Part shown: positions 1-64,000 of the stretch, one piece after another | Position numbering within the stretch: the stretch's first letter is position 1 | How the letters are laid out: the number at the start of each line of letters is the position of its first letter | Origin: Amoebophrya sp. A120 | Taxonomy: Eukaryota; Protista; Dinoflagellata | Length of the DNA: 64,000 nucleotides | Direction of reading: 5' to 3' | NCBI GenBank assembly: GCA_905178155.1 | Contig: CAJINV010000008.1 | Location: 1,984,001 to 2,048,000, forward strand | Position numbers and translations under genes: made by a program | The notes under the pieces: model-generated | Told to the model about the DNA's origin: nothing | The model's input: only the letters and a program-made list of their open reading frames with translations | Databases searched by the model: none

Positions 1-1275
1 CTTCGCGCTCTGTCGCAAAAACACAGCTGTTTCTTGTGCAGTCAACCTCTTCAACTCGAAGAACCCTAAAATCATCGTCATCAACATCATCTTAGTTGCT
101 AGCATAGGCATAGGGGGGCTGCTCCTAGGGCTTTTGGAAACAATCAATTACTGTCTCACTCGATACCCTCACTCGTTCGATCTTCTCGATGTTCTTGAAA
201 ATGTCCAGCCCACTGCCCACTGTCGCCACTACCGAGCCGAACACCGCCCGCGCCCCCGATTCGATCGGGCTCTGCAGAACCAAGCCTGCGCAACTGGGCA
301 ACCTGCTCGCCAGGTCCGTGCTGGGCCCGGAGCCGATGGAGCGCCCGAACACGAAGATGCTCGACGGCTGAAACTATCAAATGCAAAAATGTCTGGGTCT
401 GGAAGAATGCAACTTGTGATGCTGAATTTGGATTCCAGAAAAATCTGTATTGCATGAGCAGCAAAGGGAATGCAATTTTTGCTACGTGGAGAGGGCATCT
501 GTCATGCGGAATAGGCATCGCGAAGCCCTCAAAAAATCTGTGATGGTAGGGCATGCATCACAGACATCACGGCCAATGCAAAACATGCGTGACAAGTCTC
601 GCAATCTTCCAGACCCAGACATTTTTGCAATTCATAGAAACTGCAGCTTCTCAGTCAGGTACTTGTACGCGGCGTTTACCGATCGATAGCACCCCTGTTC
701 GGTCGGCTCCCCGTCTGACAGCGAGTACCTTATCGATTCGTTTTCTTCCTTTCTGATTCTTCGATCGATCATCGGGAAAAAAGATCCGAACGTCTCCTGT
801 GGGGAAGATGAACATAGTCGTACTGAGACGGCACAAGGCTGAGCGGAAGCCTCAAGCAAAGAAAAATATGAACTCGTATGCTGTTGCCGGACTTGCCATC
901 TCATCGATTTTTGGCTAAGATGTTGAGCAAACACAACAACACGACTGCTCACAGGCGGTGGAACAACTATGCTCACACTTTGTACCCCTCATATTCGTAG
1001 GCAAAGACGGAACATTCGGTAATCTTCGTGAGCTCCTCCAGGTAGGGTATAGCCAGCCCCACGTCCTCGGCATTGCCGTGTGAGTAGAGGATCACAAAGT
1101 GCTCGCCGTCGTGCGCCCGGCGGGACCGCTCCTCGTTGTTCAGATACACCGCGAGGATGCGGTAATTTTTACTCGTTTTAAAGTACACCACCTGATCGCC
1201 GCGCTCTTCGAGAAAGGGCTGCGAATACCGCGGGTCCGGCGCCGGAAACGCCAGTTGATTCACTACGTTCCCCAT
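1..1275 (-). CDS. ABHD17-like alpha/beta hydrolase (depalmitoylase family), multi-exon, 3' end outside window
   Basis: MGNVVNQLAFPAP N-terminus, LYSHGNAEDVG, YEYEGYSLSDGEPTE, nucleophile elbow GRSIG, LVLQSP. Exons 1275-986, 728-637, 369-167; GT-AG intron 729-985; TIR intron at 375-636. Confidence 0.85.
375..636. mobile_element. Introner/MITE family A (non-canonical intron in ABHD17-like gene)
   Basis: About 32-bp TIR TATcAAaTGCAAAAATGTCTGGGTCTGGAAGA; perfect TSD GAAAC (370-374/637-641); excision gives LQFQPSSIFVFG. Confidence 0.92.
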
Positions 1276-1991
1276 AATCGCTGCTCCCGCGGTGAGCCTG
1301 CTCAGGAAGCAACTACGAACGGGACACCAACCACCTCAAGCAGGCGTGGAGACCCACGTCTTTTTGCGATCGGTTTGCGGGATAGCGATCCTTGACTTGC
1401 GGCAGAAATAAAAGTTCCATCTTCAACATCTTGTTATTTTGAAATAGAGTACGAACAAAGCTAACGCGGAAAAAAAAGCGAATGGATGTGAGATCGACAG
1501 GAGGATTTACTTCCTTATTTTCCAATCCGGATACTCTTCTAGCCTAATTGACAAACAACGAAACTTCTGAAGCAAGTGGCAAATGGCTACAACGCGGCAA
1601 GGTCACTGCACGAGCCAGGAGAAATTTTCACGAAACAGGAGCGGGTGCAACGCGTACATGTCAGGAACAGCTTACATCTTGATCAGCGCGCTTCTGTCGG
1701 GTTGTCAACACAAGAAGGCTGACTGAAAAATTACTGCTTTGATTTTCGCATGTACATTTTGGACACAGATGGCCTTTGTTTCACAGCAAGGGGCGTTGCT
1801 TTGCAAAATCCGTTCCTCGGAATCGAGACCAGTACGAGTGTGCGATAAATCAGAACTCGCCACTGGTCTCGAACTCGGCAGGTACGTTACTATAAACTCA
1901 TCGACCGTGTTAAAGATGATGAATCGTCGAGTCGCAACTTGGTTGCCGATCAGTGCTCGTCTCGTCGTGAAAAGGTCTACGCAGGCTTTTT

Positions 1992-6817
<4,826 letters not shown>

Positions 6818-8723
6818 TAAGACACAACTTTTCAAAGTACAAAAAATGAAATCGGCTCTACTTCCTTAGCTTTTCTTTCTCGAAGAAGATAAGTATTCTA
6901 CTTATAATGGGGGCAGAAAAAGTATTAAAAACCTTAATTCGGAAATCAAAATGGGTTGTCGTCGTGGGAATGATCTAGTAGAGGCTACGCGTACAAGAAA
7001 GAGTAAAGGTGGTCCTGCGTAACAGTAGCAGAAACAGACGACGACTTCATTTCAAAACTTTCTTTCCAATTTTTTTGAGGAAAAGTATTTTTTTCATCCA
7101 CTTTGGAGATGAAAAGACAGGAACCTTGGCGTTCTTTCAGGATCTTGGCTCGGATCAACTTTCATCGTTGCGAAACCTTTTTTATCACCTCCTAAGCGAC
7201 ACATTTATAATGTCACGACGGATTTATTTTCCAATAGATGTAGATCATCTTCATCAGCGGATCGGATTTTTGAACTGAAAGCGATCTTTGTATGTTGTAG
7301 TACGTACCCACCTCATTTCGTTCGGGCACGAGTGCTGTCGTCCGAAAGACGAACAAAAAATAAAAGCATGCCCCTGCTCGATTGCAGGAACCGATGTAAC
7401 TTTGCTCCTGTAGTGTGCGGACAGCAGCGAAGCAGCCTCGACAAAAAGCTTTCCAGCGAACACCCCTACATTCCAAAACAAACGCGCCGTCTAGTGCTGG
7501 ATGCACTCTTTCTCTCTGCAAGTTTGCAAAGGCAAATGGTGTCCTCGCTGACCTCCATCATGTTGCGATAGAAATTTGTTGTCCGCAACAGAGCAGGCTA
7601 AGGTCTTTTTATCATCACCTGTTCAGAGTTTCTGAAGCGCTTTCTATTTCCATAGTTTTTGCAGCTGTACAGCGATGCGACTAGGAAAGTAGCACATGCA
7701 GGGACCATAATGGAAAGCTGCCGAGTGAATAAAATGCATTTCAGAGTAGTGAGTAGTCAAAACGGAAAAGTTGGCCGACAATCACTTGGCGAACCGGGAA
7801 CGAAACCAGGAGAGACAACTAAAAGAGAATCGATGTTACGAAAACTACCGGCAGACGAGTCATCTCGTTGCACTGAAGCCCTGTAACTATTCTCTATCCG
7901 CTGCTGCTGAAAAGGAACGCCTGGCTCGGTAAATGAAACAAAATTCTTGTGAATCTTTCTGCTCGCGAAAAACGAAGTAAAAAAGGCTTCGCCCGCGTTC
8001 AAATCTCTAGTATAGTGGAGGTGAGAGCTGAGCTCAGTGCCTTTCGCGTATGAATGGATTCTTGTAACTAACAGAGTCAGTAGGTAGCGCGTTTGCATCA
8101 GTAGCTTCGTCCTGGACGAGCCCGGCTGTTGGTAGTACACACCCATGCTTTCTGCCGAACCCGGAGATGCAGCAATAGCATGAGCGATTGGGGCTTCTGA
8201 TTGCAAGTTTGCAACGTAAAAAAAATATGACTGAAACGAGAGAGATCGAAGTTTTCGATGAAAATTGATTTACATGTAGATAATAGCACAACCGGTAGTC
8301 ACCACCGGGCTGCACATAGAACACAAAGCAAAAATTTCATCACCGCAAAAAAAAATAAGGAAAGTGGAAGTTACGTCTTCTTTTTCGTGCGCAATCATGG
8401 CAATCAAGAGTCTAGCACCAATTCTGCAGTCACGCAAAAATTGGAAAACTTGCGCGCGCAGCGGCATCGTCGGCGAGAAAATATCGCGAAACATGGCGTG
8501 GTGATCCCTTCCGTACAACTTGCTTCCTCGTCATAAGCCGACGCTGCCTGTATTTCAGAAACGCAGGCCCGAAAAGTTTAGGTGGCGTGGGCGTAACGGC
8601 AACATGGGAATAAAGGAAAATAATACCCGAAAGATAGAAAATTCGCGAAATTAAGGCAGGCCTCCGTGGGACGACGTATTGCAATTTTGAATACGACCCT
8701 GAGCAGCGTGCAACACAGAGCGT

Positions 8724-11390
8724 TCAGAGCAGGCCATCGTGATACGTATAGGTCTCGCCGCGTCGCACGGTGCAGTAGCTGAGTTCTCTGCCACCGGTGC
8801 TGCTGTAAATTTTCAGCGTGTACAGGTCATGCCGGCCGTCCAACAAAACAATCTCCGCCTCCCCTCGAGGGCGAATTTTGTCCGTCGACTGCGCTGGCAC
8901 GAAGAAAAAGTAGTCCCCGGGGTTGAAAATCTTTGCACGAATTTCCTGTGCGGACCGGTTTCGCACCGTCACACTGCAATTCAGCATGGGTGAACTCGTG
9001 TTGGAATTCCCGCCGCTCCCCCGCAGATTATAGGACGCGCTGGAGGTGCGGTTCCGCGATTGGTTGCAGCTTTCATCACCTCCCTGTGGACTGTGGTAAA
9101 ATCTACCCTTGCCGTCGCGGCGATGATCGTGGGCTGAGCGATCTCTGCGCAGTAGAGCTGCGTAGTGCGGTTCGGGAAAAAACCGGTCTCGTTGCTCAGA
9201 CCCACCTCCACTACTGCTGGCTCGCCCGTGGACCGCGGCAGCAAGCAATTGGTTCATGCGTTGCCGTGAACGGCGCCGACAATGGTTCGTCTCCCTACCT
9301 TCGGCGCGCGTGCCGCACGACCGGTTGGAAGATGTCGAGGCGTTTGCAGTGGGCGACGTGGTCGCGCTGCGGCGCAGTGTCATGCTCATCATGCCAGAAG
9401 AGCGGCCTAGTGATATTGAAGACGACCCGCAGGGGCCGTACGAACGCTCTCGGCCCGAGTGCGAGATGAGGCCGCGAATCGACTCGGACGTCGCACCCGG
9501 GGGAAGGTGGTCCACCACCTCCTCGTCGTCGTCGTCCGGATCGTCGTCGTTGTAGTAGTCCTCGCTAAAAATTGCGGAAGATTGCTGGTCATTTTGTTCT
9601 CCGTGAACGTCGAACATTCTCGCTGCTTGAATATCACAGGGGGAGGTCGTCGTTGACATAAAACTTCGTCGGTTTATTTTCACCGAGCTCGTAGCACGCC
9701 GGCCCGAGTCATCCCGGCGGGGGCGTTTCAGAAACAAGGTCGAGGAGGCGGAGGAAGCCGCCCCTCCTAGTCCTTGGCTATGGCTGGTTGTCTGGGAATG
9801 AACGAGAGGGCGAGGATCCTGCTTTATTTTGTGTCGCAGCTTGTTGTTGTTCCCGAGCGATCGGGTACGGCTTTTCTGCTGTTTGCCTGTCCACCCGACG
9901 TGCGAGGTCGAAGACTTCTTTTTCCTCTCACTATTCGTGATAAGTCCAGCGGCCTCCTCGGACTCGGAGCTGGAGTTATTGCACGAGGAATGCGGAAGAT
10001 CGTGCTGGGTGAAAGGATCGGCGGGGTGCTCTAGCACACTATTTGGTGTTGACGGCTGCTGCATTCTCAGACCTACTTCTCCCGGTTCAAAGTGGTCGTC
10101 TGCTTCCCCACCTTCTTCATAGCTGTCTTTCAAAAAATCAAGCGAGGGCGGTGGACAAAGTGCAGACTCCTCGTCGTGAGGACCAAGATCCAGCTCGTTT
10201 CCCGTCTGCGGCAAGCGATCCTCGGCAAAGCTGTCGCCTGCAGGGTCCCTTTTTTCTTGTTGCGACGAACTCGCGCCAGCACCGTGGTCACTGCTATTTG
10301 TACTGTAGTTGCCGAGGCCGCGCAGGTGAAAATCAAAGGGGTCGGGATCTTCCCTTTCCGACCCCGAAGAGGACGAGGATGAGGACGACGACTCGGAAAG
10401 CACCAAGCTCGCGAGGTTATCATACGACGTCTTGTTGTGCTGGAGCAAGTTTTGGGAGCTGCTGGGCTTGAGCAATTCGGTCGACGAGCTCGTGGTTTTG
10501 CTGCTTGTGCGACTTCCGGACTTCGACAGACTCCCGCACGACACCGCGTTGCGCCCGATAGAAATCCCGGAAGATTTTGAGTTCATCATCCCAAGACTAC
10601 TACCTCCTGCTGCTGTTACCGTGACACAACCGCTGGACGCGGTGCTCTTCGAACTTGTCTGCCGGTCCAGCGTCGCCGACTGCTGCGACAGTGGCTGCAC
10701 TGCTTCTTCGCCCACGTCAACCACAGTGCTCGTTGCGGAGCACGCTGCTCCGTCGACTTCCGCAAGTTTGGGCAGCTTCTTGCACGACGACAAATCTACT
10801 TTGCGCCGTTGCTGCATGTTGGGTCGTCCGGGTGTGGTGGCGTTCAGAGAAGATGAAGTAGATGCTGATGTGCCTAATTTCATCATACCACTTTGCGCAC
10901 TGCTTTCGGCATGACCCTGTGCTACGAAGCCACTCTGGAGTAGTTGCGTAGGCGTGCGTCGCAAGGACTCACTGTGGTGTCCAATCCCCGGGCCGTAGGA
11001 GGGCGAGATATAGGCCGGCGCAGCTCTTTCGCTTTCAAAGGCATTCTCCTCGTCCTCCGCGAAACTGCTCTCCTGGAAGCTAGAGTCGCTCAAAATTTTC
11101 ATCATTCTGCTACCGCTCCCCCCGCCGCCGCACCCCGCACTTTGGCTCAACAAACCATGGCTAGTACTGGCCGTGTTCATCTGCTCCGGCGCGGGGGGCA
11201 ATCCGCTGTGCGCCATGGATTTTCGTACGTTTAACAAGTCGTGCGCCGCTTTGCCGACCGGGTAGCTGCTGTGTAGCAACTGTGCGGACGAGGACGATGT
11301 TGACACACCGCTGCTACGGTGGTAATGGTGCGGCGGCTTGACGACTTTTCTCTTCAGACTCCGTGTGACATCCACAAACTCCAACACCAT
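8724..11390 (-). CDS. Hypothetical Ser/Gly-rich, largely disordered protein (~888 aa, single exon)
   Basis: Long stop-free ORF 8724-11495, first ATG at 11390; low-complexity; short globular-looking C-terminus; no recognisable domain. Confidence 0.7.
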   Translation of the reverse strand: MVLEFVDVTRSLKRKVVKPPHHYHRSSGVSTSSSSAQLLHSSYPVGKAAHDLLNVRKSMAHSGLPPAPEQMNTASTSHGLLSQSAGCGGGGSGSRMMKILSDSSFQESSFAEDEENAFESERAAPAYISPSYGPGIGHHSESLRRTPTQLLQSGFVAQGHAESSAQSGMMKLGTSASTSSSLNATTPGRPNMQQRRKVDLSSCKKLPKLAEVDGAACSATSTVVDVGEEAVQPLSQQSATLDRQTSSKSTASSGCVTVTAAGGSSLGMMNSKSSGISIGRNAVSCGSLSKSGSRTSSKTTSSSTELLKPSSSQNLLQHNKTSYDNLASLVLSESSSSSSSSSGSEREDPDPFDFHLRGLGNYSTNSSDHGAGASSSQQEKRDPAGDSFAEDRLPQTGNELDLGPHDEESALCPPPSLDFLKDSYEEGGEADDHFEPGEVGLRMQQPSTPNSVLEHPADPFTQHDLPHSSCNNSSSESEEAAGLITNSERKKKSSTSHVGWTGKQQKSRTRSLGNNNKLRHKIKQDPRPLVHSQTTSHSQGLGGAASSASSTLFLKRPRRDDSGRRATSSVKINRRSFMSTTTSPCDIQAARMFDVHGEQNDQQSSAIFSEDYYNDDDPDDDDEEVVDHLPPGATSESIRGLISHSGRERSYGPCGSSSISLGRSSGMMSMTLRRSATTSPTANASTSSNRSCGTRAEGRETNHCRRRSRQRMNQLLAAAVHGRASSSGGGSEQRDRFFPEPHYAALLRRDRSAHDHRRDGKGRFYHSPQGGDESCNQSRNRTSSASYNLRGSGGNSNTSSPMLNCSVTVRNRSAQEIRAKIFNPGDYFFFVPAQSTDKIRPRGEAEIVLLDGRHDLYTLKIYSSTGGRELSYCTVRRGETYTYHDGLL

Positions 11391-11668
11391 ACCGCGCCGA
11401 CAAATACATGTGGCGAGCTCGCGGTCGCAACAACCGGGCGCAAATATCTTCAGACGGTACCTTTTGTGGAAGTTCAAATTCCAACTTATTCTCAATAGTG
11501 CTACAATGCAACATGTACTTTACTGCCTTGCTATCGATCCTTGTACACCCGGGGTGGGGGTCGTATCCAACTCTGGAAGAAGAGTCAGCATGATTGAATA
11601 TATTTCTTTTTCCTGGGGCAGCTACTAATGCTCAGTATTAGAAGTCAGCAATATTGGACAGAACAATA

Positions 11669-13241
11669 TCACAGGCCACAGTACTCTCGTTTGATTTTCC
11701 CAGAGCGCAGCAGCGCGGGCGGGTGGAAGGTAAGCTGCTCCCCGGCTTCGATGTGCTCCACGCACCGGCCGGATATCCCCGTCACTGGCAGCCAGTTGCA
11801 CACATCCTCCACGGCGTATAACACTGCCTTCACGTGCTTCAGCGACCGATTGCGGATTTTGATCGGGTCCATCGCGTTTTTGGTGCCGTCCTGCGACGCT
11901 GTTCTCGACGTAGATGGAACGTTCAATTGCGGCAGAATTGTTCCCGTCCCCGCGGGCGGCCCGGCCGATGACGTAGTACCCTCAGAAGAAGTGCCGACTA
12001 TGCGAGATGAACCTCGTGCGCCCTCGCCGAGAGCCCCCGCAGTAGGGGTACTTCTAGAGACGGCACCCAGTTCGTCGTCGTCGGGTCTGTCAGCATGTGG
12101 TGGAGGCGCGAGCACCCCCTGTGCAAAAGGCAGGTAGTTCAGCTGTTGCGCTTTCGTCGAGGACATCGCCGGCGACAAAGGGATACTGATCGCGCCCTTC
12201 GAGGGCCCGCATCGCAGCGAGGTACTACCGCATCCTCGAGGACGGCCCGCCCCTCCAGAAAGCCTGCTACCATTGCTGGTCGGCGATAGTGCGCTATTGA
12301 TTTCCGCGATTTCGTTTTGCGGCAGGGTGGCGTTCATGGCCGCGGCGGTGCTCACGTCGGTCGCGGACACGCAACTAGCCGGGAACCACCAGGTAATTGC
12401 ATATTGAATGCCAATCATATGTCTCCGAGTCAGGAAGGTTTAACTTAGTGTAATATTTCATCAATCCGCGGCCGCCACCAAGCGGCACAAGTTTATTTTC
12501 AGCTGACAAGCAAGAGGATCAATCTGTGCGCCGTCGTCGTGCCTACGCGTCACAAAGTTCAGAATCATGTCAACAAACGCATGACAAGCGTTCTTGCAGC
12601 CTTCACCTCCTAGATGACCCAGAGGACACATGTCATGCAATGCATATTTCAAAATCCTCGAACATTTCGAGAGAGAAGACCCACTTGGCAAAACGGAACA
12701 GAACGAACGCCGTGGACTCCATCTCCTCGCGCTGCTCCGTTTCCGTGCAGACGTCAACCACGTAAAAACTGTTGTCGAACACGGCCTGGATCCGGTGCTT
12801 CCGGTTGTCCTCGGTGAAAAGGAAAATCTTGTACAAATACACCAAGATGGTGACCAGCATGGTGAGCGTGGCGAGAAGAAGGCAACCCGGAAGGAACTCT
12901 GGCACGTTGTCGTGTATCAAGTGGATGACGTTTTTCAGCCCGATCAGAAACAGCAGGATGAAGGCCGACACCGCAAAAAACGCTACAAAATTTGTGACGT
13001 AGTAAAATTTCTTCTTCAGAAACACGTGAACCGCGAGGAACAAGAGCACGAAGTAAAAAAAACCGCCCCACAGAAGTATCGTCGCGTTCGTGCCAATGCT
13101 GTAGGTCGCAAACGCGAGAAAAAAACCAATGGTGAGCCCCAGGACCGAAGTGAGGAAAGGCTGGCACAGTCGGGCGGATGGTAGCCGTTCCGTGAAGACG
13201 CGCTGGTCGCCACACATGTAGGCGCAAGTGTAAGACGCCAT
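11669..13241 (-). CDS. Hypothetical multi-pass membrane protein, 2 exons
   Basis: ORF 12633-13241 (about 4 hydrophobic helices) joins ORF 11669-12418 in frame (EDFEITWWFPA) after removal of the TIR element at 12402-12646. Confidence 0.7.
12402..12646. mobile_element. Aged family-A-like introner
   Basis: TAT...ATA ends, imperfect TIR, TSD TTGCA/TTTCA, frame-restoring excision of 250 nt. Confidence 0.75.
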
Positions 13242-14249
13242 GGCTACTTTGACTCCGTTCCACCACGTTTACGCGTGCTTTTGCTTTCCAGCAGAGATAG
13301 TACTAGCTGTAATTCCTCTGCTCTACAACTTGCAGTACAGTCATATATTAAAATCCGTGTCACGAAAGATAAGAGATTCCACACCTACACGTGCTGATGC
13401 GCGATATCCGGAGGACAAACCTGCACTCCTTCTCCTGTTCCTCGCTGTATGCTGCTGCTGCTACGTTTCATCGCAGCAGTAGACTTTGTCACGGTTCGCA
13501 CCGTTCTTCGTGTGCTGCCGTAGTGGTCGCCATGTTCTCCACTTATTTGCTTGCTTCATTTTTTTTCATACAAAACTTGCGTCATTCCATCAACTTTCCT
13601 CACCCGTCGTGCTCAACTCATGCTGAGACCGGAGGAACGATTCAGCATCAGCACGGGTCGCGAATGGGGAAATAAAAGAAAGCTCAATGAAGATGCACCA
13701 AGTACGTAGGCAAGCCAGTGCCAGGAAAGAACGCCATATGTCCGGTCATAAACTTCTTTTGCAATTTCGAACAGTTCCATCAATTGCGGAAACCGTCGCA
13801 CGCGGTTGACTTGAGGTTCAAAAATTCACACGAAACTGGGCACGCAAAACTATGGTGTTTGAGGCGACTCATGAAAACCAATTGTTATATGCATTTTTTG
13901 TCCATATCACAGTCAGTCGGAGATCACAAAGAAGGAGTTCTCGTGACGTAGAAATACATTCGAGAACAAGGCAATTGCGTATCATTGCTATTGAAGTCCT
14001 ACATTCGACCACTGACAGGTGCTCGACCTATCATTTGCAAGGTGCCTACGAACATGTATACCAACTCAATTTGTACAGTATGTTCTTCACAAATCCAATC
14101 TTGAAAAAGTGGGGTATCATTTTCTTGGAAGATCAAGACCTACATGAAATGCGACAGATGACACAACCACGGCACACAAACATGCGCACAGAAACACAAC
14201 TTCTGCGCCGGCCTTACTATATGATCGACAAGGAACATTCCTAATAATC

Positions 14250-17009
14250 CTACAATTCATCTTTCGGGGGCGCGGCGGCCACGGTGGCGGAAACTCCGGC
14301 TTTCGTACTTTCTTCCACCCGCAGCTCACAGTCAGACTTGTCGTCACAGGCTGTTGTCGGAGGGTCTTCTTCGTGCCAGGTCAGTTCCTCATCTTCCCCT
14401 CCGTTCAGGTCTCGCAACCGCTCCGCGAGAAACCTGCGGGCCTTCTGCCGCGACGTCCACTGGAAAATGACGTTTTCGTTCAACGTGAGCTGCACGCACT
14501 CGTCCTGCGGCCCGAACCCCGGTGGCCGGTCGGGCGACTTCTCGCTGGCCCCGAGGGTCGTGCTGTGCTTTTGGTGCACTGTGGCAGCAGCATGAGGATC
14601 CACCGTGTGGTCTTGTTCACCATCGTACTGGTCCCTCAGCCATACCAGCAGCCCGAGACTGCCGCCGAAGGGCGCCAGCACGCGCGTCGCGGTAATCGCC
14701 CCCATCTCCTCCACGACGCTGTAGTCCCGGGTGCAGTCGAAGTTGGTGAGCAAGGCTTCCTCGGGGTCGTTCCTCCGCTTCTCTTCTTCGCGTTTCGCGT
14801 CATCATGGATTTCTTTTATATCGTTCAACCCCACGTCCCGCACCTGCAGTTCCAAGGGCTTCAAAAAACTCCCCTGGAAGAACGACGCGGGGATTCTTGA
14901 TGAAGAACTCCCGTCGACACCACCGGCAGTAGGAGGAGTACGCGCGGCTTTATTCTCCTTTCCGCCGTCCAACGGGATTTCCGGGGCCTTCCAGGCGTAC
15001 ACCTGCAGCCACATGAGCACAGGCAAAATGGTTTCCGCATGGGCGAACGCAAAGCGAAACTTCTTCTCGTTGTTCGGCCCCAGTGAGAGGAAATAGGTCC
15101 ACTCCTGGAAGAAGTTCGCAGCAAACGGCTCCGCCGCCAAATTCGGGTTGCCAAACCCGCTTTTGTAAAAGTGCGCGTAGTCCATCAGCCGCTCCATCTG
15201 CAAGAAATCCGTTTCTTCCCCGAACACCTCGTCGCCCATGCATCCTGTGTGAAAACGTCTCCACCCCCGAGTTGTTTTATGCAAAGTGACATGTTGCCGA
15301 GAATGTTTCTACATGCCGCGCAAGAATCTCGTCATGCGGAGCAGTTTCTGATGCTATGATATGGGATCATCTTCTTGTCATCCTCTAATAGCGATAATGT
15401 GATGCGGCTGTACTAGGTAAACAGGACTACGCTGGGCGCCCATGGCTGTCACGCGCCGCAACAGCTAATAAACCCTATTGATTTCTTTGTGTAGCACCGC
15501 CGCGATCTCGACACTGCGGTGTGGGCGGCCCCATTTCCTTTTACACAGGATACCATGGCCGACTTATTCAGCAGTGCCCGTTCCATGATCGCAAGGTTCC
15601 AAAGAGCGTACGCGTCCGCCGTGGTGAGGTTCCACTTCGTGTGGAGATTGTTTGACGAGCTCTCTGATTGTTCGCCAGCAAAGAGCGTGACGTTCGGCAG
15701 GATGTGTTCGTCGAAATGCTTCTTGAACTCCCGCAGGTACTGCTTGTTTTTCCCCGGGCCGGTTTCCGTGTCGTTTTTCCAGCGCAGGTAGTCTTTGAGG
15801 TGCGCCGCCGTGTGGTATCGTAAGGAAAACTCCCCCCTCCCCATATTGAAAACGTATCTGTCTGAAAATTTGTGACCTCAAATCCTGTCTGTCTTGCAAG
15901 AAGGCAAGTCCAGAGCGCGCCGCGCACTTTCCAGGCGGTTTGTGATGCTGTTGGGCTTAGAGCATACACATTTGCCATGCTAGGCGCCTACGTCAAAACC
16001 TCTCGACTGAGGCTCCTTGGCATATGCCTGCAGTCCTCTCCAGCAAGACAAATCTGATTTGTGTACGGAAATCCAGCATCAGACACTTCGTTTCGGTATG
16101 GGGAGGGGGGATTTTTCCTTTTAATATGTGGACGCGGAATTCCGGGGCGGCGGCCGTGGCGTTCCAGCCGCCCGGCGGGACAATCACCATCTTCGAGCCG
16201 CGCCGCCCCAGCCGGGTCTTGAACCCGACGGTACTGGCGTCGAAGTACCGGAGCCGCTGGTCGTGCAGGGCCAAGACCCGGTCCTCGTGGGTTTTGCCGA
16301 AGGGGTTCTCGCCCAACGCGTCGTGGAGGCCGGCGAGGAAGGCGTTGCCGGACTGGGTGCAGCGCGACTTGGAGCTGCTCTCGTACTGCAGCCGCGTGCT
16401 GTTGTTCGCAAACGAAGACAGCAAAAAGCGCCACTTCAGCCCCTGCCGCGCGAGCTCCTCCCACCCGCGCTCCACCAGCGCGGCGTCCTGTTTCTCAAAT
16501 GCGGCGAGGTCCGTCTGTAGCCACCGGTCGGTCCGCCGGTGTCGTTCGGCGACATGCCGCTTCAGCTTCCGCCACTTGGTCAGCTTCTTGCCGTCCGGCG
16601 TGCGCGTGCCGTGGCGGAAGAGCACGTCCGCCGCCTGCAGGCGCCAGTTGAACCGGGAGTCACGCAGCGCATACGTTTTTTTGGTCGCATTCGCGTCAAC
16701 GGCGTGAAAGTACGAACTCTTTTCGGGCGGATGCGTGAACTTCCGCCCGTACGGATTGTACAGCGCTTCGTTGAAGTACGGCGTCTTGGTGCCGGCGTGG
16801 AACTGCCAGCTCCGCTTCGGGGCGCGGACCGACGCGGGCCTCCAGGACCGGCCATCTCTTGTCGGCTTTGCGTCCGTCGTTGGTGGTCCGCCAAACACCG
16901 ACCCGTACGCGAGGGCCCGCAGAAGAACTGCGGCCGAGGACCATCGCTGGGCACTTCCGCTTCCCGTCGTTCCGGTTTGCGATTTCGGTCTGGCGGGAGA
17001 CATTGGCAT
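14250..17009 (-). CDS. Histidine acid phosphatase, MINPP1/phytase-like, 3 exons
   Basis: Catalytic RHGTRTP motif, SSKSRCTQSG, FAHAET and APFGG motifs typical of MINPP; N-terminal hydrophobic segment; two TIR introns. Confidence 0.8.
15241..15552. mobile_element. Family-D-like introner in MINPP gene
   Basis: (C/T)ATCCTGTGT-AAA TIR; perfect TSD CCATG; excision gives KSAMGDEVF. Confidence 0.85.
15816..16126. mobile_element. Introner family B in MINPP gene
   Basis: TIR AAGGAAAA(C/A)TCCCCCCTCCCCATA; perfect TSD TGTGG; excision gives FRVHTAAHLKDY. Confidence 0.92.
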
Positions 17010-17663
17010 GGGTAGGCCTCACGCCTCGAACTAGAAATTAATATCAATATACTCGTTGCAAGATAGCCTGTCTTTAGGTAGCGAAGGAAGCAGCTAGGTT
17101 TACTTAGACGCTACCGATTGCTTTTCTTCCAGACTCTTGCACAATTGAGGCCCTTATCGAACTACAAGAAAAAACGCGCACTATATGCGATCGGGTGGAA
17201 GGTACGGCATGGCGGTGTGTTCGCTTGCAAGCGAAAGTATAGCGAATTTCGAATATCGACCGACTGCCTGGGGTGAGGATAGCGATGGGTGTTGCTGACG
17301 CCCGCCGGAAAAGTAGCAAGCCATTTATTTACGACCCGATTACGAAGTGCGACGCGATATTATTCTTGTCAACCATTTCTCGGAAGGGCGCCGGGCTCGC
17401 GATGCGTTTTTGCGCAAGGCAATCCCTGCAAGCGCGGCGCAGCGAACGGAGCGCGGCCAAGATGCAGCGCGGGAAAGCCGGCCGGCGAGAAAGAAAACGC
17501 GGGGCGTACCAGGTCGCGACGGACGCCCGGGGCCCGCACCAAAGCGGCAGCGGTACCGGCTTCCGTTCCCGTAGGCTCCTCCCTTCGGGGGCGTAGGCTA
17601 TTGCGCATCCAAGCGACTACGCTTATCGCCCGCCCCAAGTGGGCAGGCGTGCTGTGTTTCTAT

Positions 17664-17890
17664 GGGGCTAGGGAGGGGGAAAAGGGCCCACATGGAAACC
17701 GCGCAGGGGACAGCGGGAAAGGGCGGGGGGAGGGGGGGGAAGGGGGGCGGGTGGACGAGGGGGGGGGGAGTAACAGGGGGGAGGAATGAAGGGAGAGAAG
17801 AAGGGGCAGGGAAAGGGAAATGGGGGGGGGTTAGGCAGCAAAGGGAAGGGGGTAAGAAGGGGGAGGGATGGGGTGGAGGTGGAGGGTCGG
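17664..17890 (+). repeat. G/A-rich homopurine low-complexity tract (G-quadruplex/H-DNA potential) in the strand-switch region
   Basis: About 225 bp dominated by G and A with many G runs of 4 or more. Confidence 0.75.
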
Positions 17891-18009
17891 ATTTTCCAAA
17901 TGTGGAGCCTAATTAATAACATGCAACCCATGCGGCTTATAAATAGGCAAATACACCAACAACGCACCGTATAAAGTGCATGGGACACATTTTGTAGTGC
18001 GTAGCTGTG

Positions 18010-18690
18010 AACTTTTTTGATATCGCCTAGATTCCCAATTTTTTGACTTTTTTAATTTTGTCGCTGCGGTTCACAATTCCAGGTGGTTTGTCTTTGTGGA
18101 ATGCCCAATGCACAATCAGCGCACCTATATAACCACACGCATCATTTTTCCAACCCAAAGAGCTGCCATTTTTCCAGGTTTTCATGGGGCCCGATTTTTT
18201 CAATTTTTTCGGAATGTGATAAAAATCTGGAAAATTCAATCATATTTAATATATTTACAATCTCGATGTGTATTATACTTGTAAATGTTCAGTCTTTATG
18301 TTTTTTTGGCAATTTAGTATATTATTTTTAAGCTTGCAAGATTTCCAATTTTTTTCAGATTTGTTTGACTGTAGGACGTGCGTATTTTTTTTGCTAGCTT
18401 TGTCTCATTTTCTTTTTATATTATGCAAAAAATGAAAAATTTCCAATAATGTGAAAAGTTTTTTCCTTCTATTTTGTTTTATTTTATTGATTTTTTCCAG
18501 ATTTTTATGGTCGAAATATTTTCAGTTTTGCCATTTTGCGTTTTTGGTTCCGAATAATGTGCAACAACATATAAAGTAACATCTTGTGGATATATATTGC
18601 TTCACTTTTGGCCATGTATGGTCTTAGATTGAACCTTTTGCATCATTCTATACTGCTCGTCAACATTATCAATTTTTCAGATTTTCTGTG
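18010..18690. other. AT/T-rich non-coding tract in the divergent strand-switch region
   Basis: Markedly AT-rich with many T runs compared with flanking genes; no credible ORF. Confidence 0.6.
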
Positions 18691-20094
18691 AGGACCAGTC
18701 CTCGTACAGGACTTCATCCTTTGGATGCCCAAGACTTAAGTAAGATGCAGAGTCAAGCTCTTCTGGCCGCTTTTACCAAGGAAAACGACTTGCAGCAATC
18801 GACTTTTTTCGTCTTTTCACATTTTTTCCAGGTCCTGCATCTCCGCACTTCCCTTCGATCCCCTGTAATCAGTCCGTGGCTGGCCGGGGGGGGCGTGGCT
18901 TGCGGCGGCCCTGCACTGCGACAACGCGCTCCGCCTGTGACTTAGGTGAGCTTCTCCCTAAACTTACCCCATCTATTTTGTCAGTTTTCTCGGACCTGCG
19001 CAACCGAACCCGATCGGAACCACTTGGGTTTCAACGTCGGGCCCGGCCCCAGTCGCGCGATGCCGGCAGTGCGCTACCCGCGGCCGGCTTCACGCCCCGA
19101 TTCGAGTGTCTGGATCTTTCAAAATCCGCACAGGGGTGATGCTCCGGATTTCATCCAAGTGGCTTTCGCGCGGGCCGCGATCGCCAGCCCCCGGGATCCG
19201 GTAGAAAGTACCGCAGGGGGGTGCTTTCATTGAGGCTATACGCGTTTGCCCCAAAAAGTGGAGCCGATTAGATCCATAGTGCGCCCATTTGGGCCACGTT
19301 TTAAAAAGCCCGCAAATTTGCCCTCAGCAGCTTATCAAATTACGGTGGCCAGGCCTTGTGGCCCGGCGAAAAATGCGACCGCTCGTGCCTTTCTTTCGTT
19401 TTTGCTTTGCGACCGCTTTTCGTGGACCAGAACCGATTGGCCCACACGGGCAAACCTGGTACCAACTCAGGAAGATTCGAAAACTGCACCAAGGTCGCTT
19501 TTTGGTCCCGCAGGGTTCCTGGCGGGTGCAATCTTGAGAAGAACATAGCAGTGCCGCCCTGTTTATGTTTTGTCGCTTTCTTTTCATTTTTAGGACGCGA
19601 TTAAGTATGTCCGCCCTCGTACGAGATACTCACCCAGACGGGGGCAAGTGTTTAACCACCACGAGAACTTTCGGAAGCTGCCGCTTCAGCAGTCGGAAGC
19701 TGCGCCAGCAACGTTACACTTTCGTTAAATCGCAGCAGCCGTCGTTGTCGTTGGCGTCGTCGGTCAAATTCTCTCTGTCGCACCGGGTTGGGCAACTTCG
19801 TTTATATTTTTGAGTCATCGGTAAAATCGGCGCTCGATATTCGTTGCGGAAAAGCGCTTGGCCGCGATTGCGCATCGCGTAGACCACTTCTATCACACTG
19901 CTCGTGGTTCGTTTCTGCAAGGCTGCTAACGCTGTCATCAACAATTTCGTGGGTGCGTTTGATATATGCTTTTACTTTTTTCAAGAGGCCGACGAGACTA
20001 AACGCGGCACAACAGAAATAAGTAGTCGAGTAAGTATTTGTTCAGGACGAGCAGCAGGCGGAGGTCTGTGAAAATCGCGAGGTCTGCGAAAAAA

Positions 20095-22053
20095 ATGCGG
20101 TCCTCTCCACGAAAAATGTATGCCCTTCTGTTTTTCAGTTTGGCGCCCGCCAGCGGCGGATTACGGGGAGCGGGGGACGACGGAGAAGTCTCCGTGGGCG
20201 ATCCCGAGAATCTCTACGGCCTTCCCTACACTCCCACTGCGCGGGAAGACACATCGCACCTGGAGCTGACCCTGTTGCGGCACTTCCCTAAGCGTCTCTC
20301 GCCCTTCGACTATGCAACCGTGGTTCGTCCCGACTTGCCCCTGGCGCAGCAGTGCGACCTGAGCGGCGTCGCAGCGACCACGTCGCTGACCGAACGAACC
20401 AAAACGTGCGCAGCCTACCTGGACGCCCAACTCCAGATAGGCGGGGCGTCGTCCGACCTAATCCCCAAGGCGCACACGGAGTTGGCGGGAGCGTGGGCAA
20501 AACATGCCTTTCACGACTTCACGAAAGAGAAGGACGGCGCCGCCGCGCCCGTGGACCGCATTCTGTTCACTTCAACCATTCCGCGCGCGGTGGAAACGGG
20601 AGACCTGCTTGCAGCGGAGGCAGGGGCGAAACAAGCCTCTGTCCGCAAATTTTCAAGCCGGCTGTTCGCCGAGGAACAAGACTTCCCGGATGCAAGCGGG
20701 GTCTGCGTTTCCGTGTACGCGGCCCCATTCGCGGCCCGCAAGGCCAAGTTGATCGACAACAAGCGGCGTGACGGCTTCGAGACGAAACTGCTGGACCGCA
20801 TCTGGGAAAACGCGAAGCTTGCGGCGACCCAGCTGCAACCCATTTTAACGGACGAACTGCAGCGAGTACTTATCGAGGATGATGCGGCATCGAAGCACGC
20901 AGGCGTGGGGGTGCAAGACGCGGCGGCGGGTTCAGGAACAACTTCAGGCACTTCTGCGGATGAGCTTTCATTTGTGCAGAAGGACCCTGCGCAGCGATCA
21001 TCTTCGTTTCTCGAGATCTTTCGAACGGCAGAAGCGCATGGGCGCGCAGGAGATGCGGCGGTCAAGGAGAGCGAGGCCGCACCCACCGCGGAAGAGGGCA
21101 CGGCAGATCCGCGGCCGGCACAGCAGGTCCTCGACTACGCGACGCGAATGTGCAAGATCGCCCAGTTTTTGCAGGTCCAAGAGATTCAATCCCCCACGGC
21201 CGGAAATGAGCTCCGCGCAATCCGCAAGAAAGCGGAAAGCGATGGCAACATTGTTGGCAGTCTCCTGGATACCGCCATGCAGGTGTGCGAGTCGCTATTC
21301 GACCTGGTTCGTCGGTACGACGTGCAGACCTTCCGCCGGTCCATGCTCGGCGCCGCCCTGTTTTTCACGGCGGAGTTTGTGGGCGGCGCGAAGCGGGAGG
21401 TGGTGCAAAAAGGATTGCTGGAGGCAAGCCTGGCATCGCCGTGTGCGAAGGACGAAGTCGGGAGCAGGACCCAAGACGACATTGCCGACATCGTTTCAGC
21501 TCCGAACAAAGAAGACGCAGAGGGGACAAAAACGGTCCGTCAGGTGGTCACGGTCATGCACGACGCAAATCTCGCGGGCCTGACGGGCTTCTTCGCGACT
21601 GGCCAGGGGTGGGTGGAAAGTTCGCCGTTCGCACAGGAAGCCAAGTACGCGAAGGATTACCGTGCGGAATTCCCGATGGTCGTGAAGTTGCGCGAAACCA
21701 GTCCCGAACTCGAGCCCTTCTGCCCCGCCTCGTACGGGGCCGCGCTTAAATTCGATGTCGCATCTGGGCCGTTCCCGCCCTTTCTCTGGGGTTACCGTGG
21801 CCCCACCACGCAGGAGTTGCGGGACGCCCAGCCGCCAGAGGTACTGCAAGCAGACGATGAATACTACTTTTTCCAATCAAGCGCCGAAATGGGGCAGGTG
21901 CTCGGCAACGTGGTGCCCTCGCTGTCGAACGGAAACGATTTCCACCGGCCAAAGACCAGCTTTATCGCACGAAAAATCTCCGTCATCGTAACTCTGTGGA
22001 TGAGGACGGACGCAACTCGTAGCCTCTTGTGCGTGTATGCGCCTCTTTCATAG
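20095..22053 (+). CDS. Secreted histidine-phosphatase-superfamily-like protein
   Basis: Signal-peptide-like start, LLRHFPKR (RH motif), FTSTIPRAVETG, and C-terminal VMHDANL (HD motif); long ORF; 3' end could hide an intron. Confidence 0.6.
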   Translation: MRSSPRKMYALLFFSLAPASGGLRGAGDDGEVSVGDPENLYGLPYTPTAREDTSHLELTLLRHFPKRLSPFDYATVVRPDLPLAQQCDLSGVAATTSLTERTKTCAAYLDAQLQIGGASSDLIPKAHTELAGAWAKHAFHDFTKEKDGAAAPVDRILFTSTIPRAVETGDLLAAEAGAKQASVRKFSSRLFAEEQDFPDASGVCVSVYAAPFAARKAKLIDNKRRDGFETKLLDRIWENAKLAATQLQPILTDELQRVLIEDDAASKHAGVGVQDAAAGSGTTSGTSADELSFVQKDPAQRSSSFLEIFRTAEAHGRAGDAAVKESEAAPTAEEGTADPRPAQQVLDYATRMCKIAQFLQVQEIQSPTAGNELRAIRKKAESDGNIVGSLLDTAMQVCESLFDLVRRYDVQTFRRSMLGAALFFTAEFVGGAKREVVQKGLLEASLASPCAKDEVGSRTQDDIADIVSAPNKEDAEGTKTVRQVVTVMHDANLAGLTGFFATGQGWVESSPFAQEAKYAKDYRAEFPMVVKLRETSPELEPFCPASYGAALKFDVASGPFPPFLWGYRGPTTQELRDAQPPEVLQADDEYYFFQSSAEMGQVLGNVVPSLSNGNDFHRPKTSFIARKISVIVTLWMRTDATRSLLCVYAPLS

Positions 22054-23042
22054 TAGCTGTGGCGCATAACTCTTGAAGGTTGTTTTGTGAAGTGCTAGTG
22101 CAAATTATGAGTGATGCGTGATTGTGGGTAGATTTGCAGGCGACGCGGGTTTTTTGAGCGATAGACGTTCCACGCAAACTGCATGCGCTCAAGGTGCGGC
22201 TACAGTATCTACTGACAGACTGGACCGCGGAATCCGAAGCCGAGAAAAAGTGGATAGCGGTCTGTCAGACGGCGTTCGACCAACTCTTTCCCGAGGGAAT
22301 TCACTGCCCGTTTTGCTGAATGAACACAACCGAGCCCCTCTCGAAAGGATGTAAATGCTTTAGTACTGGTCGTATAGTTGACTAAAAGATGAGGAAGATG
22401 TTATTGTCGACGAGAAGAAAAATACGAAAGAAATCATGTCTGCACATGTAAAGAACAACGTGTTTCAATACCTAAAATTAAAATTGACGCAAACTGTACT
22501 TTAATGCAAATAATAAGCTTGGACAAGGATAACGATAAGGAAGAACTTGATGTCACTCCTACTTTGTACTTTGTAGCAAGAGTTTCCATGATAAAGAGAA
22601 GATAGTCCGCATGTAGAAATCCGCTATGAGCATAAGTTTAGAGGATGCGCCACGCTCAACAAAAAGCTTCCGAAGGTATCTGTCTGTTTCAAATTTCAAA
22701 AACAGTCCCGCAAAAATTGTTTCGGCTGTATCGCCACGTAACAAGCAACGTGTTCGTAGGTAGGAGTCATAAGCATGATATTTATACCGCGAGCAGTCTC
22801 CGATAGGAAGTACACACAGCAATGATCACAGGACTACACTCTGCTAAAGGCCGTGCTAAAGTCGGGAGGCGCAAGCCCGCACTACGGTTGGTCTTGTCAT
22901 CAAGATCGACGACCGTTCATTTCTGAAGGCCGGCAGTGAAAAAAGAGAAAGATGAGCAGCAATATCAGAAAGCGATAACTCTCGCCTCCGTAACTTTATT
23001 CCGGCAATACACGAGCTAGACTCACATTCACACTGTCGAAGA

Positions 23043-23730
23043 ATGAAGGGCAACGGCCGCGGTCCGGCCGCGGTAACGCTGATTTACTACCACGTGCCCA
23101 CCGACCAGGACGAAGCGCAATTTCCGAACGCGTTCCCACTCCCGAAACCAAGCTCGGAGATAAGGCTTCGGGACGTGCGGGAAAAATTTCCACTGCCGGG
23201 CGTCTACCATTTCCGCTTCAAACTTAAGTGGAGCGACAATACCAGCGTCTGGATGGACGTCACCAATGAAGACAGCGTTGTACCCAAGTTCGACGAAAAA
23301 ATCATATGCAAGGTAAAGAGTGGTTGGCTCATATTTCTTCCTTTTAGTACCATGTCATCAGGTTCTTGAAAATAGTTCCACTCGCATGATTGTTTTTCGC
23401 GTAGAATGCGCTGCAACTTTTTCTTACAACAATCAGGTGCTCCGCGTGTCGTGGAGCGGCAGCGGTGTACCGGCAGCGGAAAATCCTAGATCACAAAGCA
23501 AGCAGCTCGGGGCGAACACCAAGCACCCGCCCCCAACCCAATTGCTCGACAGCCTCGAAAAGACGAAAACGCCTCCCGGGCAGAAGAAGCCGGCTGCAGC
23601 GACCCACGCAGACCTGCTTTTTGGCGAGAATTCCCCCAAAAATAGCAAGCAAGCGAGCACAACAGACTTGCTCTTCGACGGCTTCACCTCCGCGCCGCCA
23701 CCTCGAAAAGACGACTTTGACCTGTTTTAG
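23043..23730 (+). CDS. DIX-domain-like protein with DLL/DLF-motif tail, 2 exons
   Basis: IYYHVP..IRLRDVREKFPLPGVYHFRFK..VWMDVTNEDSVVPKFDEKIICKV resembles a DIX fold; GT-AG intron 23313-23436. Confidence 0.7.
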
Positions 23731-24176
23731 CATTTGCACCGAGCAATTTCTTCCCATAATGCTTTTGTTACCGGCGCAGAAAGTGATTGGTTTACAAGCA
23801 CTGACGACGCAAAGATCGCCGAAAGCATCTCGATTGCTGTTCTCAGACTCAAGGATCAGTGCGGAGAAACCGCGAGGAGAAAAGTTCAATGTGTTGTGAG
23901 CGGGAATACGACTCCACTGTCAAAATGAACGAATAAAAATGGTGCATGGTGGAATTCTGTCAAAGGAGGAGGTCTCCACTGTTTCCATCAGTTCCAGTGT
24001 TTTCTTCCATGTAGTTTTGATTCGTGAACATGGCGCTAAAAGGGTCGACAAGATTGTTGCGGGGGGCCGCACAGTGTGGGCGACCGCATTTGAAGCACGC
24101 CATGAAATCTGTACGTGATATCCTTCTTCTCGACTACTTATCATGATTTCTGAATGTCGTCCGGGTAGGGGCAGCG

Positions 24177-25298
24177 ATGAATTTGAGCCGGGTAGGAGGG
24201 CTTGTGGATGTGAACAAGATGGCACCACCTCCTCCGCGATCGTCTTTGTGCAGGGAAAAACGGACGAGAGCTTCCGTTTTGCCGTCGAGTTCTGGCTTTT
24301 TTCCCCATGTACACCGTTTCCTGTTTGCAGTGCTGCTTCAAGATCATCTCTCCGTCCACCCGGTTGCGGGCATGTTTTTCACGAGGGACTGCGGCAGCCA
24401 GTGCCGCGCGGTGCGGAAGCGGAGTGAGATTTTCAGCCTGAAGTGTATTGCCAAATACGACAGCGAAACGGACGACGCAACGAACAACTTTTGTGCCCAG
24501 ATGTGCAGCCCGTCGCAGGTGGTGCTGAAAGGGCAGCTGACCACAACGATCAACACCTGCGCGCCGAAACGGAAGCGGACTCTCTTGCAATTCCCGGCCG
24601 CGTATGCAATGCAAGTATAATGTTGTCTGGGTCTGGAACACTGCAACGTGTCATGCTGCGTCAGGACCGCTAAATTTTGCGTTTGCATGAGCGCCACAAG
24701 ATTGCCAACTTTTTGTTTATCGAAGTGCGAATCCCTAACCCGGAAGAGAGACTGAGAATGTCTCGCACATCAATCTGTGATGCTTCCCGAGGGCATTCCA
24801 GACCATCTGTGTGATCCAGAAGATGCATATAATCAGGTGGAATTCGGCGTTTTGCTTGCTCTTCGGAGGAAGTAGGCAATGGGGCCGCGTAAGTTGCTAT
24901 CTCCAGGAGAGAAGAACAAGATTGTCCACGAGATGCATGACAAAACGTGCACTATTCCGGACCCAGATACACTTGCTGCATTTGATATCGCGAGGATGAA
25001 ATTGTTCACCGCTAAATTCTTGCAGCAGCACTGCCCGCCGCTGCAACCCTGCAACTGCAGCAGGTGCGTGTGCCCGGAGACGGTGCATCAAACCGTGAAG
25101 CCGCCAGCGCCGGTTTTGCACGACAATGTGGAAGAGGAAGGAAAATTGCAAAAGCAATTGGCGGGCCACGACATGTCCCCCATGCCGACGGTGCCAAACT
25201 TTGACCAGGCACCGCAAGTGGACGGGCGCGAGCGGTCCTGTCCCGAGTTTGAACCCTGCAACTGCTCCTGCCAGTGCGGGCGACCCGTGGAAGCGTGA
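24177..25298 (+). CDS. Cys-rich putative secreted protein, paralogue 1 (introner-containing)
   Basis: Collinear with 26014-26628 (CRAVRKR, LKCIA, TCAPKRKR, QPCNC, CPEFEPCNC) after removal of the element at 24603-24987; start codon uncertain. Confidence 0.75.
24603..24987. mobile_element. Family-A-like introner (absent from adjacent paralogue)
   Basis: TAT..TCTGGGTCTGGAA / TTCCGGACCCAGA..ATA; TSD CCGCG/TCGCG; 390-nt excision gives LLQFPAARMKLF. Confidence 0.85.
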
Positions 25299-26013
25299 GG
25301 TTCTGATGTAGTTAATCTGATGTTAAATTATACGGGTAAAAAGTTACTGACGTGCATTTTTTTCCGCTTCGTTGAAAAAAAAAGAAGACGAAGAAGGAAA
25401 GAAAGTGAACAGCTAAAGTAAGGATGGGATATAATTCTTAAGATCTGTACAATAGGGCCTTGGAAAAATAACAATTACTTTATGGAATATGATTTTTTTT
25501 CCGTTTATTTCATTGATTGGTTACAGCTCGTTGTAAAAACGTCGCGAAGTTGTTGCCCGCAAAGGGCTGCGTAGCTGCAGAACGAGACGTGGTGGGTGCG
25601 CCAAAATCAACGCAACCGAATTTTTTCTGGGATTATAAAAAAACGCTGGCTATGAAGCAGCGACGGCGCAATTTCCCTGTAGTGAAGACAGCTAAGTGCA
25701 CCTGAAGCAAACGTGGTCAGGACATTGAAGGATTCGCGTGTGTTCATATCCCAGAACGATAGTCGTAACTTGACATCAAATTGATTGCGAAGGAGCAAAC
25801 GGGTCCTGTTTTAGCTTCCCGCACCGGCGAGAAAGGAGGTTTTGAGATTTTCGGTGAAGAAAAGTTTACGACTTTTGGCGCAGCGTCGGAAGTACACTTT
25901 CGTTTTTTTTTTGACAGTTCCAAAAAGTTGCGAATTGCTCGACCGGATAGAAAGCATTAAGCAACGTTCCTAGTTGTAGGTCCCGATCATGTAGTAGTTT
26001 GACAGGAATAAAG

Positions 26014-26628
26014 ATGTGGCACGCGTACGAGGGGCGGAAAGGTTTCTTTCCGACCCCTATATGTCATTGCCTACTCGTTTCGCTCTTGCTTGCAACGCGA
26101 CTGCTAGACGTTGCGTCCGTTGCTGCCCTCACCTCTAGCACGGATTGCGCCAGTTTCTGCCGTGCGGTGAGAAAGAGGGATCACGTCTTCACCTTGAAGT
26201 GCATCGCGAGGGACGATGCTGACACGACGGAGCATGCGACCGCGAGTTTCTGTGAGGAGATGTGCAGTGCCGCTGCCTCGTCGAAGGACACGCAAACAAC
26301 GAATTTGAGCACCTGTGCCCCCAAACGCAAGCGGAGCCTACTGCAACTGTCCGCGGGGAAGCAATCGCTTAAAGCGAAACTGCAAGGGTGCCCGAAGGCG
26401 CAGCCCTGCAACTGCAAGTGCGTGTGCCCGGAAACGGTGTATCAAACGGTCCCGCCGCCCGCGCTTTTTTTGCAGGAGGAAAAGGGAACAAACAGCGAGT
26501 TTTCGCCGATTCCGGTCGTGCCAAACTTTGACCCGCCGCCGCCACCGGATTGGCGCCAGCAGCCCTGTCCTGAGTTTGAGCCCTGCAACTGCTACTGCCA
26601 CTGCAGGCGGCCGGTGGAGGAAGCGTGA
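26014..26628 (+). CDS. Cys-rich putative secreted protein, paralogue 2 (intronless)
   Basis: Hydrophobic N-terminal segment, two PCNCxCxC motifs, strong similarity to 24177-25298. Confidence 0.8.
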   Translation: MWHAYEGRKGFFPTPICHCLLVSLLLATRLLDVASVAALTSSTDCASFCRAVRKRDHVFTLKCIARDDADTTEHATASFCEEMCSAAASSKDTQTTNLSTCAPKRKRSLLQLSAGKQSLKAKLQGCPKAQPCNCKCVCPETVYQTVPPPALFLQEEKGTNSEFSPIPVVPNFDPPPPPDWRQQPCPEFEPCNCYCHCRRPVEEA

Positions 26629-27585
26629 GGATTTGGCGCTATTAGCAGCCAGAATTCTGGCGTCTTCTCCTTTTGTTTTACAACAAGGAAAATGGAAATT
26701 CATAAAAAGAGAAATTGATAAACTGTTTCGACGTCTATTTATTTGTTTCGAAGTTTTTGGTGCAGGAAAGGAAGATACGGGACGATTTGATGTAGCAAAG
26801 TGATTCCTTGCCGAAACTTTTTTCCGCCGGAGCCATGTGTCGGGGCTATGTATGTAACGAGACGCAGCATGACTGTCCGCAAAGGGCCTTCACACCGCAC
26901 GAGACGTGTTGCGGGGCGGATATGTTGCCACCTGCCTCGTGCAGCGGAGCGGGTAGTCAGGCTGCTCTGGGCAGCAAAGCAGAAAACGCACCACAGTTGT
27001 AAGTACAGGAATCAACGCCCTGCAAGCCAACTCCGGAAGATCGATGCGTATTGGTTTTCTACGATCTAGTTAAGTGGTCTTCTACAAATATGTCTACGAT
27101 GTGATCATAACCAAAAAGCAGGATGATGGCTGCACGTCTTTTACGGGATCGTTGACGTTTCGGCGCTGCAGTTACGCGTTTTCCGATTTGGATCATGATG
27201 TTAAGAAGCTCAATCTTGTTTTGCGAGAAAGCTCCGTCCTCAGTACGTCCGAGTCGTCTTGATTTTTACCTTTTTCCGCGGCCTCTCATCACGCCTGTGT
27301 GAACAAGAGTCTTTGACTTATCTATCAAGTCTCTAGACTAGCTGCGGAAACAAGAAGTCTTGCGACACTAGTCGTGAACGTCCTTTGTACAACGGGTGTT
27401 TTGCTGTCACTGCTATGCCCTGTGCTCTAGTCGGCCGATCTGTTTAGCAACCATGGCACTGCGGTTGTGCGACACGAGCGACGAGGAAGTAGACAGAAAC
27501 GCGGCTACAGTTCTTTCAAATTTTTCCAACCCCGGTGTACGGACCGAAAAGCAATAAAGCACACAGCACTCTTTTCCTCCCGCCA

Positions 27586-30025
27586 ATGGATCCGGGTACA
27601 ACGAAACAGGAGAAGGCGGCCCGCCAGGCGGCCAGCAACCGGTCGGCCAAGAAAGACCCGCTGCGGCCCTACTACATCGCCAGCGGGGTGGTGGGCGGCA
27701 GCATCGTCCTCGCACTGCTAATGATGGTTGTCATGCCCGCAAAGAAACACGAGGATTTAGATGTGAACGACGAAAGCCTGATCTCCCACGTCAACAATAA
27801 CAACGTCGAGTGGCGGGCGCGCAGGAACCCCAGTTTTGACGGCTACACCATGAGAGACATAAAACGCTGGGGAGCTGTTGGGGTAAATTAGTGGAGGTTG
27901 TGTGGCTTTCGCTTTTAGTTTTATTTTCAATGGCTGTCGTGTGTGTGTGACGGATTGTACTGACTCGCGACGCCGGCCCTGCTCCGGCACATCGTCGATT
28001 GCTTTGTTTATTGTGCGGGCGAGACAATATATAAATATTAGTTCTGTTTCTCAAAAATGTAAAACAGGTATCGCAGGGCGGGATGATGAATAGCCAGCAG
28101 TGCAACGTGGGGCAGATTCCCAACATGCCCGAAAACTTTGATGTGCGACGGCGATGGCCCAGCTGCTACCGGAGTCGCGAAGCTGTGACGCACACGCACC
28201 AGCCCAGTGAGTCCAGTAATCAAGTCTATTTTCAGGGAAACTGCTCCTCGAGTTACGCGATTTCAACTGCGTCAACGTTGTCAAACCGGTTTTGCATCTC
28301 AGACCCGCAGATGTACGGAAACTTGACCCTCTCGCCCCAATACCTGCTTTCCTGCGACTCGCAGTTGACTCGAGGCTGTCTGGGCGGCGAAATAGACAAG
28401 GTGTACTACTACCTGGAAGGGCACGGTACATAAAGCATTTCATTTAGTTTTCATCACAAAAATATGGACGTCTCGATTTATTTTTTCATTTCGATATATT
28501 TATGTGCTGCTGTCCGTCGGCTTCGGTTGGCGCGGCCGGTTCGATGGTCAATTCATGATATGACGGGAGGGCAGGAAGTAGCCAACTATACAGCAGCAGC
28601 AGCCAGTTGCTGATATTCAACAAAATCGTGGCGAGGGGTGACTGACGTTGATATCAATGATTTCAAGAACCTCCTTCAGGTCTCGTGCACGAGAGTTGCC
28701 GCGCGTACCAGGCGAAGGACGGTAGGAAGTTGCCTTGCAACACCGAGATGACTTGCTCGGACCTATGCCGTGCAAATATGTCTGGGTCTGGAAACACGTG
28801 GCGCTGATTCGTGCAACATCAGCAACATAGATACTTTCAAGTGCGTCCAAGCATGACAAGTTTCTTCGATGTTCTCTCATGCGCAGCGTGCATTACACAC
28901 TGCGTTTCTGCATACACGATGCTCTTTTGGGTCGTGCAACACAGACTCTATGCAGTACAGCTTCAGCGTTTCCAGACCCAGTCACCTTTGCAGATGATAG
29001 GACCGGAGGCGGTACAAAAGTTCCAACACCTGCGTGATGCTGGACCGGGACCAGATGAAGGGGGAGATGCTTCTGAACGGCCCGATCGTCGGTCTCATGT
29101 ACCTGTACGACGACTTTTTCGTGTACAAATCCGGTGTGTACAGCCCATCTCTGTAAGGACTGAAAAGAGGAGCTACAGAGGGCGTCTCTGGTGCATCAGT
29201 GCGGCTTACCAGAAAGACACTGCGTGTGGTATGCATCATGCGTTGTGCAGTTCTTGTATACGTCGCCTGGAGGGCATGGGCATGAGCAATTTGTTTATCT
29301 ACACCGCTAGACTTTCTATGCGGGAGAATTTTTCAGATGCCGGCAATTATGAGTAAACGTCCACTGCCCAGGAGTTTGTCATGATATTCGTCCGAAAACA
29401 CAAAAGTAAAAGACGCCGCGACCAAAGCACAGCCACGGCTGTTTTCCATCGTTAAACACTGATGCGGCTCTCTGTAGTACCGCTTTTACTGCACACTTTG
29501 ACTGCGACTTGCATCATGGACAAGAAGGGGCAGGAGCCAATGCTGCATGCGGTGAAGATCATCGGGTGGGGCACGGAGTACGGGGACGACGAGCAGAACT
29601 ACGGGCGTAAGTCCTCCTCCACGGTGGCCAAAGCGGGCGTTCCGTACTGGCTCATAGAAAACAGCTTCGGCGCCAGCTGGGGCGTGAACGGGGTCGGGAA
29701 GGTGAAAATGCAAACCATCACTCCCGGGCCGGAGTACAACCCCATGCTCAAACGGGACGTCGTGCTGCTGGAAAAGTATTGGAGCATCACTTCATGGTGA
29801 TTGTCACGAAAACGAATCATAAACTTTTCGTGATCAGTGTGTCTCTCAGTGTTACGCTCCTTGTGCATCGATTCAGCGGAACCGAAAATCTTTCAAAAAC
29901 CATTGCACAAAGAAAAAAAAGTTTCGATTTAAAACAGCTTCGTCCTATCCGCTACCCCCTACACGGCACGCATGGAGGAGATACACGCGCAACCAGAATT
30001 CGCGAAGAAGGGCGACGAAAGGTAG
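27586..30025 (+). CDS. Papain-family (cathepsin B/TINAG-like) protein with catalytic Cys replaced by Ser; N-terminal TM anchor
   Basis: PENFDVRRRWPSC, QGNCSSSYAIS, LSPQYLLSCD..GCLGG, NGPI..YDDFFVYKSGVY, HAVKIIGWG, YWLIENSFGASWG; three GT-AG and two TIR introns. Confidence 0.85.
28764..28999. mobile_element. Introner family A in cathepsin-like gene
   Basis: TIR TGCAAA..CTGGGTCTGGAAAC; perfect TSD GGACC; excision gives TCSDRRRYKS. Confidence 0.9.
29154..29495. mobile_element. Aged introner in cathepsin-like gene
   Basis: Imperfect TIR (AAAAG.GG..CTACAGAG), TAA...ACA ends, TSD CTCTG/CTTTG, frame-restoring excision (YSPSLTATCIMD). Confidence 0.65.
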
Positions 30026-32671
30026 CGAAAATGGCTCGAGGACACGCCGCGCCTCGAAATTCCTGGGCACAGATAGGCAAAACCAAAGATATGGACTCGC
30101 TGGCTGACTCTGTGAAGAGACGCTTAGTTGACGCCATGCAAGATACTGGATCAAGGCGCCTTTGACTGTGCGCTGCTACAAAAAGAATGTATTCACTTTA
30201 CAGCAGATCTTGGTGGCGATGCCGGCCCGTCACGGGGAGACGTGGGCTTGCGAGCTGCGCAACTGAGACGATGTTCCTAAGGTACTTGCATTCGGGCAGT
30301 GACGAGCCGTGAGAAAATAGGCACCCTACGTGAGCAAGCGTCTCTCTGGAACAGCGAGACGCGAGAGTGTGAGTGAGCGGCTATAAAACGTTCGATAAAG
30401 ACAAGGGCGGGCCGCGCGATTTAGTGTTGAAAAGCCTCGAGCGATGCGCACACCTGCGCCCCGCTGCGTCGTGCGCAGAGCCGCCCGACAAGGCTGGCAG
30501 AGCGTTGCAGATCGCCGCGACGCGGCTAACCGGTCTGGCGCTCTGCTGCCCAGCGGAGTGCTTCAGCAACCTGCTCAGTTTCGCGAGTGGATTGCAAAGA
30601 AGTTGAAAAGTAAGCGGGGCCGCGCTCCGTCCGAATGGGACGGGCGCCAAGCCCGGCGCCCCCGGGAGTGCGCGCGGCTTGGCGGCCCTGCGCGGTCCAG
30701 CGCGCCCGGGCGGCGGGGGGCGGCTTTCGACTTTACTCGGCAGGAGCGCGCCGCAGGTTTCGAAAGCGCCCGCCGCGGGGTCTGCGGCTTACCTCAATGC
30801 CCTGCTCTTGGCCACGTGGGCGCCAATACTCTGCCGGGGGGAGAGGCAGGACTTGGCGAATCTCGCGGCGGAGCACGGCGCGGAACCTCTGCGCCCGGGC
30901 CTCGCCGGCCGAGCGGCAGCCAATAGGCCGCCGCACCGCAGCGACCGGCTGGGCTTTGCGAGTGGGCGCGCGTGGCTCTTGTGCGTGGCTCCTGTGCGCG
31001 CAGCTCTCGCGCGTAGCAATGCCGGCGCGTGGCTCTTGTGCGCGCCCGGCCACTGGATGGCGCACGGCAAGGCCGCAAGTAGGCCCTTCCACCAATGCGG
31101 CCGGGGCAGGAGGGGTCTCAAGCCTTCTCTCCCCGGATGCATGCACTCACGAAGAAAGGCCAGCTGGGGCTCGGACCGTTGCGCTGCCACTTTCTCTCGC
31201 GGATTGTGGTCGAGCTGATCTGACATCGCGGGAGTCTCGCGACACCCATGGCGCGATCGTTCATCCTGAGCGTCCTGCTACGGAGGTGACACTGATGGCC
31301 TTGAGAATGGTGGGGCTGGCCTGCGACGTCGGGCTATCGCCTCTATTAGGGGTTTTGTGCTACGCAATGCGCACTGCTCTGATCTTTGTGCGGTCCGAGG
31401 GGCGTATGCTGGATTCGTCAGCCATTCACGCGGCGACGCTGCCATCAGGGAGACGTCAGTACATATGGGCCCCCGCTCGTGGTTTGCCTGAAGCCGTGGC
31501 CTTGCGGCGGGAGCGGCCGGGGGCTGCCCCACTTGGCCGATGTCGCAGACCCTTGGCGGGCGGAGGTTGTGGAGCTTGGGACGGCAGGCGGGGGGCAACA
31601 GGGCGAAGGCCATGACTTGCGCCAGGAGGGCACTGGCCGGCGGGGAGATCCCGCGGGCCCCACTCTGGGGGTGCTACGAGTGGCGTTGTACAACAGCGGG
31701 CACTTGGGCTCCTGCTTGCCAAGTCCGCGCGTGAGTTTCTTACTGGCCTGCTCTTCCCAAGGGTATAGGGAGACTGACGCCCCGGAGGACCTCGAGAAAA
31801 CCACGAAGCTCTTCCACAGTGTGAGAGCCAAGACGTTTGCTAATTATTCTGCCCAAGCCCTGGCGCGCCGGCCGCGCTTTTCCTAGGGAACTCGCCGACG
31901 ACCGATCTCCGACGAGGCGGCGGCGATAACCACTCTGACAAAGGGCGCGCAACGCTTTGCGGCACTTCGTGCGGCGCCGGGGAAAATCGGCCCCGTCGGG
32001 CCGCGAGGCCGCCCGCGCGCGGGAGGGGCGCGGCGGGGCCAGACACGGGGGGCGGCGCCCCTCGCAGTTAAATGCTCGGGCAGAACGCCCGGGCGCTGCC
32101 GCGCAACCGCCCCGGCCCTAGCTTGATCGCTTCGGCCCCTCTCGTGTTTGCATTCGGCGCGGCCTGCTCTGCCAGACCGGGGCGAATTTCCGCGCCGCCA
32201 TTTCCGCTTTGGAAAGTGTCTCGGCGTTTTGGTCGGCCCACCGTGTTTCTTCCGGCCGGCGAATAATTGCTAGTGAATTGGTGCGCGGACTTGGTGGAGA
32301 CGACGAAGTGAGCTGGAGTTTGGTCCGGTTGGTGTTCCGATGAATGTGTATACTGCTTTCAAGTGATGAAACCGTCCTAACTTGATGATGCGGCCAACCC
32401 GCTTGAAGAGAGGCACGCAGCTGAGCGAGAAGAAAACGAGCCATACTGTCTGAGCGCTGCAGCCACACCAACGACAAAAAAAATGCACTTGAGGGAGATT
32501 CGGTAAGTGTCCAGATCACGTGGACCTCTTGGCTCCTGTTGAAGCTTCTGCTCCAATACTACGAATTCACTCACATAGACTAGATACGCGGCTCGACCTC
32601 GTCTGTATAGAAAAATCCTCTCAATCATGTAGACTCCCACAGACGCGCGCGCCAGAACACCCACGAATTCG

Positions 32672-35129
32672 ATGGCGCGGTCGGGCACGTGGTTCTGGCG
32701 CGTGGTAGCGGCGCTAGCGGTCGTCGCGCGCGCCAAGCGCCGGCACGAGCGACGCGACGTTGTGTCCGACATCAAGGAAGAACTCGCAGGAACACCAGAA
32801 CACGAAGAATTTCGTCCTGCAGTACCTGCGGCTCCCGCTTCTGACGTACAACACCAAGAGCAACTACATCCAAAACCACCCACAGCACCTCATCCTGGCA
32901 CGGGAACAGCAGCTACCGGATTCTCTCTGCAGAAGCTCCTTAGCCCGCAGCGCCTGCTCCCCCAAAGTCGAAAAAATAAACCTTCCTTTCTTCAGCAGTT
33001 CGTGACCGCGGCGATCGGGGGCCCAGGCGCCGCGCAAAAAGTATCCAGCACCTCTGGAGCGGATGCGGACCAAGATTCGACTGTGGAGGAGGACAGTAGC
33101 TGGACGCTTTTGAACGAGAGGGACGTCTGCCGGTGTGACCAATGCAGCGTTCTGCAGCGGTTTCCGAGCGAGGTGTTCTCCAACGTGAACCTGAAGTGCG
33201 GGCCGACGGCAGGTTCGCCAACGGGCGGCCACGAGCCGGCGTTCTTTGCCCGGGGTGCCGCCGCGGCCGCGAACACCGGTCGTGCCAGCCTCGGCCCGAG
33301 CACCGGAGGAGGGTCGTCTTTTTCCTTCCTCGCGTCGGCGTTTTCCGGCGCCTCCACGGTTGCGCGCGACTCCTCGGAGTGCCGCAGCATGAGCTCGCGG
33401 ACGGTACTGGAAACGCCGGTCGGGTCGTACGTCAACCTCCAGCGCCACTGCTTCTACGAGTGCCAACCCGCACAGGGATTCCGAGCCAGTCCGTTGAATT
33501 CAGCGGTACTGTTTATGAAGTGCTGTTTTGATCTTGCGAACGCGATGAAGTTATAGAAGTTGTTCTCTTCGTTTGACAAAAAGCTGCATGAGGAGCTCCA
33601 CCACGTGCGAAAAGGATCAGGCTTGTTTATAAACTCAAATCTATTTTCTTTGCAGTGCGTCGCGCTGACGGAGACGGAAGTTGCGACGCTGCGCCCAGGT
33701 AAGGATCCGGCTTTTCTACTTGTCGACGCGGAGGAGAGGAAGCAGGAGCAGCAGAAGATGCTTCTTCTCGCATCTTCGTCCTCGTCGCGTAAGAAAATCG
33801 CGCCGGCCGATGTGGTGGCCAACGCCAAGAAGACGGCCGCGGAGACCGGGGGCGAGTCGGAGAACGCGTTGGCAGACTCGCATGCGACGGTGAAAAAGCA
33901 CGAAGCAGGTGGGGGAGCCAACTTCGGCGAGAACGTGGCTGTCGCGTTTGCGCTACCCTGTGCAAAAGTATCGTACTCGTAGTAATTGCAGTCATGCATT
34001 ACAAATCTTTTCCGTTAGGTAAATCCGCATTATGCTGAGAAAATTTGTAATGCATTTATACGAGTGCGATACTTTTGCAATTGATATGCGCAAATGGTCC
34101 ACGAGGCGGAGGCTGCGGCCAACGAGGCCACAGAAGCCGCCGCGGAAACAACGAAGACCATGGACGCAATATGTGACGAGGTAGGAGATTTTGTTTTGTG
34201 TCTACAGGGGCACTGACGCTCGGTTTGGTCTGGTTGGATCTTTTTGATAGCCTCTCAATATGTTTTTCTGCAGGCAAATTCCACCTACGAACTCCAAGTG
34301 CGCTCGTTAGGTAAGTACTTACCGTCACTATGCATGAAGTTGTTGTCTCCTATGATTACGACTAGGCCCGCGCCGCCGCAGTTGGCAAAGGCAAAGCCCT
34401 GATCGCCAGTTTGTCGACGGAGGAGAAAGAAGCGGCAGCCAAAGCCGCTGCGTACAAGGCAAAACTGGCCAACACGCCGTCCGCAAAAGCAAAAGTGGCG
34501 ATGGACAAAGCGGCCCAGCCCTTCTTCGACCAGATGACTGGGGCGCAGGCGCGGGCACGGGACTACTCAACCCTCGCAGACCAGAAGGCGGGCAAGGCCG
34601 TCGAGCTCGAGAAGGAAGCGCGGGATCTGGAGAAAGAGGCAAATCAATTGAATAAGGACGGAGACAGGTACTCATACAGGCTCGCGTGTTGTTTCGGCAC
34701 TACGTGAATGCGCAGCTAGAACTAAGCCTACATCATGTTGGTAAAACTGCACAGCGCATGTTTGTAACTCGTGCTTCGGGATGAGAAAAGAATTCCCGGC
34801 ACTACAACGTATTGCAAGAACATCGTGTAACTAAAGAATATACAATTTTCAGGGTCGGCGCGTCGCAGACCATTGCGGTGGCCACAGAGAAGTGGGAGGA
34901 GGGGCAGCGACTGGCGAAGAAGGCTGAGGAACTCCGGACGCAGGCCAGAGATATCAACGCTTTGGTACCGCAGTACCAGCACGCCGGCACGGTGGCCGGC
35001 GCGCTGGCGGCACAAGCCGCAAACCCAGCATTCGCGGCGCCGCCGCATATTCTGCCCCCGCCGCCACCAGACCCCATGGCCAGCTGGTCGGGCCCGGATC
35101 CGATGGCGCAATTTCATCGAAGTCCATGA
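32672..35129 (+). CDS. Hypothetical secreted protein (Cys domain + Ala-rich coiled coil), 6 exons
   Basis: Signal peptide MARSGTWFWRVVAALAVVA, CRCDQC..LKC..HCFYECQP, helical C-terminus; four GT-AG introns plus one TIR intron. Confidence 0.7.
33954..34086. mobile_element. Introner family F
   Basis: TIR TGCAAAAGTATCG(T/C)ACTCGTA; perfect TSD TGCGC; excision gives VAFAQMVHEAE. Confidence 0.9.
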
Positions 35130-36062
35130 AGCAGCTACGCATCGGCTTCGGTTCGCCCTTAAAATTACACCTGGACGTATCTACGGTTTTTTTTCCATTC
35201 CAGGACGTCCTCAACAAAACGGTATCAACGAAGATTATATGATCCGCACGCGACAGAAAAAAGCGCAAAAGTAGGCCGCCGTGAGGCCGCCGTGAGGACG
35301 AGGGGCCGTCCAGTGCCCTGCGTTCCTGGCGAAGATGCCGAATCATCTGCTCGGGGTGTTCGAGTGAAAGGCCCCTCTTTTTGGATGTCAGTTTGCTAAG
35401 AACCTGAGAGTCGAGTTCGCAAAAAGTGTCACATTTACTAGCAGAAATAGGTACGTGAACAACAATAAAGCGTAGCTGCGAACAAATTTTCTCGGCACCG
35501 TCGTGCCTGTGCGGTGCCAAACTGTTAGGATGATCCTGCTTTTCCTCACTGGTGCTTCTACTTAACACGTCGCGCCCGGGACATTTTTCACATGATTCGG
35601 ATTTCCTTTTCCATATCGACAAAGCAGGTTCTTTTATTCCGATCGTTCACCTTGGTTTTCCTACTCGGATGTTTCAAAGCAAAGACAAAGAAGGCCAGAA
35701 GCTGCTTCCTGTGACGCAGATAAAATCCACCTAGTGCTGGAGAAAGCGGGCACCAGTATTCTTTTTTACAACCACCTCCTTCAACGTTATTACGACTTTC
35801 GTATATATCAAGATGTCAATAGCAGGCTCACGAACGGCGACACTTTTTGCGGCAAACAGGCTGGTTTGCACGCCTGTCTCCCCAGACACAGCCAAGTAGT
35901 TGCCAAGCGGTGATCGCACGGCGACAAACGCCGCGGAGAAGCACACGGGGAAAGCGTGGAGTTTTCGATAGCTTGCTTCGCGGTTACTTACACACGGACA
36001 GGCGCCGCGCGGCTGGGAGCTATAGTTCTTGAGAGAGCAACATCTTCAGGAAAGAGCGCTCT

Positions 36063-39000
36063 ATGCCCGCGTCGGCGGTAGCGTCGCACTCAAGCATGCT
36101 GGGCACCAGTTCTTCGTCGTCCAGCGATGGCGTCCGCAAGGAGCTGCTGGACGTGTTGTCGGAAGTAAAAACGCGGGTGATGGACACCGTGGGCAGCGTC
36201 GATTTCCCCATGCCGCAATTTATCCTGATCGGGAAGCAAAGTGTCGGAAAATCAAGAATAATAGAAACGCTGGCGGTATGCAAGCAACTCTATAACTTTT
36301 TAAGTGTAGAAGTTTTGGCGCTAGGTCGCGAAAACAAATCTGCTTCCCTTGTCGGTTACATTGTTTGCCTTACCTGATAATGTACTGAGAATGTAACCAG
36401 TGATCATGAATGTATGAATGCTCCTCAACTTACTTCCCACGTGGTTTCAGGGCGAGACCTTCAATTTTGTCTCCGGGACGCTCGGTTCGCGGCGTCCGAC
36501 GGTGCTCGAGTTTCGCAATGTGCCCCATTCCAAGCAAAGCAAGTGGAGCGTGCTGGACAAACAAAGCAACCGGTGGCAGGAGCACCCGGTGTCCCGCGTC
36601 ATGGAGCTGCTGGGCGAGGCACACGAATCGCTGGGGGCCAGTATCAGCGACCAGCCGGTGAATGTCAAGCTCGAGTCCCCCAGCTGCGTGGACATGCAAA
36701 TCGTGGACCTGCCCGGGTTCCGCGAGTTCGCGCTGGACGAAGAAAAGCAGCGGCTCGCGGACGCGATCGAGCGCCTGTATTACAATGAAAAATGCCCCCA
36801 CCCCCGAACTTGGGAGCATTTGTATTGCGAACCTTTCCAGAGGAAGCATTCGCCCTCTTGCATCTATCAGCATCACAGACTTCCAATCGTGAATGGCAAA
36901 AATTTGTATTGCAAAAGATCCCAGCAAGAGCGGCGCTTGTCATGCAAGCGATGCGATATACGCCTAGACCCTGCATCAGAAAGATTATACCCCTTCCATG
37001 CATGGCAAAAACTTTTCATTTGGAAACTTCGCATCAGAAATTTTTGCAACTGTGGGGGCGGTGGGGGCATTTTTCACTGTAATAGCCTGGTCACCCGGTT
37101 CATGGAGGACAAGCGGAACGTGATGCTGTGCGTCGAGCAGGCGGGCGACGCGGCAAATTTGGGAACCTTGAACAAGTGCAAAAAAATCGACCCAAACTTC
37201 GACCGCACGATCCTGATACGGAACAAGCTGGACAAGTAAGTAATACTAAAAATATCCGCTGGGCGGGTCTGTAGTTGTAGTGGTGTTGCTTCATCTATTT
37301 CAACATCGAATCCTTCTTCATCACAATAAACATTGAAGCTTCATGCTGACGTTGTTGAATTTGTCGTCCTCGCCTTGAATTCTTCGTCTACAGCGACGGC
37401 GGAGCTGTACGGGCGGGTCTTGTAAATTAAGTACTCCTGGTGCCCCCACAACAGGTTCTACCGCGACCTGACCCCGGAGAACGTCAACGACTGGCTGGAG
37501 GGTTTTGGCGACCTGCCAAAAAACCTGGAAAAGTTTGCCCTCACCTGTCCGCACTGGCAGGAGGGCCTGGACCAGCCGCCAGAAGGCTTTTCCACCCTGC
37601 GCGCGAAGATGAACGACTATCCCAGAGGAAAAAGGCTATCATAGCATAACAACGTTTTATTGCAAAAATATATAAACACTTACGGATTTTTTTTTGCACC
37701 CCGTTGATCCCGAACAGCACAGCAGGGACCGCCCAGAAGAAGTTTTGCTCGGTTTTTCTTGTCTTTGCATAAGATTATAAATAGAAATGCCACACGATGT
37801 TAGGTTTTTTCTCTGGGATGAAAAGAAGGATGTGCAGATAATAAACGACCTCGGGGTCGGGGACCGGCTGAAGGAGACGGTCGGCTACGCACAGTTCGCG
37901 AAAGCGATGGAAAACCGCATTGAGGAGATGTTTGCGGACGCGATCGGCCCCGTTTTGAAGAAGCTGCGGGAAATATCCTGCGTAAAAACGTCCCCACACC
38001 AGAGTCAGGATGGGGATTTTGCAACACAAGCCTAGGAGTTTTGTGAGTCACGCATGACAAGTTGCACTCCGCAGTGTAGTGCAGGTTAGCAAGTGCAGCC
38101 GCATCACATGTTCATCTGCTCATCCTGTTCACAGCGTCACAAATTCCAAAACACGATTGGCAATGGCTCTCATGGGGATGCGCATTACAAGTCTTTCTGT
38201 CTTTGCAAATCTGCATTACAGCTCTGGCGTGGGGACGTTTTTACCCAGGATAGGAAATGAAGGACAGCATACAGGAGAAGAAATCTAACATGGAAGAGGA
38301 AATCTCGCACACCAACCCCAGCCAAATCTTGAACAGCGTGCGCGAGGCGGGGATGAGCTTCGGCCACGCGTTGAACCACGTGATGGAAGGGTATGTGCGG
38401 AGCGACATGGGCCGAATAACCTTGGAGGAGGAGCTGCGGCAGTTCCACGCAAGCTACAACAGGAACGGAGGTAAGACAGTAGGAGCGCTGTTGAAAAAAA
38501 ATTTGTCGCGGTCGTATGTGTTGGTCCACCTTAGTTTGATGCCTTGACTCGTCTCAGGATCATCTCAGCTGGCATTTGTAAAGAACGAGCCGCTTCTAAC
38601 TTCGTGGCAGAGGACCCCACGAATTTAATACAATCGACATGTAGTCAAGAAACCACAACATCATTTTTATCAGCTGACAAGGACTTCGCGCTGCTTCCCT
38701 CCGAAGACTTTCAGAACATAGACGACTACATCACGTGTTTGCGCGAAGAGCTAAAAGTTCCCGCTATGGACGTGGAGATCAACGGCGGGGCGCAGTTTCG
38801 ACGCCTCATGTTCGAGGTCGAAGTTTTCTGCAGGTAGAGCGAGATTACTGTTGTTCGGGCCTACTTCTTGTCCCCGCGGGACAGATTTTTAATGAAAACG
38901 ACCCAGAACAATTGACTGGAGGTGCAAATACAACTATTGTTCTGGCCAGGAAGAAGTAGAAGCAAATAAGACAATAAAATACGGTTTTTTGTTCATCGGG

Positions 39001-41148
39001 AGCGATGTCACTTCGTATTCACCGAGCACCATCGAAAGAATCAAAAACAAATTTAGGTTTGCGGAGATTTGCGTGGAAACCAAAAAGAAGGACGTAATCC
39101 AGGCCCGGGGTGTGGCCATGCAGTCCCTGACGTGGCGGGATGTAGTGGTCAAGCTGCTCTCCATATCCAGGAAAAAAAGTGTGTAAGTGTAACTTTCTTT
39201 GAGAAACAGCATCACAAATTTGCTCTACATGACAGATAAAACCTGTCACGCATGGCTTGTAAGGGAAAACACACATGAAGAGAGGACTTCATGGCTGTCT
39301 GGCATGACAGGTGTAATTCTGTTGCATGTTCTGCATTACACGCAGTTTTTTTCTTGCACACTCCAACGAAGCCCACCTGCCCATGAAGAAGCGGGTGCGG
39401 TACGTGGGGGAGCGAATCAAGTGGTTTTTCCAAACGCAGAAGGACGTCATCGTAGACTTCATGAAAAGCTTGAAAGGCAGCGCGGACGAGCACATGTATA
39501 GTTTTTTGTTCGTTGTGGAAAGATTCGAATTTTACCGTGTGTTGTTCCGCGCCTTTGATGCGATGTTTCTTTTTGCGTGACGAGTTTGTACTGCACTATC
39601 ATGAGGCGATAGAAGTAGGAAAGAGCGGGTACTAATAAAATTTTCACCTCCACGATCGCTACTCTCAGGTACTCAACGCTGTACTCGAAAACGGTCGCCA
39701 TCATCGAAAACAATGAGATGGTGAAGAACCTGGTTTACGAGACCTTCGACCGGGCGGTGGAGCGGCAATTGTCGCAGTTCATCGAGCTCTTCGACAACAC
39801 ACTGGCTTCGACCTTCAGCAACCCCTGGGTTTTCCTGAAGCGGGCGTCGACCCAGTTGGACGAAGGGTCCCTGGAGGACGTCTGTCTACCCAGCTTCGAG
39901 GACACCAAGGAAAGAATACCGTCGGAAATAGAGTCCCGTAGCGGAATCGATACTATTCTGCAGAAGTGGCTCGCGAGTACTTAGAATATAAGTCAATGAT
40001 TTGTTCAAAAGATAAAGATTGTAGAGGTTTTTACAAATTTCTTCTCCCTGGGTGCAGTTTGTACAAGCATGCGAAAAAGATAAACACGATCTTGCTCCTC
40101 CACCCAGAGCCAGAGCAAGAACCGGGAACAACACGTACATGACCGTAATCCGACATCAGCAAACGATTACTGTGTCTGTTCGTACATGTTTTAACAAGGT
40201 ATTCCGCAAGAGCCGTCGATGATTGACGATGCAGTGGACAAGGCCCAGATGCTGCTGCTGAAGACGTTCCAATTCATCCGCGCCCAGGTGGCGGACCAGA
40301 TCGAGCTCTTCGCGGAGAGTTTCTTCAAACTCCCCATGATGAGGCGTTTGGAGGAGGACATGGCCTCCATCGAGCTTTCCGATATGGACCGCGAGGGGCA
40401 TATGAATGTGTCAGGATCGAAATCGACAAAATCGAAAAATTTGTGATGCATAAAATGTAGGGCACTGGAGGCCTGTATTGGGGAGCAGGCAAATGAGGCC
40501 GATTGTAAGCCTGTTTAGGGGTGTGCAATGTGCTGCCAGAGTAGCATGACAGGAGCAGCCTTCTTTGCCCAAACAGCATGACAGACCGGATTTGAGTGCT
40601 CCCGAAATTTGTCATGCGCCACTTACAAACTGAGGCGCCAACTGGTATCGATTTTATGCATCGCAAGTTTTTCGATTTTGTCAATTTAGATTCTGGCCCT
40701 TCCATAGGGCACGCCGCGCGGCTGGAAGCGCTGCAGCTGGAGTTCGACACGGTGTGCCAGGAGTTCGACGCGGTGGGCGACAGTATCGAAAAGCTGCAGA
40801 CTATGGAACTGTCAGGATTGAAATCGTCAAAGTTGGAATAGTTTGTCATGCATAAAATGCAACGCAGAAAATGCCTGTCTTGCAGAGTAGGCAAGGAAGG
40901 CAGATTGTAAGCCTGTTTCGGGGTAGAAATAGAGCTGCTCAAGTAGCATGACAAAAGGCGTCTTCCTTACCCAAACAGCATTACAAACTGGATTGCGACT
41001 CTACTCAAATTTGTCATGCGTCGCTGAGAAGTTGGGCTTGCAACTGGTAACGATTTTATGCATTAACTTTGTCGATTTCAACTCTGACACATCCATACAG
41101 ACCTTCGCGCTGAAGGCACAGTCCAAGCTGCGGTCCAGGAAAAGGTGA
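36063..41148 (+). CDS. Dynamin-related GTPase (DRP5/ARC5-Dlp-like), 13 exons
   Basis: G1 GKQSVGKS, G2 GSRRPTVLE, G3 DLPGF, G4 NKLD; helical stalk and coiled C-terminus; six GT-AG and six TIR introns all join in frame to TGA at 41146-41148. Confidence 0.85.
36778..37084. mobile_element. Introner family C in dynamin gene
   Basis: TIR TATTACA(A/G)TGAAAAATGCCCCCACC; perfect TSD GCCTG; excision gives AIERLVTRFMED. Confidence 0.93.
37618..37820. mobile_element. Introner family G (aged) in dynamin gene
   Basis: TIR (T/C)ATCCCAGAG.AAAAA; same TIR as 51791-52000; TSD decayed; element+5 nt excision gives KMNDKDVQII. Confidence 0.75.
37974..38252. mobile_element. Introner family D in dynamin gene
   Basis: TIR TATCCTG.GTAAAAACGTCCCCAC.CCAGAG; perfect TSD GGAAA; excision gives KLREMKDSIQ; closely similar to 49409 and 58570 copies. 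Confidence 0.93.
39164..39360. mobile_element. Introner family H in dynamin gene
   Basis: Imperfect TIR TATCCAGGAAAAAAAGTG; perfect TSD CTCCA; excision gives KLLSNEAHLP. Confidence 0.85.
40401..40706. mobile_element. Introner family E in dynamin gene
   Basis: Long imperfect TIR (GACAAAATCGAAAAA.TTG.GATGCATAAAAT); perfect TSD GGGCA; excision gives REGHAARLE. Confidence 0.9.
40802..41097. mobile_element. Introner family E, second copy
   Basis: Homologous to 40401-40706; perfect TSD CAGAC; excision gives KLQTFALKAQ. Confidence 0.9.
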
Positions 41149-42205
41149 AGATAAAAGGAGCACTTCGTCGGGACGGAGTAGTCACGTGCGGTGCTGGGAA
41201 GATGACCGAGGTTGCTCTTGCTTCGTCCATCTATTGGAAAGTGAAAACTTGCCGATGCCCCCACCGCGGGTTTTGTTCAAGATGCTCTTGCAAGGAAACT
41301 GCAAAAGAAAGTCGCGGATTGATCGACATCGCGAAGGAGCATCGCAAAATCAAGATGTTGTTGCCCGTAAGATTAAGAAGATAAGCATCAAACAAATCTG
41401 AGTATCGCAGCAGGGCGTGCGGAGACCTGCGACAGCCATGGCTGAAGAACAAGTATAAACTCTCAAACAATTGCGAAAAAAAGAGCGCATGTATTGAAAT
41501 CTGCGAACCGAGAAGGTCATGACATGCTCGCCACACTGTGGAAAAAAAGCCTCCCTGTGCCATCTGTTCTCGAGCTTCTTGATCGGACCAAAATTATGGA
41601 TGAAGTTCGTTGAAAGAAAATGTTCCAAATGCAGGAAAGCAGAAAGGCGCCATCGAGCGCTTCACTTCGTTAACCACTCAGATCAAAATGCCAAATTGAC
41701 ACTCTTTGTGATGCCGGGCGAAAAATGAACGGACGAACCGAGATCAGTTTTTCTTGTGCAAATTGGTTCTTTTCTATTTTGCTGCATGTTTCACTTTCAC
41801 TCTTTTTGTCGTTCGCCACAGGACACTAAGAAGGAGTATTGAGCAGAGGGCCTACTCAGCTAGAAGAAGCATTAGGACAGGAAAACTTTCCAGCGCCGAC
41901 CTTCGTTCCGATCTTGATAGATTTATTTACACCAAATTTATTTCGCCATCACCTAGTAGAGCCATTTTTACAGGGACAACTACCTTCTTTGTTTTCTTTT
42001 CCCTATAAGCAACGCACCACGAGCGGCGTTTCAAGACTCCCGAGTTGTAAGGCATCCCCACCGACCAGCCTGCTGCTCGACCGCGAGCCGCAGCGAAACA
42101 GTCGGCGCATAAGTAGTACCTTTCTACAACTAGCGTGGCGCAACTGCTGCAAAGCCAGGGACCGCTCAATCAGGGAGCTGACGGCCTTCGCGACACGACG
42201 GGAAA

Positions 42206-42889
42206 ATGGGCGACAGAAGGCCACGCGGCCGGGGCAGAGAGCATGATGACGACAGGTATTTAATGATGATTCTGGTTGGCACAGAAGCAAAAGTGGCACA
42301 GACAACTTGTCAAGTTGCGGTTGCAATGAAAAAGAGTCCCTGTAGTTCTTCTAAGTAGTCGAGTAGTACCTCCAATTTCAAAAAAAACAAGGTATACCGG
42401 CGAGTCAGGAAAATTTGAAAGACTCCACGATGACGACGATGACGCGTGCAAATCAATAGAAGGCTGGGTCATCGTGATCAGTGGCATCCACGAGGAGACA
42501 CAGGAGGAAGACCTGTACGAAAGGTTCTCCGACTTTGGCAGCATCAAAAACATTCACCTAAACCTCGACCGAAAAACGGGGTATGTGAAAGGTATTGTAA
42601 CTAGAATATATTACTTTTTTGATGCAGGTTTTTGATTGTATGTGTGCATCAGCATCTACAGCTGCCCGAAACGGCGAGAAGAGTTGTCCTTCTCTACTAG
42701 CATATTACGTTGACAAACTACTCACTCCCAGGCTACTGCTTTCTCGAGTACCAGGAGAAAGAAGAGGCTATGGAAGCTATCAAAAATGCGCACGGCGACA
42801 AGCTCCTCGGCGCCACCATGACCGTCAGCTGGGCCTTCCAGAAGAAAGACACTGGTGACAAACCAAGGAAAAAAGCAAGGCGACACTAA
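42206..42889 (+). CDS. RBM8A: RNA-binding protein 8A / Y14 (exon junction complex), 3 exons
   Basis: KSIEGWVIVISGIHEETQEEDLYERFSDFGSIKNIHLNLDRKTGYVKGYCFLEY..VSWAF; two GT-AG introns; missing from the ORF track. Confidence 0.93.
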
Positions 42890-43330
42890 ACTACAGATTT
42901 GCAGTTCTTGGACACACGACCGGCAGATGCTGCACTGAGACTGATGTGGCAGGAGCTGTGTGTAGAAGTGATACAGTAAAAAAAGCCAAAGCGAAATTTG
43001 AGCAAGAGCAAACAAAAGCGTCTTCGGGACGTTTTGCTAGCGTTGATGGCGCTGTTCTTCTTCTAACATAATTTGCCGTGTGCGGTTTCTCTCAATTATG
43101 CTTCTTTTGCGTCCTTCCAAGATTGAAGTGTTGTTTTGAAAATTTTTCTCTTTCCAGCACCTGCTGTCACTTGCGCGCGCCTGGGTTTAATAAAGGAGCG
43201 AGCACACTACAACGTCAGTTTTCTTACGCACAGGTGCTCGTCTGTTTTGGACTTCGATTCGTCTTTCGTAGAATTCCAACTGAATATTGTGAAAAAAGAT
43301 TGGACCTTCCTCGCTGCTCGCGGCAAAATA

Positions 43331-44620
43331 ATGCGAGTCGTTCTCTGTATCGGCGACTCCCACACCCGCGGTGTCATCGGCGGGAGTTACGTTTCCGAGT
43401 TGCAGACCTTGGTAGAAACAAGTTGTCCCTCCTCCTCCACCTCCGCTTCCCAGAAGGAAATCAAGCTCGTTCGCAGGGGCGTCGATGGGCAGACGGTGAG
43501 CAGTGTCCGGCAGCGCATCCAGGGGGCGGTGACGGAAAACCGTCCGGAAGTCGTCATTCTGCTTGCCGGGACGAATGATTGCCTGGCAAGGTTGTCTTTC
43601 GAAAAGAACAACCAGCCCCTGCTGTCGCATCTGATGAAGGTCAACCATTCCACCCTGTTATCCAGCACAACTGCGGTCGGGTTCGTGGAAGAATACAGGC
43701 AGTGTTTGGAGCAGTGCCTCGCGGCCGGGGATCATGTTCCTGCAGCTGTAGGACAAGAATCTACTTTTTTATCCGGACGAGAAACAAATCACGACGATGA
43801 AGTTGATGCAAGACGACAAAGGGCTCCTGATCCTGAAAACAGCGAAAGCAGCAAACCCCCTTCATCGTTTTTGAAAGAAATCGTCTGCGTCGGCCTGCCG
43901 CCTCTGGGGGAGGACCCGGAGTCCTACAGCAACGCCGTGGTTTCGGAGTACAACAGGGCCATCCAACGGGCTGTGTTTGCGGTGGAAGCCGGTCGGAAGA
44001 ACAAGACGGTGAAGATCAGTTTTCTGCCGGTGCAGGAACTGCTTCTGGAAAAAGAGCATGCTGAAACACTAGAGGGACGAGGCTCTACTCCTGCGCCAAA
44101 TGTACAACCAGATGAGCAAAGAGAGGCCCCCGCGTCTACTTCACGGCATCAGTCACCAAGTAGTGGGAGCACTGGTTGTACCAACAGGACATTGCTGCAG
44201 GAGGAGCAGGCAGCGGGTCAGGCGGAGGAGAAGGACAAAAACGCAGGGAAAAACACGACACACTCGGGCGGAGACGGCGTGGCAGAATCTTTTTGTTCAT
44301 CATCCTGGTTACTACATAATTTGAAGAAGTGCTGCCGCAGCTCCCTGTTTTTCTCCTTCGGCTTTCCCCTACAGCGACAGTCCAGTCCCGCATACGATCC
44401 GTTGAAAAAGCAGACTCTACTGGTCCTGGACATGGTCATCGGGAACCTTTTGTGCTACGCGGATCGGCTGTTTTCTTCAAAGTTTATGCTCACGCGCCTG
44501 CGCTGTCCCCCGAATTTTTTCACGTACCGCTGGTGCGGGTGCCGCTTTCTCTGTGACCGCATCCACTTCAACAACGTCGGGGCAGCGATGCTGGCCGAGA
44601 AATTGCACGAAAAACTGTGA
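43331..44620 (+). CDS. SGNH/GDSL hydrolase family protein
   Basis: Block I IGDSHT, block II GVDG, block III LAGTND, block V DRIHFN; single exon. Confidence 0.85.
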   Translation: MRVVLCIGDSHTRGVIGGSYVSELQTLVETSCPSSSTSASQKEIKLVRRGVDGQTVSSVRQRIQGAVTENRPEVVILLAGTNDCLARLSFEKNNQPLLSHLMKVNHSTLLSSTTAVGFVEEYRQCLEQCLAAGDHVPAAVGQESTFLSGRETNHDDEVDARRQRAPDPENSESSKPPSSFLKEIVCVGLPPLGEDPESYSNAVVSEYNRAIQRAVFAVEAGRKNKTVKISFLPVQELLLEKEHAETLEGRGSTPAPNVQPDEQREAPASTSRHQSPSSGSTGCTNRTLLQEEQAAGQAEEKDKNAGKNTTHSGGDGVAESFCSSSWLLHNLKKCCRSSLFFSFGFPLQRQSSPAYDPLKKQTLLVLDMVIGNLLCYADRLFSSKFMLTRLRCPPNFFTYRWCGCRFLCDRIHFNNVGAAMLAEKLHEKL

Positions 44621-45227
44621 TGCATGAAGTGCTTTGCTGAGTTGTCCTCTGTTTATTAAAGGAGTTGCTTTTATTTCGTGGCTCTGTCCAAAAAATCGTG
44701 TCGCTGCGGTTCCGCAAGCGGAGGGGACGTGTTTCTCGCTTCTCAAATATCCACCTTCTGTTCCACAGAAATCTGAAATAAGGAACGGCAGTTCCGACAA
44801 GAATCCCCAGCAACAAGAATCGGATCATTATGAACGAATGTAGCAGAGCTGGACCTACAAATAAAGGTTCGATCATGAAATTCAAATTCATCCGAAGTTC
44901 ACCACCGCGTCGTGAATTGTGTGTTTACTTCACACAGAAATTCTAGTTTCCCTTCCGATTGTGATTGTGTAGAACGCCGAGGAAATAATAAATTATACTG
45001 GTCGCAATTCCAAATCCAATTTCCACTTCTCAGGCTACCAGATGGTTACGGCATCAATGAAATACATACTGAGTAGAAATAAAATAGTTACAGTAGCAGA
45101 CAGTTCTTTCAATAGTTCTTGTTGATTTTCGACGATTCCAGCACGTCTTTCACGCGACGCCGTTGTTTAGACTCTTACGCGTAAAAATCACCTCGGCGAC
45201 ATCAACTAACTCGCTTCAACATCGACC

Positions 45228-47963
45228 ATGGGAGAGGGAAAGAGTTCTTCGGGTGGCGCGCACAAGCTCGGCGATGCCGGCGCGCGCGACATCCGGGCAG
45301 CGAACATTTTGGCGGCCACCGCAGTGGCAGACACGGTCAGAACCAGTCTCGGACCAAGAGGCATGGACAAAATGATCGAAGACCCGCGCGGCGAGGTCAT
45401 GATCACAAACGACGGAGCAACCATTCTGAAAGAGCTGTATAGCGGTTGTTTTTTTGCTGCGGCATTCATTTCAGCGATAAGAAGAATGGCGTTAATATCT
45501 GGGAGCACGAGAGTTCTTGGAAGTTGATTTGCAATGAAAATATGGCCGCACTACAAACAATGAATGAGATGAGCTGCTGCAAAATATTGCCATATGACAC
45601 TCCACAACAGGCGCGTTTCCCATCCCTGCGCAAAAATGCTGGTGGACCTGTCACACTCCCAGGATATTGAAGCCGGCGACGGCACGACCTCCGTTGTTGT
45701 CACAGCGGGGTCTCTGCTGCAGCAGGCCGAGCAGCTGCTCGGGAAGGGTATTATTGGCTGCTTGTTGACTACACAGTGAGGTTTGGAAAAAAGAACACTC
45801 AGTTTGCGAAAAGTTTGCATCCAATGCGCGAACAGTATTTGCGTTCCCCGTCGATAATGCCCTCCCTCAACCGCCGGTGGTGCGCAGCGTCGTGCAGATT
45901 ATGACGGAAGAAAAGATTATTCACTTTTATCCAGGTATCCACCCGCAGACCATCACAGAGGCTTTTCTGAAGGCCGAGGACAAAGCGGAAGAGATTCTTG
46001 GCGAGATGAGCATACCAGTGACGCTGAAGGATCGCGACGCTTTGATCCGTAACGCCTCGACCTCTCTGAACTCGAAGGTCGTTGCTCAGTCTGCCGGCAC
46101 TCTCGCTCCGATCGCGGTGGACGCGGTACTTGATAGCACTTAGTGGTTTATTGTCTTTTCCATAAAATTTCTTCGGGAATGAGAATGACACGAGGGATTG
46201 TGATGTTCTGTGGCGCCTGATTTGAACAAGCATACTTTATTTTTCATGCTTCTGGTAGTACCTCTACCTGCACCAAGACGTCGACTTGCCACCTTTATCT
46301 TTGCAAAATACAGGTCCTGAAATTGGTCGGCGACGACGACAGGACGGACAATGTCGATTTGAATGATGTGCGGATAGCCCAGAAAATCGGCGGCACTATG
46401 GACGACACGGAATTGGTGGACGGGCTGGTTCTAACTCAGCAAGTCGTCCGCAACGCCGGCGGCCCAACCCGGGTCAAGGACGCGAAAATTGGTATAATTT
46501 GCTCTTTCTGCCATGCATATACTTGCATTGCATTCATCCTTGGGATGTTCTTGCCGTGGAAAGTTGTGACAACGATGTAATGAATTAGACGATCATGTTC
46601 AACACGAATATAAACTCATCAGGTTTAATCCAGTTCTGCCTGTCCCCGCCAAAAACGGATATGGAAAGCAACGTCACTGTTAAGGACTACAACCAGATGG
46701 ACCGCATCTTGCGCGAGGAACGAATGCACATCGCGAAAATGGTATTCAATCTGAGTTTCTGCTTTCGATGTTTTCTTGCAGAGCAAACCGCATCTAGTAC
46801 TTTACTTATTTTCTTTTGACTTTGCTGCCGCGATGAACCAACACCTTGACGACTTCGGCGCGAAAATGTTTTTCCAGGTGAAGAAGATCGCTCAGACCGG
46901 ATGCAACGTCTTGCTGATCCAGAAGTCGATCCTTCGCGACGCTGTCACGGATTTGAGTCTGGACTTCTGCGCGAAAATGAAAATTATGGTCGTCCGCGAC
47001 GTGGAACGGGAGGACATCGACTTTATCTCGCGCATACTCGGCTGCGAGCCGGTGGCCGACCTGGAAAATTTCACGAAGGACAAACTCGGAGAGGCGGGCT
47101 TGGTGTACGACGACAATTTAGGTACAACTGCATTGACTGTGCTTTTTGTGAAAAAATTTTACATCACGTTTCTGGTGTTTAATTTTTACGCTGCATTCAT
47201 TTGAGGAACAAGACATGTTTGCTTCCCTCCAAGAAGCAGATGAGTTGTAAACGACCCAATCAACGGACGGCACAAAAAACTTATGATCCCAGGTACATCG
47301 GGCGCCATGGGGGTGACAAGGTTTTGCGAACTGAAAGCGGCAGAGAAGAAGTGCGTGAGCATCCTGGTGCGGGGCTCAAATCAGATGCTGCTCGCGGAAA
47401 CCGAGCGAAGTCTCCATGATGCCCTGTGCGTGGTCCGATCTCTGGTGAAGAAGAAGGCACTGATTCCGGGCGGTGCCGCGCCGGAAATGGAAATGAGTAC
47501 GAAGCTGAAAAAATGGGCCAGGACGGTAAGGAACTTTTATTGGGAATAAACCTCAAGATAATTCTTGAAAAGAGCACTCACCGCTCGAAAGGTTCTTTCT
47601 CATGCTTAGTATTTTCGACAGGCACAATTAATTATGTCTCGAACGAAACACTTGCACTACCACTATCAGATCGGCGGCGTCGAGGCGATTTGCGTGGAGT
47701 ATTTCGCGGAGGCCCTGGAGCGAATCCCCTATACCCTCGCGGAAAACGCCGGGTTGAACCCCATCGACATTGTGACGAAGCTCCGCACCGCCCACGTGGA
47801 CGGCCAGAAGTACGCGGGCATCAACGTGAAAAAGGCGTGCATCAGCGACATGCTGGCCGAGAACGTGGTCCAGCCCCTCCTCGTCTCCGTCAGCATCATC
47901 AAAATGGCGACGGAAACCGTGCGACTCATCCTCAAAATCGACGACATCGTCATGACCAGGTAA
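45228..47963 (+). CDS. CCT4: T-complex protein 1 subunit delta, 8 exons
   Basis: [66 protein letters not shown]; seven GT-AG introns. Confidence 0.95.
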
Positions 47964-49322
47964 GGACGTATGGGATGGTGCAGGTGGTGTGATGGAGTAA
48001 GGTGGACCAGGTAACAGCGGGGTGATGGAGTAACGCAGTCTCGTCCTGAGAGTGACTTGATCTGCCGCACGAAGCATACATGCTGATTGCGTTGCTGTGT
48101 GAAATGAAACCAAAAGCGACCCTGGCATGATGATTGGATGGTCTCGATTCAGCTTTACACGACATCTACATTGCTTCACCCCAAATCGTGACCAACACAT
48201 TTTTTTAGGTGTTTATCAGTTCTTGAATGAAATTTCTACATATTTCTGGAGCAGTCTTGCTGGGCGAATAATTTGAATGCCGAACAACATCGTTTTTTTG
48301 CAGATGCTGCATCGATCTCTCGTGTTCGTGCTACACCATGAAGTGATCCACACACACCGATCAATCTAGCTGCTTCATCAAGTCAGGAGGTGCCTCTGTT
48401 GCGTGTCCGGCCTGACACCATTCACGTGGTACTTAATGCAAGCAGAGACCTTTTGGCGGATGGATGCACACCGTCTCAACACCTCCTTGTGGACGGATTT
48501 ATGGCCATGCACGGAGGGGCGCGCGAGCGTCATTGTTTTTCTTTTCATTGTAATGTGCTAGCGCCCATTCTCCTTGTCACTCTTCATTGGTTTGTCTTGA
48601 GAACGATCTCTGACCATGTGCGTGACCGTAAAGAAGATCTATTGATTCGCATCCCCGTCCGGCACTATGAAGATTTACTGCTGGCGGGAACGCTTTGATT
48701 GACGACGGTTGTAACACCGACTGCCAGCATCAGATAAGAAATCGCCGCGTGCGCTCTCGTTCCAGTCTTTTGCTTATTGTAACGCTGCACGAACTCGGTC
48801 CTCGGTGAAACGTCCTTCACCGGCACGTTTACTTCGAACACACGAGCTTCTGACAATGCCACACCTTTGCAAGCAAGGACTTCTTGCGACGCGCGGGCCT
48901 GTTGTATGGAGCTCGAGGATATCGAGCCGAAGTAATGTCACACTATCTTGTGCTGCAACATGAATTCGTCGATACAAACTCAAGAGTAAATTAATAGATT
49001 ACCACTTCCCCCAGATATACCTGTCAGGAACTGGTAATACATTGCTTATTTCTCTAATATTTGCATTTGATGCATTACTTCAGGTAGAGCATCCCAATCC
49101 TTAGCAATACCTAGCAACATGGCTGTTTAGTGCTTTGATTGCGGCTGTTTTTTTAGTTTTACTATAGGCTAACTTGGTTCGCTCTGCCGTAGTTCTCTGG
49201 ATGTTGGTTTTCCTTCAATCCTTGAACCCGGTAGGGTAAATCTCATCTAAAAAAAATGCGCTTCGTCGTGGTTCTCTCGATGTTGGTCTTCCTCCAATCC
49301 CTGAACCCGAATTAATGTTAAT

Positions 49323-49877
49323 GACGACATCGTCATGACCAGGTAAGGAAGGATGGGATGGTGCAGGTGGTCGAGTCCGAAGTAAAGGTATAGCTGGATC
49401 GATCTGGTTATCCTGAGTAAAAACGTACCCACACCAGAGTCAGGTTGGGGATTTTGCAACACAATCCTAGGAGTTTTGTGAGTCATGCATGACAAGTTGC
49501 ACTTTGCAGTGTAGTGCAGGTTAGCAAGTGCAGCCGCATCACAGATTCGTCTGCTCATCCTGTTCACAGCATCACAAATTCCAAAACACGATTGGTAATG
49601 GCTCTCATGGGGATGCGCATTACAAGTCTTCCTCTCTTTGCAAATCTGCATTACAACTCTGGTGTGGTTACGTTTTTACTCAGGATACTGGTGTTCACAA
49701 TGCGTACATACGGATCGCGCGTGTGTGAAACAAGGGCAAAAACTCAAACCGTCGACGACCCTGGCATGACGATTGGATTTTTTCGACTCAATTCTATACG
49801 ACATCGACGTTGCTTCATCCCAAAGCGTGACCACAATTTTTTCAGGTGTCAATCAGTTCTTAAATGAAATTTTTCTG
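49323..49877 (+). pseudogene. Diverged duplicate of the CCT4 3' end and 3' flank
   Basis: 49323-49371 matches 47940-47988 (GACGACATCGTCATGACCAGGTAAGG..GGGATGGTGCAGGTGGT); about 49695-49877 aligns to about 48065-48237; interrupted by a family D element. Confidence 0.8.
49409..49687. mobile_element. Family D element in non-coding DNA
   Basis: 32-bp TIR with one mismatch (TATCCTGAGTAAAAACGTA.CCACACCAGAGT); perfect TSD CTGGT. Confidence 0.95.
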
Positions 49878-50593
49878 CCAGAAGGGTCCGTTTGGGACAT
49901 ACTCAGCCCGAAGGCGCACATGCCGAGTTGGCGTTCTGTTCTGTCGAAACGAAAGCAGTTCTAAAAGTATCTCTTGAAGAACAAGACGAAGTATGTTTCG
50001 GTGGATCGCTGGGAAACGATTAAATGCCAACGATCTCCTGGAACCAGCGAATGATCACACTTAGAAAATAAAATGTGAGTAAATATATCGCACCGAATTT
50101 CTTTCAGTCCGTGACTCTGCAGCTCATGATGCTTGTGGAGTGGAATTACTTTTTATAAACAGCTGGCTTCGTGCGCAATGTCTTCAATCTCCTCGTCTTC
50201 TCTCATCGTGGCTGTCGTAAAGTTCGTACGCAGAATTCTTCGTGCAGCAGTGGTGTCTTCACATGATCGAACCTCCTCTTATCGTTTGTGTCGTCATTGT
50301 CATTTTTGAAGAATGCGCGCAGTCGTGCTTATGTCCGTTATTTGTATTTGTAGTTTGGGTCGGCAAGCAAAAGCAAAAGCCTGGACGCGACACATTGTTT
50401 GTTGCCTTGCATGGACCTAGGCATGCTATTTTGGACTTTGTTTTTAGTTGACTAAAGTACTTTACAAAGAAGAAGTTCCCAGGTACACCATTGTGCATCC
50501 CAACATTCCGGTATAATTTCCCCGCAGACAATAAAACCAATCCACCACACCAGTATCATCTACCAATTCGGAAAAGAAAAGGTCGCAAAAATC

Positions 50594-52607
50594 ATGACGG
50601 TCGAAAGCCGGGAGAAAGTTACCCCGGCCCGCCCGCGGTTAGGTGCTTCGACGCCGGAAGATAAGCCCACCGCCGCAACCACCGACTGGACCGCCGGCTG
50701 CTGGACCGCGCGGGTCCTTGAGAAGCCCGAAGTCCCCGTCCAGGAGACGAAGCAGAAGCAGTCCAACATCACCCGCAACAAGAACGACTACTACTGGATC
50801 CTGGGGTTCTACCTGCTGTTTTTCGTCCTCTCTCGGCTCCAGTGGCCCACGCACCTGAAAACCACCGTGCGCGATCGGGAGTACCTGATCGAGGAGATGA
50901 ACAGCCTGTCCGTGTTCGGTCCGTTACCGGACCCGCGAAACGGGGACTGGAACCAGCTCTGGTTCCTCTATTTCCTGCAGACCGCGCTCGCGATCCCGGT
51001 CGTCGTTGCGTGCACCTGGGTGGTGATGTTCGGGTACGACCGCGTCTGCGGATGTCGTGCCACTCGCGGGTCCACTACCACCGGTCCGACGCTCTTGTTC
51101 CAGCTGAAAACCATCGCGGTCAACTGCTGCCTGTTCCTGCCCCTGGCCGACACCCTCGCGGTGTACCTGGTGCACAAGGGCGCGTTCAAGACCTTTGTCC
51201 AGGACTGTCCGCACACCTATCAAAAGGAAAAATCCCCCCTCCCCATATCGAAAACGAAATTTGTGTTGCTGTATTTGTGTAAGAACTGCACGCAGATCGT
51301 AAGCCTAAGGAGGGGGGGGCTCTTGGTGTAGGGGCCTAGCATGGCAGGCGTCTGCCCTATAGGCCTTGCAGCATTACAAAGCGCCTGCATACCCTGGCGG
51401 AGTCTCTGAGTTTGCCCTCTTGCAAGAGAGACAGGATTTGTGGCCACAAATCAGCATCGCAAATCTTTAGAAACATAGACACTTCTTCAGTATGGGGAGG
51501 GGGGATTTTTCGTCTCAATAACACCGCGATGGACTTCTTCGGGGTTTTCTCTTTGAACCCGACGGACCACTTTTACGTCTACCACCTCCGGGACGCGCTG
51601 CTCTGGGCCCTGGGGTTCGAGCTGTGCTGGTACTTCCAGCACCGGGGGATGCACGACAACAAGTTCCTGTGGAAGTTCGGCCACGAGTATCACCACCAGT
51701 GGCGCAAGCCCGAGCACATGATGGGCGTCACCAACTTCGCGTTCGACCATGTGGTGGAGGTTTGGGTTACCATGAGCAGCAGTTTCATTGTACCACACAG
51801 AGAAAAAGCTGGCGTATCAGAGGACTTGTTGTATATGTGTGGAATACCATGAATAGAAGACAGGGCAGATGTTCCTTCGTCGATAGCATGTTGTTTGAGC
51901 TCATTTGCAATATACTTTTATACGAATTTTTGGCTTATAGTTGTTTTTGCATGTTGTAGTTGACAGCGCATCTGCTATGCTAGCTTTTTTCTCTGGGATA
52001 CATCCCGATGCTGTTCTTTCCCATCCATCTGTGGACCATGCGGATCGTGGGTTTTTTCTACATGATCCTCGCGGTGCTGGCCCACTGGGACGGGTTTGCC
52101 ATGCGGTACCACCTGAACCACCACTACTTGGTGGTGAAAAACTACGGTAGCCACGTGCCGATCTTCGACATGTTCTTCGGTACCTACCAGCCAAACTCGT
52201 TTTTTCCGACCTGCGAAAAGCACTGGTATCCGGGGTTCAAACCGGAAGGTCGAACGGGTATCAAATGTTGCAAAAATGTCTGGGTCTGGAAAGTCGCAAC
52301 TTGTCATGCCGTCTTCGGATTCGAAAAAAATTTGTGTTGCATGACCAGCAAGGGGAGTCGACTTTGTGCTACGCGGAGAGGGCATTTGTCATGCAGTATA
52401 CGCATCAGAAACAGCGAGCCCTCAAAAAGTCTGTGATGCTAGGGCATGCATCACAGACGTCATGGGTCATGCAAAATGTGCATGGCAAGTCTTGCACTAT
52501 TCCAGACCCAGACATATTTGCAATCCATAACGGGGGGAAACGACCAAAATGCGAACGACAAAGGCCAGGAGGGGACCACCAGGAAGGAGACTGCAAAGGA
52601 ACAATAA
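50594..52607 (+). CDS. Sterol desaturase / fatty-acid hydroxylase superfamily protein, 4 exons
   Basis: His boxes HRGMH, HEYHH, HLNHH followed by NYG..FDMFFGT; TM helices; all three introns are TIR elements. Confidence 0.88.
51218..51520. mobile_element. Introner family B in desaturase gene
   Basis: TIR GAAAAATCCCCCCTCCCCATA; perfect TSD ACACC; excision gives DCPHTAMDFF. Confidence 0.93.
51791..52000. mobile_element. Introner family G in desaturase gene
   Basis: TIR CAGAGAAAAAGCT.GC.TA.CAGA; TSD CATTG/CATCC; excision gives SSSFIPMLFFP. Confidence 0.8.
52259..52529. mobile_element. Introner family A in desaturase gene
   Basis: TIR TTGCAAA.ATGTCTGGGTCTGGAA; perfect TSD ACGGG; collinear with 375-636. 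Confidence 0.93.
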
Positions 52608-54133
52608 GGAAGGCCGCTTGCGATGTCTCCCCATGCATAGTTTTACTGATTTCAATCATCGTCAATTTTCAATAGTGTTTGTCGAGTAAGTCGATTGTAT
52701 CAGTGCTATGATTCATAGCAACAGTTTTCGGAAGTCGCGCAAAGTGCGTGAACTTCTGGGTATTATTTGCATTGTCACGACGTTTTCTACTTGAATGCGG
52801 TACTCGTTCCCTGGAGGGAGTCGTTTTCCCGATTTCTCATGGCCTCGACAAGGCTTCTCAAGTACATTCTCGCAAGAGCACCTTGCTTTCCATGCTGTTG
52901 CTTGCATCCCCATTCTACTGCGTATAAACTTTTTCTCGTGACGAAGATAAGGTGTCAAATTGAAAGTTTCACTAGTGAAAAATCAGTTTGCCTAGAGTTA
53001 CTACATACAATAGTTCCGCAGCGATCTACACAGTCACACCAACGGGTCCTCAAAGTGATTATTCTATGTGGACAGTACAATTCTTTTTATTTTTTCTCTC
53101 AGCTTCAGCACCAGCAGAGCTACAATATTTACGCAAAATTTATTTCTTGGTACGGGAAGAATCACCGCGCTGTTCTCACGCCTGCGACGTCCGGCTTTGG
53201 TTGCAAATGATCCGTGTAAAGATTTGCATATCACGACAACCGAAGCCGTCGCGACACGAAAGTCAATGAGGTGTCGGTAGAACAACCGCTGGATGATTTA
53301 CTTCTATCAATCGATTTTTGATGATGTGGTGAGATAGGAAGTAGAAACACTGGATCTGAATGTAGTGTGATCAATGTCGGACCTTGTTACCTTCTCCGGG
53401 TAATATCTGTGCCATAGCTCGACAAGAATGCGTGCCCGTAAACCATGGTGCGGATCTTCGAGACGGATCTTTCACAATGGTAAAATCGGTTGGGACTGCA
53501 TGAAGGATGCTGTCTGTATTACTAACAAATTTCCAGAGCCAAGGATCTTCGCAGTGCTGCTTCAGATAAGCTAGCCTCTCAAAAGATCAAGATGGCTCAG
53601 CTGATTTATTCTAGAGAGGAAGGAAAAGTAGAGTACGAGATCAAGATCAAGAAGATCCTATGAATAGAGAAAAGTTCGTTATGGGACCGTAAAAACGATG
53701 AAGTCTGTTGTCGAAAAGGCAAGGTGGAACATTAGAGTACGCAGAAGTATACTACTACGCTCAATGTGAAAGAAAGAGGCCGCCGGTTCAACTTCATTTG
53801 TGTCTGTCTCGCGGCCGCGGTAGTTTTCCACTAGTGCGATCACAACAAGATCAGGCTTGAGTACTTGTCATAGCTTCGTGCTACTTACTGTACATCGCTT
53901 CTTGAGTAGAAGTCTCCAAATCAACTTTATTACAGAAGCATATCCATTAAACGACAACTTTGGAAGTATTAAGAGTTAAAGTAGTATACGACGACAATAA
54001 TTTGTAAGATTGCGTTGTGCAAAAAATCATATAAAATCATTATTACGAACCTCATCTCCTCCTCGTGTGTGACTCTCATTTGCTCTTTGCCGCTGGAGCT
54101 ACGTACCGACGCTTACTCCGGACAGGGACAACC

Positions 54134-57100
54134 ATGTTGCGCGACGCGATGCCTTTTTTGGAAACCGAGGTGATGTTTGACGGACCTGAGAAGGCGGGGA
54201 AAGATGGTATCAATTTTTACAACCACGTCGGTGAAACGAAGACGCCGCACGATTTGTGGAAACAAGACAAACCGAAAAACAAGAAAGTGGTTGCTCGTTC
54301 CTCGCAGAAGTACGTGCTTGCCGCCTTTGCTGGAGTGGCCTTGTTCGACGCAGGTCCCGCGCGCGCTGCGTTTCAAGGAGGGGCTGGTCTAGGGCTTGTG
54401 GGCGGTGGAGGTGCTGGTGCTGCTGAGGATGCTATGCAAAACAAAATAATGAAAGCTACACTTTCAGAATTTGCATCATACCATGTGAAGAGCATAAGGA
54501 CAAGGAGTGAACAAGCTGCCATGTAAATTTACGACTGAATATTTGCATAAGAAGTAGCAGGACTCGATCTAGTGACATAAAAGTCTCACCACCCGGTGAC
54601 TTGGTGTTTGCGAATGTGCATTTTTACACATACCGATCTGATGTGCTAGCGCTAGCGTGCATGAAGTTCAACGAAAAGAAGTCGGAAAGATGGCCAGAAG
54701 CGGGCGCACAACTGCACAGAGCGGTTGGCGTTGAACAAGTCTAAGTTGCTTCAACATTCGCGACAATATCAGCATTGGAGGGCCTTGCAGAAGGAATTCT
54801 GAATGAAGAGATATATGACATCAGGCGTTGTTGCCATTGTGCTGATCTATGAGGCAAATCGTCGTGAAGTGCATAGGAATTGACTCAGCCCGTTGACTAT
54901 GCATCACTCCTGACGTGGTTGTGGCACAGACATGCAAGTGGCTTTTTTTCGTTCGATACGTGGGTACAACGCGCAGGCGCCTTCGTGTCTGAACCGGTAT
55001 GGTGCCATTGTGCGCAATCGGGCTAGTCCTCCAAGTATCAAAATGGTGAGCGACCAGACCACCCCGGAGAAGTTTGTATTGCAAGACTATAAAAATTCAC
55101 TCAGCCATGTTTGTATTGCAAAGCTATAATTCACCATTGCAAGATGGAAACAGATTGAGCATCTGCGCATGAAAATTACGCTTCTAAAGAGAGGGAAAGG
55201 AAGCACGCAGCTTTTGTCACTCTGCATCACAGACGCGTTCCGCCAGTCTGCATCCGATATAGGTCCTGTTGACGATACATGGAAACAAATACACTGCGTT
55301 GTTCTCTCTAGGGATAAAAGGGGCTCTTCTCACTTTGATACTGGGAACGTGGGATCCGTTACTTACAAACCCAGTTTCTGAAGAGGTTGCGGGGTGGAAT
55401 TCGGGAATTCCGTGGCACACGGTATGCATTGCTTCTGATATGTCTGGGTCTGGAAGGATACAGGAAACTTATATTGCACTGATTGTGGAGCAGACAGAAT
55501 CAAAAATCTTCTATCATGCATGAGATGACAGCTGCGAAGGCCGCTCTTCTGGGCTGACCCAAAGAGGAGATTTTGGGTTTTGTGCCGTGGACGGGATCGA
55601 AAAACATGCGCTTCCGCGAAACGAGTACTGCGTTGGCACGCACACATGCACCCGTCCTGTTACGGACCATCGTGGTCGCAGCTAGAGTAAGTATTCAAAA
55701 TGTGCATGGAAATAAAGTCGCCACTTTTCCAGACCCGGACGGCGTTTGCACTTTAGACGCGAGTGGCCCCTTATCGTCTTGCTACAATCATCGTGCTGCT
55801 GATGGCGAAGGTGCGGATGGGGCCGAAGTTGGAGCTTTCGCCACGTGGGCCAGTGGATTTTTTCAGCGGATGCACACAGTCGATATTGTGCGGGAATGCA
55901 ATTGCGAGTCGGGGTACTTTGGTTGTTCCCACTCCCTCTGCACAATGCCGAAGTGCACAACCTACGCGCCTCCACCACCTCCAGCAGCCTCGGCGGGCGG
56001 GTCGGATGGATCATCTTCCGGCGCGGGCGGTTTGCATCTGCCAGGAGGTGGTGGGGCGGCAGCGGGAGACGTGGCTGCCGCAGCTGCAGCACCGGGGACG
56101 CCCTGGTGCCAGGAGGTGAATACCCGGTATGAGGAATACAGGCAGCATCTTCACCAGGAGTACAACAGCCGGTCGTGCGGCATGGGCGAGTTGGCGCGCG
56201 GCCTCTTTAACAGTGGTCGGTACGGAATCGAAGCCACGGGTGCGGCCACTCTGGCCGTGACGATGGGCAGCGCCTACTTTACGGCTCTCGTTTTCGAGAC
56301 GATCACTTTGTTTGGCCGTGGCGCTAGCGCATACGTGGGGAACCGGGCCGAGCATCGCGCTCGGGCGATGCAGGGCGGGCAAATCGAACCGGTTGTCGAT
56401 CCGGCGGAATGGGTGGACGGTCCAGACGCCGTCCCCGGCGCACATCCGGTTGCCGGACCGGCGCCGACACCCAGCCTCGATGCGAGTGTGAACGAGATGG
56501 TGCGCTGGGTTGACTTCTTCCGCGAGCTAAAATGGCTTGCCGACAATGCCGTGCCGCTTGATTTGTACGAGGGAGATGAACATCAAGAGCTGCGACTGCG
56601 GGCTGCTCCGCGGGTCGTAAACATCAACGCCGGATCACCTGGTCGTCAACCTGCTCCTTCTACGGCCCCCGGATCACAACAAGAACGCCTGAATGCCCAT
56701 TTGTTCCAGAAGGTGATGGGCCCTGTACCGGAGGTCACGGCGGGCACGCAAAACCCGCGCGAGCTGGGCGGTCTCCTCACAGATGTGGAAAAAAATCGAC
56801 TGGAGAGCCTGCTGGTGTACAAGGAGCAGATGCCACGTGGAGCTCCGCGTCCGCGCTGGGGACGGGTGCGCAACGAATGGTCGCCGTGGGTTACCAGTTT
56901 CACGGACCGGTGGTTCTTCCGTAACGAGTTTCTGAACTCTGAGGCTCTGTGGCGAGAACTTCGGGACGAGCTCGCGCAACCGGACGCGGCGCTGGCGCTG
57001 CTGAATCCGCTGCGGCTTTTGCAGTACGACAGCAAGTTTTTGTGGCAGGGAGGGTTTGAGTACTCGCCTCAGGAACAAGCGACCTTCGGCCGGAAGTACC

Positions 57101-60100
57101 AGGTTCCGGAGCCGATAGCGCTGAAATTCGAGTTACTGCTGAAGGAAATCCCGAAACACCAGCCCGGAAGAGCGTTCTGGTACGTGCGGAAGACAAAGCA
57201 GTTCATCTCCAAGACCGACCCATCAGTACGCGAGCTCTGCGGCGAGTCGCCCGGAACCGCGCAGCCGGATAATCGTGACGAGCGTCAGTGTGTCCCGGTC
57301 CCCACCGCGGAGCAAGCACGGAAAACGCTGAACTTCTACCTGAACCGCGCGAACAAGTATCAAATGTAAAAATGTCTGGGTCTGGAAGAATTCATGTTTG
57401 TCATGCTTGTCTGGCATGATTCTTAAATCTGTCATGCACGTTACCCAAGCGCTCCGTTTTTTTGTGATGCAGAAGCGCAGTTTGTCATGCAGAATAGGCA
57501 ACACCTAGGAGCTCAGAAACTTGTCATGCTGAGCCAGCATTTGTAGCCTCATCATGAGACGCCACCCAGCATCACAAGTTTCCAGACCCAGACATTTTTA
57601 CTTTTGATAACAAGGGACGGGTGCTCAGCGTGTCGCTTCGTTTCGCTGCGGCGGAGCAGATGACCGCCAGGGGCGAAAATGAACAGTCGCGGCAACTGCT
57701 GCGCGACAACAGTCTTTACCAAGACGAAAAAAGCAAGCCCCCATAGAAGTATGTACTCCGATGCGACTTACTTATTTGTGCATCCGGTAAGTAACACATT
57801 CCCATTCAGGCGGACAAACGCCGGCCTGTTCGCGACATGGGTTAATAATTAATAGATGATGCGTTTATTCATGATCCTGGCATGACAGACTTGCTGACTG
57901 TGTGTAGGCAGAACAGATTTATATATTTTCTTGCCAAGAAAATGTGGCCGAGATGAATCAAAATCTACAACTGAGTAGTTGTAGACTGACACACAGATGA
58001 TAGTTGCGCTTGCGCGTTCTCGTCTTTGATATTGTGCAAGAGCGAGTCCATCATTGTGGTGTTTAGCAAGAAAAAATCCAATGACAGTGCATTACTTTGG
58101 GGCCGCGGCTTTTTTCATTCGGATGCTCGGCGCAGTCGTTTCATTTCGCGGGCTCTGGCAGCCTACGCCCGCATCTTCAAAGATAGTCTCGTCTTGCCTG
58201 CTGGGCGAGGTCGAGAACGCGTGGCTGAAGCCACTATGGACGCATTCGGCCAAGCGGTGCAGGACGGACGCGACGGGAAGGAAGAGAAATTATCCCATCG
58301 CCAGTGGTACTGTCCCATCACACTAGATTTGATTAAGGATCCGGTGGTACTCGGGATTGACTGGGAGAAGGGCGAAGACGGACATGGTTTTGTCCCCGGC
58401 CGTGTGGTGACGGTGAGACAGGGAGTTCGCCAGCTTAGAGCGGGTCTTGTCGCCGGTGCCCGGCGAGCAGTACTGCCCGGACGAAGAAGGGCGGACGATC
58501 ACGGGGCCGCTGGACCAAATGCGGAAGGTGGAGGTTGGGTGCCGCAACATATAAAGTTGCGGCCAAACATATCCTGAGTAAAAACGTACCCACACCAGAG
58601 TTGTAATGCAGATTTGCAAAGACAGGAAGACTTGTAATGCGCATCCCCATGAGAGCCATTTCCAATTGTGTTTTGGAATTTGTGATGCTGTGAACAGGAT
58701 GAGCAGATGAATCTGTGATGCGGCTGCACTTGCTAACCTGCACTACTACACTGCAGAGTGCAACTTGTCATGCGTGACTCACAAAACTCCTAGGTTTGTG
58801 TTGCAAAATCCCCATCCTGACTCTGGTGTGGGTACGTTTTTANAGATGAATCTGTGATGCGGCTGCACTTGCTAACCTGCACTACTACACTGCAGAGTGC
58901 AACTTGTCATGCGTGACTCACAAAACTCCTAGGTTTGTGTTGCAAAATCCCCATCCTGACTCTGGTGTGGGTACGTTTTTACTCAGGATAAAACGTCAGG
59001 CAGGTACAGGCCGGGCCAAATGGACGCCCACCCTTTGCGGTTCCGGCAACCAAGCACAGATACGTTTTTGAGCGCGCCGCCATTCAGCGTGTTATTAACG
59101 AAGCGGGGAACGGCGACGTATACCATCCGCTTAATAGAGAACATCTAGACCGCGATGGACGTGAGTTATACGAATACAAAGAGTTGAAGGACGAGATAAA
59201 CTACGTTGTTCGCGAGGGGCTGCGCGGTGCAAATGAGCACGATATTGTGAGGAAAAATTCTGCCTCCCTATACTCAAAAGAAATATTTGCAATGCTGAAG
59301 TGTGGCCACAACCCACAAGTCAGGTCTCTACTCCTGCTACCTGCTCTGTGTCCGAGTCCCATCTGTCATGGTCGGACACTTTCTACATTTTCGCATCACA
59401 AATTTCCGGTTTGCGTATGGGAGTGGGATTTTTTTCATTTTGATTCACGAGCGTGCCGCCAACGGCCAGGAGGCATTCAGGAAGTTGTTCACAGAACCAG
59501 AGTTCCTTATTGGTGCGACACGGTACAACGATCGCATCCAAGCGCTCCGCAACGAAGCAGCGCCGTCCGGGCGCAGTAGACCGACGCGTCTCACGAACGA
59601 GGAGAAGCGTGGCAGACACGAATTTCTCGCTGCTTCGCTGGTAGCCATGGGCGAGAGCATGGGGGGGCTGTGGCAGGCTGAGGATAGCGGAGCGCCGGCG
59701 CAAATGACGATGGAACAACGGCCAGCGCAAATTGAAGGCCACGGCCAGGAGCGGCTGAGCAACCTCCTGCGGCAGTCGGTCGACGGTCTGCGCGAGAAAG
59801 CTATGCATCGCAAATGTCCAACATCTCGAGGATCAGCGTCTGGGTTTCATCATGGAGCGTTTTCTCCAACCGATCGGATTTTTTGTATGGATACACTATG
59901 ATCCCATCATCGACATGCAGCAAATCTGCGTCATGAATGCAGAAAATATCTTGATCTCGTCTTTCTGGCATGATGCTTGGCGTAGCATAGCTTCTGTGTC
60001 TGTTTTGTACACCGAGCTTGTTGTACTGCTAAGTAGGTGAGAACAAGATGCAGTAGAAGTCAATAAGAGCCGCCTGGCAAGGGTTTTTTACATTTAAATG

Positions 60101-63100
60101 CCTTGTTGATCATGATCCTTATGGACTCGGGAAGCCCCTACTGTAGCGATGCAAATCGACGCCGGCCAAAATTTTGAATTCTGTATTATCGGCTCCGAGA
60201 TTTGTAGAAACCCAGAGAGCAGAACCACGAGTTTTATTGTGTTTGCGCGTGATACAGACACAACTCTTGCTCGAGAACGAAAATAACCCGCAACTACGCG
60301 AGCAGTTGATGGAAACACAGGTGCCCAGCATGGTGGACATTCAAAGTACGTTCGGCCGCAAATCAGTCGCGACAAGACTGGCAGAGTGCGCCGCTGCATG
60401 CGGGGACCGGCTGAACCCCACCGGCAGCAGGAGCTGGGACAACGTGGTCAACCAGGTGCCTGGATTTTCTAGAGCGCGACGACAAGAGCCGCTGTCCGAA
60501 GAAACGAGTAAGCAAGTCCTGGTGCTTGCGCTGACCCAGAAGCCACCGGTCGTGGACAGTACTGGCGCTGGCGGCGCGACAATGTCGGTGGTATGCCTTG
60601 CAAATTTCGATCTGGTGGGTCTGGAGAGTTCTGATGCTAGTTTGGTAAGTGTGGTAAAACGACCGTCAAAAAAGCTGTAGAAAAGTGTCAAGTACTATTT
60701 TTTTTTCATGATCTTCAATGGGTCTCCTGATAGTTGGGATGTGCAGATGAAAATACGTGCTGCACAAGCAAGTCGCGCTTGTTTTCCGAAGACGTGCTAG
60801 AGGTTAGACCTATGATTCAGACGAGTCGTATAGAAAATGTATATTCTTGAATGATTTTGATATTCTATTCCGATATTTCCAGTATTCTATACCCACCAGA
60901 TCGATATTTCCAGTCCATAAGTGGGCACCGGCACCAAAACGTGGTGGCAGTTCTCTGCGCTGGCCCGGTTAGACGCACAGCAGAGTTGGCTCGACCTTTT
61001 GAAGCGCGCGTCAACGAACCAGTTGAGACCAGACATCAACAAAAAGATCAAGGACCTACAAGGTCTCTACTTGCAGATTCCCGGGAATGTGTACTATGGC
61101 CACACGGACAACTGCTGCGAGAGTTTAGAAGGTGAAACCGTGACGGGGCAGCGGTTCTGCGGACCCTGCGGCGGCTGCTGCGCTTCGACTTGCACCAGGC
61201 TAGTGGACGGTGGTCTCTGCCAAGACATGGAGAGCTGCGCGAAATGCTGTCACTGGGGCGGCTGCTTCAACTTGAGTGGCGACCGTGCGCAGGGAAGCGG
61301 GGCCAATCTGGTGGAGATGCTCGTGTCTTCGATGGGGGATGCTGACGCCTTGAAGCAACGCGACAGGTTTTCGTTGGAGGATCTCGTGCTGCAGACTTAT
61401 GAAAACTTCGAAAACCGCATGCAGAGGCAGACTTCCGAAACGAGAAGGAACATGTTTGGCAACAAGACCGAGGAGACCGGTTATCCTGCAGAAAAACGCA
61501 CCCACACCAGAGACAGAGTTGTATATTGTATATATGTATGTATGCCACCCAGAATAAATATCTCTCACGCGGCGGTCCCATGAGTGGCATTGTGTAGCCG
61601 TTTTTGGATGGAAGCCACTTCTTGTGCTGTGTATAAAAATCAGCAGAGAGTGGAAGAACAAGTCGATCCGCCGTGCTGCGGCTTTTACTAGCTAGGCACG
61701 ACTGCCTCATCTCCAAACTTGTCATGCGGAGCTCGCGGAACCTCTGGACTTTTCTAATAAACCTTATATCTTGCCTAAGGGATCGTGGGTGCGTTGTTTT
61801 TACACAGGACACCGTTGGAGACCAGTGTTGCGACACTTGCTGTGAATGGATCGGCCGGCCGCGTGCTCGTATTGCCAATCCGCAGGAACTGCACACGATG
61901 GACATGCCGCTAAGTCACGGAAGTTTGCGCAGTCGCAGGCTAGAGCCACACGCCGAGGCGTGTGCCAGATGTGATCAGTGTTGGGCGCACTGCTGGGGCA
62001 AGACGTGCTGCCGGGACATTGTCGGCAACTGCTGCTTCCGCAATTGTCCGGGACAGGTACTGGACGGCTGCGTCGGTTGCGCTTCAACGGCGTGCAACGC
62101 GACCCGTACCGGGTACCGAGCGGCCCGTTCTTGGGCCGGCCGGGGGCCCTGCATCCGCGGGTCCGGCGCTTTGGGTTGCCGTCTGTGTGATAGTGCTGGC
62201 AGAGCCGGGTTGCATTTCTGCGAGCAAGGAGTTTTCTCCGTGCTCGGGGCCCTGGCGTACATCACGGGCGTGGGTGTCACCTACGCTGGGCAGTCATGCG
62301 AGCTCATGGGGAGGGGGGCCGGGTACTGCTGCTGCAACGTCTGCAGGCAGGCGCAATTGATTGGACAAGGCTGTGTGCGGGCGGGTGCGTGCGTTGGCAA
62401 GGAGTGTGTGAAGTGCGGCGTCTCGGCAGGCAGGACGGCCACGGCCGTCGCGGTCGGCGGATCCAGTGCCCCGCCCTATCAACTGCAAAAATGTGTGGGT
62501 CTGGAAGATTGCCAGGTTTGTCATGCATATTTTGAATGACCCATGATGTCTGTGATGCATGCCCTATCATCACAGATTTTAAGAACAATTTGTGATGCCT
62601 CTACCGCATGAGAAATGCCCTCTCCGCGTAGCACAAACTGGAGCCCTCCTGCTGGTCATGCAACACAAATTTTTTTAGAATCCAGAGACAGCATTACTTC
62701 CAGACCCAGACATATTTGCAATGCATACGCCCCAACAGCAGACCATGAACGACGGTGGCGCGCAAGCGACATCAGGGGCGCCCTCGCAGCAGACCGACGA
62801 TTGGGGACTTCGGCCGGACGAACAGCCCGGCTGTTGGCCCTGCGTATGGAGTTCTCGCCACATCGAATGGACGGGGCGACCGAGCACGCCGGCAGCCGAG
62901 GCGCCAAACGGCTCGGCCGTCGTTTCGGGACTGAAGGAATGTGGACGAAAATGGTGCCCGGCCGGAGTTCTCGGAAGCTGTTGCTGTCCTGCCGTCGCTT
63001 GTTCGGCCGCGGTTCTTGCTGATGGTTCCAACCTATCCTATTGAAAATTGCTTTCGCGCCCTCGTCCTCCCCCAAGAAGAAGACAAGTTTATTTCACTTC

Positions 63101-64000
63101 GTATGTAATCGAAGATGATCGATGTTGTTCTCGGATTATAATATCTAGGCTGTCGAGCTGGTGTTGACAGGCCATTTTTTGAAACTGCGACACGGGAGGT
63201 AAGTACTTCGCTCTCGCTCACATTGCGTAGGAGTGACAGCTTGTATACTTACTCCAGAGGGCAACATCATGCAGGACATACAGCTGCAAGGACTTTATTT
63301 TCCAATCCTCGAGAACAGCGGCTGTTACGTGTTGCAGTTACTAAATCTGCTTGCCATGCGATGAATATCTTCAAAGTGTTTTTTCCAGTGGGTGGTGGCC
63401 GGGGGATGCGCCTTTCTTTTCGATACACCCTTGCTCTACGCATCGGAAACGGGGCGATGGCCTTCGCCGGGACGAGCCTGCTTGTGCTGCTGAAAGGGCT
63501 TCTTGGTCTGGTAGACGTGATGTCCAGGATCTTGTGGCCGCTGACGAAGTTTGCCAAACTGCTGCTAACTGCTCTCTGGGTGGTCATCGAATTATTTGTG
63601 GAGCTTATCAAGGACGGCGGACGTGGACTCGTGTCCATTTTGACGAAGGCGTACGCCGTACTGTTGAAGGGCTTCGTCTTTGCCTGGAATTATCTCGCCG
63701 CTCCTGCCGCACAGTTTATGCATTGCAAATATGTCTGGGTCTGGGACGAGAGCAGGGCGCGACTTGGACCGTCGCATTCACATGTTCCTGAATTCTGTAA
63801 TGCATGCTGGGGAACGGGCGCACCGCAGCCGCAGGAGCACTGCTTCTGCTTCTGTGTCTCTGTCGTGACGCAAAATCGCAGTTTTTATTCATTTATCATG
63901 CGCGTTATTTAGATTTACCGAGCGATTGCTTGAAAAAAAATTGTCATGCGTAGGCACGTGGTACGGCAGTCAGTTTTTTATCCAGGTGTGAGGGGAACGA
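54134..64000 (+). CDS. Giant multi-exon protein with split U-box-like domain, Cys-rich regions and TM helices (3' end outside window)
   Basis: ORFs 55269, 55573, 58026, 59184, 59302, 60174, 60921, 61673, 62721 and 63223 join in frame on removing TIR element+5 nt at each gap; WYCPITLDLIKDPVV...RYVFERAAIQRVI..YHPLNREHL is U-box-like; linkage of 54134-55035 is weaker. Confidence 0.6.
55423..55757. mobile_element. Aged family A introner
   Basis: ATGTCTGGGTCTGGAA / TTCCAGACCCGGAC TIR core; decayed TSD CACGG/CGCGA; element+5 excision joins ORFs 55269 and 55573. Confidence 0.75.
57358..57609. mobile_element. Introner family A
   Basis: TIR TATCAAA.GTAAAAATGTCTGGGTCTGGAA; perfect TSD ACAAG. Confidence 0.92.
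57717..58125. mobile_element. Highly aged putative introner
   Basis: Imperfect TIR (GAAAAAAGC..GCCCCA), internal GCATGACAG, element+5 (414 nt) excision keeps frame (NSLRSRFISR); TSD poorly preserved. Confidence 0.5.
58570..58990. mobile_element. Introner family D (reverse orientation; contains 138-bp assembly duplication around N at 58843)
   Basis: TIR TATCCTGAGTAAAAACGTACCCACACCAGAGT; TSD AAACA/AAACG; interrupts the U-box coding region. Confidence 0.9.
59243..59445. mobile_element. Shortened family-B-like introner
   Basis: Degenerate family B TIR and TGTGGCCACAA core; perfect TSD CACGA; excision gives NEHERAANGQ. Confidence 0.8.
59802..60254. mobile_element. Aged introner with GC...AG-compatible boundaries
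   Basis: About 47-bp imperfect TIR (TAT..CGCAAA..CTCG.GG.TC.GC.TCTGGGTTTC); 458-nt removal (59800-60257, GC-AG) keeps frame. Confidence 0.7.
60592..60919. mobile_element. Introner (TIR core TCGATCTGGTGGGT)
   Basis: TAT...ATA ends, TSD GGTGG/AGTGG, excision gives TMSVGTGTKTWW. Confidence 0.85.
61482..61811. mobile_element. Aged family-D-like introner
   Basis: Left TIR TATCCTGCAGAAAAACGCACCCACACCAGAG; right GTGGGTGCGTT..CAGGACA; TSD CCGGT/CCGTT; in-frame junction EETGGDQCC. Confidence 0.78.
62477..62727. mobile_element. Introner family A (reverse orientation relative to 52259)
   Basis: Family A TIR; perfect TSD CGCCC; excision gives SSAPPQQQTMND. Confidence 0.92.
63034..63425. mobile_element. 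Aged introner
   Basis: TATC...GATA ends, weak TIR, TSD CAACC/CACCC, in-frame junction DGSNLALRIG. Confidence 0.65.
63717..64000. mobile_element. Family A introner, right end probably beyond window
   Basis: Left TIR TATGCATTGCAAATATGTCTGGGTCTGG; internal TTGTCATGCG; no right TIR in window. Confidence 0.65.

What the first reader, a model, noticed from the sequence alone, without database searches (positions are those of the whole stretch)
375..64000. Transposon-derived non-canonical intron system: many TIR families, one grammar (TAT...ATA + 5-bp TSD, seamless removal)
Seen: about 31 elements of 133-453 bp from at least 8 families with different TIRs. Intact copies start TAT and end ATA (aged copies show substitutions), and are flanked by a 5-bp duplication (16 perfect, 8 with one mismatch). 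Thirty interrupt exons, including essential AlaRS. In all 29 complete cases, deleting the element plus one TSD copy restores the frame, often rejoining recognisable protein sequence. Sliding the junction within the TSD almost never gives GT-AG (51218 offers neither GT nor AG). Established: inverted-repeat introner elements forming non-canonical introns are described in Amoebophrya, and to my knowledge their excision mechanism is unresolved. Inference: one mobilising enzyme (no transposase is in this window) and one excision machinery that recognises the TIR hairpin rather than splice dinucleotides. Removal could occur at RNA level or, less likely, at DNA level.
Basis: partly seen in the sequence, partly recalled or inferred. 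Interest (0 to 1): 0.92.

Follow-up and report, generated by a model that had tools for sequence, protein, structure and literature searches.

The report
Amoebophrya hairpin transposons acting as introns
These are the already described mobile introns of the marine parasite Amoebophrya A120: small transposon-like inserts that stay in the DNA and, in the four cases checked against transcript assemblies, are missing exactly from the message, likely cut out by an altered spliceosome at a spot one base before the insert's first letter.

Summary
In detail: 31 complete TAT...ATA hairpin elements with a 5-bp duplication (16 perfect, 8 one mismatch), 30 in exons; none of 30 tested offers GT-AG. But the system is published. 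Window proteins are 100% identical to Amoebophrya sp. A120, whose introners, TAT-N7-AAA motif and direct repeats are in Farhat 2021; 5-bp TSD with TA..TA ends is noted for one family in Gozashti 2025. Added here: spliced-transcript contigs lack exactly element plus 5 nt at four sites, while a DNA-type run holds them, so removal is at RNA level; one family is removed from both orientations; a second assembly shows a strict 5-bp TSD (51 of 58). Aged copies with unequal TSDs put the cut inside the duplication, best after base 4, aligning TAT with +2 to +4 of the host's GTA(T) donor (19 of 19 GT-AG introns start GTA). That hints at a relaxed spliceosome rather than a hairpin-only machine, but rests on few sites. 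No transposase found. The scan noted similar introns in other dinoflagellates.

The parts
375..636 (-). element, 262 bp, TSD GAAAC/GAAAC, largest family
   Evidence: many different flanks join at 375 and 636 in runs X5 and X1
3582..3728 (-). element in AlaRS, 147 bp, TSD TTAGT/TGAGC
   Evidence: annotated protein P0004; absent with 5 nt from X1 contig 2 by length and depth arithmetic
4114..4435 (-). element in AlaRS, 322 bp, TSD ATCGC/ATCTC; cut after TSD base 2 or later
12402..12646 (-). aged element, 245 bp, TSD TTGCA/TTTCA
   Evidence: inside X5 contig 13
13370..13674 (.). candidate aged element outside coding sequence, TAA...ATA, TSD AAAGA/AAAGA (uncertain)
15241..15552 (-). aged element in histidine phosphatase gene, 312 bp, TSD CCATG/CCATG
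   Evidence: absent from X1 contig 6, present in X5 contig 13; Pfam
15816..16126 (-). element, 311 bp, TSD TGTGG/TGTGG; same family as 4114, opposite orientation to the transcript
24603..24987 (+). aged element, 385 bp, TSD CCGCG/TCGCG
28764..28999 (+). element, 236 bp, TSD GGACC/GGACC
29154..29495 (+). aged element, 342 bp, TAA...ACA, TSD CTCTG/CTTTG; reads GTAAGG if cut after TSD base 4
33954..34086 (+). element, 133 bp, TAC...ATA, TSD TGCGC/TGCGC
36778..37084 (+). element in dynamin-like gene, 307 bp, TSD GCCTG/GCCTG; retention would leave the frame open, yet the annotated protein lacks it
37618..37820 (+). aged element, 203 bp, TSD ACGAC/AAAAG; annotated protein fixes the cut after TSD base 3 or 4
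37974..38252 (+). element, 279 bp, TSD GGAAA/GGAAA
39164..39360 (+). element, 197 bp, TAT...ACA, TSD CTCCA/CTCCA
40401..40706 (+). element, 306 bp, TSD GGGCA/GGGCA
40802..41097 (+). element, 296 bp, TSD CAGAC/CAGAC
49409..49687 (.). young element outside coding sequence, 279 bp, TSD CTGGT/CTGGT, 93% like 37974
51218..51520 (+). element, 303 bp, TSD ACACC/ACACC, neither GT nor AG at any register
51791..52000 (+). aged element, 210 bp, TAC...ATA, TSD CATTG/CATCC
52259..52529 (+). element, 271 bp, TSD ACGGG/ACGGG, near gene end, frame support weak
54433..54958 (+). candidate aged element, TAT start; end unresolved (three open-frame options)
55036..55340 (+). aged element, 305 bp, TSD CCAAG/CTGGG
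55423..55757 (+). aged element, 335 bp, TAT...AGA, TSD CACGG/CGCGA
57358..57609 (+). element, 252 bp, TSD ACAAG/ACAAG
   Evidence: annotated A120 fragment P0124 spans the joint
57717..58125 (+). aged element, 409 bp, TAC...ATG, TSD GTCTT/CTCGG
58570..58990 (+). young element, 282 bp plus a 139-bp repeat at an N, TSD AAACA/AAACG
59243..59445 (+). aged element, 203 bp, TAT...ATT, TSD CACGA/CACGA
59802..60254 (+). aged element, 453 bp, TSD AAAGC/CAGAC
60592..60919 (+). element, 328 bp, TSD GGTGG/AGTGG
61482..61811 (+). aged element, 330 bp, TAT...ACA, TSD CCGGT/CCGTT
62477..62727 (+). element, 251 bp, TSD CGCCC/CGCCC
63034..63425 (+). aged element, 392 bp, TSD CAACC/CACCC, no end pairing in the predicted fold
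63717..64000 (+). element of the 375 family, cut by the window end

Best explanation
The inserts are the introner elements of Amoebophrya sp. A120: short non-coding TAT...ATA hairpin elements with a 5-bp duplication that stay in the DNA and are absent, with exactly one duplication copy, from the four transcript joints checked; they were likely spread by one integrase-like (DDE) transposase acting in trans and are likely removed from pre-mRNA by the parasite's altered spliceosome, probably cutting after the fourth duplicated base. Steps: (1) identity with the published A120 introners, shown (about 0.97). (2) Insertion by a staggered 5-bp cut without target or strand preference: the footprint is shown, the enzyme inferred (about 0.8 for a DDE enzyme, one or a few). 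(3) Removal from RNA, not DNA: shown for four sites in one pair of runs (about 0.9). (4) Cut after TSD base 4 at both ends, so that the intron reads N-TAT...ATA-NNNN and TAT takes positions +2 to +4 of the host donor GTA(T): inferred from few sites (about 0.6). (5) The catalyst is a U2/U5/U6 spliceosome that tolerates any +1 base and has no AG rule, with the terminal hairpin bringing the ends together and setting the 3' cut: inferred (about 0.55).
For: Identity: AlaRS exon 100% to an A120 protein, 88% to A25; dynamin exon 100% to A120. Farhat 2021 gives for A120 TAT + seven bases + three As, IRs, 3-5 nt repeats, 29,850 copies; the window ends match. Insertion footprint: in a second assembly (loci L001-L168), anchored on an inner TIR motif only, T/A/T at 98/99/96% of 261 ends, flanks near random, 51 of 58 paired copies with a perfect 5-bp repeat and none with 3, 4 or 6-10; families lie both ways to the transcript (56:46, 13:11, 8:5, 6:6); 71 of 73 clearly coding pairs of flanks fit one copy kept. 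RNA level: X1 contig 2 (3,508 nt) lacks six GT-AG introns and fits the depth table only with both AlaRS elements +5 removed (11.42 expected, 11.4 seen; +2 gives 11.04); contig 6 has exactly the 258-nt middle exon; X5 contig 13 runs unbroken over 4398-15845 at depth 24 like its flanks. 4114 and 15816 are one family in opposite orientations and both are removed. Register: annotated dynamin reads MNEK at 37618, possible only with the cut after base 3 or 4, and a 90% homologue also has NE; the models come from BLAT-aligned transcripts; 4114 needs base 2 or later, E kept in A25; a paralogue favours base 4 or later at 59802 and 61482, total score highest at 4 (949; 948 at 5; 932-937 at 0-3). 19 of 19 GT-AG introns start GTA, 9 GTAT. 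Changes in the first two bases: 8 at 5' ends against 21 at 3' ends of 262 oriented copies (p 0.024). U2, U4, U5, U6 and 83 of 89 spliceosome proteins are reported for A120, U1 not found. A120 family 38 has TIRs, 5-bp TSD, TA/TA ends and integrase-like ORFs.
Against: No transposase in the window or in 535 kb of the second assembly (longest element 1,104 bp, its 238-codon frame has no Pfam match); Farhat found none in A120. The RNA evidence is arithmetic on contig lengths and depths, no joint row for X1 was among those printed, it covers 4 of 31 elements and one run; no RNA data was obtained for 17101-64000. X1 is 'RNA?' and X5 '?' to the tool; I read them from what they hold. Only one site bounds the cut from above by annotation; the paralogue is 24-28% identical and at 63034 favours base 2 or earlier. 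The GC-direction test on unequal TSDs was inconclusive and partly against: the upstream copy looks decayed at positions 4 and 5 but also at 1. The 5'/3' asymmetry is post hoc, one of several tests, and position 3 runs the other way (8 against 3). 10 of 30 elements have neither GT nor AG, hard for a conventional active site. No lariat, branch point or circle was tested.
Confidence: 0.55

Rival explanations
1. Same elements, removed from RNA by a non-spliceosomal machine (nuclease plus ligase, or a second spliceosome) that reads the terminal hairpin and TAT/ATA and measures the cut from it, as proposed for euglenid nonconventional introns.
For: No shared dinucleotide at any register; both orientations removed; ends pair in the predicted fold of 29 of 30 sense strands; U1 snRNA not found in A120; euglenid introns of like build leave as circles (review).
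Against: TIR pairing follows from transposon origin alone; no G.U excess in the sense strand (175:158, window 30:33); 63034 has no predicted end pairing yet restores the frame; the best register matches the host donor; Fritillaria, with 95% non-GT/AG introns, keeps a modified U2 spliceosome (abstract; review).
Confidence: 0.27
2. The elements are cut out of the DNA in an expressed or later stage (as ciliate internal eliminated sequences are; recalled), so that mRNA comes from clean templates.
For: Removal of element plus one TSD copy is what precise DNA excision would give; symmetric ends; DNA and RNA runs here come from different samples; 111 joint rows were not shown.
Against: X5 holds exon-element joints at depth 20-25, equal to unique DNA, and no exact skip is among the 15 rows shown; X1 and RNA run X8 hold element ends joined to flanks, as unspliced precursor would; a mixed joint taking letters from both TSD copies with polar 5' conservation fits RNA better.
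Confidence: 0.06
3. RNA-level removal by a spliceosome, but with the cut at another register (flush with TAT, or after base 1 so that ATA-N mimics the AG end) or varying between copies.
For: Published statistics show both a T at +2 and an A at -2 in excess (nine top A120 motifs; family tables); Farhat calls the border variable or unknown; 63034 and the GC-direction test disagree with register 4.
Against: Those statistics can come from aligners sliding within perfect repeats; register 1 is excluded at 4114 and 37618, register 5 at 37618, if the annotation follows the transcripts.
Confidence: 0.1
4. The inserts are gene-breaking MITEs that are not removed, or assembly noise.
For: One copy carries an assembly-type duplication (58570); the long gene at 54-64 kb is annotated only as fragments.
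Against: Single intact AlaRS message lacks them; annotated proteins and homologues are colinear over the joints; 66,565 RNA-seq-supported introns in A120, over 60% non-canonical.
Confidence: 0.02

Closest known systems
Introner elements (IEs) of Amoebophrya sp. A120 (Farhat et al. 2021, PMC7789003)
   Same: Same strain by protein identity; TAT + 7 + AAA ends, inverted and direct repeats, about 250 bp, many families, non-canonical borders, RNA-supported removal.
   Different: The paper gives 3-5 nt repeats of variable position and leaves the border unknown; here the repeat is strictly 5 bp, removal seamless, orientation free, and the cut placed inside the repeat, best after base 4.
A120 introner family 38 (Gozashti et al. 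2025, PMC12130899, dataset file 8)
   Same: TIR element, '5-bp TSD, TA/TA Termini'; ORFs with likeness to Copia/Gypsy integrase-type transposase: the best lead for the mobiliser.
   Different: About 810 bp and 5 copies; its sequence was not compared with the window's elements.
IS3EU/GingerRoot and Ginger2 DNA transposons (PMC10045372)
   Same: IS3EU/GingerRoot have TA..TA ends; Ginger2 has 4-5 bp TSDs; all use integrase-related DDE enzymes.
   Different: IS3EU/GingerRoot TSDs are usually 6 bp; no transposase here to place the elements.
Euglenid nonconventional introns (review PMC11282704)
   Same: TIR hairpin, TSD-like repeats, no GT-AG, MITE origin, mechanism open.
   Different: CAG/CTG core there, TAT/ATA here; circles shown there, untested here.
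Fritillaria borealis non-canonical introns (PMC13326754; review PMC11282704)
   Same: MITE-derived introns with TIR and TSD handled in a genome that also keeps GT-AG introns.
   Different: Preferred AG-AC/AG-AT ends and conserved U1 there; no end consensus and U1 not found in A120.

Membership tests
Amoebophrya A120 introner elements | genome is A120 | tested here: met
   100% identity to A120 proteins
Amoebophrya A120 introner elements | terminal inverted repeats starting TAT + 7 bases + at least three As | tested here: met
Amoebophrya A120 introner elements | 3-5 nt direct repeat at the borders | tested here: met
   5 bp
Amoebophrya A120 introner elements | non-canonical borders, removed from transcripts | tested here: met
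   0 of 30 GT-AG; 4 sites by contig arithmetic; 9 by annotated proteins
Amoebophrya A120 introner elements | repeated in families | tested here: met
MITE (non-autonomous TIR DNA transposon) | short, TIR, fixed-length TSD, many copies | tested here: met
MITE (non-autonomous TIR DNA transposon) | autonomous partner with the same TIR and a transposase | tested here: inconclusive
   none in 64 kb + 535 kb; whole genome not held
IS3EU/GingerRoot | TA..TA termini | tested here: met
IS3EU/GingerRoot | TSD usually 6 bp | tested here: not met
   0 of 58 with 6 bp, 51 with 5 bp
IS3EU/GingerRoot | transposase in that clade | not testable with these tools
   no transposase in hand
U2-type spliceosomal intron | GT/GC...AG ends | tested here: not met
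   0 GT-AG and 1 GC-AG of 30
U2-type spliceosomal intron | lariat and branch point, need for U2/U6 | not testable with these tools
   no such data
Euglenid nonconventional intron | CAG/CTG near the ends | tested here: not met
   end profile against review text
Euglenid nonconventional intron | released as full-length circles | not testable with these tools
   no raw reads of this strain were found (X8, X9 do not cover the exons)
DNA-eliminated sequences (ciliate IES-like; recalled) | absent from the DNA that is transcribed | tested here: inconclusive
   present at full depth in the one DNA-type run laid; other stages untested

The most novel reading that the evidence does not exclude
A120 removes tens of thousands of transposon copies with a splicing machine that obeys no intron-end dinucleotide at all: it takes the transposon's TAT as a donor with any first base, and finds the 3' cut four bases beyond the hairpin, using the target duplication so that every insertion, in either direction, is erased without a scar; a general transposon-erasing splicer, spliceosome-derived or wholly new, and perhaps shared with other dinoflagellates.
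Probability: 0.35. Interest if true: 0.82.

Novelty: already known. Interest (0 to 1): 0.4.

Why it matters
The system is in print, so the window is an example, not a discovery. What stays open is how an organism without a detectable U1 snRNA removes introns that have no end consensus. The unequal duplications of aged copies give a cheap way to map the true cut, which the original paper left unknown; if the cut is fixed after base 4 genome-wide, the choice between an altered spliceosome and a new nuclease-ligase route becomes directly testable, and the rule would repair A120 gene models (the gene at 54-64 kb is annotated only in fragments).

Tried and rejected
No whole genome is held, so no genome-wide transposase search. 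No listed holder is on record as RNA. Raw RNA runs X8 and X9 laid 9 and 2 reads, all on element ends, so they are not this strain's exons. Laying a DNA-type run filled the joint table with repeat-to-repeat rows; 111 rows were not shown. Candidate 731-982 was dropped: no TIR (6 of 20) and it is a GT-AG intron. First bounds for 37618, 55423 and 61482 were off by one and were corrected. TAT..ATA plus 5-mer alone is no test. Frame restoration cannot tell +5 from +2 or +8; lengths and proteins were used for that. G.U against A.C test: no signal. GC-direction and codon-score tests of which TSD copy decays: inconclusive (35 unequal of 194 oriented, of 366 tested; 262 oriented of 394). Published splice-motif tables cannot fix the register. 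TIR motif in viral contigs: 0 matches. L026 frame: no Pfam family. The protein atlas gave no answer. The second assembly shares no locus with the window, so no empty site was seen; its organism was not determined. I found no paper fixing the cut register or the catalyst in searches, which cover only open PMC and bioRxiv texts.
Full report
Check of the observation. A strict scan of the window finds TAT...ATA pairs with a flanking 5-mer repeat, but that pattern alone is no more frequent than in shuffles (81 against 106-162). The signal lies in the arms: 19 pairs with at least 13 of 25 arm matches against 2-7, and, with no demand for TAT or a repeat, 17 distinct elements scoring 40 or more where five shuffles reach 37 at best. 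Curation gives 30 complete elements and one more aged copy at 29154-29495: 16 perfect duplications, 8 with one mismatch, 3 with two, 4 with three. T, A, T stand at the first three places of 56, 57 and 57 of 60 ends, followed by an A run at places 11-15. No register of the cut gives GT-AG in any of 30; 10 offer neither GT nor AG.

What genome this is. An AlaRS exon is 100% identical to a protein of Amoebophrya sp. A120 and 88% to A25; a dynamin-like exon is 100% identical to another A120 protein. Farhat et al. 2021 (PMC7789003; I read the abstract, sections 10, 11, 12, 16, 20, 25, 32, passages, and supplement legends and table rows; no figures) report for A120 66,565 RNA-supported introns, over 60% non-canonical, 29,850 introner copies in 1,954 families, inverted repeats that start with TAT, seven variable bases and at least three As, and direct repeats of 3-5 nt; U1 snRNA and a transposase were not found, and the border position is marked as unknown. 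A supplement legend shows an example with a 5-bp repeat. Gozashti et al. 2025 (PMC12130899; passages, section 6, supplement file 8 parts 15-16 and rows) list A120 family 38 as a TIR element with '5-bp TSD, TA/TA Termini' and integrase-like ORFs. The finding is therefore a known system in its type strain.

Seamless removal. Walking the annotated proteins along the window shows 2 elements and 6 GT-AG introns in AlaRS and 6 elements and 6 GT-AG introns in the dynamin-like gene, each element gap being its length plus 5. Homologues are colinear over the five dynamin joints that could be aligned (one row of those shown is one residue shorter); A25 AlaRS is colinear at 4114 and differs by one residue within 40 around 3582. 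Removing 11 elements plus 5 nt from 54962-63711 leaves one frame of 1,672 codons without a stop, and an annotated fragment spans the 57358 joint. One element (52259) has weak frame support and one (49409) is non-coding.

RNA or DNA. Four runs were laid on 1-17100. X5 has flat depth near 25 and a contig unbroken over 4398-15845, introns and elements included, so I read it as DNA; other contigs carry the exon-element joints of 3582, 4114 and 15816 at like depth. X1 lacks GT-AG introns, so I read it as spliced RNA. Its joint rows were not printed, but the arithmetic is tight: contig 2 (3,508 nt, depth 37) reproduces the eight depth bins free of element copies only if both AlaRS elements plus 5 nt are absent (last bin 11.42 expected, 11.4 seen; plus 2 gives 11.04, plus 8 gives 11.81, retention gives 0-1.6), and contig 6 has 258 letters where the exon between 15241 and 15816 has 258. 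4114 and 15816 belong to one family and lie in opposite directions to their transcripts. This is one RNA-type run, four elements; nothing comparable was obtained for 17101-64000, and other life stages are untested.

The insertion footprint beyond the window. An inner TIR motif found 175 or more stretches in another assembly (loci L001-L168; organism not determined, no shared locus) and none in viral contigs. Fixing the ends by distance from that motif alone, T/A/T appear at 98/99/96% of 261 ends with near-random flanks, and 51 of 58 paired copies have a perfect 5-bp repeat, none 3, 4 or 6-10 bp; 2 of the remaining 7 look like mispaired ends. A wider scan gave 415 elements, median 261 bp, in 535 kb; the longest is 1,104 bp with a low-complexity 238-codon frame and no Pfam match. 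71 of 73 copies with clearly coding flanks fit one repeat copy kept, and families lie both ways to the transcript. A fixed 5-bp duplication without target preference is what a DDE transposase or integrase leaves (established knowledge; PMC10045372, passages). TA..TA ends recall IS3EU/GingerRoot, but those usually give 6 bp, so I do not file the elements there.

Where the cut lies. With perfect repeats the cut cannot be placed, and published motif tables may reflect aligner choice. Unequal repeats can place it. A120 models rest on BLAT-aligned transcripts. At 37618 (ACGAC/AAAAG) the annotated protein reads MNEK, possible only with the cut after base 3 or 4; I had written the base-4 guess in the notebook before that call. 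At 4114 it reads FAEISR, which needs base 2 or later and is kept in A25. A distant paralogue favours base 4 or later at 59802 and 61482 but base 2 or earlier at 63034; its summed score peaks narrowly at 4. With the cut after base 4 the intron begins N-TAT; all 19 GT-AG introns examined begin GTA and 9 GTAT, and the aged copy 29154 would read GTAAGG. In 262 oriented copies of the second assembly the first two bases are changed 8 times at 5' ends and 21 times at 3' ends (p 0.024, post hoc; the third base 8 against 3). Against this, the test of which repeat copy decays gave no coherent register. For the hairpin as a signal, ends pair in 29 of 30 predicted folds, but there is no G.U excess in the sense strand.

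Mechanism. Most likely: a trans-acting integrase-like enzyme inserts the elements anywhere in either direction; the transcript's ends are brought together by the TIR; an altered spliceosome lacking an ordinary U1 takes N-TAT as donor and cuts four bases beyond ATA, leaving one repeat copy and the original coding sequence. Shown: anatomy, footprint, exact loss from four transcript joints, presence in DNA. Inferred: enzyme, register, catalyst. Fritillaria shows that a spliceosome can be retuned this way (PMC13326754, abstract and passages); euglenids show the alternative (review PMC11282704, passages and section 6). Roy 2023 and Henriet 2019 were seen only as citations.

Verdict. Real, and already known. 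The refinements (strict 5 bp, orientation-free exact removal, a probable cut register matching the host donor) make the open question testable but are modestly supported; I did not find the register in searches. Earlier notes of this scan report like introns in other dinoflagellates, untested here. Interest 0.40.

Noticed in passing
window 58705-58981: 138-nt perfect tandem repeat around the window's only N inside element 58570; likely an assembly overlap, the element being 282 bp.
   Followed up: partly
window 49323-49872 against 47940-48235: Diverged copy of the 3' end and downstream region of the chaperonin gene (45229-47963); the young element 49409 sits in it.
   Followed up: no
window 24030-25300 and 26030-26630: Two paralogous cysteine-rich genes; only the first carries an element (24603), a natural filled/empty comparison at protein level.
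   Followed up: partly
window 54134-64000: One long cysteine-rich gene with 12-13 elements, present in the protein collection only as short A120 fragments (P0124, P0125); its paralogue P0126 has a U-box hit.
   Followed up: partly
window 17040-20090 and 30300-32350: Gene-free blocks of odd composition (G runs, A+T-rich and G+C-rich parts); the first lies at the switch from minus-strand to plus-strand genes.
   Followed up: no
L026 505-1608: 1,104-bp TAT...ATA element with perfect TSD and a G+C-rich repetitive interior; no Pfam match for its 238-codon frame.
   Followed up: partly
L045 5378-5928, L021 4381-4791, L037 632-1465: Apparent nested or compound elements in the second assembly.
   Followed up: no
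window 375-412, run X8: A 2026 RNA run that does not cover this window's exons still has 9 reads on the 375-family TIR, 4 joined to foreign flank: the family seems shared with another strain or species.
   Followed up: no
window, 19 GT-AG introns of AlaRS, dynamin-like and chaperonin genes: All begin GTA, with no conserved G at +5 (4 of 19), which fits an unusual or missing U1.
   Followed up: partly

What the first reader, a model, noticed from the sequence alone, without database searches (positions are those of the whole stretch)
375..62727. The same element works as an intron in either orientation
Family A: copies 375-636 (host on minus) and 52259-52529 (host on plus) have the same plus-strand internal sequence, and 62477-62727 (host plus) is the reverse complement. 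Family B: 4114 (host minus) and 51218 (host plus) share orientation. Family D: 37974 and 58570 are inverted, with both hosts on plus. A polar spliceosomal intron (donor, branch point, acceptor) should not be strand-symmetric. This points to recognition of symmetric features such as the TIR stem or TAT/ATA ends, possibly by cut-and-ligate chemistry (inference).
Basis: partly seen in the sequence, partly recalled or inferred. Interest (0 to 1): 0.8.

Follow-up and report, generated by a model that had tools for sequence, protein, structure and literature searches.

The report
Transposon introns spliced in either orientation
In a marine parasitic alga-relative, copies of the same small transposon sit in genes facing either way and are likely cut out of the RNA exactly both ways, likely because their mirror-image ends give the splicing machinery the same start signal whichever way they face; how these known odd introns are removed is an open question.

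Summary
Observation confirmed. The window matches Amoebophrya sp. A120 (three deposited proteins 100% identical). The elements are its published introner elements: TAT...ATA inverted ends, 5-nt target duplication (TSD). All three families lie in both orientations relative to host genes. Removing element + one TSD copy restores every named frame. Deposited models do this at 11 of 11 junctions. One RNA contig shows it directly (61482); six more are indirect. No family has both orientations shown by RNA here. New: mismatched TSDs fix one polar register, N-TAT...ATA-NNNN. It puts TA at +2/+3, as in the GTA of 12 of 12 canonical introns. That TA and the A at -7 are invariant (25 of 25), with no acceptor AG. 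Best reading: a relaxed U1-less spliceosome (0.55). Rival: a precise version of RTCB-dependent SOS splicing (0.3). Lariat versus end-chemistry sequencing decides.

The parts
375..636 (-). Family A introner, TSD GAAAC/GAAAC; host alpha/beta-hydrolase-like gene; transcript reads orientation R
   Evidence: 115 codons open before, 83 after removal; weak Pfam; no RNA laid
52259..52529 (+). Family A introner, TSD ACGGG; 24 codons before the stop of a fatty-acid-hydroxylase gene; orientation F
   Evidence: deposited model P0001 skips 276 = 271+5 nt; gene not covered in RNA runs X4/X6
62477..62727 (+). Family A introner, TSD CGCCC; orientation R
   Evidence: X6 record 16 stops at 62471 (TSD edge) and continues 3138 nt, joint row not shown
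4114..4435 (-). Family B introner in alanyl-tRNA synthetase; orientation R
   Evidence: Pfam tRNA-synt_2c collinear across it; no RNA laid
51218..51520 (+). Family B introner in fatty-acid-hydroxylase gene, upstream of the catalytic domain; orientation F
   Evidence: P0001 skips 308 = 303+5; homologues align on both sides
15816..16126 (-). Family B introner in histidine-phosphatase gene; orientation F
   Evidence: (His_Phos_2 positions 2-121 before, 225-332 after)
59243..59445 (+). Distant family B copy; orientation R; 3' end ATT
   Evidence: reverse score 46 vs shuffle maximum 26; RNA depth arithmetic
37974..38252 (+). Family D introner in dynamin-like gene; orientation F
   Evidence: P0032 skips 284 = 279+5; homologues run through without a gap
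58570..58990 (+). Family D introner, orientation R; TSD AAACA/AAACG; holds a 138-nt duplication at an N
   Evidence: X6 record 15 stops at 58564 and continues 700 nt; depth fits splicing; register k<=4
49409..49687 (.). Family D copy in a diverged duplicate of the CCT4 3' end (probably non-coding)
   Evidence: X4 record 12 stops at 49403 and continues 183 nt
15241..15552 (-). Distant family D copy, orientation F; host-sense ends TAT...ATG
61482..61811 (+). Distant family D copy, orientation R; the one joint shown directly in RNA (61480 to 61816, 335 nt); register k>=4
   Evidence: table 8 record 16
37618..37820 (+). Old introner in dynamin gene, TSD ACGAC/AAAAG; register k=3 or 4
   Evidence: model has N-E-K-D; right end set from the model
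51791..52000 (+). Introner inside the hydroxylase domain, TSD CATTG/CATCC; register k<=4
   Evidence: (Pro shared with 5 of 8 homologues)
59802..60254 (+). Old introner, TSD AAAGC/CAGAC; model uses k>=4 although GC-AG is available at k=3
   Evidence: right end set from the model
60592..60919 (+). Introner, TSD GGTGG/AGTGG; register k>=1
36778..37084 (+). Introner in dynamin gene
   Evidence: 312 = 307+5
39164..39360 (+). Old introner in dynamin gene, 3' end ACA
40401..40706 (+). Introner in dynamin gene, same family and orientation as 40802
40802..41097 (+). Introner in dynamin gene
3582..3728 (-). Introner in alanyl-tRNA synthetase; related to 33954, same orientation relative to host
33954..34086 (+). 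Introner, 5' end TAC
28764..28999 (+). Introner in papain-family protease gene; interior reverse to 57358 with both hosts plus
57358..57609 (+). Introner, very high-copy ends
24603..24987 (+). Introner whose site is empty in a tandem paralogue near 26350
55423..55757 (+). Old introner, right end less certain (TSD 3 of 5)
63717..63970 (+). Probable introner; right end uncertain, left out of the n=25 counts

Best explanation
These are Amoebophrya A120 introner elements, short inverted-repeat transposons with a 5-nt target duplication that lie in genes in both orientations, and they are likely removed exactly from the RNA in both, likely by a relaxed U2-type spliceosome that reads signals inside the inverted repeat itself. 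Steps: (1, shown) the element sits in an exon between two copies of 5 nt. (2, shown) Because the ends are inverted, either orientation presents TAT at the 5' end and ATA at the 3' end. (3, predicted) The ends pair into a 20-30 bp stem that brings the exon ends together, possibly standing in for the U1 snRNA reported missing. (4, inferred from six mismatched-TSD junctions) The cut is always N|TAT at the donor and ATA-NNNN| at the acceptor, so one TSD copy is removed and the coding sequence is restored. (5, inferred) N-T-A mimics the G-T-A donor of the canonical introns with +1 relaxed; the invariant A at -7 would be the branch point, and the 3' cut is set by distance, not by AG.
For: Register (k = TSD bases kept from the left copy): RNA contigs give k>=4 at 61482, k<=4 at 58570, k>=1 at 60592; deposited models give k=3-4 at 37618, k<=4 at 51791, k>=4 at 59802. 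Only k=4 fits all six. 12 of 12 canonical introns checked begin GTA. In host sense, 25 of 25 elements keep T and A at +2/+3 and 25 of 25 keep A at -7, while the mirror partners of +2/+3 at the 3' end have decayed in 6 elements against 0 at the 5' end (sign test p=0.03). All 9 commonest A120 non-canonical end pairs in Farhat Table S4 are NT-xx; all 9 for strain A25, whose repeat starts TTA, are TT-xx, so +2 T/+3 A seems to hold in two strains with different offsets from the repeat (my inference). Removal is exact at 11 of 11 model junctions and at the one RNA joint. Old copies with weaker folds (61482 z -1.7, 59802 z -2.3) keep the register. A120 keeps U2, U4, U5, U6 and Prp8 and lacks U1 (PMC7789003 section 10, Table S6). 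Fritillaria TIR introns with non-canonical ends are said to be spliceosomal (PMC11282704 section 6).
Against: No G at +1 (C8, G8, A7, T3 of 26) and no acceptor dinucleotide (13 kinds in 26), more relaxed than any spliceosome I saw described. Canonical introns here have A at -7 in only 5 of 12, so there is no shared branch-distance rule. The stem is predicted to bury TAT and ATA in many copies. A staggered endonuclease cut would also give a fixed polar register. The 5'/3' asymmetry is small: 4 against 0 (p=0.125) among the 17 coding copies found by a scan blind to the end triplets, and my seeds were partly picked by eye. Gene models are not raw data, and three right ends were set from them. Table S4 ends may reflect aligner choices.
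Confidence: 0.55

Rival explanations
1. A spliceosome-independent cut-and-ligate system, a precise relative of animal SOS splicing, recognises the paired inverted repeats, cuts 1 nt before and 4 nt after the stem and joins the exons with an RtcB-type ligase.
For: SOS splicing removes DNA transposons from mRNA on inverted-repeat pairing, at non-GU-AG sites, with RTCB (PMC12779559 abstract, section 4 parts 1-2 of 4, Discussion). The stem is predicted in both orientations for 14 of 15 elements folded, 18-30 expected end-to-end pairs. Ends have no fixed dinucleotide at +1 or at the acceptor. 59802 passes over an available GC-AG. 49409 appears spliced from a probably non-coding transcript. Euglenid stem introns leave as circles, not lariats.
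Against: SOS splicing is described as imprecise, leaving indels; here 11 of 11 model junctions and the RNA joint are exact, though contigs and models show only the main form. It does not explain why the register matches the canonical GTA donor, nor the apparent different offset in A25. A at -7 is never G in 25 copies although G would still pair.
Confidence: 0.3
2. Only one orientation is spliced well; the other survives in tolerant places (C-termini, poorly conserved or silent genes) or is mostly retained.
For: 52259 is 24 codons from the stop, after the conserved domain; its gene has no coverage in X4/X6. 58570 and 62477 lie in a gene with no homologue found (1 hit, itself). RNA runs hold contigs with retained element ends (loose ends).
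Against: Family B has R in alanyl-tRNA synthetase (4114; one alanine ligase listed for A120 in the supplement) and F upstream of a conserved catalytic domain (51218). Family D has F inside a conserved dynamin (37974) and R spliced in RNA (58570 indirect, 61482 direct). Orientation counts are balanced: A 1 F/2 R, B 2/2, D 2/2.
Confidence: 0.07
3. The elements are removed from DNA (like ciliate internal eliminated sequences) or are self-splicing RNAs.
For: Exact removal of element plus one TSD resembles DNA excision; the RNA folds strongly (z down to -13).
Against: DNA-like run X1 contigs run unbroken from the flank 25 nt into each element at depth 41-45, the background depth (contigs drop rare variants and 219 joints were not shown). 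No Rfam match in the window. Interiors differ between families and work reversed, so a conserved ribozyme core is unlikely (inference).
Confidence: 0.08

Closest known systems
Amoebophrya A120 introner elements (Farhat et al. 2021, PMC7789003; read: abstract, sections 10-12 and 16, supplement parts 1 and 3 of 5 and term searches; figures not held)
   Same: Same strain by protein identity; inverted repeat starting TAT then an A run; 5-bp direct repeat; non-canonical ends; thousands of copies.
   Different: The text I read says border positions are variable or unknown and does not discuss element orientation against the host ('strand' 0 hits; 'orientation' 4 in the main text and 3 in the supplement, those shown being about gene order). 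Here one fixed register is inferred. Figures 3 and S19-S25 were not visible and may show part of this.
Two-way introners of Aureococcus and Polarella (bioRxiv 2020.10.14.339549, passages; Huff et al. 2016 not held)
   Same: TIR transposons with TSDs that make introns in either orientation.
   Different: They recruit GT/GC/GA and AG from the element or the TSD, so the TSD sequence is constrained; here neither end is canonical and the TSD is free.
SOS splicing of C. elegans and human cells (PMC12779559; abstract, section 4 parts 1-2 of 4, Discussion)
   Same: Inverted-repeat transposons removed from mRNA at non-GU-AG sites; interior dispensable.
   Different: Imprecise with indels; a fail-safe for rare insertions. 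A120 removal is exact where checked and serves about 30,000 introns (Farhat count). The paper does not mention introners or Amoebophrya.
Fritillaria borealis non-canonical introns (seen through a review section, and preprint passages)
   Same: Transposon TIRs form the intron ends; removed despite non-GT/AG ends.
   Different: Ends lean to AG-AC/AG-AT; the primary paper was not read, so orientation and branch position were not compared.
Euglenid nonconventional introns (review section; PMC11170887 passages)
   Same: Terminal stem, TSD-like repeats, non-canonical ends.
   Different: Released as circles, with pyrimidine|purine junctions and CAG/CTG motifs; here TAT/ATA ends and a free +1 base.

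Membership tests
Amoebophrya A120 introner elements | Genome is A120 | tested here: met
   P0001, P0032, P0153 named A120, 100% identical to window exons
Amoebophrya A120 introner elements | Terminal inverted repeat starting TAT, then about 7 free bases and an A run | tested here: met
   position counts for 25 elements
Amoebophrya A120 introner elements | 3-5 nt direct repeat at the borders | tested here: met
   5-nt repeat, 0-1 mismatch in the 16 loci (a search criterion); up to 3 mismatches in old copies
Amoebophrya A120 introner elements | Repeated in the genome | tested here: met
   summed contig depth 2e4-3e5 over element bins against about 45 elsewhere in X1 (not a copy number)
Amoebophrya A120 introner elements | Removed from mRNA | tested here: met
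   direct for 61482; by depth arithmetic for 58570, 59243, 59802, 60592; by contig edge for 62477, 49409
Canonical U2 spliceosomal intron | GT/GC...AG ends | tested here: not met
   1 of 26 at any register, and that model does not use it
Canonical U2 spliceosomal intron | T at +2 and A at +3 as in this genome's donors | tested here: met
   25 of 25 under k=4; canonical 12 of 12 GTA
Canonical U2 spliceosomal intron | Lariat at a branch adenosine; snRNP dependence | not testable with these tools
   needs lariat sequencing or depletion
Two-way introners (Aureococcus/Polarella type) | Introns in both orientations | tested here: met
   RNA shown for one orientation only
Two-way introners (Aureococcus/Polarella type) | Canonical splice sites from element or TSD | tested here: not met
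SOS splicing | Paired inverted terminal repeats in exonic RNA | tested here: met
   predicted folds only
SOS splicing | Imprecise, many sites, indels | tested here: inconclusive
   all 12 junction records (11 model, 1 RNA) exact, but contigs and models hide minor forms; the raw-read run X9 did not cover the genes
SOS splicing | Needs AKAP17A, CAAP1, RTCB | not testable with these tools
   no whole genome held; no genetics
Euglenid nonconventional introns | Excised as full-length circles | not testable with these tools
   no raw reads of this strain

The most novel reading that the evidence does not exclude
A120 has a precise, spliceosome-independent transposon-excision system, an exact counterpart of animal SOS splicing, that has become a main route of mRNA maturation for tens of thousands of introns and makes any insertion of these elements harmless in either orientation.
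Probability: 0.3. Interest if true: 0.88.

Novelty: new variant of a known kind. Interest (0 to 1): 0.56.

Why it matters
How A120 removes its tens of thousands of non-canonical introns without U1 was left open in the genome paper. Two-way function shows that the interior carries no needed signal, and the fixed register N-TAT...ATA-NNNN names the few bases to test. Either answer matters: a spliceosome that needs only xTA, one adenosine and a stem would mark the limit of splice-site relaxation; a precise RTCB-type route would extend SOS splicing to protists as a routine pathway. Both would explain how one transposon group could flood a compact genome at little cost. The elements themselves, and two-way introners as such, are not new.

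Tried and rejected
No whole genome is held, so no genome-wide orientation count. No listed holder was on record as RNA; X4 and X6 are taken as cDNA because they skip 7 GT-AG introns of CCT4. Raw-read run X9 gave 92 reads, nearly all on one repeat end, so no splicing efficiency. Including DNA-like X1 crowded the joint table (219 rows not shown). RNA over the dynamin gene and over 1-20000 was not obtained, which leaves F-orientation copies without RNA evidence. The representatives search never ran (queue full, 6 tries), so the histidine-phosphatase host rests on Pfam and open frames. PDB sequence search of two synthetase exons found nothing; Pfam settled it. 45438 looked like an old element but RNA shows a canonical GT-AG intron 45437-45610; dropped. 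First right ends for 37618 and 59802 were wrong and were reset from gene models; one search used the wrong 59802 end, corrected. Dynamin intron near 39494 was missed by my script and is not in the 12. Canonical sites per orientation rejected. Palindromic interiors rejected. Rfam: 0 matches. Earlier scan notes: none. Literature: 8 searches; none listed a paper on orientation or register of A120 introners, but subscription papers, figures and bioRxiv supplements were not visible.
Full report
Origin. Exons of three window genes are 100% identical to deposited proteins named Amoebophrya sp. A120. The elements fit the published A120 introner elements: inverted repeats starting TAT, short direct repeats, non-canonical borders, U1 not found (PMC7789003, sections 10-12 and 16).

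Anatomy. A strict scan gave 16 loci with TAT...ATA ends, an inverted repeat and a 5-nt TSD. Looser searches and gene models raised this to 27 candidates, 26 in coding genes. A scan blind to the end triplets recovered 18 of 26 listed loci among 21 hits; block-shuffled controls gave 1, 3 and 7 hits. A motif TGTNATGC occurs 66 times in 7.6 kb of elements against 8 in 56 kb outside, on both strands; it may be a transposase site (inference).

Orientation. Calling F the case where the transcript reads the plus-strand sequence of 375, 4114 or 37974: family A has 52259 F, 375 and 62477 R; family B has 51218 and 15816 F, 4114 and 59243 R; family D has 37974 and 15241 F, 58570 and 61482 R. 59243, 15241 and 61482 are distant members (scores 46-53 against shuffle maxima 26-39). 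28764 and 57358 are a further reversed pair with both hosts on plus. Two pairs show one relative orientation only (3582/33954, 40401/40802).

Are both orientations removed? Taking out element plus 5 nt leaves open frames on both sides for all seven named copies, and each holds stops in the host frame (frame read by hand). Deposited models skip exactly element+5 at 11 of 11 junctions, including 51218, 52259 and 37974; for 3 of the 11 I set the element end from the model. Homologues run through 37974 without a gap. Pfam is collinear across 4114 and across 15816 and 15241. In RNA-like run X6, one 4600-nt contig joins 61480 to 61816, a skip of 330+5. Its pieces, and those of a 1198-nt contig, stop at the TSD edges of 60592, 62477 and 58570 and continue. 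Placing the unlisted remainder as spliced predicts bin depths 3.99, 13.49, 21.26 and 16.72; observed are 3.99, 13.5, 24.3 and 16.7; retention predicts 0, 0.05, 33.6 and 16.72. So R copies have RNA support and F copies have model and homology support. No family has both shown by RNA here. The hydroxylase gene had no RNA coverage. DNA-like run X1 runs unbroken into the elements at background depth, against DNA-level excision.

Register. Where the two TSD copies differ, the joined sequence shows where the cut falls. With k bases kept from the left copy: 61482 k>=4, 58570 k<=4, 60592 k>=1 (RNA; the tool places joints leftmost); 37618 k=3-4, 51791 k<=4, 59802 k>=4 (models). Only k=4 satisfies all six: intron = N-TAT...ATA-NNNN. 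The empty site in the paralogue of 24603 fits k>=1. At 59802 a GC-AG pair is available at k=3 and is not used. Under k=4 the first base is free (C8, G8, A7, T3) and the last two are free (13 kinds in 26). The TA falls at +2/+3, as in the GTA that starts 12 of 12 canonical introns (7 from RNA, 5 from the dynamin model). In 25 elements read in host sense (63717 left out), +2 T, +3 A and the A at -7 never vary. The 3' mirror bases of +2/+3 have changed in 6 elements; +4 has changed in 2. The 6:0 split gives p=0.03; in the triplet-blind subset it is 4:0, p=0.125. The published end table agrees: all nine top A120 pairs are NT-xx, all nine top A25 pairs TT-xx, with an A25 repeat starting TTA; aligner bias cannot be excluded.

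Mechanism. Symmetry does not argue against a polar machine when the signals lie within the inverted repeat; such two-way introners exist. The match to the GTA donor, the exactness and the retained U2/U4/U5/U6 favour a relaxed spliceosome with the stem bridging the ends and A-7 as branch point (0.55; chemistry untested). Against it: no G+1, no AG, canonical introns have A-7 in 5 of 12, and the stem may bury the signals. One-way splicing (0.07) and DNA excision or self-splicing (0.08) are unlikely.

Novelty. The elements are known and two-way introners are known. I found no statement of two-way function or of a fixed register for A120 in 8 library searches, in term searches of PMC7789003 and its supplement, or in passages of PMC12130899 and PMC9860276. 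The figures of PMC7789003 were not visible; its legends call the borders variable. Also seen: passages of bioRxiv 2024.09.05.611473, where another Amoebophrya has canonical introns and U1. The name ABHD17-like or alpha/beta hydrolase for the host of 375 rests on a recalled motif and a sub-threshold Pfam hit; CCT4 and U-box-like are recalled labels, from no call.

Verdict. Real feature, known element class, new and testable detail. Interest 0.56.

Noticed in passing
window 58705-58981: Exact 138-nt duplication around the only N in the window, inside element 58570; most likely a scaffolding artefact.
   Followed up: partly
window 49310-49870: Diverged duplicate of the CCT4 last codons and 3' region (47935-48235) carrying family D copy 49409; an RNA-like contig stops at its TSD and continues, so it may be spliced from a non-coding transcript.
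   Followed up: partly
window 24070-25298 and 25990-26627: Tandem Cys-rich paralogues; element 24603 is in the first and absent from the matching site of the second.
   Followed up: partly
window 45437-45610: Canonical GT-AG intron of CCT4 that starts GTAT after AGCTG and holds a second AGCTG near its end; possibly an old introner that gained a canonical acceptor, possibly chance.
   Followed up: partly
window 51791: The intronic last base of the left TSD is G where the exonic copy has C, giving a GT start under k=4; may show drift toward a canonical donor.
   Followed up: no
window 18219-18508: AT-rich 290-nt inverted repeat without TAT/ATA ends in the intergenic stretch where gene blocks switch strand; G-rich tract at about 17700-17880 beside it.
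   Followed up: no
window 57358-57389: Raw RNA run X9, which does not cover this window's genes, has about 90 reads sharing this repeat end with other flanks: a related element retained in a transcript of another strain or locus.
   Followed up: no
window 58236-64000: Long plus-strand gene with at least seven introners, a U-box-like motif split by 58570 (recalled pattern; no Pfam hit) and Cys-rich stretches; no homologue found beyond its own partial model.
   Followed up: partly
window 30400-32300: GC-rich (up to 65%) intergenic stretch with short repeats; no Rfam match.
   Followed up: no

Follow-up and report, generated by a model that had tools for sequence, protein, structure and literature searches.

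An internal motif shared by introner families of Amoebophrya sp. A120: a candidate subterminal binding site

The closest described counterparts of the elements considered here are the introners of Amoebophrya sp. A120. These are non-canonical introns of 150-320 nt that contain no ORF (PMC7789003; PMC12130899), and their termini consist of TAT, seven variable bases and a run of A, with short direct repeats (PMC7789003). In the parts of these two papers considered here, only terminal repeats are described for the A120 introners; an internal motif in common, a rule for its spacing or a phase is not mentioned, and a general mobilization by transposases is argued against. In 32 of the 58 A120 rows of supplement 8, most families are classed as TIR DNA elements with the superfamily given as unknown, and one A120 TIR family, family 38, has a Copia-integrase-like ORF (PMC12130899). 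The A120 genome paper, in the parts considered here, reports neither a transposase nor U1 snRNA (PMC7789003).

This paper deals with a short word, TGT[CGA]ATGC on one strand and GCAT[GCT]ACA on the other, that is repeated inside such elements. The elements themselves are already known, and the new part is the shared motif grammar, which is not described in the literature examined. The text considered in PMC7789003, PMC12130899 and PMC11282704 contains no description of a shared internal introner motif (the figures may show one), and GTCATGC has no match in 14 supplement files of PMC12130899, which may contain no element sequence. The motif looks like a functional feature of a known element class, one that probably acts like the subterminal repeats of transposons.

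Introners of the window and of public contigs

The window, i.e., the whole stretch of 64,000 nucleotides that was analyzed, contains an alanyl-tRNA synthetase exon that has 100% identity to the protein of Amoebophrya sp. A120 and 88% identity to the protein of A25, a strain in which the element tips begin with TTA. The elements in the window fit the published A120 introners, with TAT...ATA ends and a 5-bp duplication. A motif-blind finder, which required a TA[T/C] start and a match of at least 4/5 between the flanking repeats, called 339 elements, 15 in the window and 324 from public contigs, and it made no calls in a 239,525-nt Markov control. The TAT-N7-A tip is evident in a logo of 678 ends, where the frequency of A is 0.87-0.93 at bases 11-13; when the families are weighted, it is 0.62-0.92 at bases 11-15, and families E, L and N deviate. 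Direct repeats, which should be 3-5 nt long in A120 introners, match at 5/5 positions in 285 of the 339 elements and at 4/5, the minimum accepted by the finder, in the other 54.

Used as bait, the TIR of family A found at least 164 loci (489 kb), and the 77 loci that were listed are all on JACKZZ01 contigs. These JACKZZ01 loci have families in common with the window, with identities of up to 96%, and no single-copy DNA in common with it. The 339 elements form 12 families with at least three copies each (323 copies) and 16 singletons. Family A, with 167 copies, makes up half of the sample because its TIR served as the bait. This TIR has no match in viral contigs. A two-site pattern was encountered in the viral contigs at three loci (two distinct sequences); these had no motif array and were taken as chance. 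The element families are abundant, since contig depths added up across the element bins amount to 8,500-78,000, a measure that is not a copy number, compared with an even coverage of about 45 for the window.

The elements are also removed from mRNA without GT-AG ends, as indicated by one RNA-like contig, by an annotated protein and by the reading frames. The contig, in which GT-AG introns are also skipped, skips 33949-34086 (138 nt), which corresponds to the family F element at 33954..34086 (cores 33996- and 34046+, the sign giving the strand here and below) plus one 5-nt repeat; this evidence consists of the 15 joints shown of 195, a guessed run type and read support for one element only, as two raw RNA runs contributed a single read each. 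Another family F element, at 3582..3728 (cores 3616-, 3651+ and 3682+), is in an intron of the alanyl-tRNA synthetase gene, which is on the minus strand. Cutting it out with 5 nt restores the annotated protein P0001, and cutting with 3, 4, 6 or 7 nt fails. Finally, all 87 junctions with separately called flanks are in frame once the element and 5 nt are removed, as judged by a self-trained Markov coding model with a local strand vote (a weaker first model without the vote gave 54/100 frame agreements).

The other elements of the window are as follows. Family A elements are located at 375..636 (5/5 TSD; cores 415+, 446+, 500+ and 555-), 52259..52529 (cores 52302+, 52333+, 52387+, 52432+ and 52448-), 57358..57609 (cores 57399+, 57430+, 57463+, 57483+, 57522+ and 57569-) and, in reverse orientation, 62477..62727 (cores 62519+, 62551+, 62591+ and 62660-). 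A-related elements are at 24603..24987 (cores 24649+, 24776+ and 24935-), 28764..28999 (cores 28851-, 28890- and 28936-) and 63717..64000 (cores 63796+ and 63942+), the right end of the last not being found inside the window, and an aged A-related element at 55423..55757 has no intact motif. A tandem paralogue at about 26060-26630 is without an element matching the one at 24603..24987. Family B elements are present in the alanyl-tRNA synthetase gene at 4114..4435 (cores 4158+, 4191+, 4291-, 4342- and 4374-) and also at 15816..16126 (cores 15890+, 15941+ and 16043-) and 51218..51520 (cores 51262+ and 51371-); a decayed B-like element at 59271..59445 has an uncertain left end and one core (59393-).

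The family D element at 37974..38252 has cores of a single polarity (38021-, 38052-, 38101-, 38182- and 38213-), and the one at 49409..49687, which is outside predicted coding DNA, has six cores, from 49456- to 49648-. A third D element, at 58570..58990 in reverse orientation, has an N at 58843 and a 138-nt duplication that is likely an assembly artefact. Aged D-like elements are at 15241..15552 (5/5 TSD; core 15398+) and 61482..61811 (core 61720+). Family E is represented at 40401..40706 (cores 40442+, 40544-, 40576- and 40610+) and 40802..41097 (cores 40844+, 40876+, 40946-, 40978- and 41012+), and family I at 39164..39360 (cores 39209-, 39302- and 39333-). A dynamin-like gene contains a family G element at 36778..37084 (cores 36821+, 36870-, 36905+ and 36938+) and an aged element without an intact motif at 37618..37820. 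The intact motif is likewise missing from an aged element at 51791..52000 and from an element in a predicted coding frame at 60592..60919. A decayed element with uncertain ends is at 12394..12660 (cores 12579- and 12631+), and a further element, outside the 24 counted below, is at 55036..55340 (cores 55075+, 55112+ and 55224-).

The motif and its arrangement

The window has 73 exact matches to the motif, 41 to TGT[CGA]ATGC and 32 to GCAT[GCT]ACA, compared with a first-order Markov expectation of 6.3 (maximum 12 in 30 runs). The 24 TIR elements (6,676 nt) contain 62 of these matches, or 9.3/kb, two of them added by the probable assembly artefact in the element at 58570. The remaining 57,324 nt contain 11, or 0.19/kb, and so the motif is 48-fold enriched in the elements; 6 of the 11 are within decayed or unpaired elements. 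No exact match occurs in the 27 GT-AG introns of the window (5,193 nt), which were delimited by hand and have approximate edges, and a matrix scan gave five weak matches in these introns vs. 93 in the elements. A blind k-mer count of the window returned GCATCACA and GCATGACA as the 8-mers common to most families. Among the 339 elements, the exact motif is present in all 12 multi-copy families, in 314 of the 323 family copies and in 14 of the 16 singletons.

These counts agree with a sequence-only reading of the window, which had described the motif as repeated within elements of several families and, by eye, rare in exons and in the GT-AG introns of CCT4 and RBM8A, and had proposed that k-mers of the TIR elements be compared with those of canonical introns and of other DNA. 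All of the instances that it quoted, from D 37974, E 40401, A 57358 and F 3582, were found at those elements. It had also assigned the motif to families B and H. Family B does have it; however, the elements labelled H in our analysis (37618 and 51791) are, together with those at 55423 and 60592, the four aged window elements from which the exact motif is absent, and the lettering of H may differ between readers. The word was given as TGT[C/G/A]ATGC; its fuller form is longer, about AA(T/C)(T/C)TGT[ACG][AT]TGC with the next base mostly A (61 consensus sites), and its fifth core base is either A or T. The motif may resemble the ApiAP2 word TGCATGCA and the RBFOX word UGCAUG, although the variable fourth base speaks against the latter.

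Conservation of the core columns is 0.93, compared with 0.76 in the remainder of the interior and 0.77 where the same trinucleotides occur outside the motif, an excess that is significant in each of 8 families (p < 1e-5). The families carrying the motif had been called unrelated, which is only partly so. When the motif is masked, 59 of the 66 family pairs do not align above shuffles in their interiors; however, seven pairs do (B/E strongly and K/N, I/M, E/N, D/K, K/L and A/D more weakly), and all of the families have the TAT-N7-A-tract tip and the 5-bp duplication in common. Common descent thus accounts for part of the motif sharing, but not for the conservation of the motif.

Each family has two to seven copies of the motif. 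Every family has a site at a distance of 32-63 bp from either end, and additional sites are present farther inside in most families. From the end inward, the layout consists of the common tip, then bases 16-30, which are family-specific and conserved, and then the shared motif. The idea that the tip is itself a degenerate motif copy was rejected, as one consensus end out of 24 has a score close to that of a site. The consensus sequences have 23 cases of neighboring sites on the same strand, and in 15 of these, from 8 families, the spacing is 31-33 bp; none of 5,000 random placements was as tightly clustered. For the 29 cases of inverted neighbors, the spacing is 15-17 bp in 10 and 45-50 bp in seven. 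No other arrangement is as common as the same-strand repeat at 31-33 bp.

First sites that point inward are at one of three distances from the end, namely 32-33, 40-44 or 52-55 bp, and these distances have a common 10.5-bp phase (R 0.73, p 0.0014 for 11 values; R 0.88, p 0.004 for 6 homology groups). If any period from 8 to 16 is allowed, the p values are 0.008 and 0.029, respectively; the 6-11 values were chosen by us from consensus sequences and span three helical turns. At the right ends of family A, the site is at 33 in 41 copies and at 41-42 in 71 copies. Outward-pointing end sites (34, 37, 42, 44, 45 and 47) have no clear phase.

Conservation during spread and decay after insertion

On the internal branches of trees built for 8 families, the rate of change in the core is 0.25 of the interior rate, which is the same as the value for the TIRs (0.25), and base-matched rates agree with this contrast. 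On terminal branches, onto which parsimony ties push changes, the core is at 0.41 of the interior rate. Mismatches within the TSDs indicate at least 0.016 changes/site since insertion. The terminal core rate is 0.037 +/- 0.002, compared with 0.034 predicted if the motif were neutral after insertion and 0.022 if it stayed constrained; the motif decays about neutrally after insertion.

We consider it probable that the motif is a double-stranded-DNA subterminal binding site for a mobilizing protein, either a transposase or a shared cofactor, rather than a splicing mark. Several copies of one protein would load on the motif sites along the same helical face, and the loaded protein would help to join both ends of the element, which would be excised or copied and would duplicate 5 bp on insertion. 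An element whose sites are damaged would cease to spread and selection would act via the ability to spread, which would explain the conservation of the motif. Inserted copies leave the mRNA together with one duplication, and the motif is seemingly not needed there. Because splicing seems to need no motif, movement and splicing may be regarded as separable problems. A word that is common to the sampled families, phased from the ends and kept only during spread has the properties of a bait for a mobilizing protein. Given that the motif is common to the families and that bases 16-30 are conserved and specific to each family, a transposase and a shared cofactor are about equally plausible. A point against this explanation is that the Pfam transposase and integrase families have no match in 106 ORFs from about 0.55 Mb of sequence (the set comprises 122 ORFs of at least 250 aa less 16 overlapping or antisense frames), and TIR pairs separated by as much as 12 kb did not include an autonomous partner, the longest pair being 1,104 nt and without a long ORF.

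A more specific proposal, which we regard as speculative and rather unlikely, is that a single DNA-binding protein, either encoded by the host or domesticated, reads the motif on all introner families and drives their spread without a conventional family-specific transposase, the breaks healing as frame-keeping +3/+6 scars. If this is true, a single intron-making machine would be behind tens of thousands of introns, and it would also speed protein evolution.

The sequence-only reading had offered two roles for the motif, in transposition and in splicing. The first is favored by conservation on transposing lineages, by the spacing and by the phasing from the ends. The second would have the motif mark the element for removal from pre-mRNA, being recognized either in the RNA or in the DNA that is being transcribed, in place of the missing U1 snRNA; we believe this to be improbable. 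It is consistent with the absence of the motif from the 27 GT-AG introns and with U1 being undetected in this organism, according to the parts of PMC7789003 considered here. The comparisons that bear on it use copy classes (180 coding, 69 non-coding, 68 ambiguous and 22 too close to an end) that come from our own Markov model, and the non-coding copies may be in UTRs. At least one site is kept in 179 of the 180 coding copies, as a splicing mark would require, and three more aged window elements are without a site. However, the four motif-less aged elements of the window still leave an open frame on removal, which predicts that they are spliced. A splicing enhancer should have a fixed polarity on the transcript, and the motif in the 180 coding copies runs one way in 349 cases and the other way in 327. 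The sense/antisense counts by family are 7/5 for D, 14/8 for F and 5/8 for I; the exact D sites have one polarity.

An enhancer should also be under extra constraint inside genes. The terminal core ratio is 0.37 in coding copies, 0.38 in non-coding copies and 0.36 in a strictly non-coding set of 33 elements, 29 of which are in the 8 tree families (Fisher p 0.41), and both end sites are intact in 0.62 of the coding and 0.62 of the non-coding copies. Copy-private insertions break the motif in 7 cases vs. 11.5 expected (202 events). The corresponding numbers are 3 vs. 7.3 for coding copies and 1 vs. 1.7 for non-coding copies, which are not significant; the deficit in coding copies is at most a hint of constraint inside genes, and it is the direction that a splicing mark would predict. 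The unbiased strand, the equal constraint of coding and non-coding copies and the near-neutral decay after insertion all argue against the mark for splicing factors that had been suggested.

Another explanation, which we also view as quite unlikely, is that inverted motif copies base pair and form RNA or single-stranded DNA hairpins that serve a copy-and-paste intermediate. Copy-and-paste and stem-loops are favored in the parts of PMC7789003 considered here, and the inverted neighbors at 15-17 nt would suit such hairpins. In folding predictions, numerous sites of families A, B, E and K pair strongly with one another, whereas the D sites mostly do not pair and lack a partner. When inverted sites are separated by 14-18 nt, their variable bases match a little more often than in shuffled pairs (0.56 vs. 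0.46, n=68), which still leaves a mismatch in 44% of these pairs. End-site pairs mismatch in 67% and match no more than expected by chance (0.33 vs. 0.45 shuffled, 135 copies), and therefore pairing is not what is kept. Moreover, complementarity is sufficient for pairing and one fixed word across 12 families is not required, and the commonest arrangement is a direct repeat. Finally, it is hardly credible that the motif is a functionless relic of common descent and of tandem duplication of a unit of about 32 bp: the seven pairs with common interior sequence and the family F sites 31 bp apart, which by eye resemble a tandem duplication, would fit, but 59 pairs have no alignable interior, the spacing is kept although the spacer sequences differ, and the four-fold lower rate of change on internal branches largely refutes this.

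Comparison with known mobile elements

The hAT elements make target duplications of 8 bp and the Tn7-like elements make duplications of 5 bp, the latter as in the elements described here. Tn7/Mu-type elements also have TG...CA termini and a terminal site that resembles the internal sites. The introners, with their 5-bp duplications, differ from hAT elements, and their TAT...ATA ends, of which so few resemble a site, differ from those of Tn7/Mu. Their sites are in helical phase, as those of Tn7/Mu are, with few independent families contributing. Ginger1 and Ginger2/Tdd are TIR elements like these, and TDD-4/5 likewise have 5-bp duplications; however, Ginger ends are TGTNR rather than TAT, and most Gingers have 4-bp sequence-biased duplications, in contrast to the 5 bp without clear bias here (PMC2836005, in the parts considered). 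By these features the elements fall outside the hAT, Tn7-type and Ginger groups.

The organization of the sites nevertheless has counterparts in two of these groups. Tn7-like ends, with TnsB sites and IHF, resemble the introners in having several sites per end at helical-pitch (10-bp periodic) spacing, and a host factor that is common across systems provides a precedent for a shared cofactor (PMC10201428, in the parts considered); the introners differ in being eukaryotic and spliced. The STRs of hAT elements, for example those of Hermes that are bound by BED domains, are like the motif in being short repeats located inward from both ends in both orientations, with an asymmetry between the ends (PMC10368747, in the parts considered), and the elements described here do have short repeats inside both TIRs in both orientations. 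Unlike the hAT repeats, however, the word is longer and is common to families with different TIRs, and if the binding-site explanation is true, very different element families can use one mobilizer.

Interiors and ends of the element families

The family pairs B/E, K/N and I/M have interiors in common despite their different TIRs, and identical 4-mers are found at the tips of several element families. These two observations together suggest that ends have been swapped between families. Three longer elements in the loci taken from public contigs, L024:367-1470 (1,104 nt), L032:632-1465 (834 nt) and L066:3862-4492 (631 nt), have arrays of the motif near their ends and unrelated cargo, which in the first includes purine-rich short repeats; a long ORF was sought in all three and none was found.

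Small changes inside element copies

The copy-private insertions in elements of the window and of L001-L164 (at least 164 public loci, picked with the family A TIR) display size peaks at +3 (115 insertions) and +6 (31); the other sizes are +1 (52), +2 (21), +4 (19) and +5 (11). A 2-bp duplication plus one base accounts for 71 of the 115 +3 insertions (24.8 expected), and duplication of 5 or 6 bp for 20 of the 31 +6 insertions, where 0.3 would be expected. The base added in the +3 insertions is not the same as the element's end base. Both classes may be excision footprints or staggered breaks after repair. They sit in non-coding DNA, yet their sizes would preserve a reading frame.

On terminal branches, CpG columns changed faster in strictly non-coding copies than in coding ones (0.165 versus 0.106, in a small sample), possibly because of methylation.

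Compositional and duplicated stretches of the window

The stretch 17200-19600, where the gene strand switches, contains G-runs, one AT-rich block and one GC-rich block, and no motif matches. Another, 30300-32300, is GC-rich (0.64-0.65) with short repeats, and the presumed RNA run has zero depth across 30671-32004.

At 58570-58990, an N at 58843 accompanies a 138-nt duplication, which is likely an assembly artefact. Two short pieces of the CCT4 gene end and its 3' region (47936-48235) reappear about 1.4 kb downstream (49320-49872) with 84-94% identity, where they flank the family D copy at 49409 on both sides. Finally, the genes at 24240-25300 and 26060-26630 are paralogues in tandem. An element (24603-24987) is present in the first but absent from the second, which provides an empty-site control.
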